Source: Thainema sp.
Lineage (GTDB): Bacteria > Cyanobacteriota > Cyanobacteriia > Phormidesmidales > Phormidesmidaceae
Length of the DNA: 40,385 nt
NCBI GenBank assembly: GCA_052168235.1
Contig: JBQLZK010000033.1
Coordinates: 36,173 to 76,557 of the forward strand
Direction of reading: 5' to 3'
Below are positions 1 through 40,385 of the stretch, piece by piece; the stretch's first letter is position 1; the number at the start of each line of letters is the position of its first letter. The notes beneath the pieces are model-generated. The model searched no databases, was not told the origin of the DNA, and worked only from the letters and a program-made list of their open reading frames with translations. Position numbers and translations under genes: made by a program.

Positions 1-1042
1 CACGTAAAGATGGGGCTTCTCCGCTATCTTTAAGAATATCAATCAATGGCTGTACGGCTGCGCTGTCTCCAAGAGCCCCCAAGGCATAAGCCGCCGCTCC
101 ACGTAAAGATGGGGCTTCTCCGCTATCTTTAAGAATATCAATCAATGGCTGTACAGCGGCGCTGTCTCCAAGAGCCCCCAAGGCGCCAGCCGCCGCTCCA
201 CGTAAAGATCGGTCTTCTCCTCTATCTTCGAGAATATCAATCAATGGCTGTACGGCTGCTTCACTGTCTTTGCCAATTGCACCTAAGGCAGCCGCAGCGC
301 CTCTACGTAATGATGGACTACAATCTTTATCACTGAGAAAGACTAGCAGCACATCAACTATCTGAGCGCCAAACTCATGGAGGCGATACAGAGAATCAAA
401 ATAAGGCTTTTCAATAAGCTGCTTAATCTGATCAATCGTGGGTAGTAATGCCCCATCAAGTGGTGGAAATAAAAAAGGGCTTTCGGAGTCTTCAACCTGA
501 ATCCAGATTCCGGCACTGTAGGGAATATACCTATCGTCATTTGCTGCTGAAAAGAATAGATATCGAGATCCCCCCTCATAAAAGCTATATGGAAAACTCC
601 AGGTACCATCACCTAATATATCGATCGGTTTCAATGAATACCGATCGTCACAAGTTACGGCCAGGGTTTGTCCTTCTAAACCATAGGCTGTGCCTTTTAC
701 TGTAAAGGCTTCTTCAACTTTGATCCAAAGTGGATAAGAAGTAACCTTGATTGGACTAAAAACAATAAATGTGATGGAGTTACTATATGAAGTACCCTGT
801 TGATCTTTTGCTGAAAAGAATAGGTACCGAGCTCCCCACTCATAAAAGCGATTCTGAAAGATCCAACTACCATCGTCAGATATTCTGACCGGTTCCAATG
901 GAAACTGCTCGTCGCAAATCACGTTCAGGGTCTGCCCTTCTAGGCCATAGGCTGTACCAGTTACTATAAAGGTTGCTTGGACTGTGACCCAGGCCGGGTA
1001 GGACTCAATCTTGATTCTACTTCTTGTATCTGAAAGAGCCAT
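1..1042 (-). CDS. Protein with two tandem Ig-like beta domains followed by HEAT (PBS-lyase-like) repeats; 3' end runs off the window
   Basis: Not in the ORF track because it has no stop in the window. Manual translation from ATG 1042 (AAGGA about 10 nt upstream) gives MALSDTRSRIKIESYP...GTAYGLEGQTL.V.CD...(twice)...RYLFFSA, then 33-aa repeats LRGAAAYALGALGDSAAVQPLIDILKDSGEAPS (99-bp DNA period at 1/100/199). Confidence 0.85.
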   Translation of the reverse strand, partial: MALSDTRSRIKIESYPAWVTVQATFIVTGTAYGLEGQTLNVICDEQFPLEPVRISDDGSWIFQNRFYEWGARYLFFSAKDQQGTSYSNSITFIVFSPIKVTSYPLWIKVEEAFTVKGTAYGLEGQTLAVTCDDRYSLKPIDILGDGTWSFPYSFYEGGSRYLFFSAANDDRYIPYSAGIWIQVEDSESPFLFPPLDGALLPTIDQIKQLIEKPYFDSLYRLHEFGAQIVDVLLVFLSDKDCSPSLRRGAAAALGAIGKDSEAAVQPLIDILEDRGEDRSLRGAAAGALGALGDSAAVQPLIDILKDSGEAPSLRGAAAYALGALGDSAAVQPLIDILKDSGEAPSLR

Positions 1043-1531
1043 TACAAGTCTATCCTTTACCTAGTTTTTAGGCATTTAGATTAATCGATGAGATGCATCT
1101 TTACCTAACTTAGAGTCGCTATAAAATTCGAGAAACTTGTGAGAATTGTGGGTATTACGATCGTACTTTGAGCTTGAAGGGTCTGCCGCCATACTAAGCA
1201 ATCACTACTTAATTGTCTGAATCGTACCCGTATTACTCTACCGGAAACATTTTCATAAGCTTTGCTCAATCTTTTATCCACATTGCGTTACAGACTGAGG
1301 CTGGGGGTAAATAACTTAAGATTTTGGGCTCGTATTTAGAGTGTATAGATTGTTACTGGTATCCTACTGAGGATTAGGCAAAGGATGCAACACAGGAGTT
1401 CAATGTTCGGGAATGCCTGCCATTTGAATGGTATTGCAGCCAAATTAATAAGCAAACTCAATTTATCGCTCAGAACCATTAAAGAGCGATAGAGCCTTGT
1501 TCAAAATTTAGGGATTTTGGATAAAGTAGAA

Positions 1532-2485
1532 CTAAATAGATTTCTGCTCTAAAATGGGAGTCAAATACTCTGGAATTCCCGCCATCTGAATGGCAGAGCA
1601 GCCTAACCGATAGGCAAACTCCACCTCTCGCGCTGCCAATAGCGCATCATAAAAAGCCACGGCAAACTCAATTGCAGCCTTGTCGCTAATCGCTCGTTTC
1701 ATCCCTACTACATAGGGAATATGTTGAGCAATCGCCTTCGCTTGAACTGCTGAGTAACAAGCATTTAACACTACACATTCAATCTGATCGCTGAATAGAG
1801 CAAATAAAGCGGCGATGGCTGCTCCAGAAACGAGCTGTGGCTGTCCCACCTCGTCCTCAAATACCAAACCTTCTTCTTGTTCAATATTCGCATCAGTAAC
1901 AACAGTAACCTTACGAGTAGAGGGGGATTCGTTGTCTAACATTTCCCTTCCTACCCCATGACCGCAGAAGTGAACAATCTGCGGCTGATAATCAAGCAAG
2001 GCTCGTCGCAAATCCGTCACCGTTGTTGCCCAACGTTGCTCTAGCCGAAAGCGATTGCGATCGCGAGATCGCTCTAACCCCAATTGCAGCGATCTCACCT
2101 CTTCTGCCAGTCGTAGAGGCGAAGTTCCTTCAGGGTTGGCAGCCAAAACTAGAATCGTCTTGATGTTGGTAGGCTGATCTGGCTGTTGTGTCGCTTCCCA
2201 GGAAGATAATGGATGAGGTACTTCCTGATAGTAAATATTGCCCGTCCCAGTCACATTAGCAATAGTGCTATCTGAGATATTGAATACTGCTCCCTGTACA
2301 TGACCGACTGCCGTCCCACCAGACATTTGTCCAATAGCCTGATTATCATCACCTTGCATCGTTTGCTCAATCTTGGAAGTAGGCACAGATTCAGACTTCG
2401 AAGCTTTATTACGATTGGCAGAAGATGCATCTATCGTGGTTGATTCGGGAATAGATTGGTCGGACTGAGGTGATTGGCTAAACAC
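1532..2485 (-). CDS. Stand-alone CHAT-domain (caspase/HetF-like) cysteine protease with low-complexity N-terminus
   Basis: ILVLAANP, IVHFCGHG (His) and VVLNACYS (Cys) CHAT motifs; GTG start with AAGGA upstream. Confidence 0.9.
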   Translation of the reverse strand: MFSQSPQSDQSIPESTTIDASSANRNKASKSESVPTSKIEQTMQGDDNQAIGQMSGGTAVGHVQGAVFNISDSTIANVTGTGNIYYQEVPHPLSSWEATQQPDQPTNIKTILVLAANPEGTSPLRLAEEVRSLQLGLERSRDRNRFRLEQRWATTVTDLRRALLDYQPQIVHFCGHGVGREMLDNESPSTRKVTVVTDANIEQEEGLVFEDEVGQPQLVSGAAIAALFALFSDQIECVVLNACYSAVQAKAIAQHIPYVVGMKRAISDKAAIEFAVAFYDALLAAREVEFAYRLGCSAIQMAGIPEYLTPILEQKSI

Positions 2486-2562
2486 TGGAGATTACATCCT
2501 TTCTTACTTATTGAATGTTACATGGCTCAATGTCAAACGTTTGGAGGACGATTTCATCTAAA

Positions 2563-4704
2563 CTACCGTTCGACAAAAACTTGAATCTGTTTTGTCACCC
2601 ACTCCTGGCTTGGATCGACCACAATACTGGCAGACCGTTGGGCTTTAGGTGCTATACCCGAATCCTTACCAATCATGGTGAGCAAATAATGAAGTGGATT
2701 AATCCCGTTTGATTCGGTTTGACCGGCAGATCGAGTGGTTATTGTCTCTATCATGTTTTTGAATTCCTCATCCAGTTTGCCTCCTCTCGTGTTGGGCAGC
2801 TCATCTAAGGGCGGTAGCGTTAACCACCGAAAATCCGCTAATCCTTTCTCTACCGCAAATACTTTAATGATTTCCTTAGTCTGTTGATACATAGAGTTAT
2901 CCGGGACTCTTAATTGAAGTAAAACTTTTGTCACAGCACCTTGATCCAGATCAAAGAAAGGAGCTTCTATTCCACCAATAGGAATTTGTGAAATGGCCCA
3001 AGTTGGCTCAAGATCGAGCACTGCCAGTTTTAATGGTTGATGTCCTGTATTCGCTAAACGTAAACAAATGACGTCCTCATGGTGGACAGTGATATTTTGC
3101 GAATCAGGAAAAGAGACTCCTTCTACTGTGAGAATTTCTACATCAAGGACGTTCGCCAACTTTGAGCTAGAGTTATCCAAACTTTCTACCGCTTGATATT
3201 TGGCCAGATGAACGAGTCGATTCACCACTCTATTGGGAGCAGTTGGATCATCGATTGACAGTAGCGGTCTGAGATTCGAAATAGGAATAGCTTTACAAAT
3301 CTCGTAGTTTCCCTTTCGGTCAATTGCAACTTGATAAAGTGCTATTTCTTCCCCTTTCTCTTCCTTAATCCAACCATTGTTCATCAATGCTTGTCGAACC
3401 CTATCGAGAGCGTCTTGCTGGCGATGTACGAGATTGGCTGGCAGTTCATCTTCTAGTTCACCTTCCGTCTTATCAGCAGAAAAACGGACCTTCTGCACGA
3501 GTTCAATCGGTGCAGATATCATTACCGCTGGCGAGCCAGGCTCTAATTCGCCTCTTACTCCAACTCCACCTTCCTCGATCGGTATGATTTTCGCTGTTGA
3601 TTCCGATGCATTCACTTGAGTAAGTTCTGCGATCGCAACTTGTCGAGTTTTATCCGTAAAATCAGTCGTATTGAGGGGGTAGATAGAAAAGCGGGTCCCG
3701 TTGCTTAAGCCCTGTGCTTGCCCAGCATTGATCGTGATCTGATGGTCTGTTATGACTTTGATGACCGTGACTGTAAAGGGTGTCAACCAGGTATCACTGC
3801 CAAAGACTCTGCGATCGCCGTCTCCCAATAAGACAGGCGTTTGTTGGGGTAACTTGCTTTGAATCTGAGCATTAATACGATCGTGCAACAGCTTATACGT
3901 CAAGGGTTGACCACTGATAGCAGCGCTGGTCAACGTATCGATCATCCAGTAAGTAAGTGCGCCATTCTGCTCTGTCCCACCATTGACTGCATATTCATAG
4001 GCGTACTCGTCTGCACGACAGGCCGCTAGCAAGACGTATTTTCGGGTAACTGGTAAACCCGCCGCTGCAATCACTCCATTTTGGGTGAGATCCAACCAAT
4101 TGCGTTCTAATACTTCCAACTCAGCAACCAAGCTGTGCGATAATCTCGGCATGGTATCGGTTTGCCCAGCACTGCGAATCTCCATATCACCACGGGTTTT
4201 CCCCCCAGCATGGCAACAGTCCAGCACCACTGTGACAATTAAGCCTTTATCCGTCATTCGCTTCAGAAGAGTTGCCATCTCAACATCACGCAAATACCGC
4301 CCCGCTTCCGTGTCGCCAATATCCATTGGCACAATCCCTTCGTCTCTGGATTCTTGTTTGAATGGATAAATGGTTGTGGCTCGCCCCCCATGCCCGGCGT
4401 AATGGATATACACCTGTTCACCGGAATGAGCCATTTGGGTAATTACATTGAAAGCTTGGACAATATTGGTGTAGGTTGGTTCCTGATCCGGGGTTAATCT
4501 CATTTCCAGCAGCGCCGCTGCTTCTGGATTGATAGAGGTTAACTTATGAATGCGTTCACCTGGAACCTTCAAAGTCTTTTTGAGAAAGGTCTCAACTAAA
4601 CTAATATCGCGGACTGCCCCCCGCAAGCTTCTATACAAGCGATTGGGTTTGTAATAGTCAATTCCGATCAATAGTACGTGGAGATTTGGCGATTGTTCTG
4701 GCAT
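2563..4704 (-). CDS. Caspase-family (peptidase C14, ortho/metacaspase-like) protease with C-terminal extension
   Basis: LLIGIDYY, LRGAVRD, HYAGHG (His), VVLDCCHAG (Cys), LLAACRADEYAYE, GALTYW, QTP motifs. Confidence 0.92.
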   Translation of the reverse strand: MPEQSPNLHVLLIGIDYYKPNRLYRSLRGAVRDISLVETFLKKTLKVPGERIHKLTSINPEAAALLEMRLTPDQEPTYTNIVQAFNVITQMAHSGEQVYIHYAGHGGRATTIYPFKQESRDEGIVPMDIGDTEAGRYLRDVEMATLLKRMTDKGLIVTVVLDCCHAGGKTRGDMEIRSAGQTDTMPRLSHSLVAELEVLERNWLDLTQNGVIAAAGLPVTRKYVLLAACRADEYAYEYAVNGGTEQNGALTYWMIDTLTSAAISGQPLTYKLLHDRINAQIQSKLPQQTPVLLGDGDRRVFGSDTWLTPFTVTVIKVITDHQITINAGQAQGLSNGTRFSIYPLNTTDFTDKTRQVAIAELTQVNASESTAKIIPIEEGGVGVRGELEPGSPAVMISAPIELVQKVRFSADKTEGELEDELPANLVHRQQDALDRVRQALMNNGWIKEEKGEEIALYQVAIDRKGNYEICKAIPISNLRPLLSIDDPTAPNRVVNRLVHLAKYQAVESLDNSSSKLANVLDVEILTVEGVSFPDSQNITVHHEDVICLRLANTGHQPLKLAVLDLEPTWAISQIPIGGIEAPFFDLDQGAVTKVLLQLRVPDNSMYQQTKEIIKVFAVEKGLADFRWLTLPPLDELPNTRGGKLDEEFKNMIETITTRSAGQTESNGINPLHYLLTMIGKDSGIAPKAQRSASIVVDPSQEWVTKQIQVFVER

Positions 4705-4861
4705 GGTTTGCCTCTAAAACAGCATGTTTGAAGCCAATAATTCAAACCATCATTAAGCATATGACTCAACCCTCAACCACTAAATTGATCAGTAAACCAC
4801 TTTCTGAGCGCTAGAACTAGAGCAACATCGACTACGCTCTGTTAGTGTTTTATCAAATCGT

Positions 4862-5869
4862 TTATGGCATTGTGACCTGTGACATCATGGCTAATGTATT
4901 GGGACCAACAACCCCATCGACCACGAGCCCAGTTTGTTGTTGAAATTGTTTGACGGCTTGCTCAGTATGACTACCAAATACACCATCTACACCAACTAAA
5001 AGCCCGCTTCTTTGTAGTGCAGTTTGAATTCGTTCTATATCAGATCCCTCTAAAAGGGGGGTACTTAGCCGTAACATACGAGGCTTTTGATCCCACGGTG
5101 CAATCTCAAAACCGTTGGCCGGAGACAGCATCAACTTGCTCATTGTAATTCGGCCATAATCTCCATCTTCGGCAATTGGATGACTGGGATTGTTGCGGTT
5201 CCAAAGTCGCTGAAAAGCAAGAGTCGCAATGTTGCGAATATCAAAGCTTCTGCCATTAACGTTGATTGATAGCACTCTGTTTGATCCCTTATAGGTGAAA
5301 TGAGGCTTATCTCCGTTGCCAAACCACTCCCAACCATGTCGCTCCAAATACAAGCGCCAACCTAGATGATCTGCGATATCAATTGCTAAACCAGCTTGGT
5401 GATAGCTTGCGCCTGGTGGTGCCACTACTCGAAAATTGCAGGTGCCGTTATGTTTCCAGGTGTAGAGCAAAAACTGCTGAGCTAAGGTCCGATAAGCCGA
5501 ATTCACGACCATGGTACTGCCTCGATCTTGGATGGCGTTGCGTAGGGCTTCTAAAGCCGCTGGCTGCAGGTAAGGATAAGCAGCACTACCCAACTGGACA
5601 TTTAACCGATCAAAGCTAACCAGTAAATCAGATGAATGACCTGTAGCTTCTTCTAAAATGACATTTACTTCATGGATAGATTGTTGAGATAGCGTATTGG
5701 CAACCTTTGTTGCACAACCTGGAGCATCTTGAACAGGCCCCACAAAACTTGCTCTAGGTGTGGGGCTGTTTTCTTCAATCTCATTGATTACATCACAATC
5801 TTCATGGGCTGGCTCAATCCCATCCATTAAGGGCATATTGTGTTCTTCAGTCATAACTGTTGTCTCCAA
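4862..5869 (-). CDS. M15-family (VanY-like) Zn peptidase with C-terminal peptidoglycan-binding domain(s)
   Basis: SAYRTLAQQ, SYHQAGLAIDI (SxHxxGxAxD), DKPHF; C-terminal VDGVFGSHTEQAVKQFQQQTGLVVDGVVGPNT. Exact start uncertain (TTG 5869 or downstream ATG). Confidence 0.88.
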   Translation of the reverse strand: METTVMTEEHNMPLMDGIEPAHEDCDVINEIEENSPTPRASFVGPVQDAPGCATKVANTLSQQSIHEVNVILEEATGHSSDLLVSFDRLNVQLGSAAYPYLQPAALEALRNAIQDRGSTMVVNSAYRTLAQQFLLYTWKHNGTCNFRVVAPPGASYHQAGLAIDIADHLGWRLYLERHGWEWFGNGDKPHFTYKGSNRVLSINVNGRSFDIRNIATLAFQRLWNRNNPSHPIAEDGDYGRITMSKLMLSPANGFEIAPWDQKPRMLRLSTPLLEGSDIERIQTALQRSGLLVGVDGVFGSHTEQAVKQFQQQTGLVVDGVVGPNTLAMMSQVTMP

Positions 5870-5892
5870 TCAAGTTCTTCTAAAGTAAAGCT

Positions 5893-6798
5893 CTACAGAC
5901 CCAGTGCCTGCCAGGTTTGCGATCCGACGATTCCGTCAACTGTGAGCTGTTCCTGAGTCTGTAGTTGCCGTACCGCTTTTTCAGTGGCTGAACCAAAAAA
6001 GCTATCGGCTCCATCCGGACCCAGATCGAATCCTCTATTGAGGAGTGCCTGCTGAAGATGGCGCACGTCTTCACCCTGCATGAGCGGTCTCGTCAACTTC
6101 AGGACGCGGCAAGCAGTTATTTCATCAAAGACTTCGACCGGGCCGTTATAAGTCAGGAACGGTTCCCAAGGTTGGCTGTTGAATAAGGCTTGTTCGGCAA
6201 GCCGCCGCCGTGTTAGGCCGAGCCAAGGAGTACCACTGACTTTATTCCAACGAGGAAATTGCTTGGCAGCACCTAGATAGTTGCCTTGGTTTAACAGTCT
6301 AAGTAAGGTGGATCCTCTAAAGCCTTTACGCCCAGGGCCAATGTTGAAGCACAAACAAACCAAGGCTGAAAACTGATCGTCATTGACTTCAACGGCAACG
6401 GCATCTTGGACGAATGTTTCAAATTTTTCTAAGTCTTCTCGCAGGAACTGATTGGCTTGAGCTTGGGTAATAGTCATACCACAAAAAACGCCTTGGGTAT
6501 GGCCATAGCCAATTGTCCAAACGCCACCGCCATCGTCATAAGCTTTCAACTTACAACCTTCAAATGTGGTGAGTAATTTAAATCCTTCTGTATTGATGGG
6601 GCGTTCACTGCCTCGTGGGGTTGGGATGTCGGGAGGTAGTTTGCCAGGCGGCGCGGTGGTTAGCGTTGTAGCGGTACTAAATTGTAAGGCTTCGATGATT
6701 AAATCGACTTGGTTTTGAGTATCCGTTGCCTTGATGGGCTGATCTGCTTGATATTCACAAAGCTGACCGTCTGGATACAGTTCGAGTGTTCTGCTCAT
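5893..6798 (-). CDS. GH24 (phage-type) lysozyme with C-terminal peptidoglycan-binding domain
   Basis: FEGCKLKAYDDGGGVWTIGYGHT (E-x8-D-x5-T triad), QFSALVCLCFNIG, GLTRRRLAE; C-terminal GEDVRHLQQAL...VDGIVGSQTW. Confidence 0.92.
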   Translation of the reverse strand: MSRTLELYPDGQLCEYQADQPIKATDTQNQVDLIIEALQFSTATTLTTAPPGKLPPDIPTPRGSERPINTEGFKLLTTFEGCKLKAYDDGGGVWTIGYGHTQGVFCGMTITQAQANQFLREDLEKFETFVQDAVAVEVNDDQFSALVCLCFNIGPGRKGFRGSTLLRLLNQGNYLGAAKQFPRWNKVSGTPWLGLTRRRLAEQALFNSQPWEPFLTYNGPVEVFDEITACRVLKLTRPLMQGEDVRHLQQALLNRGFDLGPDGADSFFGSATEKAVRQLQTQEQLTVDGIVGSQTWQALGL

Positions 6799-6983
6799 AA
6801 ATGGTTTGCCTCATAATGTGGACCTAATGTTGCGACTGTCCAATTGAGGGTTGAAAGATGCTTGCAACGACTTTCAACTAATAGTATATCGGTTGTTTAA
6901 ATGGATTTAAACGAGTCTGTTAGAACAGTTTGCAATCCGGCAGGACTGTTGTATGGCTTTACTAAATAGCTTATGCACAAAGC

Positions 6984-7028
6984 TGTTTATGAACGTGCGT
7001 CCCCGCTGGGGACGCGCGTTCATAAACA
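6984..7028. terminator. 21-bp stem-loop; candidate terminator or mRNA-stabilising REP-like element
   Basis: TGTTTATGAACGTGCGTCCCC-GCT-GGGGACGCGCGTTCATAAACA, one mismatch, intergenic between the Trypco1-like and lysozyme genes. Confidence 0.55.
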
Positions 7029-7132
7029 ATTAAGATCGCTATAGTAATGGTAGTTGAAAGGTATCCGTTAACAAATGCTGTCTGCGGTTGGTGTTCTGTG
7101 GGAGAGCCTCAAGTGGGTGTGGGTAGCCTCGA

Positions 7133-7465
7133 TTAGGCTGATTTGTCGTCTGGGAATTTGCAGGTAACGGAGATTTTGACGTTGCAGTCGGCGGTACCGG
7201 AGGCGATATAGGGTACGCCGCTCTTGGCACTGACGCTGACCCCGAATTCGAGTTCGACTTGGGAGACGTTGGCGGCTCCGAGGTTTTTGAAGGCTTGCAC
7301 GGTGTAGAGGGTGTAGCCCCGGACGAGGTGATAGACGCTGCTGAAGGATTGTTTGAATGCTTCTTGGGTAGGGTTGAGATCACGGGTGATTCGGCCGGGG
7401 GCATCGGCTTGGATGTGGATGGTGGTGCCGTCTTCGAGTTCAATGGGGATGAGGGTGGGTTGCAT
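7133..7465 (-). CDS. Trypco1 / CU044_2847-like small protein
   Basis: 110 aa; IPIELEDGTTIHIQ at the N-terminus and VSQVELEFGVSVSAKSGVPYIASGTADCNVKISVTC, typical of Trypco1; starts 6 nt after the WD40 gene stop. Confidence 0.75.
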   Translation of the reverse strand: MQPTLIPIELEDGTTIHIQADAPGRITRDLNPTQEAFKQSFSSVYHLVRGYTLYTVQAFKNLGAANVSQVELEFGVSVSAKSGVPYIASGTADCNVKISVTCKFPDDKSA

Positions 7466-7471
7466 GTTGTT

Positions 7472-10400
7472 TTAGTTGTGGTCTTGTGGAATGGATTGAG
7501 CTTCGTTACGGAAATGGATAGGGATGGTAGAGGTTAGAAAGGTGTTAGATGCCCAGTGAAAGAAGTTGTTGATTGAGTTATTGGTTTGTTGCTGTTCTTG
7601 GTAGTCTTCGTAATCATCTGGATAGGGCAGGTTGGAACAGGTTTTGCGATAGGGTTCGTCACCAAGGTAGCGTTGCCATTCCCGAATGGTGAGATTGCGG
7701 GTGAGGCGCTGGCAGGCTTGAGCAATTAAGTCTTCAGTGTGAACGTATCGGATTTGTACTGTACCGTCACTACTGGCAGTCGCCACTCGCTGGCCATCCG
7801 GGCTAAACACAACCGCAGTGACTTTGAAATCGTAGGGTAGTCGGGCAATCTCGGCTCCGCTCTCCGCATCCCAGAGCCGCGCGGCAACGATATCGTTCCA
7901 ACTGGCAGTGGCCACTCGCTGACCATCCGGGCTAAACAAGACCTCATTAACATTAGCATCGTGGAGCAGTTGAGCAATCTCGGTTCCGCTCTTGAAATCC
8001 CAAATTCGCGCGGTCGTATCGTTCCAACTAGCAGTGGCCACTCGCTGACCATCCGGGCTAAACATGACCTCATTGACATTGTCGTCATGGGGCAATCGGG
8101 CAATCTCAGTTCCGCTCTTGGCATCCCAAATTCGCGCGGTCGTATCGTCCCAACTGGCAGTAGCTAGTTGCTGGCCATCCGGGTTAAACACGATTTCATT
8201 GACATTAGCACTGTATAGCAGCCGGGCCATTTCGGCTCCACTCTCGACATTCCAGATCCGCGTGATATCATCTCTGCTCGCAGTAGCGACTCGCTGACCA
8301 TCCGGACTAAATATAATCGCATTGATAGAGGCATCATGAGGTAATTGGGTGATTTTGGCTCCGCTCTCGGCATCCCAAACTCGCGTAGTATTATCATCAC
8401 TCACAGTGGCCACTTGCTGACCGTTGGGGCTGAATATGACTACATCAACATTGCTATCGTGGGGCGGCCGTACAAGTTCTGTTCCGCTCTTGATATCCCA
8501 AATTCGCACGATATTGTCCCAATTGGCAGTGGCCACTCGCTGGCCATCCGGGCTAAGCACGACCTCATTGACATTAGCATCGTGGGAAAGTCGAGCAATC
8601 TCGGCTCCACCCTCGACATCCCAGATCCGTGTGATATTATCCCTGCTCGTAGTCACCACTCGCTGGCCATCGAAGCTAAACACAACCGCAGTGACATTGT
8701 AATCGTGGGAGAGTCGAGCAATCTCGGCTCCGCTCTCGACATCCCAAACCCGCGCGGTATCGTCATCACTCGCAGTAGCTACTTGCTGACTATCAGGACT
8801 GAATATGACTGCACCAACGTCGCCATCATGGAGTAATTGGGCCATTTCGGCTCCACTCTCAGCATCCCAAACCCGCGCGGTATCGTCATTACTTGCAGTG
8901 GCCACTCGCTGGCCATCCGGGCTAAATACAATTTCGTAGGCAACAGCATCATGGGACAGTTGGGCCATTTCGGCTCCACTCTCGGCATTCCAGATCCGTG
9001 CGATATTACTTCTGCTTGTAGTAGCCACTTGCTGGCCATCCGGGCTAAACACGACCTCATAGACAATGTCATCGTGGAGCAGTTGTACAAGTTCTGTTTC
9101 GCTTGCAACATCCCAAATTCGTGCGGTATCATCCCAACTTGCAGTCGCTACTCGCTGGCCATCCGGACTAAATACTACTGTATCAACATCACCATCATGT
9201 AGTAACTGGGCCATTTCGGCTCCACTCTCAGCATTCCAGATCCGTGCGGTATAGTCCCTACTTGCAGTCGCCACTCGCTGACCATCCGGGCTAAATACTA
9301 CTGCATCAACACCGCTAGTGTGGGACAGTCGTACAATTTCGGCTCCACTCTCAGCATCCCAGATCCGTGCGGTATAGTCCCTACTTGCAGTCGCCACTCG
9401 CTGGCCATCGGGGCTAAATACGACCTCATAGACAACATCATCATGGGGCAGTTGTACAAGTTCTGTTCCGCTCTTGACATCCCAGATCCGCACAGTATCG
9501 TCACTACTCGCAGTCACCACTCGCTGACCATCGGGGCTAAACACAACCTCATTGACAGAATCATCGTGGGGCAGCCGTACAAGTTCTGTTCCGCTCTTGA
9601 TATCCCAAATTCGCGCGGTATTGTCATCACTCGCAGTCGCCACTCGCTGACCATCGAGGCTAAACACGACCTGATTGACAACATCATCGTGATTGAAGCG
9701 GGCCTTTTGCGGAGCCATTATCGGATACCCCCGCAGCGCTTCATCAGCATCACCTTTGGCAACCGTTGCTCCAGTTTCTAATAAACGCTTATTAGACTCT
9801 ATCGCTAACAAAATGCTAGTCGATAGCAAACTCGCACTCAACTGTTGCAATGATTTAGCCTGTGCAGCTAACTGTCGTGCCAAACTAATTTGTTGCTGTT
9901 TCTCAGCTTCCTCAGTAGCCGCTTCGGCGACCTGAGTTTGCGCGCGAGAGATCTCAGTTTGCTCTCGCGCAGCCGTCTCTCCTGCTTCGGCTCGTTGCTG
10001 GGCGGCTTCTGCCTGCTGTCGCTGCTCTGCTTCCGCCCGTTGCGCTAAAACCGCCTCTTCCTTTGCTGTTTCCGCTGCTTGTTGCTGTTCCGCTGCTTGT
10101 TGTTTAGCCTCCTCAGCCTCATCCAGCCGTTGATCAGCTATCGTACGTTGCTCCTCTGCAATTTGTTGCTGTTGTCTTGCGTTTTCCGCTTCTTCCTCAG
10201 CCCGTTGAGCTTCGCTTTCGGCAATGTCTTGTTGTTCTTTCGCCTCTTGCAGCGCGTCTTCCACATCTTGTAAAGCAGCAGTTGCTCGTCCTCTTTCAGT
10301 CAATGCCCAAACCGTCAATCCAGATGTAATTCCCAGCAGCAACAACCCCGCTGCCAGCGTTCCCTGCAATCGCCGAATCCGCTTCCGCCAGTTAACTGGC

Positions 10401-11497
10401 AAATTCTCTTTTATCCAATCCCCATCAAACACCCGTTCATAAATTGCATTCCGCACCCGCAGCATTTTGCCGCTTTCCCTCTTCACCACACCCGACAGCT
10501 TCAAGTGCGACTTAATCAGCGACTGTTCCTGATCCGCAACCGCTTGCCGTCCTCGCCAAATATTCTTGTACGTCGTCAACACCGCATATACATCCGGCGC
10601 CCGCTGAGTCAACATATCCCGCACAAACTGCAAGTTGTTGTCTTGCTCACTCATCCCGCCAAAAAACGTGGCTGCGACAAGGCGTTCTACGTCATTCTGA
10701 CTGATCGAGTTTTGGATTTTGGATTTTGGATTTTGGATTTCTTCTCCCACCACCTGACACAACCGCTGCGTCAAATAGGGATGTCCTCCAGTCCAGTCCA
10801 GTACCCAGTCCAGCACCTGCTGCGCTTTCAGCTCTGCTACACCCAGTCCTGCTGCTAGGGGCATTGCTTCGGCCAGCGTGAAATCTGTCAAATCTACCCT
10901 TTCACCCACATTAAACGGCGTCCGATGCGGGTCGCGGATCAGCTCAGTCGGTGTCGCCACACCAATTAGCACAAACGATAAGCGCTCAAATTCCGGATTC
11001 TGCGCCCGTGCCGTATAGAAATAGCGCAGCGCAATAAAAAAGTCGTCCGTAAAATCCAGACTCAGCGTCGTATCAATTTCATCGATAAACACCACAATCG
11101 GCATATCAATTTCTTGCAGCACCACATCCCGAAAAAACTGCGTCATCCGCTGCGCCAAACCTAGATGAGAGAGCTCCTCCCACCAAGCTAGTAGATCGGT
11201 ATCCAAATCAAGCTGATCTTCAACTTCCGTCAGCAGTCCCAAATACCACTCTTCCGGCGATACCTGCGCCCCGATCGGCTGTAGGTCAACAATTACCGTA
11301 CACACCCCTTCCTGCTGGAGCTGGTCCGCCGTCCGCACCATCAGGCTTGACTTGCCCATCTGGCGCGGGGTCAGCACATAGGCAAACGTGCGGCTGCGGC
11401 AGAGTGCCAAAAGCTGCTCATCCGCCCGCCGGGGAATATAAATTCCACCCCCTGCCTGTACGGTGCCACCAACGGTATAGATACTCTGGTTTGCCAT
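7472..11497 (-). CDS. AAA_35 (STAND-like) ATPase - TM helix - coiled coil - 16 WD40 repeats
   Basis: Walker A TPRQMGKSSL, Walker B VFIDEID, TPFNVG, WTGGHPYLTQ; hydrophobic TLAAGLLLLGITSGLTVWAL; EAQ-rich coil; 16 repeats of about 41 aa (HD..V..VVFSPDGQRVATAS.D.TARIWD). Confidence 0.93.
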   Translation of the reverse strand: MANQSIYTVGGTVQAGGGIYIPRRADEQLLALCRSRTFAYVLTPRQMGKSSLMVRTADQLQQEGVCTVIVDLQPIGAQVSPEEWYLGLLTEVEDQLDLDTDLLAWWEELSHLGLAQRMTQFFRDVVLQEIDMPIVVFIDEIDTTLSLDFTDDFFIALRYFYTARAQNPEFERLSFVLIGVATPTELIRDPHRTPFNVGERVDLTDFTLAEAMPLAAGLGVAELKAQQVLDWVLDWTGGHPYLTQRLCQVVGEEIQNPKSKIQNSISQNDVERLVAATFFGGMSEQDNNLQFVRDMLTQRAPDVYAVLTTYKNIWRGRQAVADQEQSLIKSHLKLSGVVKRESGKMLRVRNAIYERVFDGDWIKENLPVNWRKRIRRLQGTLAAGLLLLGITSGLTVWALTERGRATAALQDVEDALQEAKEQQDIAESEAQRAEEEAENARQQQQIAEEQRTIADQRLDEAEEAKQQAAEQQQAAETAKEEAVLAQRAEAEQRQQAEAAQQRAEAGETAAREQTEISRAQTQVAEAATEEAEKQQQISLARQLAAQAKSLQQLSASLLSTSILLAIESNKRLLETGATVAKGDADEALRGYPIMAPQKARFNHDDVVNQVVFSLDGQRVATASDDNTARIWDIKSGTELVRLPHDDSVNEVVFSPDGQRVVTASSDDTVRIWDVKSGTELVQLPHDDVVYEVVFSPDGQRVATASRDYTARIWDAESGAEIVRLSHTSGVDAVVFSPDGQRVATASRDYTARIWNAESGAEMAQLLHDGDVDTVVFSPDGQRVATASWDDTARIWDVASETELVQLLHDDIVYEVVFSPDGQQVATTSRSNIARIWNAESGAEMAQLSHDAVAYEIVFSPDGQRVATASNDDTARVWDAESGAEMAQLLHDGDVGAVIFSPDSQQVATASDDDTARVWDVESGAEIARLSHDYNVTAVVFSFDGQRVVTTSRDNITRIWDVEGGAEIARLSHDANVNEVVLSPDGQRVATANWDNIVRIWDIKSGTELVRPPHDSNVDVVIFSPNGQQVATVSDDNTTRVWDAESGAKITQLPHDASINAIIFSPDGQRVATASRDDITRIWNVESGAEMARLLYSANVNEIVFNPDGQQLATASWDDTTARIWDAKSGTEIARLPHDDNVNEVMFSPDGQRVATASWNDTTARIWDFKSGTEIAQLLHDANVNEVLFSPDGQRVATASWNDIVAARLWDAESGAEIARLPYDFKVTAVVFSPDGQRVATASSDGTVQIRYVHTEDLIAQACQRLTRNLTIREWQRYLGDEPYRKTCSNLPYPDDYEDYQEQQQTNNSINNFFHWASNTFLTSTIPIHFRNEAQSIPQDHN

Positions 11498-11507
11498 ATG
11501 CCCTAGC

Positions 11508-13718
11508 TCATCCGTTTAAATGCTGTTGGAAATACTGCTCATACAGCTGACAGCGAGGCACCACTACCGATCCATCACCGCTACGCCTCACCAGCCCCGC
11601 CCCGCGCAGCTTAAAGAAAATCCGCTCATCTGCACAGGTATGGGTTCGCACCACCTGCAAAAAGCCCTGCACCAGTTCCGGTTTGTCATACATGCGAAAC
11701 AGATGATAGCGCAGGTGATCACCGAAGGGGCCGCGTTCTTTCACCGCTTGGGCAAACAGCTCACTGGCGCTCATTGCTCCCGTCACCACCAAATACAATG
11801 CCTTTCGTACTAAATAGGGATGCCCATTCACCAGTTCCATCAGTCGTTGCAGTTCCGCCACCAATAAGGGGTTGCCGTGGCGCTCATTCAAATCAGCCAC
11901 CTGCACAAACTCAAAATCCGTCAGCTCAATAATTTGCCCCACATTAAACGGCGACTGGTTCAAGTTATCGATTAGCTGATAGGGTTCCGTCGAAGTCACC
12001 AACGCCAAATCAAGCTGTTTCCAAATTTGTTTGATGGCACGGTTGTTATGCCAATTACGCAACATACTAAAAAAGTCCGACCGAAAAGCCGTGTCAAACA
12101 TCGTTTCCACTTCATCCATCGCCAACACCACGGGCTGATCCAGTGTCGGCAGCAGGTATTTACCCACGTAGCGGGTACAGCGCTGAGTATTGCTCAGTCG
12201 CCGCTTCCAATACTCATCCACCTGATCGTCCAAATCCAGCTCATCCGTCAGCCAAGCGCAAAACTCTGGGAAAAAGGTATCTGCATCAGATAGCGATGTC
12301 TTGTCAAACAGTTGGAAATCCAAAAACGCTACCTGCTTGCCCTGCTCCTGCGCCGCCCACATCACCCGACTCAGCAACGAACTTTTACCCATCTGCCGAG
12401 GCCCTTTAATCGTCAGCGTCACCCCTTGCTGCTGAATCGTGCTGATCGCCACTTGATCAAACGATCGCGCCACATAAAACCGCGAATCGGGAGCCATCGT
12501 CCCTTCTGGCAGTTCAAAATTCAATGCTGCTTTCTTACCTGCCTTAGGAATTTGCGCCGACGGCGACGGTCGCGGAATCGCGCTAGCAGTTGATGACTGA
12601 ACAGTCAAGATCTCCGCCTTGCGCTGCAGTGTAGTAATCGACAGCGTTTCTCCCGCCAATGCCCGCTGCAATTCGTCAATCAGGGCAGACGTATCGGCTG
12701 GACTTTCCCAAAACGCCCAGTTAATCGGATCGAGATAAGCACTGAGCGGATACTGAAATGGTTCTCGATACGCTAATCGCACGGGCAAAATCGCCGGACG
12801 GCCGTCCCGACTGCGAGCCAACTCGTGGGCCAGCAAAACTTCCACCTGCACCATTTCACTGCTGACGGCCTGTTCTGACAACAGCACAATCAGCGCATCC
12901 GACTGCTGAATTTCCTGCCTGATATGCTCAACCCAGCGCGTACCCACCAACATCCGCTGGTCAATAAACACCGAATGGGTTTGCCGCAGTGCCTCATAAA
13001 GCTGGAGCGCCACCTCTTCATCAGGCGACACATCTCGCTTGTAGCTAATAAATACCCTCGCTGCTTTGGACGGGGCTGGTGACTCAGACGTTAATGGTTC
13101 AGGAGATATTGATGGTGGTGCAAGCTGAGCCTGCCGAGTCTTCAAAATTGGAATTGACGATCCGGGTAAACTCTCCAAACTCACCCGATTTCGGCCCAGC
13201 TTGTATGCCTGCTCAATCGCAAAGCCAGCACCCAGCGCATCATAAAACCCTGTCGCAAACTGAATGGCCGTGTCATCATTCACCGCCTGATTCATCCCCA
13301 CCACATAGTCGATATGTTGGCAGATTGCCTCAGCCTGCACCTCGGAATAGCAGGCGTTGAGGACAACACATTCCACTGAATCACTGAACAGTTCAAACAG
13401 CTCTGACAGTGCTGCTGTAGAAACTAGCTTGGGGTTGCCATCGTTATCTTCTAGGGCCAGTCCCTGCTCACCATCACCATGTCCCGAAAAGTGAACAAAC
13501 GCAGGCCGCAGTTCCATCAAGGCTCGCTGCAAATCAGCCGGACGAGTTGCCCAGCGAGTAGTGATTTCAAAGTTGTCCCGCTGTTGCGATCGCTTTAGCC
13601 CTTCGGCAATTTCCCGTGCCTCTTCATCTAACCGCAACTTCTCGGTTTCGCGGGGATTTGCTGTAAGGATTAAGATCTTCTTTTTCACAGCACACGAACA
13701 TTGAACAAAGACTTCCAC
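11508..13718 (-). CDS. CHAT - TIR - AAA_35 ATPase fusion protein
   Basis: CHAT VHFSGHG / VVLNACYS; TIR RVFISYKR...SEMVQVEV (putative catalytic Glu); ATPase GPRQMGKSSL, LAMDEVE, QSPFNVG, GHPYLVR. Start may be GTG 13688. Confidence 0.92.
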   Translation of the reverse strand: MEVFVQCSCAVKKKILILTANPRETEKLRLDEEAREIAEGLKRSQQRDNFEITTRWATRPADLQRALMELRPAFVHFSGHGDGEQGLALEDNDGNPKLVSTAALSELFELFSDSVECVVLNACYSEVQAEAICQHIDYVVGMNQAVNDDTAIQFATGFYDALGAGFAIEQAYKLGRNRVSLESLPGSSIPILKTRQAQLAPPSISPEPLTSESPAPSKAARVFISYKRDVSPDEEVALQLYEALRQTHSVFIDQRMLVGTRWVEHIRQEIQQSDALIVLLSEQAVSSEMVQVEVLLAHELARSRDGRPAILPVRLAYREPFQYPLSAYLDPINWAFWESPADTSALIDELQRALAGETLSITTLQRKAEILTVQSSTASAIPRPSPSAQIPKAGKKAALNFELPEGTMAPDSRFYVARSFDQVAISTIQQQGVTLTIKGPRQMGKSSLLSRVMWAAQEQGKQVAFLDFQLFDKTSLSDADTFFPEFCAWLTDELDLDDQVDEYWKRRLSNTQRCTRYVGKYLLPTLDQPVVLAMDEVETMFDTAFRSDFFSMLRNWHNNRAIKQIWKQLDLALVTSTEPYQLIDNLNQSPFNVGQIIELTDFEFVQVADLNERHGNPLLVAELQRLMELVNGHPYLVRKALYLVVTGAMSASELFAQAVKERGPFGDHLRYHLFRMYDKPELVQGFLQVVRTHTCADERIFFKLRGAGLVRRSGDGSVVVPRCQLYEQYFQQHLNG

Positions 13719-13835
13719 CCACTAGTTTATTGCTGAATTCAGAGGAAATAATGACTGCTGCCATAACTTGCAAGCCTTTGACATTTTCCTTCATGTGTTT
13801 GTTTGGCTAACCCAGAAAGGAAAGTGCGATCATAA

Positions 13836-14354
13836 TCATGTTAAATCATTAATGAAAGGATTTAGCTCGGCCATGATGGCCGCATCGTCTCCCAGGAACT
13901 GGCGGAGTGGTTCATCTATAGGTTTGGGATTCGGTTCTGAAAGCTGTTCATGCGGTTTAGAGACACTGACCTGAGCCAAATTTCTCTGCGCAGGGCGGCT
14001 CACTGGATGCAGTTGGCGCTTCATATCAGGTTGATGACTTGCGTGCCATCCTACCCCTATCTGCTTCTCTCCAACACTCTCATTCATTAGTAAATCTGGC
14101 AGAAACTGCTCTTTGATTTCGAGAATCTGGAGGGTTAACTGTCGGATGGAGCGTATCGCCTGCCGTCGCACCTCGTGTTCGCAGGCATCACCATTTGCGA
14201 TCGCAAATGGCCCATAGAACCCATTCAGGGCTAATCGCGTGCGAGCATGAAGGTCGTAGCGAGATCGTCCGCGACAGTAGCCAATCACAGCGATGTCCAG
14301 CTCATCTCGACTGGAGTACTGCAAGCGGGCTTTTGTGTCTGGCTGTTGAGTCAT
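13836..14354 (-). CDS. Hypothetical protein downstream of parM-like gene; candidate ParR-type adaptor
   Basis: ORF track gives 13836..14453. ATG 14354 (MTQQPDTKARL) avoids overlap with the parM-like gene. The role is inferred from position only. Confidence 0.55.
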   Translation of the reverse strand: MTQQPDTKARLQYSSRDELDIAVIGYCRGRSRYDLHARTRLALNGFYGPFAIANGDACEHEVRRQAIRSIRQLTLQILEIKEQFLPDLLMNESVGEKQIGVGWHASHQPDMKRQLHPVSRPAQRNLAQVSVSKPHEQLSEPNPKPIDEPLRQFLGDDAAIMAELNPFINDLT

Positions 14355-14386
14355 GTGTCCAAATTTGATTGCGGGTGAGTTGTGCG

Positions 14387-15514
14387 TCAGTGGGATTGAG
14401 CTGGCGTTGCACTGTACATGAAAGGTTTGAACAACCCATAAACATCGGCCCACCGCACACTCGTGAGCAAATCGGGTTCAGCTGCTCCATTCTGGCCGCG
14501 TAGCACATCGGTCATCTCCTGCCGCAACGTTTCTGCCCAGGTGATGTATGGTGTTAAGCCTCGTTGAGCAAAGAACTGCTCCAGTTCGGGACGAATCGTG
14601 TAAGCGGCACCGCCACCGACAATCACATCCATCTCAGCCGAGGGTAGCCACTCCACCAAGAACTGATGCACTTGCTCTAGGTAAAACTCACGGGCATAGG
14701 TACAAGCTTTGACCAGGTTGAGCGCTTCCTGGCGGCCTGGTATGTGGAAGGTCTCATGGTTTTGGAGAACCGCTTCCAACAAGGCTGGATCATCGGGTGC
14801 AACACCCGGCAGTTCCGTTGCACACTGCTTCAGGTACTCGACAAACCCTGGCCCTTGCGAGGTGCTGTTGGTTTCCTGCGGTGTACTGCCCTTCTCAAAT
14901 GTGAGGATGGAGAGATTGCGATGGCCAAACATCAGAACAACCACCGTGCGATCGCGAATCGGCACACCATCCCGAGCCAGCTGCAAACCCTTAGCCAGAT
15001 AAAGGCCCGCGCCCTCTGGCTGCATCTCAATGCGCTCCAGTTGCCCAAACAGGGAACGTCCTCGAACGTTAAAGTCTGCGATCGCCGTTTGAATCTGGGC
15101 TTTGAGCTCCTTGCGGTCTTGCCAATACTCTTCCAGCGGCAGCAGCAGGCCCAACTGAGCGGTGAACTCACAGCCTGAGCCGCCAGAATCCGGCAGCGTC
15201 TTTTCTGCAATCACGCCTAACGTCGCCAAGATTTTGTAGACGGCCCGGTCTCGTTTCGGTAGAGCTAAACCGGAGTCTCCTTTTTGGGCAATTGCCAGTG
15301 CACCGACGGCATAGGCACTGTTGCCGAGCAGAATATAGGCACTGTCTTCAGGGTCTTGGCTGGTTAGTCCACCCAGCATGAGTCGGTCAAGCCGAGCCGG
15401 ATTCAAGCGGGCTACCTGGGGTTCAAGGTGCAGCAGATATGGCTGACCGCACCAGTACAGGCATTTGGTGGCGGAGCTGCCCAGGTCAATGTAGGTCTGA
15501 ATCGTTGCGGTCAT
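14387..15514 (-). CDS. parM: ParM/StbA-family actin-like plasmid segregation ATPase
   Basis: Actin-fold motifs YIDLGSSATK, QPEGAG, VVVLMFGHRN, IVGGGAA. Confidence 0.85.
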   Translation of the reverse strand: MTATIQTYIDLGSSATKCLYWCGQPYLLHLEPQVARLNPARLDRLMLGGLTSQDPEDSAYILLGNSAYAVGALAIAQKGDSGLALPKRDRAVYKILATLGVIAEKTLPDSGGSGCEFTAQLGLLLPLEEYWQDRKELKAQIQTAIADFNVRGRSLFGQLERIEMQPEGAGLYLAKGLQLARDGVPIRDRTVVVLMFGHRNLSILTFEKGSTPQETNSTSQGPGFVEYLKQCATELPGVAPDDPALLEAVLQNHETFHIPGRQEALNLVKACTYAREFYLEQVHQFLVEWLPSAEMDVIVGGGAAYTIRPELEQFFAQRGLTPYITWAETLRQEMTDVLRGQNGAAEPDLLTSVRWADVYGLFKPFMYSATPAQSH

Positions 15515-15615
15515 AAATCAGTACCCAAACAATGAGGTGATCAATAACTGGGAGCGATAGAAACAGTTTTGATATCGCTGATGAACACTTTTATTGTGAC
15601 CAAGTCGTTTAGAAA

Positions 15616-15756
15616 TACGGCTTAATAACGACGAACTGTAATGCTTAGCAATCTTCATCAAGTTGATGATTTGAATTTATAGTTTGTTTAGCCATTAATC
15701 CAGTTTGTTTACGACTTGATAACGACGACTTGCAATACTTGGTAATCTTCATCAAG
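15616..15756. repeat. Two 47-bp imperfect direct repeats upstream of parM; candidate parC/operator
   Basis: 15616-15662 vs 15710-15756, 39/47 identical, in an AT-rich intergenic region. Confidence 0.5.
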
Positions 15757-15987
15757 ATATTGATCTAGTTCCTGAGTTTAATTTTCCAGTTTAGAATTGG
15801 TCAATCAAGTTTGTGATTTTTAAGAACAAATTTGACGGTTTTAAATCCGATTAGAAGCAAACCTTTTTACAAGAGTTAGAACTGAGATATAAACTGACCG
15901 TTCTCAACCTAAAAATACTGGAAGAGAACGATAGGCTACGTCGGATGAGGGGCTCCGCAACTCCACGTTGTTCCGTCGCTCCGCATT

Positions 15988-16012
15988 CCACACACCACGC
16001 CCAGCTCTGGGC
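15988..16012 (-). promoter_or_regulatory. oriT: oriT core with F/R100-like nic site (predicted nick between 15990 and 15989 on minus strand)
   Basis: Minus strand GCCCAG-AG-CTGGGC inverted repeat directly followed by GTGGTGTGT^GG. Same layout as F oriT (IR ending in GC, then GTGGGGTGT^GG). Lies just upstream of the RHH and MOBF genes. Confidence 0.7.
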
Positions 16013-16098
16013 AAGAGGTTTTCGAAAAGCTTGATGTATCAAGGGTTACAGCAGTTGATCTGTGTTGCCGGTCGTTGCCAGGATTGGAGGAAACGCTG

Positions 16099-16416
16099 AT
16101 GGGGAAAGGGTTTAACGTGTCGTTGCCACTAGACGAGGCAACAGTCGTTGAGAAGGAGGCTAATCGGCTGGGTTTACCAGCGGCTAGCATTATTCGCTTG
16201 ATGATGCGTGAGGGGCAGCAGCGCCGTGAACTGGAACAGCAAATCGACGATGTAAAGGCTCGGATAGAGAGATTGCAGGTGCAGTTTCAGGGCATTCAAA
16301 TTCTGCTAGAAACGATTGCGCTAGAGCAGGCCAATGCCAGAGGTCCACAAGTGCTGGAAAACCGTAAAGCGCTGATTCAGGAGATTCGCAAGCGTCAAGA
16401 GCGGGTCGGGGGCTAG
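16099..16416 (+). CDS. Ribbon-helix-helix relaxosome accessory protein (TrwA/MobC-like) with coiled coil
   Basis: GGAGG at 16086-16090 before ATG 16099; FNVSLPLDEATVVEKEANRLGLPAASIIRLMMREG fits an RHH pattern; directly upstream of the relaxase. Confidence 0.7.
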   Translation: MGKGFNVSLPLDEATVVEKEANRLGLPAASIIRLMMREGQQRRELEQQIDDVKARIERLQVQFQGIQILLETIALEQANARGPQVLENRKALIQEIRKRQERVGG

Positions 16417-16426
16417 GAGGTCAGCC

Positions 16427-19099
16427 ATGCTCAGCTTGACGGTGATTAGCACAAACCAAGGCGAGACCTACTACACGGCTGAGAACTACTACTCCAGCGA
16501 GGAGCACCAGGTGCACTCGGCTTGGTTCGGCAAAGGAGCCTGTCAGTTTGGGCTGACAGGGCCAGTGCAAGGCAACGACTTTAAGCAGTTGCTCCACGGT
16601 TATAGTCCTCAGGGTCACCAGACATTGTCGGGTCGAACCATCAGTCCTAACCGACATCGAGCTGGACTTGACCTCACCTTTAGTGCGCCGAAGAGCATCA
16701 GCTTAGCGGCTTTAGTCGGCGGACAGGAGCAATTAGAGCAGGCGCACCGCACTGCCGTTGATCGCACGCTCGCTGTGATTGAAGAGCGCTATGCTCAGAC
16801 GCGGGTACGCACACTAGAAGGCCGACATGCGATCGCAACTGGCAGTCTGATCGTGGCTCAGTTTCACCATGATACGTCGCGAGAGAAAGATCCGCAGTTA
16901 CATACGCACTGCGTTGTCATCAATGCCACTCAGCTAGAGAACGGTCGCTGGCAGTCGTTGCACAATGATGTGCTGTTCAAGCAGCAGAAACTACTGGGGA
17001 TGATTTACCAAAATGAGTTGGCGGTAGAAGTGCAACGCCTGGGCTATGCCATTGAGCGCAGAGACAATGGGCAGTTTGAGCTACAGGGGTATGCTCTGGA
17101 CGCTCTACAAACGTTTTCTAAACGGCGGGAGCAGATTCTGGCTGCGGTCGGAGATGCGGCAACCTCTCAGGAGAGGGAATTGGCAACGCTCATGACACGG
17201 GCACCGAAGGGACAGGAAATCCCACGGGAGGAACTGCGAGCCTATTGGCAAGAGCAAGCTCGCGTTCTGCAGCTCAATCATCCTCAGCCTCAATCGCCAA
17301 TCTGGCAAAGTCAGCCACAACGGGCTGTTCAGGCCGGTGTCAACCATTGTGCTGAGCGGGAAGCCGTCTTCCATCGGGAACAAGTGGAGCAGTTTGTCTT
17401 GGAGAATCATCTGGGCCAGCAGTTTTTTGATGATGTGCAGCAGTTTTTTGATGCTGATCCGGAGGTGATTCGGACAGCTGATCAGCGGTTGACAACTCAA
17501 GCCGCTGTTTTGCGAGAGTTAGACACGATCCGCCTCATGTTGGATGGGCGGGGGCAGGTAAGCGCGATCGCAGATTCCGCATTCGTTCAGGCATACCTAG
17601 AGAATCAAGATTTGACAGCGGGACAATATGAGGGGATTCGATTAGCCGCGACAACCTGCGATCGCACAATCGCCTGGCAAGGTGTCGCTGGGGCAGGCAA
17701 GAGCTATGCGCTCAATCGGTTTCGGCAGATGGCTGAGGCTCAAGGGTATACCGTGCGGGGATTGGCTCCCAGTGCGGAGGCAGCAAAAGCATTAAGTGAT
17801 TCGGCTCAGCTTCAGCAGACGGAGACGGTAGCTGCATGGCTGTGTCAGCAATCTAAATCGCTATCACCTCGTCAGCCTGAAGTCTGGGTGGTGGATGAAG
17901 CGGGGCTATTGAGTGCTAAGGATGCGCTGGCGCTACTGACGAAGGCTCAGGAGCAGCAGGCTCGCGTGATGTTAGTGGGCGATACTCGCCAGTTGTCGGC
18001 GGTGGAAGCTGGGAATCCGTTCAAGAGTTTGCAGCAGGCGGGAATGGCAACGGCCTATTTATCCCAGTCTCTGCGACAGACCCATCAGCAGATCAAGGCA
18101 GGTGTTGAGCTGATTGCAGACGGCAAAATTGCAGAGGGAATGGGTCAACTGCAGCCGTATATTCAGCGGGTCAGCAGTGAGGCCGAACGAGCAACTGCGA
18201 TCGCACAGGACTATCTGGCTCTCACGCCAGATGAACGGCAGCAGACCTTACTACTCGCTGGGACGAATCGAGAGCGGTTGGCGATTACTCAGCTGATTCG
18301 AGAGGGATTGAAGACAGCTGGGCAGCTGGGTCAAGGGGTGACCGTTCAGCGGCTCAAGGCTAGAGATTTGACGGAAGTACAGGCGGGGTATGCCCATCAG
18401 TTTCAACGGGGGAACGTGCTGATTCCTCACGTCAGCTACCAGCGGTCAGGGCTGGAGCGAGGACAACGCTATGAGGTCATTGCGGTTGATCCGCAGCAGA
18501 ATATGCTGATGCTTTGTGCTGACAGCGGATCAGCGATACAGATTGACCCGGCTCAGATCAGGAAAAAATCAGCGTATGTTGTGGAAGCGATTCAACTGGC
18601 AGTAGGCGATCGGCTGAAGTGGACGAAGAATGAAGCGGCAGTGGGCCGACGCAATGGGCAGGAGTTTGAGGTGTGTGGCATTGACGATGGGCAAATTTTG
18701 ATCCGCTATGGCAACGGCAAAACGGACAGCTTGAACAGCTTGGAGCTGGCGCATCTTGATTACGCATGGGTCAGTACGACCTATGGGGCGCAGGGCAAGT
18801 CGGCGGATCGGGTGATTGGAGCGTTGGATCGGTACGTGGGGCGGGAGAGTTTTTATGTGACGGTGAGTCGGGTGAAGCAGGATTTGAAGCTGTATGCGTC
18901 GGAGGATTTGAGTCAGCTGATTGAGCGGGCTGAGCAGTCTCGGGCAAAGGAAAATCCGGCTGAGGTGATACGGCTCAACTCACTGCAAGAGCGAGATCCT
19001 AGACGGGTTAAAGGGTTGGAGCAATCGCCGAGAGTCGAGGTGTGGGAACGCGCAACTCGCCAGAGAGCAGAGCGTGTGAAGGCTGAGCGAGAGCGGTAG
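16427..19099 (+). CDS. mobF: MOBF (TrwC/TraI-like) relaxase-helicase
   Basis: YYTAENYY tyrosines, DLTFSAPKSISL, HDTSREKDPQLHTH (HUH); helicase QGVAGAGKS, VVDEAGLL, GDTRQLSAV, TTYGAQGKS; AGGAGG RBS. Confidence 0.95.
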   Translation: MLSLTVISTNQGETYYTAENYYSSEEHQVHSAWFGKGACQFGLTGPVQGNDFKQLLHGYSPQGHQTLSGRTISPNRHRAGLDLTFSAPKSISLAALVGGQEQLEQAHRTAVDRTLAVIEERYAQTRVRTLEGRHAIATGSLIVAQFHHDTSREKDPQLHTHCVVINATQLENGRWQSLHNDVLFKQQKLLGMIYQNELAVEVQRLGYAIERRDNGQFELQGYALDALQTFSKRREQILAAVGDAATSQERELATLMTRAPKGQEIPREELRAYWQEQARVLQLNHPQPQSPIWQSQPQRAVQAGVNHCAEREAVFHREQVEQFVLENHLGQQFFDDVQQFFDADPEVIRTADQRLTTQAAVLRELDTIRLMLDGRGQVSAIADSAFVQAYLENQDLTAGQYEGIRLAATTCDRTIAWQGVAGAGKSYALNRFRQMAEAQGYTVRGLAPSAEAAKALSDSAQLQQTETVAAWLCQQSKSLSPRQPEVWVVDEAGLLSAKDALALLTKAQEQQARVMLVGDTRQLSAVEAGNPFKSLQQAGMATAYLSQSLRQTHQQIKAGVELIADGKIAEGMGQLQPYIQRVSSEAERATAIAQDYLALTPDERQQTLLLAGTNRERLAITQLIREGLKTAGQLGQGVTVQRLKARDLTEVQAGYAHQFQRGNVLIPHVSYQRSGLERGQRYEVIAVDPQQNMLMLCADSGSAIQIDPAQIRKKSAYVVEAIQLAVGDRLKWTKNEAAVGRRNGQEFEVCGIDDGQILIRYGNGKTDSLNSLELAHLDYAWVSTTYGAQGKSADRVIGALDRYVGRESFYVTVSRVKQDLKLYASEDLSQLIERAEQSRAKENPAEVIRLNSLQERDPRRVKGLEQSPRVEVWERATRQRAERVKAERER

Positions 19100-19139
19100 T
19101 GAACAATCGTGTTGATCACGGCGTACAGTTTAGGTGCGT

Positions 19140-20306
19140 CTATTTCTGCCGTCGTCCGGTGCCGCCTTCTCGGAGGGCGCGGCGGGCGAGTTTGGAGTAG
19201 GTTTTGACGGTTTCGTAAGAGAGATCCATGTCGGCGGCGATGGTTGGCAGCGATTCACCGAGTTCGCGGCGGGCCAGGACGGTGGCTTGCTTTTCGGCGA
19301 CGGTTTCGGCACGGGTGCCGCCCGTGCGTTTGCGTTGGGACATGAGAATGTCGGTGAGTTCAGCGATCCGCTGGGCCAGGAGCGTTTCAACGGGGTTTTG
19401 GGTAGGCGTGTCGGCTTCATCGAGCCAGCCGAGTTGCGTTTGACCGAGGCCAAAGGTGGTTTTGTGGCCGGTGCCGAAGTAGGGCGCGAGTTGACCGAGC
19501 CGATAGAAGAGATCGACATATCCGCGATCGCTCTTGGCTTTATTGGCCAGACCAAATTGAATGGCTCCCACAAAACCGGTGACGGAGCCGCGCTTTCCGG
19601 CAGCGACTTTCTGGGACTGGAGCTGGTGCCGTTGGATAATTACGTGTTCGTCGATCCAGTCGAGAAAGGCATCTTGTTCAATGGACTGACCGGAAAAGTC
19701 GTTCCAGCGGCGCAGGTAGCTGTGGAAGATATTGCGGGGCCAGGGGAGGGGGAGGTGATGCCCTTTGCGGCGGAAACTGGTGGGCGAGAGGAAGCTCAGG
19801 GTGACGGTCGGTGAAAGGGGGACTTCTCGGGCGATGAATTCTTTGTAGGTTGCGGCAGGGTAGGCGATATCGACCTGCTGGATCGTCAGGGGGGCGTCGT
19901 AGAGTTCGACGCGCTCGGGCAGGACTTTGAGCCAGTCGGCTAAGCCCTGGACGGTGTCTTGGGAGAGGGCGGTGATTGTCCAGTGATACGGTTGCTCGGG
20001 GCGCAGGCGAAACTGGCGGCCTTCGGTGTCGAGTTGGCCGTCTAAGCGGGAGAGGGTAAAGGCTTTTTCGGATTCGCCGTCGTGGAGGTAGGCGGATAGA
20101 GCGGGATTGATGGCCTGGATTTGCTGAAGGAACCAGGCGTGGAGGCCAGTAGCATAGTTGGCCTTGAGGGGATCGGCAGCGACGGGTTGAAGCGTGAAGC
20201 GGAGGCCGATGAGTTCGGTGGCTTTGGGCCACTTGGGGACGGAAACCTGTGGAGCGGATGTTTTTTTGCGGCTGGTGGTGCGGGGCACGATGAGATCGCA
20301 GGGCAA
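19140..20306 (-). CDS. cas6: CRISPR endoribonuclease Cas6 with C-terminal HTH extension
   Basis: LHAWFL, FTLSRL, FLSPTSFRRKG, G-rich loop GTGHKTTFGLG; adjacent to array 1. Start may be GTG about 20288. Confidence 0.92.
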   Translation of the reverse strand: MPCDLIVPRTTSRKKTSAPQVSVPKWPKATELIGLRFTLQPVAADPLKANYATGLHAWFLQQIQAINPALSAYLHDGESEKAFTLSRLDGQLDTEGRQFRLRPEQPYHWTITALSQDTVQGLADWLKVLPERVELYDAPLTIQQVDIAYPAATYKEFIAREVPLSPTVTLSFLSPTSFRRKGHHLPLPWPRNIFHSYLRRWNDFSGQSIEQDAFLDWIDEHVIIQRHQLQSQKVAAGKRGSVTGFVGAIQFGLANKAKSDRGYVDLFYRLGQLAPYFGTGHKTTFGLGQTQLGWLDEADTPTQNPVETLLAQRIAELTDILMSQRKRTGGTRAETVAEKQATVLARRELGESLPTIAADMDLSYETVKTYSKLARRALREGGTGRRQK

Positions 20307-20393
20307 GGTCTGCGGCTAAGGATTATTAGCTCCAAATTTATCGGATTTTGGTGAAGCTGCCTGACTTCTTGAGGGGATTGATACAAGTTGAGA

Positions 20394-21722
20394 TATTCCG
20401 TCCCCTTGCGGGGTAATGGGTTGGAAAGTCTTGGATTGTTGCTGTCACCGGTTGTAATTGCTGCAGAATCAGTTTTCGTCCCCTTGCGGGGTAATGGGAT
20501 TTAAACCCTATTTCCGATGTTCTTTGGGAAGAACTCGAAAAGTTTCCGTCCCCTTGCGGGGTAATGGGATTTAAACCAATACGCCGTTAGTGACAAATGA
20601 GTGTCACGACGTTTCCGTCCCCTTGCGGGGTAATGGGATTTAAACCACTAAGAAATGACCACACGCACATCCCTTATCCGGGTTTCCGTCCCCTTGCGGG
20701 GTAATGGGATTTAAACTTTGGTCCCGTACTGAACTCGAGTGTCGCAGCCGTAAGGTTTCCGTCCCCTTGCGGGGTAATGGGATTTAAACACTTGGATTGG
20801 TCTCAGGCTAACTCATTGACCGTAGGGAGCGTTTCCGTCCCCTTGCGGGGTAATGGGATTTAAACTTCTGGTTTCTTGAGAAATTACAGCCAAACCAAGA
20901 TCGTTTCCGTCCCCTTGCGGGGTAATGGGATTTAAACTTTACAATTAGCATCTATTCCAGCTGATGCTCAAACGTTTCCGTCCCCTTGCGGGGTAATGGG
21001 ATTTAAACAATTGATGGATTATCTTTTTTAAAAGGCATCAAAAAGTTTCCGTCCCCTTGCGGGGTAATGGGATTTAAACCTCCTAATCAGCTCCTTTTAG
21101 TTGATGAGCAAACGTTTCCGTCCCCTTGCGGGGTAATGGGATTTAAACTCTATGGAACTAATGCAGACTTGCAAAAGTTTGCGGAGGTTTCCGTCCCCTT
21201 GCGGGGTAATGAGATTTAAACTATTACTCGACGGAATGCTATCGGATTATTAGCCGGTTTTGTTTCCGTCCCCTTGCGGGGTAATGGGATTTAAACATTT
21301 TACGATATCTATGACCAATACGGAAACCTCGTAGTGTTTCCGTCCCCTTGCGGGGTAATGGGATTTAAACACCTTTCAAAAGGTAGTACTGTTGAGGCAG
21401 AATGGACGTTTCCGTCCCCTTGCGGGGTAATGGGATTTAAACAAGCTATTTTCAAAGCGTGCCCGGTCTGCCGCAAGTTTCCGTCCCCTTGCGGGGTAAT
21501 GGGATTTAAACGAGACTGTAATTTTCACTGATGAAACAATCGCGAAGTTTCCGTCCCCTTGCGGGGTAATGGGATTTAAACCGATATTATGCGTCTTAAG
21601 CGCACGTGGGTATCGTTTCCGTCCCCTTGCGGGGTAATGGGATTTAAACGAATATGACGATAACGGTTGCGGACAAGTAGACGGACAGTTTCCGTCCCCT
21701 TGCGGGGTAATGGGATTTAAAC
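20394..21722 (-). CRISPR. CRISPR array 1: 19 repeats / 18 spacers; repeat (+) GTTTCCGTCCCCTTGCGGGGTAATGGGATTTAAAC
   Basis: 35-bp repeats counted by hand, spacers 33-43 nt; degenerate repeat at the left end and leader on the right indicate minus-strand transcription. Confidence 0.98.
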
Positions 21723-21968
21723 CCCCTCGATCTGGAGCCCTTACGGTACAAGGCTTTCAATACCCCAAATCTGAGGGGGTCAAAATCAAAGCTCAATAAT
21801 TGAGAATAGTGTCAATAAACCCCACTCAAAACAAGGCTCAAACCCTTGCACGGAAGGCAATCTGAGGGGGTCAACGAAGTTATGCGGTTTTCCAGGTTCG
21901 CCCGACCCCCTCAGATTAACAACCCCATTTCAGTCGGTCAAGCGCTCAATGCCAAAGTTTACAATCCC
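21723..21968 (-). promoter_or_regulatory. Leader of array 1 with sigma70-type promoter (TTGACC-17-TAATCT, 21941-21913) and boxA-like motif
   Basis: Near-identical to 26804-27048 and to the deleted copy at 38643-38785; the promoter spacing is kept in leaders 1 and 2. Confidence 0.8.
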
Positions 21969-22061
21969 TTGAGCAGTTTATGCCATTTTTCGTGGATAAA
22001 GACGCAGGGAGGCGGGGGAGCGTGGGGCAAGGGAGCGTCGGGGCAGGGGAGCAGAGGAGCT

Positions 22062-24242
22062 TTACTCCGAACGTAACTGTCGCCACTCGTTTACCACCGA
22101 CATCCCTAGCTGCTCCGCCAGTGCGATCGCACAATCAAAACACACCACCGCATTCTCCCACTCACCCATCGCTCGGTAGAGCATCCCCAAATACTTATAC
22201 GCCGAAGCCTCCAGCCCCTTCGCTTCCTGCGCTTGAATCAACTGTAGTCCCGCTTGCAGATTAGCCAACGCCTCAGCATATTGCCCCAGCTTCGTTTGCG
22301 TTTCCCCCAGATTAATCAGCGTCAACCCCTCACCCCAGCGATCGCAGATCGCTTGAGCAATCGTCAATGCCTGCTGATAGTGGTCAACTGCGATCGCATA
22401 GTCTCCCAGTTCACTGTAGGCATTGGCCAGATTCACCAGCGCCGCTTCTTCCGCCCGTTTCTCACCAATTTGACGTGCGATCGCCAGATCCTGCTGATGA
22501 TACTCAATCGCCTTGGCATACTCCTGCCGCTCATCATAGATATTGCCAATGCTGCCCAGGGCTGTACCTTCACCAGAAAGATCACCCATTTGTCGAGTCA
22601 GCTCCAGGTTTTGCAACAGATAGTCCAACGCGAGATCGGTGTCGCCCAGATGCATGTGGACGTTGCCCAATCCCTGTAGCGCCCGCCCTTCACCTGGCCG
22701 ATCTCCCAGTGCTCTGGCCAGTTCGAGATGCTGTTGGTGATAGTGCAGCGCTGATTGAAACTGGCCGAGTGACAAATAGACAACGCCCAGGTAGCCCAGC
22801 ACATTCGCCTGACCCTGCCGATCTCTCACTTCTGCCGCAATCGCCATCGCCTGCTCGTAACATTGAATTGCTTGCGGCACATCACCCAGCGCGGCATACG
22901 TGTTGCCCAGATTACTCAGCGCCTGCCCTTCCCGATAGCGATCGCAACTGGCTCGCGCAATTGTCAACTGCTGGTTCAATGCCTGCAATGCTTCCTCGTA
23001 GTTGCCCAGGGCATGAGCCACAACGCCCAAATTGCCGCAGGCCAGACCGACGCCAAGCTGATCGCCGATCTCTTGTGCGATCGCACGTTGCTGTCGATAG
23101 CAATCAGCGGCTTTGGGATACTGAGCTGTGACGCTGTAGACGTTGCCCAGATTACCCAGAGCGTGCAGCATACTTTGCCTTTGATCAAGACTTTGGGCGA
23201 TCTGCAAATGGCGTTGATGAAAGGCGAGCGCTTGCTCATACTCTCCGGTGATAAAACAGACGTTGCCCAGTCCGCCGAGGGCGTTGCCTTCACTGAGGCG
23301 GTCGTGCCGATCGTGAGCCAGTTGGCGCTGCTGCTCAAAATAGCGGGCGGCGGCATCATACTCGCCCAGGTTATAGCAAGCGCTGCCTAACCCAGCCAGG
23401 GCATTGCTTTTGCCCTGCTGGTTGTCAATCTGTTCTGCCAGTTGCAGGTGCTGATGATGATAGTCTTTGGCCTGCTCGTACTGACCGAGGGAATGGTGGC
23501 AACTGCCGATATTCCCCAGGGCCGAACCGATCATTTCAATGTCCCCAGTTTCCTGGGCAATGACTAAATGCTGCTGATGATAGTCCAGCGCTTTGGCATA
23601 GTCGCCCTGAGACTCATAGATATTGCCTAAGCTACCAAGGGCAATTCCTTCACCGGGTCGCATACCCGCTTGATGTGCGATCGCAAGCCAGGTTTCTTGA
23701 TACTCGATGGCTTGATCGTAATCTCCCAGGGCATAGTAAACCTCAGCCAGGTTACAGAGCACCATGCCCTGATCGAGGATGTCGCCAGCCTTTTGCAGAA
23801 TGCTGAGGCTGCGCTCCAGGCATTGGCGGGCGTCAAGGTAGTTGCCTTGGGCGTGGTGGGTGGTGCCGAGATAGTGGAGAAATTTGCCGTTTTGGTGCGG
23901 GTCGAGGTGATCAATCAGGGCTTCGTAGAGCTGCATTTGCTCTTGGACGTAGCCCCAGAGCTTGAGGTGATAGTGCAGTGAGGCGTTGGCGGGCGTGTTG
24001 AGCTGAGTGGAAATGAGGCTGATGGCGGGTTGCCATTCTTTCAGATTACAGAGGAGATGGAAGGCTTCAATGTAGCCTTTAACGTGGTCTAGGTTGGTTG
24101 CGGCGGCTGGGGGGCGGTGTTTGGTAAGCCAGTTGATGATGGCTTGGCAGGTAGCACGACGCGATCGCGGTTTTACAACTCGGATTTGATCTGGGTCTAA
24201 GCCAAGCTGGTTTAACGTTGATTGGGGTGGAGGAAGCATCAT
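22062..24242 (-). CDS. Tetratricopeptide-repeat protein (about 15 repeats of 40 aa) with N-terminal helical domain
   Basis: Repeats ALGNLGNVY..LG.Y..A..YHQQ.L.IA...GDR; ATG 24242/24239 preferred over 24296, which overlaps the HEPN gene. Confidence 0.9.
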   Translation of the reverse strand: MMLPPPQSTLNQLGLDPDQIRVVKPRSRRATCQAIINWLTKHRPPAAATNLDHVKGYIEAFHLLCNLKEWQPAISLISTQLNTPANASLHYHLKLWGYVQEQMQLYEALIDHLDPHQNGKFLHYLGTTHHAQGNYLDARQCLERSLSILQKAGDILDQGMVLCNLAEVYYALGDYDQAIEYQETWLAIAHQAGMRPGEGIALGSLGNIYESQGDYAKALDYHQQHLVIAQETGDIEMIGSALGNIGSCHHSLGQYEQAKDYHHQHLQLAEQIDNQQGKSNALAGLGSACYNLGEYDAAARYFEQQRQLAHDRHDRLSEGNALGGLGNVCFITGEYEQALAFHQRHLQIAQSLDQRQSMLHALGNLGNVYSVTAQYPKAADCYRQQRAIAQEIGDQLGVGLACGNLGVVAHALGNYEEALQALNQQLTIARASCDRYREGQALSNLGNTYAALGDVPQAIQCYEQAMAIAAEVRDRQGQANVLGYLGVVYLSLGQFQSALHYHQQHLELARALGDRPGEGRALQGLGNVHMHLGDTDLALDYLLQNLELTRQMGDLSGEGTALGSIGNIYDERQEYAKAIEYHQQDLAIARQIGEKRAEEAALVNLANAYSELGDYAIAVDHYQQALTIAQAICDRWGEGLTLINLGETQTKLGQYAEALANLQAGLQLIQAQEAKGLEASAYKYLGMLYRAMGEWENAVVCFDCAIALAEQLGMSVVNEWRQLRSE

Positions 24243-24261
24243 GAAGGCAGAAAAGGACACA

Positions 24262-24663
24262 CTAACGCGACAGAAGCCGCTGCATTTCTTGGACAAATCC
24301 CGATGTGTCTTGAATCAGTTGTTCGACCTGCTCAGTTTCAAAGGTGTACAAGATTAGATAGTCTGCTGCCTGACGATTCTCAAACGCGCGGTCAAAGACT
24401 TTTCCCCATTGGGGAGCTAACTGTTTAGTTTTGATCAGGTCTCTATGAATGGCACTCCTCAAGCCTGCATGTTTAACAAATTGTTTGCCTTGTTGCAGCA
24501 TGACCGCACTCGCCGCGTAAAAACAGGCATAGTAGGCTCGATTCACGGCAAAGTCTAGCCGATTTGCTTGAAATTCTGACTGAGCAGAATCCAATGCCTG
24601 AGCTGCTTTATGCAGCAGTTGTTCAATAACGACTTCTGGTTCAGGTTGTGATGTTGAATCCAT
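24262..24663 (-). CDS. HEPN-domain protein (toxin partner of MNT)
   Basis: AVNRAYYACFYAA, HAGL, FENRQAADY; its start overlaps the MNT stop. Confidence 0.85.
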   Translation of the reverse strand: MDSTSQPEPEVVIEQLLHKAAQALDSAQSEFQANRLDFAVNRAYYACFYAASAVMLQQGKQFVKHAGLRSAIHRDLIKTKQLAPQWGKVFDRAFENRQAADYLILYTFETEQVEQLIQDTSGFVQEMQRLLSR

Positions 24664-25007
24664 TAGGCAGCTACACCTTCTCGCTCAATTTCTTGGTGAA
24701 TTGGCAGCAGTGTATAGTTGCCTGACATCCATTCCGCATATGAAACGATGAGTGTGCTAAGAACAACATCGTAGGCTAATTCAAGGTCAAAGAGTGCATC
24801 AGTGATGGCGTCGCGTTCTTGCCAGGTGAGGGAACGTTGGGTGAGCACTAATAAGTCGATGTCAGATTCTTGGGTGGCTTTGCCAGTGACTTTTGAACCG
24901 TAGAGAATGACCTGCTGGACAGGAAAGTTTTGATAGAGCAACTGAACCGCTGCTTCGATGGCCAGTCGGTCGTTTTGCGTTAGGGGGAGATCTGCGATCG
25001 CACTCAT
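24663..25007 (-). CDS. Minimal nucleotidyltransferase (MNT) antitoxin
   Basis: ILYGSKVTGKATQESDIDLLV (GS-x10-DxD). Confidence 0.88.
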   Translation of the reverse strand: MSAIADLPLTQNDRLAIEAAVQLLYQNFPVQQVILYGSKVTGKATQESDIDLLVLTQRSLTWQERDAITDALFDLELAYDVVLSTLIVSYAEWMSGNYTLLPIHQEIEREGVAA

Positions 25008-25171
25008 TGAAATCTAAGCCTCTGTCAACAAATGAAATCCTACGCCAACTCGCTAGGTTATGGCGATCGCTCAGATCGCACTCATTGAGATCTAAGCACT
25101 CTGTCAACGGTTTTCAACCAATAATCGTAGCAAATTGCAAGTTATGGGTAGGGGTTAGGTCGTTATTGCTC

Positions 25172-26803
25172 GTTTCCGTCCCCTCGCGGGGTAATGGAAT
25201 TGAAACTTTTTAATTATGCCCAGTTTCTGGGAGCGTGCAAAACGCGTTTCCGTCCCCTCGCGGGGTAATGGAATTGAAACTCTGCCCACTTCGGGAGTTC
25301 GGTGTTACGGCATAAACACCGTTTTCGTCCCCTCGCGGGGTAATGGAATTGAAACCTTTATCGCAGGTTCAGCAACCCTATGACGCAGGCAGGTTTCCGT
25401 CCCCTCGCGGGGTAATGGAATTGAAACGATGCATATTTCCTCTGGTTTGAGGAGACGAAAGTCTCGTTTCCGTCCCCTCGCGGGGTAATGGAATTGAAAC
25501 CTCTAGGACAGCTGACAGGGTACTATATGTACTCAGGTTTCCGTCCCCTCGCGGGGTAATGGAATTGAAACGCTATACAAGAAATCAGAGATGGTGGTTA
25601 TCAGATTGGTGTTTCCGTCCCCTCGCGGGGTAATGGAATTGAAACTTTCAATTTTGATCGCTTTGGTTATCATTTTACCGTTTCCGTCCCCTCGCGGGGT
25701 AATGGAATTGAAACAATCGATGATAAAGAGCCGTCCATGAGTGCCAAAGTTTCCGTCCCCTCGCGGGGTAATGGAATTGAAACAATCGATAGAGAGTTTT
25801 CTCCTGATCTAGATCTGGAGCGTTTCCGTCCCCTCGCGGGGTAATGGAATTGAAACCGGAAGAAGAGTTGTCCAAAGATTCTCATATAATCTATGGTTTC
25901 CGTCCCCTCGCGGGGTAATGGAATTGAAACCGTTGCTCTTTGATCGAGATATTACTGTTGAACAAAAGGTTTCCGTCCCCTCGCGGGGTAATGGAATTGA
26001 AACCATCGCAACGTAGACATGACAAGCTGGACGCCCCATGTTTCCGTCCCCTCGCGGGGTAATGGAATTGAAACACTTCAGACTTTAGGGTATGTATCTA
26101 AAGTTGAAATGGTTTCCGTCCCCTCGCGGGGTAATGGAATTGAAACTAACCAAGATCACTACCGTAAGTCAAATGGCGAGCTGTTTCCGTCCCCTCGCGG
26201 GGTAATGGAATTGAAACACTTCAGACTTTAGGGTATGTATCTAAAGTTGAAATGGTTTCCGTCCCCTCGCGGGGTAATGGAATTGAAACTAACCAAGATC
26301 ACTACCGTAAGTCAAATGGCGAGCTGTTTCCGTCCCCTCGCGGGGTAATGGAATTGAAACCGTAGACATCTACACCACGGATCTAGGTACAGTTGTAGTT
26401 TCCGTCCCCTCGCGGGGTAATGGAATTGAAACAATCGATAGAGAGTTTTCTCCTGATCTAGATCTGGAGCGTTTCCGTCCCCTCGCGGGGTAATGGAATT
26501 GGAAACAAATATTGGGTATTTGTACTATCACCCAAGCGCTTTTGGGTTTCCGTCCCCTCGCGGGGTAATGGAATTGGAAACAAGTCAACCAATTGACGGA
26601 GCAATGATAAGGACGGGAGTGTTTCCGTCCCCTCGCGGGGTAATGGAATTGGAAACCGAGGTATCTGGGCCAGCCTTCAACGGCATGTACCCGTTTCCGT
26701 CCCCTCGCGGGGTAATGGAATTGGAAACCCTTACTCGAAGAACTGTACATGGCTTTCGCTCATACGAGTTTCCGTCCCCTCGCGGGGTAATGGAATTGGA
26801 AAC
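25172..26803 (-). CRISPR. CRISPR array 2: 23 repeats / 22 spacers; repeat (+) GTTTCCGTCCCCTCGCGGGGTAATGGAATTGAAAC, five leader-proximal copies are a 36-bp variant
   Basis: Counted by hand; leader on the right. Confidence 0.98.
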
Positions 26804-27048
26804 CCCCTCGATCTGGAGCCCTTACGGTGTAAGGCTTTCAATACCCCAAATCTGAGGGGGTCGAAATCAAAGCTCGAAATTGAGAATGGTGTCAATAAAC
26901 CCCACTCAAAACAAGGCTCAAACCCTTGCACGGAAGGCAATCTGAGGGGGTCAACGAAGTTATGCGGTTTTCCAGGTTCGCTCGACCCCCTCAGATTAGC
27001 AACCCCAACTGAGTGGGTCAAGCGCTCAATGCTAAAGTTTACAATCCT
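26804..27048 (-). promoter_or_regulatory. Leader of array 2 with promoter TTGACC-17-TAATCT (27021-26993) and boxA-like motif
   Basis: Near-identical to leader 1; its distal end overlaps the last codons of the 27032-27823 gene. Confidence 0.8.
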
Positions 27049-27823
27049 TTCGGCGAATGTAATTCAAAATCTCCCGCACCACTCCACTCTTCCCCCGACA
27101 GGTCAACAACACCACATCCCCCGATAGCGTGCCCAGCTTCTTCAACTGCATAATGCTATCCGTCTGCTGGTGCTTCATATAGCCCGTAATCAACACAATC
27201 AGGTCGCAATCCTGCAACTTTGCCTTAATATTGCTGCGCCCAATGCTGTGCTTACAAAACGGCGGCAACTCCACCCAGCGCGTCAGGCCATACCGCTGGC
27301 GCAAATCTGAAATTGCCCCTCGCCGAGTTGCATCATGGCCCCCGACCAACGCCAGCTTCATCCCCGACAAATCAATCCCGTCCAACTCTGGTCGGCCTTG
27401 ATCGACGGGGATTGTTGTCCGGACATCCAGCCGTGAAGCCGCCCCGACCGACTGAGCAACCCGCGCCTCCTCCGCTACAGGAGCTGACTGGATAGCCCGT
27501 ACAGTTGTCAACAGCTCAAACAGTTCCTCAATCAGGTCTTCCAGTTCCCAAATTTCAAGCTGGAGATCATCCCGCTCCGCTTGGATCTGGTCATAGCGGG
27601 TTTGCCAAGCTTGATTGTCCACCCCCAATTGATCCCGCACCGCCAGCAGTTCGCGATTGAGCACGTTGTACTCTGCTTGCAGAGCCGCCAACTGACGCAT
27701 CAGTCGCTGTTTATCCCGCTGATCTGCACCAGAAATGCCCCTGACTAATCGCCTAATAGATTGACGGATGGCCCGCCGGATAGCGATTAGAATTTGCCCA
27801 GTTCCTTGCCAATCCTGCTTCAT
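27032..27823 (-). CDS. Coiled-coil protein with C-terminal DUF2325-like Rossmannoid domain
   Basis: KLALVGGH...DCDLIVLITGYMKH...RGKSGVVREI; ATGA overlap with the upstream gene. Confidence 0.7.
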   Translation of the reverse strand: MKQDWQGTGQILIAIRRAIRQSIRRLVRGISGADQRDKQRLMRQLAALQAEYNVLNRELLAVRDQLGVDNQAWQTRYDQIQAERDDLQLEIWELEDLIEELFELLTTVRAIQSAPVAEEARVAQSVGAASRLDVRTTIPVDQGRPELDGIDLSGMKLALVGGHDATRRGAISDLRQRYGLTRWVELPPFCKHSIGRSNIKAKLQDCDLIVLITGYMKHQQTDSIMQLKKLGTLSGDVVLLTCRGKSGVVREILNYIRRKDCKL

Positions 27824-28218
27824 CGCAACGCTCCTTCCCCTGGCTTAACCCACACCGCCGCATCTTCAATCAGTCGATCCAACGCGGCAAAAATGATCCG
27901 ATAGCGACCCACTAACGCTTGCCCCACTTCGGGTTTCACATAGCCAAACTCCACGGCAAACTGCACCCAGGTTTGCATCTCCGCCGCTTCCGCTTGAGCA
28001 TCATTGAGCTTCGCCACAAATGCCTTGCCGTAGCGGCGCTTGCCCCAGGCTTCGGCAATGCTGGCGCAAACCGAGCGCGATGCCGTGAGTGCCTGACGCG
28101 TGAGCAGCACTCGCTCTTCAGCCGGAAATTGACGCGAAAGCTGAAAAATCTGCGTCGAACACTTAAACGCCAGTTGATACACCTGAAGTTCTTGATAACT
28201 CTGAATAAAGTCCTGCAT
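27820..28218 (-). CDS. Four-helix-bundle protein (23S rRNA IVP / Avd-like), copy 2
   Basis: SYQELQVYQLAF...FPAEE...LTRQ...ASRSVCASIAEAWGKRRY...FVAKL..A.AEAAEMQTW; AGGAG RBS before ATG 28218. Confidence 0.85.
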   Translation of the reverse strand: MQDFIQSYQELQVYQLAFKCSTQIFQLSRQFPAEERVLLTRQALTASRSVCASIAEAWGKRRYGKAFVAKLNDAQAEAAEMQTWVQFAVEFGYVKPEVGQALVGRYRIIFAALDRLIEDAAVWVKPGEGALR

Positions 28219-28262
28219 CCTGTTCTCCTGCGAACGATAAGGTGAAAGGGATATTGTCCTTG

Positions 28263-28398
28263 CATAGGGGCAAATGGCCATTGCCCTTACTTGAGACATC
28301 AACTGCTTGCTCTCATCCCCCAACCCCTTCTCCCACAGGAGAAGAGGAGCCGGATCGGAAGTCCCTCGCCCTGCGGGAGAGGGATTTAGGGTGAGGGC
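28263..28398. repeat. Cyanobacterial REP-like / small dispersed palindromic repeats
   Basis: Hairpin TAGGGGCAA...TTGCCCTTAC and the CCCCTTCTCCC...GGGAGAGGGATTTAGGGTGAGGG motif between the two four-helix-bundle genes. Confidence 0.45.
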
Positions 28399-28408
28399 AA
28401 TTTCCTGT

Positions 28409-28834
28409 TTACGCCGTCGCAGGCAACGTATCCTCGGGATTCTCCGCCCAAGTGTCTCCCTGTCCCGCCGCCGTTGCCATTAGCTGATCGAGCGCCATTC
28501 CAATCGCACGATAGCGCTCATGCAGGGTCTGTCCCGCATCGGCATCCAGATCGCCCACTGCGATCGCGGTTTCCAGCCAGGTTTGCATTTCGGTTGTAGC
28601 CAGATGAGCCGCGCTCAGCTTGCCGAGCAATGCCACTCGGTTGCGCCGTTGCCCCCAGGCCGCCGCAATCTCAGCCCGTACCGTTCGCGATGTCGCCAAC
28701 AGCTTTTGGGTGAGGGCCATATCAGCCATATCTGGAAACTGTTCAGCCAGGTTATACAGGTCAACCGAGCATTGGAACGCGAGCTGGTAAACCTGGAGGT
28801 CTTGAAAACTGCGAGTCGAAGTCTGCATCATCAT
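28409..28834 (-). CDS. Four-helix-bundle protein (23S rRNA IVP / Avd-like), copy 1, more diverged
   Basis: SFQDLQVYQLAF...LTQKLLATSRTVRAEIAAAWGQRR...TEMQTW; paralogous to 27820-28218; GGAG RBS. Confidence 0.82.
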   Translation of the reverse strand: MMMQTSTRSFQDLQVYQLAFQCSVDLYNLAEQFPDMADMALTQKLLATSRTVRAEIAAAWGQRRNRVALLGKLSAAHLATTEMQTWLETAIAVGDLDADAGQTLHERYRAIGMALDQLMATAAGQGDTWAENPEDTLPATA

Positions 28835-28863
28835 GTCTCCGTTCAAATAGATTCAACAATCGG

Positions 28864-29142
28864 TTAGACAATAAACGTCGCGTCATCCACTTCCCGTGGC
28901 GGTTGTAGCCCCATCACCAGCACCTTTTTGCGGTAGCGAGGCGACAGCGGATAAAAGCGCACTTGGTCTTCATCGGGTCGGATATATCGGTCGAGCTTGC
29001 GCTGCAGCATCGCGTATTGATCGGGGTTCAGCACACACTCAAACACCGACTTTTGTACCCGCATGCCATAGCCTTCTAGGATGTGGGCCACTTTATTGCG
29101 GCGACGATCCAGCACGATGTCGTAGCACACCAGGTAAAACAT
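28864..29142 (-). CDS. cas2: CRISPR-associated Cas2
   Basis: MFYLVCYDI..DRRRNKV...LEGYGMRVQKSVFEC; ATG 29142 overlaps the RT-cas1 stop (TGATG). Confidence 0.95.
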   Translation of the reverse strand: MFYLVCYDIVLDRRRNKVAHILEGYGMRVQKSVFECVLNPDQYAMLQRKLDRYIRPDEDQVRFYPLSPRYRKKVLVMGLQPPREVDDATFIV

Positions 29143-31106
29143 CAGCCCTCCCACTTCATCGGGCGATAAACCGGCTGCTCTCCCGTCAGGCAGGCCACAT
29201 ATTCCCAAACCTGTAATTCCAGACAGCGGCGATAGCTGACCTTATAGCCCGTATGGGGATGGGTAACGGACTGCTGTAGTTTCTCTTCCCAATGCTTGAG
29301 AAAGCGCTTCATCGCATCGGGATACAAGTACACGCCGCCCCGCTCATCCGGTGGTGTAAAGTCTTCTTCGCTGAAAATATTGGAATTGATCAGATAGGCC
29401 ACCAGCGAATCCACGGCAATGGCGCGAAACTCTTCCACCAGGTCGCACACCAGCGAGGGACGATTGGTCTTTGGCAGGTGCAGATTGCCAAAGTGGGTAT
29501 GAAGGCCGACCCCCTCCACCATCGCGTGCACATTTTGCGACAGCAGCGTATAGCCCAAGCTCAACAGGCTGTTGACCGGATCAGTAGGCGGACGGCGAGT
29601 GCGCTTTTCAAACTCAAACTTGCCCTTTAGCAGCGACGCATAGGCTTGAAAATATAGATTGGCTCCCGTGCCCTCATAGCCCAGCATCGATTCCAGCGAT
29701 TCTACGGTGGTCACGGTTTCCATCAGCTCGGCTAGCGTTTCAATGGCCTGTACCGCCTTTTCAGTTTTCCGCCGCCGGTTGAGCCGCAGCAGCAAAATCC
29801 GCGAGTTATGCAATTTCCCGACAATGATGCTGATCGCTTGCGTGCGGACAAACTCCGGATCTTGCGACTTCTGCACCTGTAGGATTAGGTAGTCTAAACG
29901 AGCCTGTCCTGTCGTTTGCAGTCGGCCAAAGTAGCGCCCCTTGTCGGATAAGTACAGCACTGGAATCCGTCGCTGCAAGGCTAATCGCACTGCTCCATGC
30001 GACACATTGCAGCAGCCAAACAGGACGACGTGACTAATCCGACTGGCAGGCACTGAGCAACGCAGCTCATCCCGGTAAAACACCTGAAACTGCCGATGCC
30101 GCACCCGCAAATATGCGCCTTGTTCCGTTACATATAACGTGGTCATACCGTCCCTCCAGTATTCATCCGATGACGTGGCCAACACGCGCTTTGGGGTTTT
30201 GACAATGCTGCACACCTTCGGCGGCCCCCAAATCGGCTTTGGATTCTGCCTTTTGCCTTCTGCCTTCTGCCTTCTCGGCGCTTCCACTTCCCCCTTCTCA
30301 AACTGATGTCCCAGAAAAACAAAGGCTTCTCCCGGCGGAATAATCTGAGTCTTGTCAGGATTAAGTGCTAGACCCAGGTCTTCAATCCAGTCCTGCATCA
30401 GCGATAAGCTGCGGCTGGCTTCCAAGTAGCTTTGGCACACTACGACACAGTCATCGCCGTACCGCACCAAGTCGATATCGGCCTCTAGACAATGCCGATC
30501 AAAATCGTTCAAATACAAATTGGCTAACGCTCCCGACAGGATGCTGCCCTGCAACACCCCTTGATTGGGTCGATAAAGCTGCCCATTGAGCACAATGCCG
30601 GACTTGAGCTGCTGCTCAATCCACATCAGCCAGGCTGGCGTTAAGCCAAGCTGTTCCAGTTGATGCAGCAGCAGTGGCCACGATAAGCTGTCAAAAAACT
30701 GCTGAATATCAGCCTTAATCACCCAAGCTGGCTGGTGCTGATACCGTTCCATCACCCGATCAACAGCGGTGTAAATCGAGAGACCCGGACGATAGGCAAA
30801 GGCCGCATCACTAAACTCCCGTTCTAGATGGGGGTAGATGCTTTGTAGTAAGTACCGCTGCACAATGCGATCGCGCACGGTTGGAATGCCAATCAGACGC
30901 TTTCCACCACTCTTTTTAGCCAGATAAAAGCCTTTGGCGGGATTGGCCACATAGCGCTCTTGCTGCATCTGCCGATAGAGCTGGCGGATTTGCTCTTGAG
31001 CAATGCCCGTAAACATCTCCACCGTGATGCCATCCACACCCGCAGCTTGGCTGCCCCGCTGGACAAGATGCCAGGCCGTCGCCAGTTGTTCTGTGTGTAA
31101 TTTCAT
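29142..31106 (-). CDS. cas1: Reverse transcriptase-Cas1 fusion
   Basis: RT: AAGVDG, RLIGIPTVRDRIVQ, ADIQQFFD, GVLQGSILSGALANLYL, VRYGDD. Cas1: TTLYVTEQG, GYEGTGA, RRPPTDPVNSLLSLGYTLL, DLVEEFR. ATG 31106 has an AGGGAG RBS; the ORF track extends to 31349. Confidence 0.96.
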   Translation of the reverse strand: MKLHTEQLATAWHLVQRGSQAAGVDGITVEMFTGIAQEQIRQLYRQMQQERYVANPAKGFYLAKKSGGKRLIGIPTVRDRIVQRYLLQSIYPHLEREFSDAAFAYRPGLSIYTAVDRVMERYQHQPAWVIKADIQQFFDSLSWPLLLHQLEQLGLTPAWLMWIEQQLKSGIVLNGQLYRPNQGVLQGSILSGALANLYLNDFDRHCLEADIDLVRYGDDCVVVCQSYLEASRSLSLMQDWIEDLGLALNPDKTQIIPPGEAFVFLGHQFEKGEVEAPRRQKAEGKRQNPKPIWGPPKVCSIVKTPKRVLATSSDEYWRDGMTTLYVTEQGAYLRVRHRQFQVFYRDELRCSVPASRISHVVLFGCCNVSHGAVRLALQRRIPVLYLSDKGRYFGRLQTTGQARLDYLILQVQKSQDPEFVRTQAISIIVGKLHNSRILLLRLNRRRKTEKAVQAIETLAELMETVTTVESLESMLGYEGTGANLYFQAYASLLKGKFEFEKRTRRPPTDPVNSLLSLGYTLLSQNVHAMVEGVGLHTHFGNLHLPKTNRPSLVCDLVEEFRAIAVDSLVAYLINSNIFSEEDFTPPDERGGVYLYPDAMKRFLKHWEEKLQQSVTHPHTGYKVSYRRCLELQVWEYVACLTGEQPVYRPMKWEG

Positions 31107-31491
31107 CGCGTTTCTCCCTTGCAAATTAGGGATAGAAAGAAGAACTCGGTGAACGTTCTCCAAGTCCTTCTTGGGTTGACGCGACCATCCTCGCAATCCG
31201 TTATTTGAGTTCAACCCCGAGTTGTACCTGACTTCAGGACTGAGAAGAAAAAGGCAGAAGGCAGAATGGTGTAAATAGTTAAGCGTTGCTGTGAGATCCC
31301 CCGCTGTCGCCGCCCCCTTAGCAAAGGGGCTATCCACAGATCGATCCAAAGTTCAGTCTGATATGCCTGATAAGTTGATATCCTTTGAAGGAATAATGAG
31401 GACAAATGCGATCGCAGATTGCAGATTATGCGATTAGATCCAACTGCGATCGCAACTCCCCCTGTTCTTTTTCATCCTTCTGCCTTTCCCT

Positions 31492-32910
31492 ATGCCTCGT
31501 TCCGTTTGTGTCCATCCTGACCATCGGCAAGCTGTTGCTCTGGCACTGGAGCGCAATGGCTTTTTGACCCAAGGCGATCTGGCGGCTCATTTGCAAGTTG
31601 CCCTTTCGACGGTGAGTAATTTCTGTCGCGGCGTGAATGTTTCGATCTCGAAGTTTGAGCAGATTGCCGAAACGCTGGGACTAGAGCCAAGAACCCTAAT
31701 CCAGTCACTCAATGCTCAGCAAGCGGCTGATCCTAATGACGAAACGGCTCAGTTGCTGACGTTCTTCGCCTATGACGCAGGCTGGGTGGGTCGTGAGGCT
31801 GTCATCGCAGAGGCGGTTGCGACGCTAAATAGTCCGTGTCGGCTGCTGATCATCACTGGCATTGCTGGTGTGGGTAAAACGGCGCTGGCTGAACGGCTGT
31901 CTCTGGAACTATCCGAACTTGGCACGCCGCTACGAGAAAACTTCGATGACCAGAACCAGGGGATGGACTTTGGCAGCTTTGCCGCTCGCATACTGGAGAA
32001 GATGGGGCAGGTGGTGACGCCTAGCGATCGCACTAATGTCTCTCAATTATTGGAGCGCCTGATTCAAGCGTTACAGGCGGCTCGCCGATTGCTAGTGATT
32101 GATTCTCTAGAGGAACTGCTCAAGGGCAATGAAAAAGAGGGTTGGAGTGAATTTAAGGACGAAGCGTTTTTCACCTTCTTTCAACGAGTGCTAACTGCCG
32201 AGGCGTTTCAGAGCCGGATTGTCGTCACGTCACAGGAATTGCCGACTCAGCTCTTGGCCTTCGGCACCCGCTATCGCAACGTTTGGGCGACTCAGTTGCT
32301 CACGGGGCTAGCTCCGGCTGAGCAATTAGACTTGTTTGCCAAAACGGGGCTGGATGTTCAGCCCGAAGCTCCAGGTTATAACTATCTGGTTCGCATCGGC
32401 CAAGCCTATGAAGGTCATCCCTTGGCGCTGCGGCTGATTGCAGGCGAAATGGGCAATCGGCCTTTCTTTGGTGATGTGACGGCCTATTGGAGGCGGTATC
32501 AACAGGAAATTGAAGCGGTGGAAACTGCGATCGCAGCAGCGGAGGCAGGGCAACCCGTTGGTGCGGAGGACAAGTGGCGACTGGATCGCTTTACGCGCAC
32601 CTTACGTCGCAATGTGCGGCTGCGGCTGGAGCAAACGTTTCAACGCCTGCGGCAAGATGCCAAGTTTGCTTACGTTCTACTGTGCGAAGCGTCGGTTTAT
32701 CGCGGTGCGGTGCCGGAAGACTGGTGGCTGAGTCATTTGGATTACTGGGATTGTGATCCGGAATCGGCACTGTTGGCGTTGGATGCCTTGCGCGATCGCT
32801 TTTTGGTAGAGGAGGCGATTGAGGCAGGCGAGTATATGGTACGACAGCACAATCTAATCCGCAGTGTGTCGCTGGAGCATCTTGAGCAGTTAGATGAAGT
32901 AGAGGATTAA
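31492..32910 (+). CDS. XRE-type HTH - NB-ARC-like STAND ATPase - winged helix; no sensor repeats
   Basis: TQGDLAAHLQVALSTVSNF (HTH), WVGRE, GIAGVGKT, LLVIDSLE, IVVTSQE, GHPLAL, terminal RQHNLIR (MHD-like). Confidence 0.88.
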   Translation: MPRSVCVHPDHRQAVALALERNGFLTQGDLAAHLQVALSTVSNFCRGVNVSISKFEQIAETLGLEPRTLIQSLNAQQAADPNDETAQLLTFFAYDAGWVGREAVIAEAVATLNSPCRLLIITGIAGVGKTALAERLSLELSELGTPLRENFDDQNQGMDFGSFAARILEKMGQVVTPSDRTNVSQLLERLIQALQAARRLLVIDSLEELLKGNEKEGWSEFKDEAFFTFFQRVLTAEAFQSRIVVTSQELPTQLLAFGTRYRNVWATQLLTGLAPAEQLDLFAKTGLDVQPEAPGYNYLVRIGQAYEGHPLALRLIAGEMGNRPFFGDVTAYWRRYQQEIEAVETAIAAAEAGQPVGAEDKWRLDRFTRTLRRNVRLRLEQTFQRLRQDAKFAYVLLCEASVYRGAVPEDWWLSHLDYWDCDPESALLALDALRDRFLVEEAIEAGEYMVRQHNLIRSVSLEHLEQLDEVED

Positions 32911-33044
32911 AGGCAGAAGGCAGAAAAGAGCAATCTGTCGGCCTCATGAATTGATGCAAAACTAGAAGAGCGATTTGCCAGTCTTCTGTATGCGTTTGAA
33001 GACCAAGGATCTAGAAATTTCCAAACGCTGAACCAGTAACCCTT

Positions 33045-33692
33045 TCATCCTTCTGCCTTCTGATTTCTGCCTTTTATACCCTGTCTAAAGGCTTTGGCGG
33101 CAGCTAACGGGTTTGGATTTTGTAAGCAGGTGGTGAGGAGTTCTAAATCTAAATCGGGTAACACTTCGCTCTGCTGGATGGGCTCATAACCAGCCGTATC
33201 GACAAATTGAGCGGGATTGTCTTCGCGTTTGTGGTACAGAGCTAACCGATTCTTCTGCCAGAACCAGACTTCTCGTACGCCTAACCGTCGATACAGCTCT
33301 AGTCGATTGATGCTGCCACTGGTAACGATGACTTCAATCGCTAGATCCGGAAATTCTTTATCGGTGCCAATGCAGTAGCTCTCATCGGGTTCGCCACCTG
33401 CCTGTTGGGCTGGCTTTTTCAGGGTGGTTGACCCCATTGGAAAGTATTCAGTATCGGTTTCTAGGAAGTAGAGTTCTAGGAGATTGCCAATTTGGGTTTT
33501 GCCGCTTTCATGGTTACGACTGGGAGCCAAGATTTCTAACACTCCATCTAAAAAATGCACTCGATAAGCCGATCCTTCGCCTAAATCGGCCAGCAGCGCT
33601 TCGTACTGTGCCCAAGATACCCGACTTAAAACGCGCCGTTCTTCCGGATCTTCTAGATTGACTCGGCTGATCAAATCATTCAGGAGAACCAT
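33045..33692 (-). CDS. Uma2-family (PD-(D/E)XK) endonuclease
   Basis: VSWAQYE, EPDESYCIG, PDLAIEV, YRRLGVREVWFW; GGAG RBS before ATG 33692. Confidence 0.9.
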   Translation of the reverse strand: MVLLNDLISRVNLEDPEERRVLSRVSWAQYEALLADLGEGSAYRVHFLDGVLEILAPSRNHESGKTQIGNLLELYFLETDTEYFPMGSTTLKKPAQQAGGEPDESYCIGTDKEFPDLAIEVIVTSGSINRLELYRRLGVREVWFWQKNRLALYHKREDNPAQFVDTAGYEPIQQSEVLPDLDLELLTTCLQNPNPLAAAKAFRQGIKGRNQKAEG

Positions 33693-33891
33693 TGTGCTTA
33701 CTCCAGCTTCTTTCAATTATTCTAAACGGCTTGATGAAAGGCAGAACTAAAGGCAAAAATCAGAAGGCAGAAGGAGGAAAGGGATACTGGCTTAGCGTTT
33801 GAAATTTCTAGTTCTTTAGTCTTCAAGCCAATTCAAACGACCAACAGATGACTTTTTTGCCTTCTGCCTTCATCCTTCTGCCTTGATTAAG

Positions 33892-36754
33892 GTTTTCGTC
33901 CCCTTGCGGGGTGATGGGTTGGAAAGAGTTGAGGATGAGCGTATTTCGGTAGCACAAGCTATCCGTGTTTCCGTCCCCTTGCGGGGTGATGGGTTGGAAA
34001 GAGGAACAGGAGCAAGACCAAGACCAGGCGATCGAAGATAGCGGGTTTCCGTCCCCTTGCGGGGTGATGGGTTGGAAAGATGAGCAGATGCGACTCCCTA
34101 ATAGTTACGGCGTTGACCAATGCTGTTTCCGTCCCCTTGCGGGGTGATGGGTTGGAAAGCATAGCTACACTTAGCGCCGCTGTTGTCTTATATGGATATG
34201 TTTCCGTCCCCTTGCGGGGTGATGGGTTGGAAAGGATGTTGACACCAATGCCGATGCGGACGCCGAGTCCAACTCGGAAGTTCGTGACTGTTTCCGTCCC
34301 CTTGCGGGGTGATGGGTTGGAAAGTACACAATGGAAGGGACTATCAAACTCTACAAAGAGGTTTCCGTCCCCTTGCGGGGTGATGGGTTGGAAAGTAATT
34401 CTGATAGTAGAAGCAGGCACTGCCAAAATTCAACAAGTTTCCGTCCCCTTGCGGGGTGATGGGTTGGAAAGAGTTAATCCAGAAGCAGCACACTGCTGCT
34501 TCGATTAAAACAGTTGAAGTTTCCGTCCCCTTGCGGGGTGATGGGTTGGAAAGCCTATGGTCGGTTTGCCGTACACTTTGCCGAAGCCTAAAGTTTCCGT
34601 CCCCTTGCGGGGTGATGGGTTGGAAAGAACACAAAACTTCCGTAGTAGCTGTAATTAATAGTCCAGTTTCCGTCCCCTTGCGGGGTGATGGGTTGGAAAG
34701 ACTAACTGCTCTTACTGTATAATTGGAGAATATATTGTGGTTTCCGTCCCCTTGCGGGGTGATGGGTTGGAAAGAGTAGAAATGAGTACTTTAATACTCG
34801 CACTTTTTTATCTCCCAGTTTTCGTCCCCTTGCGGGGTGATGGGTTGGAAAGTTGATGCCATTTCCGGAAACGGTGAGGTATATCTCGGCTTGTTTCCGT
34901 CCCCTTGCGGGGTGATGGGTTGGAAAGTAGTGCAGCTGCAGTTGTAGTTGCACTAATCGGTACATTAGTGTTTCCGTCCCCTTGCGGGGTGATGGGTTGG
35001 AAAGTTCGCATTGGTTACCAATGCGGGACAGGGTCTGGAAGGGGTTTCCGTCCCCTTGTGGGGTGATGGGTTGGAAAGCGGTTGAATTCGATTTCGGTGG
35101 AACAACCGAAGTGATTACAGTAGAGTTTCCGTCCCCTTGCGGGGTGATGGGTTGGAAAGACTCTTGGGTACTTCGTTAAACTCATGATGTCTGATCCAAG
35201 GTTTCCGTCCCCTTGCGGGGTGATGGGTTGGAAAGCTCAACCTCTTCCCTCAGTCTGAAATCGTAACTCCTCAGGTTTCCGTCCCCTTGCGGGGTGATGG
35301 GTTGGAAAGAGCAGGTTCTTCCTCAGCAGACGCCTCAGCAGCAGGTTCTTGGTTTCCGTCCCCTTGCGGGGTGATGGGTTGGAAAGTATACCGTGAGGGT
35401 ACACCCATTAAAGTCCAGGTGATTGAAGGTTTCCGTCCCCTTGCGGGGTGATGGGTTGGAAAGGTTACAGCAGCTGAGAACTACCTTGCTGATTTCGATT
35501 GGTACAGTTTCCGTCCCCTTGCGGGGTGATGGGTTGGAAAGACTCGTTCTCGGTATCGGCGGCTTGGGCACAGCGCTCACTGTTTCCGTCCCCTTGCGGG
35601 GTGATGGGTTGGAAAGTCCAATATTTCACGCCTACTAGATGCCCATGAGCGGCAACAGTTTCCGTCCCCTTGCGGGGTGATGGGTTGGAAAGACTGGAAT
35701 ATGAGTAAGTCCGATATTGTTTCAAATATCTGGTTTCCGTCCCCTTGCGGGGTGATGGGTTGGAAAGAGGAGTAATCGCCTCTCCCGCTGCTATCGCAGC
35801 TCCTGGAGTTTCCGTCCCCTTGCGGGGTGATGGGTTGGAAAGATTGTCGGCATGCTACGCCCATTCCCGACTGCAAGTATTACTGTTTCCGTCCCCTTGC
35901 GGGGTGATGGGTTGGAAAGATTGTCGGCATGCTAAAGTTATTAATCTTTAGTGGTTCCGAGTTTCCGTCCCCTTGCGGGGTGATGGGTTGGAAAGGATGG
36001 GCACAAGTACATGAAAACTTATGAAGCACGTAGTTTCCGTCCCCTTGCGGGGTGATGGGTTGGAAAGAGTCATTGCGCGATCGCATCATCACCGTACTGA
36101 AGCTGAAGTTTCCGTCCCCTTGCGGGGTGATGGGTTGGAAAGTCTATTTGAGATGCAAGAATCTGTACTAAATATCTTCATGCTCAAGTTTCCGTCCCCT
36201 TGCGGGGTGATGGGTTGGAAAGATCCCGGATCTAGAAATAGGGGATCAGGCTGTAAGCTTTGCTGTTTCCGTCCCCTTGCGGGGTGATGGGTTGGAAAGA
36301 CTAACACTTGGTGCGGCACTACTCGTTTCTGGCGCAGTAGTTTCCGTCCCCTTGCGGGGTGATGGGTTGGAAAGAACGTCAATCAGTTGCGGGCAATCCT
36401 GAATTTGCGGTAATCAACGTTTCCGTCCCCTTGCGGGGTGATGGGTTGGAAAGCCTGAACAGGGCTACGAGGCGGTTGTTCCGTGTATCAACGGTTTCCG
36501 TCCCCTTGCGGGGTGATGGGTTGGAAAGATTTTGCCTAATGTTGGCATAGGGGGGAATTATCATGGTTTCCGTCCCCTTGCGGGGTGATGGGTTGGAAAG
36601 AGGTAATCATCTTGTTGATGTCAGATAGATAAATTTTAAGTTTTCGTCCCCTTGCGGGGTGATGGGTTGGAAAGCATCAACCTTCCCCGTCCAGTAAAAG
36701 CAATTATTCTGGGAGGCGGGTTTCCGTCCCCTTGCGGGGTGATGGGTTGGAAAG
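33892..36754 (-). CRISPR. CRISPR array 3: 38 repeats / 37 spacers; repeat (+) GTTTCCGTCCCCTTGCGGGGTGATGGGTTGGAAAG
   Basis: Counted by hand; spacers 36-55 nt, mostly 37-47; leader on the right next to the second cas2. Confidence 0.98.
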
Positions 36755-36990
36755 GGTTCGCTGAGAAACCCTTATAGGGAAAAGATTTCAGACTGCAAAT
36801 CGACGCATTAGCAATTTAGCGCGAATTTGCCTGCAAAATCTACCCTATTTAGAAAGCTTTAGGGTGTCGAAAACCTTACGGAACAAGGCATCGACGCATT
36901 AGAACGAAGTTATGCGGTTTTCAAGGTTCCAAGCTAATGCGTCGATAGTAGCGCAAGACACCAAACTTAGACTGTTTTTCTCATCACACT
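36755..36990 (-). promoter_or_regulatory. Leader of array 3 (second leader family) with boxA GAACCTTGAAAA
   Basis: Different sequence from leaders 1/2/4 but the same motif geometry and a shared AACGAAGTTATGCGGTTTTC.AGGTTC block. Confidence 0.75.
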
Positions 36991-37266
36991 TTAGATTATG
37001 TAAACATCTGGTGGTGGTTCCGGTGGATTGCTGCCAATCGTCAATGTCCGAGGCATGGCATCGGCTGTAATCCAATAAAACCGCACATTGTCCTCACTAT
37101 CTTTCACTCGACGCTGCACGTTGCGATGAAGCTGTTTCATATCATCCAGCGACAAAAAGCACTCAAACGCACTTTTCTGCACTCGCCGACCATATCCTTC
37201 CAGAAACGTTGCCAGCTTATTGCGGCGTTTGTCGTCTGGAATATCGTAGATTACCAGCACCAGCAT
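36991..37266 (-). CDS. cas2: CRISPR-associated Cas2 (second copy)
   Basis: MLVLVIYDIPDDKRRNKL...LEGYGRRVQKSAFEC. Confidence 0.95.
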   Translation of the reverse strand: MLVLVIYDIPDDKRRNKLATFLEGYGRRVQKSAFECFLSLDDMKQLHRNVQRRVKDSEDNVRFYWITADAMPRTLTIGSNPPEPPPDVYII

Positions 37267-37781
37267 CAGGTTGCCCTCAAGAACGGCTCATAGAGAGTGC
37301 CATTTAACAAACTGCGTTTATAGCGCCTGACCTGAAGTTCAATTGCACGACGATAAGATACCTTACCCTGTATGTCTGGATGAGAGATTTCATCTCCCAA
37401 ACGGGCTTCGACTTTCTGGATAAACAACCGTCGAGCCGATTCCGATAGGTAGATGCCGCCTTCCTGTGTTGGCCATGTAAAATCCGTCGGTACAAAGATG
37501 CGGCGGTTAATTAACTTCAGCACCAAGCTGTCCACTACTGGCGATCGAAACTCCTCCACCAAATCAAACGCCAAAAACGTCTGCTTTTTCTCTGACCCAT
37601 GCAGATTGCCCAAATAGGGATTCAACCCCTCCGCCAAAATCAGACTCAGCACATTATTGAACAACAGCGTATAGCCAAAGCTCAGCAATGAATTGACTGG
37701 ATCTTGCGGTGGACGCCGCGTTCGTTCCGTAAACGTAAACGCTGGATTGACAATCAGTAGCCCCAACGCCTTAAAGTAGCG
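37266..37781 (-). pseudogene. cas1: 5'-truncated cas1 (C-terminal about 170 aa only)
   Basis: RYFKALG...RRPPQDPVNSLLSFGYTLL...GNLH...DLVEEFR; similarity stops about 24 bp from array 4, before the GYEG catalytic Glu motif; the frame is closed within the first spacer. Confidence 0.88.
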
Positions 37782-37804
37782 ATGCGTTCTAGCGAGATCA
37801 TTGG

Positions 37805-38642
37805 GTTTCCGTCCCCTCGCGGGGTAATGGAATTGAAACGCTCCTCAGGGTGCTCCTCAGGGTGCTCCTCAAGTTTCCGTCCCCTCGCGGGGTAATGGAA
37901 TTGAAACATTTCAGCAAATAAGCTTATTTAGCCTCTACAATTGTTGTTTCCGTCCCCTCGCGGGGTAATGGAATTGAAACGGTGACATCTATGACATTGC
38001 CGCTCCTGAAGGGGCTGAAGTTTCCGTCCCCTCGCGGGGTAATGGAATTGAAACTATTTTGGTATTAGCGTGACAAGTCTAGAGTCGGGTCAGTTTCCGT
38101 CCCCTCGCGGGGTAATGGAATTGAAACTTTCATCGCCTTAACCGCCCTAACTGTAATCCTTGCTTGTTTCCGTCCCCTCGCGGGGTAATGGAATTGAAAC
38201 GCGAATTGGCAGAATCATACTGCCAGCATTACAGTATTGGCGTGTTTCCGTCCCCTCGCGGGGTAATGGAATTGAAACCTGCAGGCATTAGCATGGCTGC
38301 TGCTCCAGCTCCAGGTTTCCGTCCCCTCGCGGGGTAATGGAATTGAAACAACCCACAAGACCAACGGTCGTATTTTCTACCAAAGTTTCCGTCCCCTCGC
38401 GGGGTAATGGAATTGAAACTGTTCTCGGTGTTCTTAGTGCTATTCTCAGCTTTCTGCTGGTTTCCGTCCCCTCGCGGGGTAATGGAATTGAAACAGTTAA
38501 TCGTTTTCGTTGGAACAATGCCGACCCTAATCCAGGTTTCCGTCCCCTCGCGGGGTAATGGAATTGAAACTAATAAATAGAATTTAAACCTTTTCTGTTT
38601 CGATATTGTTTCCGTCCCCTCGCGGGGTAATGGAATTGAAAC
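37805..38642 (-). CRISPR. CRISPR array 4: 12 repeats / 11 spacers; same 35-bp repeat as array 2
   Basis: Counted by hand; leader on the right. Confidence 0.98.
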
Positions 38643-38785
38643 CCCCTCGATCTGGAGCCTTTACTGCGTAAGGCTTTCAATACCCCAAATCTGAGGGGGT
38701 CAGAATCAAAAGCGAGTAATTGAGAATAGTGTCAACAAACCCCATTTGAGTGGGTCAAGCGCTCAACGCTAAAGTTTACAATCCT
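38643..38785 (-). promoter_or_regulatory. Internally deleted leader of array 4
   Basis: Aligns to both ends of leader 1 but lacks about 103 bp between two AACCCCA copies. Confidence 0.8.
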
Positions 38786-38889
38786 TTTAGCAATTTTACC
38801 GTTCTGCCTTCTGCCTTTAATTAAGCGATCTTAAGCAATCTCTCTTCCGCCACAGTGAACAACGCTAAAATTCTGATGCCTCATTTCTG

Positions 38890-39720
38890 GTGAAACCCGT
38901 GTCCATCGATTTGCTGCCTCACCTCGACATCACCTCCATCTGGCATCTCATCCTTGCCCAAGCCACCCCATCTCCCGCACCCACCACGCCACCAACTGCT
39001 GATGAAATTGAACTGCTCAAAAGCCAGCTAGAGTTCCTCAAAGAAGCTAATGGACGCCTCAGTGACAACTTTAGCCAGTTCATCAGTGCCATACAGGTTG
39101 TTTTCGTTCTGTTTGGTGTCGCAGGTGCGATCGCTGCTTATTTTTTAGGCCAAAACTTCAAGGAGTTCAAAGAGCTATCCAATAAAGCCGTACAAGAAGC
39201 TGTTAAGCGCGTTCGTCAGGATACCGAAGCCCAAATTGCAACATTAGTCCTGACCGAAGTGACCAATGTTGAGCGAACCCTGCGGCGAGAACGGGTCATC
39301 AGCTCCACACTGGTTGATTACTACCGTCCCGGCAGCGATCAGATAACAAAAGAGTTCTCCCTCCTACAAGCCCGTCGTTTCCAAAATGTACGCCTAATCA
39401 AAGAACTGGGCGACATCCGCACATCACCGGGGAATGTCGTTGTTTTGGATCTACAAAATTGGATCTTGTCATCTAGCCAAGCATTTATTGACTTACCAGA
39501 AGCAGACCGTGAGCTTAATGCAAAACAGCAAATTGACGGGCTGTTAAACGTTCTACCAACATCAGCCGTTGTAGTCGTTTACACCCGCATAACAATTAAG
39601 TATTTGTACAGCATTAGCAACCGATATGTTTTACCAGCTAATAATCCAGTAACGCTAGTAGGCAACGCCGTTGATGGAGCATACGTCGCATTTGGCGATC
39701 GACATATTCAACTGACTTAG
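38890..39720 (+). CDS. Membrane protein: TM helix, coiled coil and C-terminal alpha/beta domain (NARF/Cam2-like candidate)
   Basis: Hydrophobic FISAIQVVFVLFGVAGAIAAYFLG; C-terminal VVVLD...VVVVYT...PANNPVTL. The family call is from remembered motif resemblance and is tentative. Confidence 0.6.
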   Translation: MKPVSIDLLPHLDITSIWHLILAQATPSPAPTTPPTADEIELLKSQLEFLKEANGRLSDNFSQFISAIQVVFVLFGVAGAIAAYFLGQNFKEFKELSNKAVQEAVKRVRQDTEAQIATLVLTEVTNVERTLRRERVISSTLVDYYRPGSDQITKEFSLLQARRFQNVRLIKELGDIRTSPGNVVVLDLQNWILSSSQAFIDLPEADRELNAKQQIDGLLNVLPTSAVVVVYTRITIKYLYSISNRYVLPANNPVTLVGNAVDGAYVAFGDRHIQLT

Positions 39721-39781
39721 ACCAACCAATTCAATCTAAGATACAACATCTGTATAGGCCACCATTGAGGAGATGAGGTGA

Positions 39782-39876
39782 ATGTCCGTCACCGCAAAGC
39801 GAGCAGACCGAGTCGTCTTATATAACATTAGCTGGCAACAGTTCAAAAAACTGCTCAACAACTTAGGCGACTACCG
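39782..39876 (+). pseudogene. N-terminal fragment of a Uma2-family gene
   Basis: MSVTAKRADRVVLYNISWQQFKKLLNNLGDYR matches Uma2 N-termini, with a GAGGTG RBS; similarity is lost afterwards. Confidence 0.6.
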
Positions 39877-39897
39877 TTTTTTCAAAAAAGAAAAATA

Positions 39898-40335
39898 TCA
39901 AGACCACTCTACGGGTGTATCGTTTGCAAGATCAAGACCTTCTGCTTTTCTCCAAGCGGTATACATGTCGTGTTTTATACCCTTCAAACTAGATTTAGCA
40001 AATTTCGCGCCTTGAAGATTAGCACCTTGAAGATCTGCACCACCAAGATATGCACTTTCAAAGATTGCATAACTTAGGTCAGCATTTTGAAGACAAACAC
40101 TATCAAGAATAGCATTAGTAAAAATTGCATGACGGAGGTTAGCGCCTTTAAAGTCCGCTCCTGTAAGGTCGACTTCTTCAAAGTTAACTTTTTCTAAGTT
40201 AGCGCCGCTAAAATCTGTCCCTTCAAAGTTATAAGCTGCATCAATTTCAGGATTTTCTTCATCAATACCAAATCTTGCCTCTTGCAAGTCAGCTTTTCTA
40301 AAGCTAGTATTACCTAGATTAGAACCACTTAGAAC
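39898..40335 (-). pseudogene. Pentapeptide-repeat protein, 5'-truncated
   Basis: A(D/N)LxG repeats continue upstream of the track start (VLSGSNLGNTSFRKADL) up to an in-frame TAG at 40338-40336, with no credible start. Confidence 0.65.
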
Positions 40336-40385
40336 CTATCCGAAAACTGATGTTGTTCGGGAGATGAGTGCCTAAGGTGAAGGTG
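40332..40385. mobile_element. Possible IS terminus at the window edge
   Basis: Abrupt break of the pentapeptide frame at TTA|GAACCTATCCGAAAACT, resembling IS5-type ends; no transposase visible. Confidence 0.25.

Follow-up and report, generated by a model that had tools for sequence, protein, structure and literature searches.

Neighbouring genes for sensor ATPases, cysteine proteases and peptidoglycan hydrolases may form a single lytic device or may be separate modules that happen to lie together. We investigated this for eight genes at one end of a 40,385 nt stretch of the Thainema sp. contig JBQLZK010000033.1 (hereafter the window), which is a plasmid-like cyanobacterial region and part of an element that carries a relaxase and CRISPR.

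Layout and composition of the locus

All eight open reading frames were located on the minus strand (Table 1), and their Pfam matches agreed with the domains and co-orientation reported in a first-pass annotation. We distinguish block A (g1–g3, 7133–13718), comprising a CHAT-TIR-AAA_35 protein, a membrane-spanning AAA_35-WD40 protein and Trypco1, from the block B cassette (g4–g7, 1532–6798), comprising GH24-PGBD, M15-PGBD, a metacaspase-like protease and CHAT. The GC3 of g1–g3 was 0.49–0.70, versus 0.36–0.45 for g4–g8, and this contrast looks like separate acquisition of the two blocks, an outcome that the annotation had itself set against its proposal of a single system. Our best explanation is that the window contains two neighbouring protease-effector modules of a kind known from multicellular bacteria, which taken as a whole has about an even chance of being correct. 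The first-pass annotation had put forward one integrated eight-gene system; on that reading g1/g2 would directly start a g7-g6 cascade, g3 and the hydrolases would be a built-in pore-plus-lysin pair, and g8 would be included. The adjacency and shared orientation of the eight genes speak for such a system, and the GC3 break together with the 334-bp gap between g3 and g4 speaks against it.

Table 1. Features of the locus, with positions in the window
Feature	Position	Strand	Description
g1	11508-13718	-	736 aa; Pfam CHAT 1.6e-11, TIR_2 9.7e-20, AAA_35 6.7e-114
g2	7472-11497	-	1341 aa; Pfam AAA_35 5.4e-37 + WD40
g3	7133-7465	-	110 aa; Pfam Trypco1 1.8e-19
Intergenic gap, block A/block B compositional boundary	6799-7132	n/a	334 bp; GC 0.437
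g4	5893-6798	-	301 aa; Pfam Phage_lysozyme 3e-44, PG_binding_1 9.3e-18
g4 N-module + linker, codons 1-62	6613-6798	-	ends at R62 before G63
g5	4862-5869	-	335 aa; Pfam VanY 2.2e-11, PG_binding_1 1.3e-19
g5 leader, codons 1-39	5753-5869	-	ends at R39 before A40-S-F
g6	2563-4704	-	713 aa; Pfam Peptidase_C14 9.8e-16
g7	1532-2485	-	317 aa; Pfam CHAT 6.7e-14
g7 G/N/Q-rich motif, codons 41-73	2267-2365	-	motif HMM
g8	2-1042, open end	-	347 aa; Pfam HEAT_2 / HEAT_PBS

Block A is a Pepco-type module

The g1 protein, the cytosolic partner within block A, consists of a short CHAT protease (H80/C123), a TIR domain and an AAA_35 STAND NTPase with a Walker A motif (GKSS at 444). It matched the PADLOC 'chat' profile (1.5e-20), and its match to SAVED_CHAT is confined to the profile's CHAT portion. 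Full-length homologues of g1 were found on two Nostoc plasmids, an AAA_35-TM partner coming after the homologue in each case. The g2 protein is probably the transmembrane sensor partner, and contains an AAA_35 NTPase, a single membrane segment predicted by hydrophobicity (aa 380–400), a charged coiled-coil-like stretch and a WD40 array, for which both Pfam stretches and motif matches gave 15 repeats instead of the 16 counted originally; the NTPase-then-TM layout was also present in four other AAA_35 second partners.

The g3 protein belongs to the Trypco1/CU044_2847 family (70 bits with the NCBIfam CU044_2847 model, cut-off 23); the name Trypco1 is that used in PMC7159879. The family, now called Pepco, is reported as a protease-activated membrane pore in section 8 of a recent preprint (10.1101/2025.11.14.688446), and by analogy g3 is a candidate protease-activated beta-barrel pore. 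The earlier statement that the locus lacks a holin is true by family name, but g3 is a member of this reported pore family. Since Trypco1 is the Pepco pore-former of that preprint, block A represents a known kind of module, the Pepco/Trypco1-protease-STAND module, and cannot be called undescribed. As in other Pepco (Trypco1/Trypco2)-protease modules, the Trypco1 protein (g3, 110 aa) lies in an operon-like run with a protease (the g1 CHAT) fused to a STAND NTPase, and g2 is a transmembrane STAND partner, such ATPases being named in the preprint as Pepco-associated sensors. Block A differs in that the protease is a short CHAT whereas the one studied is the trypsin-like Avs4, g2 stands between protease and Pepco, two AAA_35 proteins together make up the sensor, and two wall hydrolases are located immediately downstream, with cleavage and pore formation being only candidate activities here.

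Trios or pairs resembling block A were found alone on Nostoc plasmids, which counts against the integrated eight-gene system. One Nostoc plasmid locus (L083) encodes Trypco1, a trypsin-TIR-AAA_35 protein and an AAA_35-TM-WD40-Amidase_3 protein, and is a Pepco module with a wall hydrolase physically fused to the module's sensor, which favours our best explanation and also the integrated system.

The block B proteases and g8

The g6 protein is a metacaspase-like protease (orthocaspase) with an H105/C164 dyad, and the pair R171-G172 was invariant in columns taken from 84 sequences. In an alignment with metacaspases, D33 and D162 match Asp residues of Yca1, and a search of the PDB with the g6 profile returned metacaspases for 10/10 matches (E 1.5e-11 to 2.5e-9). 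Foldseek agrees with this affinity; the model of g6 was poor (mean pLDDT 57). The PADLOC 'caspase' profile matched over the full length (7.2e-41), and beta structure predominates in the C-terminal 400 aa. Orthocaspases cleave after Arg or Lys, according to the review PMC7475262.

The g7 gene encodes a short CHAT protease (H176/C243) that stands alone and has an N-terminus of low complexity; it is matched by the PADLOC 'chat' profile. As annotated previously, the His/Cys dyad is retained in all three cysteine proteases (g1, g6 and g7). Of the 68 loci with sufficient downstream flank, 28 had a CHAT gene on the downstream side of the caspase at a distance of ≤3 kb. In other genomes, NACHT, nSTAND1-WD40 and CHAT proteins share the G/N/Q-rich motif of g7 at their N-termini, and the motif HMM matched at loci L009 (3 genes), L020 and L032 (2 genes). 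Within the window it found g7 alone, and the absence of this signalling-like motif from g1 and g2 argues against an integrated system.

In the g8 protein two repeats of 95 aa precede the HEAT repeats, and the part previously labelled 'Ig-Ig' shows a clear internal duplication (~95 aa) with no Ig family matched in Pfam. It is separated from g7 by 489 bp, and has a GC3 of 0.36, low like block B. Related loci contained only scattered HEAT matches, and as g8 is not conserved beside the cassette its inclusion is unsupported, a further point against the eight-gene system.

Two wall hydrolases with conserved basic sites

The g4 protein is composed of an N-module, a Pro-rich linker, a GH24 muramidase domain (E80, D89, T95) and PG_binding_1, with the catalytic residues kept in 24/24 homologues. 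Its AF2 model (mean pLDDT 83.7) has prophage and phage muramidases as nearest solved folds (e.g. 6et6, 47% identity). The g5 protein has a leader, an M15/VanY-type metallopeptidase domain (H157, D164, H190) and PG_binding_1, and its zinc ligands are likewise kept in 24/24 homologues. No hydrophobic segment was detected in g4 or g5 by hydrophobicity scan, and hence neither has a signal anchor or, as noted in the first-pass annotation, a signal peptide.

The conserved g4 N-module (~48 aa; three strands, helix, strand) is followed by the linker, which runs on to R62, a position with R/K in 23 of the 24 homologues and G/A next; codons 1–62 are a candidate cleaved or tethering module. The g5 leader is acidic with a conserved Cys, and ends at position 39, which is R/K in 21/24 homologues (with Arg one residue off in the remaining 3) and is again followed by G/A, making R39-A40 a candidate cleavage site. 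A similar leader ending in R-G-S/I-F was present in M74-PGBD-GH19 proteins of 3 loci, and C39_2 and M74 proteins have a conserved Arg plus small residue at the domain boundary. LcCaspase, the caspase-like protease of an analogous module, is reported to cut its partner hydrolase at an Arg-Gly motif that 161 homologues retain (10.1101/2025.11.14.688446, section 7), and because the Arg/Lys plus Gly/Ala at the module boundaries of g4 and g5 matches the motif of that caspase-activated hydrolase, we count it in favour of caspase cleavage. R-[GA] is a short motif, and its weight rests only on conservation inside otherwise variable linkers.

The N-module defines a small family, with 49 matches among 1.84 billion representatives. 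In the 19 of these 49 that were scanned, it was N-terminal to GH24 (8), C39_2 (1), SLT (1), GH19 (1, weak) and Amidase_2 (1), and is therefore also found on wall hydrolases of non-GH24 folds. Its presence on unrelated catalytic folds makes a direct block of each active site unlikely, and rather than being a pro-peptide it may serve in docking, tethering or export.

The two enzymes resemble phage holin-endolysin cassettes in pairing a signal-less GH24 muramidase with an M15 peptidase, each with PG_binding_1, and in that such enzymes would reach the wall only through a lesion in the membrane. The GH24 domain of g4 shares 44–48% identity with lysozymes of phages and prophages, g5 resembles Microbacterium phage endolysins in its catalytic part and PGBD, and the best NCBIfam match of g4 was a GTA endolysin model (below that model's cut-off), all of which would fit an origin as chance neighbours, or as a prophage or GTA lysis cassette that has decayed near a caspase gene. 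However, the window has no holin, spanin or phage structural genes, and its conserved neighbours are proteases and STAND sensors. The additional N-terminal modules are absent from phage endolysins, with 0/1413 (g4) and 0/24 (g5) matching phage records covering ≥80% of the query. Gene order and strand recur in 22/62 species-level loci amid unrelated flanks, and 148 small ORFs of 40 hydrolase-bearing loci gave 0 holin and 1 phage structural match. We disfavour this phage or chance origin as very improbable.

Conservation of the caspase-hydrolase cassette

A peptidoglycan hydrolase was found beside the caspase in 35 of the 59 other species with enough upstream flank at the caspase locus, and counting of four families (GH24, M15, C39_2-PGBD and M74-PGBD-GH19) gave 36/60 loci, window included. 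In a strict count on 62 caspase-anchored loci with ≥2.5 kb upstream, GH24 and M15 both occurred as same-strand upstream genes in 22, GH24 only in 5 and M15 only in 2, with 33 lacking both. Many species share the combination of GH24-PGBD, M15-PGBD, caspase and CHAT, and the lack of co-occurrence that the first-pass annotation had named as refuting its proposal does not apply to this core. The hydrolase trait has undergone at least 13 changes (gains or losses) on the caspase tree, and is thus spread across the whole family, with different hydrolase folds filling the slot beside the caspase. Since many caspase loci lack hydrolases, the caspase does not depend on them; none were found near the plasmid-borne caspase homologues in 3/3 inspected, and an alpha/beta hydrolase neighbours the g6-family caspase in 18/51 related loci with full flanks.

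Loci without wall hydrolases, often with an alpha/beta hydrolase instead, would also be expected if g4 and g5 were sensors or regulators, that is cytosolic PGBD enzymes which bind or trim muropeptides from wall damage by phage lysins or predators and switch on the caspase, which then kills via broad proteolysis or other effectors. The absence of export signals would suit this role, and the Pepco preprint (10.1101/2025.11.14.688446, section 8) includes peptidoglycan-binding domains in its list of sensor domains on Pepco-associated proteases. Nevertheless, the catalytic sets of two different enzymes are complete in 24/24 homologues, the slot is filled interchangeably by several unrelated lytic folds, which is typical of effectors and not of one ligand-specific sensor, and the conserved basic site is exactly at the module boundaries. 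We consider a sensor role to be improbable.

A protease/STAND-repeat sensor was present in 28/31 hydrolase-bearing loci with full flanks, and in L013 and L016 the caspase has an AAA_35 pair resembling g1/g2 as its neighbour. Both observations support our best explanation and also an integrated system, as does g3 being the only membrane-acting candidate in the window. Against it, Trypco1 was found in 0/80 related caspase loci, nor was it among the 148 small ORFs. Given the GC3 difference, the absence of Trypco1 from the 80 loci and the unpartnered g7 motif, cooperation between blocks A and B is conjecture, and we regard the integrated eight-gene system as unlikely. Candidate membrane-acting partners were present in 22/31 hydrolase-bearing loci versus 8/20 loci without hydrolases, a point in favour of our best explanation; the 9/31 hydrolase-bearing loci with no candidate membrane-breaching gene count against it, since it offers no route to the wall there.

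The g6 family is almost exclusively found in cyanobacteria, chiefly in filamentous genera, and in relatives the cassette is located among ordinary chromosomal genes. This is consistent with a developmental autolysis device instead of immunity, acting in the death of sacrificial cells (necridia, release of hormogonia, fragmentation of filaments) or in an 'autolytic' death of filamentous cyanobacteria under stress. An autolytic type of death in which peptidoglycan is lost early is described in the review PMC7475262, which also proposes orthocaspase cascades. Conversely, the genes that accompany the cassette (STAND NTPases, TIR, CHAT-NACHT and Pepco) are hallmark features of conflict systems (PMC7159879), the cassette has a patchy distribution with its at least 13 gains or losses, the window copy is on a relaxase- and CRISPR-bearing element, and the caspase family also occurs in the unicellular or colonial Xenococcaceae, Crocosphaera and Chamaesiphon. 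A purely developmental role is in our view quite unlikely.

Comparison with known protease-effector systems

The LcCaspase/LcHydrolase pair of Lysobacter capsici is similar in that a caspase-like protease gene adjoins a latent-hydrolase gene (the latency being inferred here), that Arg then Gly is kept at the proposed cut sites, and that the 18/51 related loci place an alpha/beta hydrolase beside the caspase. It differs in that peptidoglycan hydrolases (GH24, M15) are proposed as substrates here instead of an alpha/beta hydrolase, which the window lacks, and in the proposed removal of one N-terminal module where an internal piece is excised in LcHydrolase. The alpha/beta hydrolase of the relatives is LCAT-like and, at ~480 aa, larger than the ~33 kDa implied for LcHydrolase.

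A CHAT-to-caspase cascade has a published precedent in the SAVED-CHAT/PCaspase of type III-B CRISPR (10.1101/2023.06.23.546230), with which the cassette shares a CHAT gene adjoining a caspase-family gene, the initiator-executioner logic, and the matches of PADLOC 'caspase' to g6 and 'chat' to g7. In contrast, there is no SAVED domain here (the SAVED_CHAT profile matched over the CHAT part only), the window gives no sign of a Cas10 or cyclic-oligoadenylate step, and wall hydrolases are the proposed targets instead of the known sigma factor, inhibitor and kinase. Wall-degrading effectors recruited to multi-peptidase conflict systems via a small N-terminal adaptor were predicted before for alphaproteobacterial trypsin/NucA systems, the effectors there being lysozymes and papain-like peptidoglycan peptidases linked to EAD1 (PMC7159879, section 32). 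Those systems differ in phylum, core (NucA and trypsin) and adaptor, the partner here being metacaspase-like, and no EAD or Death-like family was matched in g4 or g5 with Pfam.

Proposed mechanism

Gene content, catalytic residues, cross-species synteny, conserved basic sites, the modular N-domain and metacaspase affinity are the observations on which we base a model of caspase-released wall hydrolases with Pepco as membrane breach at this locus, a model that is about as likely as not to be right; all cleavages, the zymogen state of the hydrolases, their access to the wall, the trigger and the biological role are its inferred parts. In block A, g2 would cross the membrane, its WD40 part probably being outside the cytoplasm, while g1 would contribute CHAT protease and TIR. 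Assembly of this paired AAA_35 STAND sensor would, by analogy, let CHAT trim the Pepco protein g3, which could then form a pore in the inner membrane. In block B a CHAT initiator (g7, or elsewhere a CHAT fused to the sensor) would activate g6, and this metacaspase-like, presumably Arg/Lys-specific executioner would remove the N-terminal module of the cytosolic muramidase g4 after R62 and the leader of the cytosolic peptidoglycan peptidase g5 after R39. The released enzymes would break down the wall after a breach of the membrane, which Pepco would cause here and maybe a lipase-like alpha/beta hydrolase or small membrane protein elsewhere. The interpretation given in the first-pass annotation is partly supported, by the recurrence of the core cassette, its sensor company and the CHAT-caspase precedent, but the unity of the blocks, the inclusion of g8 and the novelty of block A are weakened or unsupported. 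As a whole, the locus suggests a hitherto undescribed protease-triggered self-lysis device, by which a triggered cell would lyse, either as abortive defence or as programmed death in the filament.

Eight co-oriented genes at the start of the window

The first 13.7 kb of the window contain eight minus-strand ORFs (g1 to g8), and the architectures proposed for them in the first-pass annotation were borne out by Pfam (see the table), with amendments to two of them. The WD40 repeats of g2 are present, in 15 copies as counted by Pfam and motif matches instead of the proposed 16, and the internal duplication of g8, previously labelled Ig-Ig, was recovered, but the duplicated part matched no family. 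All three proteases have intact His/Cys dyads (g1 H80/C123, g7 H176/C243 and g6 H105/C164), a hydrophobic segment is absent from both g4 and g5, in agreement with their proposed lack of a signal peptide, and g2 has a single hydrophobic segment at aa 380–400. No holin families or genuine small membrane ORFs were found in nucleotides 1–13718, and the earlier statement that holins are absent stands by family name, with the rider that the Trypco1 protein g3 is Pepco, which has been reported to be a membrane-toxic beta-barrel. A gasdermin reading of the system was rejected, as no gasdermin family was present among the Pfam and PADLOC matches of the 10–11 ORFs scanned in 1–19099.

Two of the genes are repetitive at the DNA level. 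The g8 gene, which is open at the window edge, contains a 99-bp tandem repeat (2.6 copies, 93% match) encoding near-identical HEAT repeats, and a 123-bp periodicity in g2 (15.6 copies) corresponds to its WD40 repeats and gives rise to many long antisense or off-frame ORFs, which are almost certainly not genes.

Features of the window and of related loci (coordinates are those of the window unless a locus is named)
Feature	Coordinates	Strand	Description
g1		minus	CHAT-TIR-AAA_35 (Pfam)
g2		minus	AAA_35, then WD40 repeats (Pfam)
g3		minus	Trypco1 (Pfam)
g4		minus	GH24 Phage_lysozyme + PG_binding_1 (Pfam)
g5		minus	VanY/M15 + PG_binding_1 (Pfam)
g6		minus	Peptidase_C14 (Pfam)
g7		minus	CHAT (Pfam)
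g8	2–1042	minus	HEAT repeats (Pfam)
g8 tandem repeat	1–253
g7 motif	2267–2365		aa 41–73
g6 R171-G172	4191–4196
g2 periodicity	7761–9691
Off-frame ORF, example	8345–8836	plus
ATPase	14387–15514		ParM/FcmB-like
Relaxase	16427–19099		TrwC
Cas6	19140–20306
CRISPR arrays (three)	20902–21581, 25465–26434, 35125–36142		closely related repeats of ~35–37 nt, units of 70–75 bp
TPR protein	22062–24296
HEPN/nucleotidyltransferase pair	24262–25007
23S-rRNA-IVP-family proteins (two)	27820–28846
Cas2	28864–29208
RT-Cas1	29142–31349
HTH-STAND protein	31492–32910
Uma2 nuclease	33045–33716
Cas1 fragment	37266–37766
Pentapeptide protein	in 14387–40385
Recurrent caspase neighbour	related loci		CHAT-NACHT, ~885 aa
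Recurrent caspase neighbours	related loci		Caspase-nSTAND1-WD40 or nSTAND1-WD40, 1100–1900 aa
Recurrent caspase neighbours	related loci		TPR-CHAT, CHAT-TPR, CHAT-WD40, CHAT-AAA_35
Recurrent caspase neighbours	related loci		second caspase; caspase-FGE-sulfatase fusion
Recurrent caspase neighbour, candidate membrane-acting partner	related loci		lipase-like (LCAT/PGAP1-like) alpha/beta hydrolase, ~480 aa
c8, candidate membrane-acting partner	related loci, e.g. L018 7550–8092		150–180 aa, hydrophobic C-terminal segment with many small residues
c9, candidate membrane-acting partner	related loci		450-aa multi-pass protein
Split GH24 gene	L004 6682–8921
Split M15 gene	L067 7364–9584
Interrupted or frameshifted hydrolase gene	L008 7912–8810
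pNsp_e trio	L083 6103–12995		Trypco1, trypsin-TIR-AAA_35, AAA_35-TM-WD40-Amidase_3

Gene neighbourhood of the caspase

Comparative genomics strongly supports an association of wall hydrolases, caspase and CHAT protease, as found in block B of the window (g4 to g7). The g6 family (~710 aa) is conserved over its full length. Of 8000 scored candidates, 1471 matched at E ≤ 1e-3, and those that carry names belong to Leptolyngbya, Nodosilinea, Nostoc, Phormidium and genera like these. A scan of one genome per species gave at least 115 caspase loci, of which the best 80 were kept and searched by tblastn with the window's proteins under strict length thresholds. Among these best 80, 62 loci include 2.5 kb or more of sequence upstream of the caspase, and the upstream side encodes, on the same strand, both GH24 and M15 enzymes in 22, GH24 only in 5, M15 only in 2 and neither in 33. 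A CHAT gene lies within 3 kb downstream in 28 of the 68 loci of the same set with at least 1.5 kb downstream, 25 times on the same strand and within 600 bp of the caspase; in the window the spacing between g6 and g7 is 77 bp. Clustering of all locus ORFs, with Pfam scans of the cluster representatives, revealed further hydrolases in the slot beside the caspase, namely a PGBD-Peptidase_C39_2 protein in the usual M15 position (7 loci) and a Peptidase_M74-PG_binding_1-GH19 fusion (3 loci). With these four families counted, a wall hydrolase adjoins the caspase in 36/60 loci, window included. On the caspase tree the hydrolase trait undergoes at least 13 changes, and is thus dispersed over all major clades. 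Sensor-type neighbours, but no annotated hydrolase, accompany the three g6 homologues inspected on plasmids.

The catalytic parts of g4 and g5 are endolysin-like, with prophage and phage muramidases as the nearest solved folds to g4 (e.g. 6et6, 47% identity over ~147 columns), and their leaders were not found in phages: none of the 1413 phage records matching the GH24 part and none of the 24 matching the M15-PGBD part cover at least 80% of the query. In the plasmid collection, 80% of the GH24 query is likewise covered by none of 116 matching records. The flanks of the cassette vary by locus and consist of ordinary housekeeping genes, and the 148 small ORFs of 40 hydrolase-bearing loci included no holin, no Trypco family and a single phage structural match, whereas a phage lysis cassette has its holin (and spanin) in a phage context. 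Neither chance adjacency nor a decayed prophage, a reading that was rejected, explains a pairing that recurs in differing flanks among these loci, without holins and with N-terminal modules that the matching phage records lack.

Some hydrolase genes are damaged. The GH24 gene of one locus is split by ~1.3 kb containing a 406-aa ORF, the M15 gene of another is also split by ~1.3 kb, and a hydrolase gene in a third is interrupted or frameshifted. In some lineages, then, the cassette is in decay or has been broken up by insertions.

The caspase is a metacaspase-like protease

A PDB search with the g6-family profile returned metacaspases only (10/10, E 1.5e-11 to 2.5e-9), and the family stretches G-A-V-R-D, H-Y-S-G-H-G-G and D-S-C-H-S-G-G pair with the corresponding Yca1 motifs in the profile alignment. 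H105 and C164 of g6 (the latter within D-C-C-H-A-G-G) are invariant in 84/84 aligned sequences and align to Yca1, in the HxSGHG and DxCHSG dyad contexts of metacaspases. D33 and D162 do not vary either, and both are aligned with Asp residues in Yca1, at positions which presumably form the acidic S1 pocket that gives metacaspases their preference for a basic P1 residue. Foldseek likewise ranked metacaspases first with an AF2 model that is poor (mean pLDDT 57) and was used for the protease-domain fold only; in the same poor model the beta-rich C-terminal 400 aa produced nothing beyond weak Ig-like or PapD-like matches.

Caspase homologues of the orthocaspase kind are described as preferring Arg/Lys at P1, and a Microcystis orthocaspase as processing itself at an Arg (PMC7475262), and g6 would be expected to cleave after Arg/Lys. 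A caspase-like protease is reported to cut the alpha/beta hydrolase next to it at a pair of Arg-Gly sites, which are conserved in 161 homologues, and the resulting fragments are toxic (10.1101/2025.11.14.688446, section 7). Consistent with this cleavage rule, four hydrolase families have a conserved R-[G/A] where their modules meet. Within g6 itself, R171-G172 lies seven residues past the catalytic Cys and is invariant in 84/84 sequences, making it a candidate activation site, either for self-processing or for cleavage by CHAT.

Leaders of the hydrolases and a portable N-terminal module

In alignments of 24 homologues for each enzyme, the GH24 triad of g4 (E80, D89, T95) and the M15 zinc ligands of g5 (H157, D164, H190) are invariant. 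The catalytic domain of g4 is preceded by a conserved N-terminal module of ~48 aa (hereafter N-module), for which AF2 gives a confident model of three strands followed by a helix and one more strand (pLDDT 85–89), and then a Pro-rich linker with Arg/Lys at position 62 in 23/24 sequences, mostly in a P-R-G-S context; the sole exception is a sequence without the N-module altogether. The leader of g5 is acidic, has a conserved Cys and terminates in [R/K]-[A/G]-S-F, with Arg/Lys at position 39 in 21/24 and an Arg one residue off in the remaining three. A g5-type leader ending in R-G-S/I-F was also present in the M74-PGBD-GH19 proteins. In the C39_2 proteins, the linker that joins PGBD and catalytic domain contains a conserved [S/T]-R-[A/G/S]. 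By these features g4 and g5 look like latent enzymes.

No Pfam or NCBIfam model matched the N-module, and a word-indexed search limited to the N-module of the GH24 enzyme returned the window's own protein as sole match. A profile search of 1.84 billion representative proteins gave 49 matches at E ≤ 1e-3, many of them short fragments, and 19 of these were scanned with Pfam. Eight of the 19 contain Phage_lysozyme, with or without PGBD, and other wall-hydrolase folds were found once each: Peptidase_C39_2, SLT transglycosylase, Amidase_2, GH19 (below the family cut-off) and Glucosaminidase + Amidase_3, in which the N-module match is weak and internal. The remaining six have no Pfam family, and three of them have a motif in common which may be reminiscent of L,D-transpeptidase-type enzymes. 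Examples of the N-module on other folds are P0149, P0153, P0158 and P0163. In clear cases the N-module is located at the extreme N-terminus. Since it travels between unrelated wall-hydrolase folds, it more probably acts as a handle than as an active-site plug specific to one fold, which tempers a simple 'pro-peptide' picture; its role could be docking to the protease, tethering or sequestration, or some export route.

Sensor-type neighbours and the g7 motif

The proposed combination of a sensor, a protease cascade and wall hydrolases held up at the level of the family, with the particular sensor of the window being one of many alternatives (see the table for recurrent neighbours). Among 51 non-window loci with full flanks, a protease/STAND-repeat sensor gene is present in 28/31 with hydrolases and 16/20 without, and the alpha/beta hydrolase in 18/51 (11/31 with and 7/20 without wall hydrolases). 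Two loci (L013 and L016) have AAA_35 pairs resembling g1/g2 beside the caspase.

Before its CHAT domain, g7 has a G/N/Q-rich motif (I.Q...GD.NQ.IGQ..GG.V), which is found again in loci L009, L020 and L032, at the N-terminal ends of neighbouring NACHT, nSTAND1-WD40 and CHAT proteins. This arrangement resembles the NLR-effector signalling motifs described in 10.1101/2020.01.06.895854: in BASS pairs the same motif is found on the effector and on the N-terminus of the adjacent NLR, and the g7 motif recurs on adjacent NLR/effector genes in L009 and L032 but is unpaired in the window. An HMM of the motif detected no second copy across the 40-kb window, g1 and g2 included, so the natural activator of g7 may be located elsewhere in the genome. 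A likeness of the g2 N-terminus to the motif was considered and rejected, as the HMM misses g2 and the stretch is part of its AAA_35 domain.

Reaching the cell wall

Cytosolic lysins require a membrane lesion to reach their substrate. Three candidate membrane-acting partners were found in related loci: the alpha/beta hydrolase, c8 and c9. At least one of them is present in 22/31 hydrolase-bearing loci versus 8/20 without hydrolases, and c8 was detected with hydrolases only (8/31 versus 0/20), in counts that ignore relatedness. Nine hydrolase-bearing loci have none of the three, the contig ending early in some. The c8 proteins (L018, L026, L028, L030, L058, L062, L063, L067 and L074) have a conserved [R/K]-[A/G]-[A/S] site and are usually encoded just past a caspase-nSTAND1-WD40 gene; they matched no family in Pfam or NCBIfam, and in the ESM Atlas unnamed clusters only. 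They may be EAD/EACC1-like, by likeness to the written description of EACC1 (PMC7159879). Homologues of c8, c9 and the alpha/beta hydrolase are absent from the window (for the last, by tblastn of the whole window), leaving Pepco (g3) as its only candidate for membrane breach.

Block A is a Pepco module

The g3 protein (110 aa) matches Trypco1 across profile positions 1–98 of 98 (1.8e-19) and CU044_2847 of NCBIfam above cut-off, and ends in a short, charged, Pro-containing tail. Pepco is reported to be a beta-barrel that becomes membrane-toxic once a neighbouring protease trims its C-terminus (10.1101/2025.11.14.688446). The CHAT protease of g1 is fused to TIR and AAA_35 and belongs to the same gene run as g3, with g2 in between, so that the two are not immediately adjacent. 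Block A (g1 to g3) is thus a member of the Pepco/Trypco1-protease modules, unusual only in its use of CHAT and its AAA_35 pair.

Full-length g1 homologues were found on two Nostoc plasmids, in each case followed by an AAA_35-TM partner (one with GUN4, the other without a recognised domain) and with no hydrolases nearby. On plasmid pNsp_e of Nostoc sp. ATCC 53789, a Trypco1 gene is followed by genes for trypsin-TIR-AAA_35 and for an AAA_35 partner that carries an amidase, a trio which is an independent hint of a link between Pepco modules and wall hydrolysis. A membrane segment follows the NTPase in each of the five AAA_35 second partners examined, g2 among them, and their repeat domains, as well as the pNsp_e amidase, are therefore probably extracytoplasmic.

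Two blocks on a putative mobile element

The GC3 of g1–g3 is 0.49–0.70, in the range of most other window genes (0.56–0.71), versus 0.36–0.45 for g4–g8, and the break coincides with the gap of 334 bp that separates g3 from g4; by that measure, block B with g8 differs in history from block A and the backbone. Promoter and terminator scans gave counts equal to shuffled expectation (16 versus 16.5 and 13 versus 13.2), which say nothing on operon structure. None of the best 80 of the at least 115 caspase loci contains Trypco1. This, the standalone block A homologues on Nostoc plasmids and the lack of a window partner for the g7 motif argue that blocks A and B are separable modules that are neighbours here by happenstance, possibly to mutual advantage. 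The fusion of all eight genes into a single system, as envisaged in the first-pass annotation, is doubtful on these grounds and on that of GC3.

Judging from its gene content, the remainder of the window resembles a plasmid or some different mobile element, and is rich in defence genes. Cas10 or other CRISPR effector genes were not recognised among the window ORFs scanned, and megablast of nucleotides 1–13800 against plasmid records gave no match.

Relation to known systems and biological significance

Block B would work like the known modules of caspase and latent hydrolase, with the difference that the alpha/beta hydrolase of those modules is absent from the window. It would also be alike in logic to the CHAT-to-PCaspase cascade, both having CHAT and caspase genes in one cluster (10.1101/2023.06.23.546230). 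The SAVED_CHAT profile of PADLOC matches g1 and g7 at positions 288–449 of 498, which is the CHAT part, and Pfam detected no SAVED domain in either; block B is therefore not a member of the SAVED-CHAT/PCaspase cascade. The nearest printed idea is that an EAD1-linked lysozyme and also a peptidoglycan peptidase of the papain-like kind may be effectors in alphaproteobacterial trypsin/NucA systems (PMC7159879, section 32). Full-text literature searches found neither the N-module nor a cassette of the GH24/M15-orthocaspase-CHAT type described. The word 'lysozyme' is absent from the main text of 10.1101/2025.11.14.688446, where peptidoglycan figures only as a binding domain on proteases; its supplementary effector lists may already name wall hydrolases.

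A mechanism of zymogen activation and lysis, which we infer throughout, is plausible. In its full form we put it forward tentatively and with less than even confidence: in filamentous cyanobacteria an NLR-like sensor would act through CHAT on the metacaspase, which would remove the N-module from cytosolic peptidoglycan hydrolases and so gate autolysis. The N-module would then be a previously unnamed family marking latent wall hydrolases of at least five folds and, with a protease-opened pore (Pepco here), these enzymes would be the host's own equivalent, armed by proteolysis, of the holin-endolysin pair of phages, and could underlie the 'autolytic' death type and the lysis of sacrificial cells in filaments.

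Protease-activated death effectors are an emerging general logic of bacterial immunity, and those listed to date comprise nucleases, lipase-like hydrolases, pore-formers and regulators. Should wall hydrolases be a further class, caspase signalling would be tied directly to bacterial cell lysis. The hydrolases described here would, if the proposal is true, be the first concrete substrates of cyanobacterial orthocaspases. A new regulatory module for cytosolic lysins would likewise be defined, and a mechanism provided for bloom lysis, for filament fragmentation and for the early disappearance of peptidoglycan when cyanobacteria undergo programmed death.

Follow-up and report, generated by a model that had tools for sequence, protein, structure and literature searches.

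The window analysed here, a stretch of 40,385 nt from Thainema sp. (GCA_052168235.1, contig JBQLZK010000033.1, positions 36,173..76,557 of the forward strand), carries an operon in which two four-helix-bundle genes (4HB-1 and 4HB-2, or HB1 and HB2) and a coiled-coil/DUF2325-like gene stand between the cas2 gene of an RT-Cas1 module and the leader of a CRISPR array. The link of the 4HB to RT-Cas1–Cas2 is real and stable, and it is confined to one cyanobacterial RT-Cas1 clade. In our view, which we hold with moderate confidence, the 4HB and its partner form a lineage-specific, domesticated accessory cassette of the cyanobacterial RT-Cas1–Cas2 spacer-acquisition module.

The operon reads on the minus strand in the order RT-cas1, cas2, 4HB-1, 4HB-2, DUF2325-like gene, leader and CRISPR array (Table 1). 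The original prediction gave this order of five genes, together with a TGATG junction, a 29-nt gap between cas2 and 4HB-1, and an ATGA overlap shared by the 4HB-2 stop and the DUF2325-like start, and these proved exact to the base. It had also stated that the last gene runs into the leader; in an alignment of three leaders the conserved block indeed begins within the last codons of this gene. As array 2 occupies 25177..26804, the leader is about 227 nt long. The 190 nt between the 4HB genes are not a plain spacer, since a copy of a short dispersed repeat lies inside. About 93 nt of the segment are found again on numerous contigs of the genome, with 53 blastn hit lines. An inverted repeat is also present (28280-28290 / 28391-28401), and orthologous loci have gaps of 10–60 nt in place of this segment. 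There are only seven PF05635 genes in the whole 7.54-Mb genome and three of these come after an RT-cas1–cas2 pair, so that the placement of the 4HBs is not a matter of chance. We note that a TrwC relaxase gives the window a plasmid-like look and that the records of two related loci, L016 and L036, have 'plasmid' in their titles.

Table 1. Positions in the window of the RT-Cas1 operon, its leader and the adjoining array.
Feature	Coordinates	Strand	Remarks
RT-Cas1 fusion gene	29142..31106	-	654 aa from ATG at 31106; open frame extends to TTG at 31349
cas2	28864..29142	-	92 aa; start ATG shares its A with the RT-Cas1 stop codon TGA (TGATG)
4HB-1	28409..28834	-	141 aa; PF05635; fast-evolving acidic paralogue
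Inter-4HB spacer	28219..28408		190 nt; contains short dispersed repeat copy with hairpins
4HB-2	most likely 27820..28218	-	132 aa, ATG behind AGGAGA; open frame to TTG at 28323; conserved copy
Coiled-coil/DUF2325-like gene	27032..27823	-	263 aa, pI 9.2; last before leader
Leader of CRISPR array 2	26805..27031	-	227 nt; three window leaders aligned; repeats D11, D15, D16
CRISPR array 2	25177..26804	-	repeat family D1; k-mer array detection; same reading direction as operon

The fusion protein matches RVT_1 (1.2e-34) and Cas_Cas1 (1.5e-87) in Pfam and the cas1 (1.1e-91) and group II RT (1.8e-72) models in NCBIfam, while Cas2 matches PF09827 (3.6e-26) and TIGR01573 (5.8e-19). With RT and Cas1 in one frame, cas2 adjoining and a leader and array adjacent, the locus is an RT-Cas1 adaptation module. 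No GIIM/thumb (maturase) family was found in RT-Cas1 with Pfam at E <= 0.01, and a thumb supplied in trans is therefore conceivable. The cyanobacterial RT-Cas1 clades described previously ('branch 5' of Silas et al., 2017, PMC5513706; clades 3 and 5 of Toro et al., 2017, PMC5541045) are, in the passages of those papers devoted to them, likewise cyanobacteria-restricted fusions with arrays nearby. Neither 4HB nor DUF2325 genes are named in these passages, whereas the operon in the window carries both.

As judged by profile comparison, both bundle genes encode members of PF05635/TIGR02436, the family of the 23S rRNA intervening-sequence proteins, with scores above the curated cut-offs of 33.8 and 24 bits. 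The values are 8.2e-23 (81.1 bits) and 3.6e-20 (72.2 bits), respectively, for 4HB-2 and 2.5e-13 (50.6 bits) and 1.2e-10 (41.5 bits) for 4HB-1. The Pfam model for bAvd (PF22296) was not reached, with 18.8 bits for 4HB-2 against a cut-off of 40 and no match for 4HB-1 at E <= 0.01. Of the family motif GxxRxxxSxxxNxxE (PMC3936711), 4HB-2 (RSVCASIAEAW) keeps R, S and E and has S in place of N. The corresponding segment of 4HB-1 (RTVRAEIAAAW) has lost the conserved Glu and there reads IAAAWG. The two copies are paralogues, as originally suggested, and a pair of which one member has lost this residue would fit a hetero-oligomer with a degenerate subunit. The predicted model of 4HB-2 (pLDDT 89) consists of four long helices and superposes best on 2GSC (E 4.6e-5, TM 0.75–0.88, r.m.s. 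difference 1.3 Å over 106–108 columns) and 2RLD (E 1.8e-4). The Avd chains of diversity-generating retroelements (DGRs) come second, with TMq values of 0.62–0.74 (8UB7_B, 0.74; 4DWL_D, 0.62) and 15–19% identity, and the fold is that of the PF05635/Avd group, in agreement with the Avd-like four-helix fold that had been assigned to these genes.

The DUF2325-like protein matches PF10087 at 1.4e-4 (22.4 bits), which is under the cut-off of 33.6 bits. All 18 of its aligned homologues match PF10087 at E <= 0.01 (best 4e-6) and its Atlas leads are DUF2325 clusters at 0.76–0.78; the protein is best described, on these matches, as a distant relative of DUF2325. In the predicted model (pLDDT 84.7) a helix (residues 6–113) is followed by a disordered stretch (120–155) and a four-stranded α/β domain (156–262). 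Structure matches of the model were generic flavodoxin/Rossmann-like ones only, and neither Pfam nor the structure comparisons gave a toxin family. The gene is present in 17 of the 31 loci of the clade, and wherever the contig continues a CRISPR array begins 236–356 nt beyond its stop. A zinc-ribbon ParE-like gene occupies its place in L004, L005, L008, L027, L079 and the second locus of the genome (C9); this partner, seen in the basal branch and on C9 only, has a ParE_like toxin domain (PF24732, 1.2e-25). In the window, as in L004, L008 and L079, the start of the partner overlaps the 4HB stop. Zinc-ribbon ParE-like homologues occur in 125 of 401 genomes and are solitary, with no 4HB, in all 30 of the other loci examined, which indicates that the partners do not generally need a 4HB.

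Association was scored as a same-strand 4HB <=300 nt after cas2. The clade was delimited by the RT-Cas1 tree (27 versus 41 rows, support 100), independently of 4HB presence, and comprises 31 loci, six of which end too early to tell. A 4HB is found behind cas2 in each of the 25 informative loci, two of the copies being damaged (L003 and L027). Using a local 4HB profile that recovered all seven Pfam matches of the genome and may miss very distant PF05635 members, none was found at this position in 30 Nostocales-type RT-Cas1 loci, 40 plain cas1 loci, 13 phylum-sample RT-Cas1 loci or 12 Cas4-Cas1 loci. The anticipated enrichment beside RT-cas1 over plain cas1 is therefore clear for the window's clade (25/25 versus 0/95 other cas2 loci), but it applies to this one clade and not to RT-Cas1 generally. 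Since the 25 loci are kin, they represent one evolutionary event rather than 25. The sister RT-Cas1 clade has no compensating domain, the one indel specific to a clade being an insertion of 14 columns that the Nostocales type carries.

Relatives of the 4HBs are dispersed. The closest homologues in other genomes lie between unrelated genes in 28 of 29 loci, and the operons that house other PF05635 copies in the Thainema genome are of the iron-uptake, znuABC, flavodiiron and type I-D cas kinds. Among the plain cas1 loci, five of the 40 have a 4HB within 5 kb, each time upstream of cas1. The suggested tie to RT-Cas1 stands for the cas2-linked lineage, which is confined to one clade, but not for PF05635 as a whole, which is promiscuous. 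A pair of near-identical Nostoc loci shows a filled and an empty site: in L037 it measures 527 nt and has inverted runs of A/T-rich repeats, in L038 it measures 60 nt. No inverted runs of short repeats of the kind that mark cassette boundaries were found around 4HB-1 and 4HB-2 in the window. A mobile cassette of the intervening-sequence type was considered for these copies and is improbable, as there are neither repeat boundaries nor presence/absence differences. While most PF05635 genes are inserted singly, in either orientation, into a variety of unrelated operons, the lineage in the window has a fixed place in one operon, is acidic and comes coupled to a partner.

The 34 4HBs that follow cas2 all fall into a single clade, with an SH-aLRT support of 100 and a branch length of 0.72, and opposite-strand 4HBs within the same loci (L006, L011 and L029) cluster with the dispersed ones. 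4HB-1 is a long branch (1.03) nested inside the HB2 group, and the linked gene has been duplicated twice. The main sub-groups of the 4HB and RT-Cas1 trees agree, and the two track each other broadly. RT-Cas1, Cas2, HB2, HB1 and the DUF2325-like gene have dN/dS ratios of 0.067, 0.069, 0.087, 0.19 and 0.205, respectively; dS is 1.3–1.9, near saturation, and these values are therefore rough. By this measure the linked 4HB lineage is under purifying selection. The cas2-linked 4HBs have a median pI of 5.15 and a charge of -4.1, compared with a pI of 8.5 for the dispersed ones, and both types of partner are basic (the ParE-like proteins having pI > 10.5). In the window HB1 has a pI of 4.8 over the aligned domain and HB2, which is mildly basic, one of 8.6, so that a pairing of acid with base is a poorer fit here than in the related loci.

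The gene order is thus conserved, the linked 4HBs have one origin, have broadly co-diversified with RT-Cas1 under purifying selection and have become acidic, and the partner has been replaced at the same position. The most consistent interpretation, in our opinion, is that a small PF05635 gene from a family that scatters as single-gene inserts was captured once behind cas2 and would then have been inherited together with RT-Cas1. In the window it would have duplicated, 4HB-2 remaining conserved and 4HB-1 becoming degenerate and fast-evolving. A bundle gene would always be translationally coupled to a basic partner directly before the CRISPR leader, a place taken here by the coiled-coil/DUF2325-like gene and, in the basal branch, by the zinc-ribbon ParE-like one. 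We suggest that the bundle proteins, most of which are acidic, bind to the basic partner and that the pair may support or control spacer integration, or the use of the array, at the adjacent leader. On such a domesticated-cassette reading the 4HBs would not be an RNA-binding cofactor of the RT of the Avd type.

That cofactor role is the one originally proposed: the 4HBs, possibly as an HB1/HB2 hetero-pentamer, would bind the RT domain and RNA and be needed for RNA-derived spacer acquisition. We regard it as unlikely, though it has points in its favour. The window's 4HBs share with Avd the four-helix fold and a position adjoining an RT gene, with Avd chains the next structural match after 2GSC and 2RLD, which have five chains each. 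Avd itself is a basic, RNA-binding pentamer that binds its RT. The strict tie to one RT-Cas1 clade, the unlisted thumb/maturase family of the fusion and the loss in HB1 of the conserved Glu, common in degenerate subunits of hetero-oligomers, can be read in the same direction. In the text of one DGR study bearing on gene neighbourhoods, the Pfam family found most often near DGR RTs is PF05635 (PMC10053308). However, the RT in the window belongs to the group II intron type, not to the DGR type that Avd serves, and is fused to Cas1, identity to Avd is low, the bAvd model is missed and the linked lineage is acidic. Furthermore, the sister clade does without either a 4HB after cas2 (0/30) or a compensating domain, and the constant translational coupling is with the partner gene and not with RT-cas1. 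Of the proposal of Avd-like accessory subunits, the fold, the strict clade link and the paralogue pair therefore stand, while the acidic lineage and the missed bAvd model speak against it.

It is rather improbable that the two genes form a toxin–antitoxin-like addiction pair, in which the acidic 4HB would neutralize a harmful basic partner and so stabilize a plasmid-borne CRISPR island. The order is typical, with a small acidic gene first and its stop overlapping the start of the basic gene, and the ParE_like domain of the basal-branch partner and the plasmid-like setting agree with such a role. Many toxin–antitoxin modules beside cas genes are noted in the relevant part of a 2023 survey (Altae-Tran et al., 2023, Science; PMC10910872). 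Nevertheless, the ParE-like homologues, solitary in 30/30 loci and present in 125/401 genomes, are therefore unlikely to be toxins in need of a 4HB antidote, the DUF2325-like domain has no toxin-family match, and PF05635 proteins are not known antitoxins and gave no match of that kind in PADLOC or NCBIfam.

A further reading seems improbable to us: a selfish intervening-sequence-type 4HB would have been domesticated into an obligate subunit of RT-Cas1–Cas2, an HB1/HB2 hetero-oligomer docked via the basic leader-side partner and serving as an Avd-like thumb or RNA clamp in trans for a thumb-less RT. If true, this thumb or clamp would make RNA-derived spacer capture possible in the clade.

Least probable is that the 4HBs are selfish intervening-sequence-type cassettes merely persisting behind cas2 with no CRISPR role, as the promiscuity of the family, its insertions upstream of plain cas1, the filled and empty Nostoc sites and the 18 PF05635-type genes in cas loci printed in 2014 might imply, but against which stand the invariant presence (25/25), the single origin (support 100) and broad tracking of the RT-Cas1 tree, a constraint on HB2 equal to that on Cas2, stop and start codons that overlap those of the neighbours, the charge shift, the two duplications and the lack of flanking repeat boundaries. 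A stable passenger, we note, would be co-inherited with its host operon too, a point against the accessory-cassette reading.

The association of 4HB, DUF2325 and RT with CRISPR was already catalogued in the 2023 survey. In the sections of that paper that concern it, '23S rRNA IVP + DUF2325 + RT sometimes' is given among new CRISPR-linked modules, and in the legend to Fig. 6B '23S rRNA IVP' is one of the associations given as new for adaptation modules (PMC10910872). The window conforms to this definition, with PF05635 and DUF2325-like genes beside an adaptation module and array and with an RT present, and the 790-nt seed gene given there is the size of our 263-aa gene. The module stands in those sections as a catalogue entry for which no function is proposed. 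As the link was already listed, the value of the present work lies in narrowing what to test rather than in a new discovery; what it adds is the restriction to one clade, the single origin of the 4HB, its duplication, the acidic shift and the swap of the partner for a ParE-like gene.

How RT-Cas1 systems choose, reverse transcribe and integrate RNA-derived spacers is poorly understood. The experimentally studied RT-Cas1 systems are not known to have such extra genes. The two or three extra genes of this clade, under purifying selection and situated between cas2 and the leader, are thus a natural place in which to seek factors that assist or control the capture of RNA spacers. They also provide a clean example of a defence operon capturing a member of a promiscuous small gene family.

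The operon consists of five tightly packed genes on the minus strand between positions 27032 and 31106 of the window. When the gene order, the TGATG and ATGA overlaps and the 29 nt gap were reread, the original description of this operon proved right to the base. The coordinates are collected in the table together with those of other features of the window.

Features of the RT-Cas1-Cas2 operon and of its surroundings (4HB, four-helix-bundle gene of family PF05635)
Feature	Position	Strand	Remarks
RT-Cas1	29142..31106	-	RVT_1 1.2e-34, Cas_Cas1 1.5e-87
Cas2	28864..29142	-	ATG and RT-Cas1 stop share one base (TGATG)
Gap Cas2/4HB-1			29 nt
4HB-1	28409..28834	-	Above curated cut-offs of PF05635 and TIGR02436
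4HB-2	most likely 27820..28218	-	ATG behind AGGAGA; above curated cut-offs of PF05635 and TIGR02436
Coiled-coil/DUF2325-like gene, 263 aa	27032..27823	-	ATG overlaps 4HB-2 stop (ATGA)
CRISPR array 2	25177..26804	same direction as operon	Start 227 nt past DUF2325-like stop
Dispersed element, 93 nt	28308-28400		Hairpin-rich
Nucleotidyltransferase	24663..25007		Stop/start overlap with HEPN
HEPN	24262..24663		With the nucleotidyltransferase, just beyond far end of array 2
cas6	19140..20306		C-terminal sigma-70 region 4-like match
TrwC relaxase	16427..19099
Conflict-system and plasmid-like island	1-20306
CRISPR array	33897-36754		Repeat variant ending GTGATGGGTTGGAAAG
cas2	36991..37266	-
cas1 fragment	37266..37766	-	C-terminal
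CRISPR array	37805-38642

The 190 nt separating 4HB-1 from 4HB-2 include one copy of a short repeat that is dispersed through the same genome, whereas the interval in orthologous loci is merely 10–60 nt. The element occurs on many contigs (53 blastn hit lines) and resembles small repeats of the REP or MITE kind. No inverted repeat runs or octamer boundaries were found around the 4HB genes of the window. In the promoter/terminator scan the leader of array 2 had no promoter-like site, and neither this leader nor the intergenic gaps of the operon had a terminator-like one; TTGACC-N17-TAATCT, spotted by eye directly past the DUF2325-like stop, failed the promoter rule of the scan. The leaders at 21688-21981, 26769-27061 and 38608-38798 all have a common conserved block starting at GGATTGTAAACTTTAG, which at array 2 spans the final codons and stop of the DUF2325-like gene. 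Leader 1 hardly differs from leader 2 over about 250 nt, and leader 3 lacks an internal segment. Elsewhere in the window, 'array 3' (33897-38642) is in fact two arrays with a cas1 fragment and a cas2 gene between them, and the island carries CHAT, caspase and TIR-CHAT-AAA_35 genes, a 1341-residue AAA_35-WD40 protein with 123 nt repeat units, and phage-lysozyme and VanY peptidoglycan enzymes.

Scanning a single genome of each species gave 80 loci with RT-Cas1 relatives, all of them cyanobacterial. The RT-Cas1 tree, to which the window's sequence and that of the other copy in this genome (contig C9) were added, separates the window's clade (27 rows) from a sister, Nostocales-type clade (41 rows) with a split support of 100. 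A 4HB was counted when it lay on the same strand within 300 nt after cas2, using a local 4HB profile that recovers all seven Pfam hits of the genome. By this rule a 4HB follows cas2 in 25/25 informative loci of the window's clade, a figure that reflects one old event which has been kept, and not 25 independent events, since these loci are kin; the clade comprises 31 loci, six of which end too early to judge. The copy is damaged in two of the 25 (L003 and L027). The corresponding counts are 0/30 for Nostocales-type loci, 0/40 for plain cas1-cas2 loci from 40 genomes, 0/13 for RT-Cas1 loci of an even phylum sample and 0/12 for Cas4-Cas1 fusion loci. The original prediction asked for enrichment of the paralogue pair beside RT-cas1 relative to plain cas1; enrichment of a 4HB is present, but it is confined to one RT-Cas1 clade and does not extend to the Nostocales type. 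In several of the Nostocales-type loci read (L030-L078) a short CRISPR array lies directly behind RT-Cas1, and many loci of this clade have a separate plain cas1-cas2 pair 1–6 kb away. The second operon of this genome (C9, 58.8–62.0 kb; L091) encodes an RT-Cas1 of 658 residues, Cas2 and a 4HB; a zinc-ribbon ParE_like gene comes next, with an array after it.

PF05635 genes are otherwise promiscuous in their genomic placement. The genome contains seven. Two are those of the window, another follows the second RT-cas1-cas2 on C9, a fourth lies on the opposite strand within a type I-D cas operon, and the remaining three are part of iron-uptake, znuABC and flavodiiron operons. Outside this genome, the closest homologues of HB2 (the 4HB-2 product), with 43–52% identity, are found in 48 of 401 genomes. 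Their neighbours are unrelated in 28 of the 29 loci examined (for example opp, cheA/cheW, nitrogenase-like, zwf-opcA, ybeY-dgkA and integrase genes), and one of the 29 adjoins a truncated RT-Cas1. Five of the 40 plain cas1 loci have a 4HB within 5 kb, every one on the upstream side of cas1. This dispersed placement agrees with Zhang, Doak and Ye (2014), where 18 such genes are reported from cas loci of several types. We note that the cas1-cas2 interval of a plain cas1 locus in Nostoc (L037) is filled by a 527 nt insert, compared with an empty interval of 60 nt in the near-identical L038; the 4HB carried by the insert lies on the opposite strand, and inverted A/T-rich repeat runs border it.

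The 34 copies that lie behind cas2 all fall into a single clade of a 77-domain 4HB tree (SH-aLRT 100, branch length 0.72). The main subgroups of this clade mirror the RT-Cas1 tree, and the opposite-strand 4HBs of three loci (L006, L011 and L029) group among the dispersed copies. HB1, the product of 4HB-1, is a duplicate on a long branch (1.03) that arises within the HB2 sequences of the window's nearest relatives; L014, L022 and L029 show another, independent duplication. The dN/dS values for six close loci are 0.067 for RT-Cas1, 0.069 for Cas2, 0.087 for HB2, 0.19 for HB1 and 0.205 for the DUF2325-like protein, which are rough figures because dS is near saturation. The linked lineage has diverged from SLTDQIRRSSRSVCANLAEAWRKRRY, a near-invariant stretch of the dispersed relatives, and the family-motif Glu is absent in the HB1 group. 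The linked lineage is acidic, with a median pI of 5.15 and a charge of -4.1, compared with a median pI of 8.5 for the dispersed copies; the window's own proteins have pI values of 4.8 (HB1) and 8.6 (HB2). PADLOC and NCBIfam gave no usable lead for the 4HBs beyond TIGR02436. Judged by these comparisons, the RT-Cas1-linked copies are best regarded as a separate, domesticated lineage.

The partner gene that follows the 4HB varies by branch of the clade. It is coiled-coil/DUF2325-like in 17 of the 31 loci, while in the basal branch (L004, L005, L008, L027 and L079) and on C9 it encodes a very basic protein with a pI above 10.5, which on C9 matches a zinc-binding DUF7682 domain and a ParE_like domain. 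The partner start overlaps the 4HB stop in the window, L004, L008 and L079, and in loci where the sequence continues the array starts 236–356 nt past the DUF2325-like stop. The model of the DUF2325-like protein (pLDDT 84.7) consists of a long N-terminal helix (6–113), a disordered linker and a four-stranded α/β domain (156–262). As modelled, this domain has a flavodoxin/Rossmann-like sandwich fold of a generic kind, and no match was informative: Foldseek against the PDB returned nothing at E <= 0.001, VIA-align gave generic α/β matches only (best Z 9.3), and a PDB profile search with the protein matched the coiled coil and nothing else. The DUF2325 profile score of the window's gene is 22.4 bits, below the Pfam cut-off of 33.6; the same match is found in 18/18 aligned homologues at E <= 0.01. 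Taken as a whole, the DUF2325-like family has few members, with 224 representatives at E <= 0.001 in a set of 1.84 billion; all leads from the Atlas search were below 0.9 (DpdD-like, 0.82; DUF2325, 0.78), and PADLOC and NCBIfam yielded nothing usable for the DUF2325-like or the ParE-like protein.

Both partner types have relatives without a CRISPR link. In other cyanobacteria (L082-L085) the DUF2325-like domain is found at the C-terminal end of TPR-like helical-repeat proteins with frames of up to about 740 residues, and the two loci read (L083 and L085) have no cas genes nearby. Very basic zinc-ribbon ParE_like proteins of 129–165 residues are a widespread family, with members in 125 of 401 cyanobacterial genomes, mostly one per genome among the strongest ParE_like matches listed. 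These homologues were solitary in 30/30 loci (L194-L223), and cas genes, 4HBs and arrays were all absent within 1.5 kb; PF05635 as a general partner of ParE_like genes was rejected, as a 4HB was present in 0/30.

The association itself is already known. Table S3 of the CRISPR-linkage survey of Altae-Tran et al. (2023; PMC10910872) has the entry '23S rRNA IVP + DUF2325 + RT sometimes' (IVP, intervening-sequence protein) among previously unreported CRISPR-linked modules, and the legend to its Fig. 6B counts 23S rRNA IVP among the new associations of adaptation modules. Going by these two items of the survey, the window adds one more case to a module that is known but uncharacterised. Our literature searches found no work joining RT-Cas1 with a four-helix bundle, only unrelated topics for DUF2325, nothing on a 4HB/RT-Cas1 link under 23S rRNA intervening sequences and CRISPR, and no mention of 4HB or DUF2325-like genes under RT-Cas1 accessory genes; the 2025 CRISPR classification paper does not mention DUF2325, 23S, four-helix or Avd. 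The present analysis adds, from sequence comparison, that the link is restricted to one RT-Cas1 clade, that the 4HB was captured once out of a promiscuous family, that it was duplicated and one copy has degenerated, that the linked 4HBs have shifted in charge and that the partner genes behind them have been swapped.

The original prediction took the 4HBs for Avd-like accessory subunits, by analogy with the accessory protein of diversity-generating retroelement RTs. The prediction as a whole is partly supported, and an Avd-type cofactor role in particular is considered unlikely. The analogy draws on three points: the 4HB fold is that of the Avd group, with Avd chains at TMq 0.62–0.74 behind the solved PF05635 members 2GSC and 2RLD, an RT gene is the neighbour, and the profile search listed no thumb family for RT-Cas1. 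However, the sister clade manages without a 4HB after cas2, the linked lineage is acidic, the threshold of bAvd, the Pfam model of Avd, is missed, and translational coupling is with the partner gene and not with RT-cas1. The RT-Cas1 proteins of the window's clade have no clade-specific insertion usable as a docking site. A toxin–antitoxin pair of 4HB and partner is consistent with how the genes are ordered and with the ParE-like fold, but the solitary ParE_like homologues argue against it. Pure passengers would describe the family at large but not the linked lineage.

The cassette has one origin, has been co-inherited with RT-Cas1 under purifying selection, is translationally coupled and lies at the leader end of the RT-Cas1-Cas2 operon. 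In our view, the mostly acidic 4HB would bind its basic partner, and the pair may support or control integration or array use at the adjoining leader.
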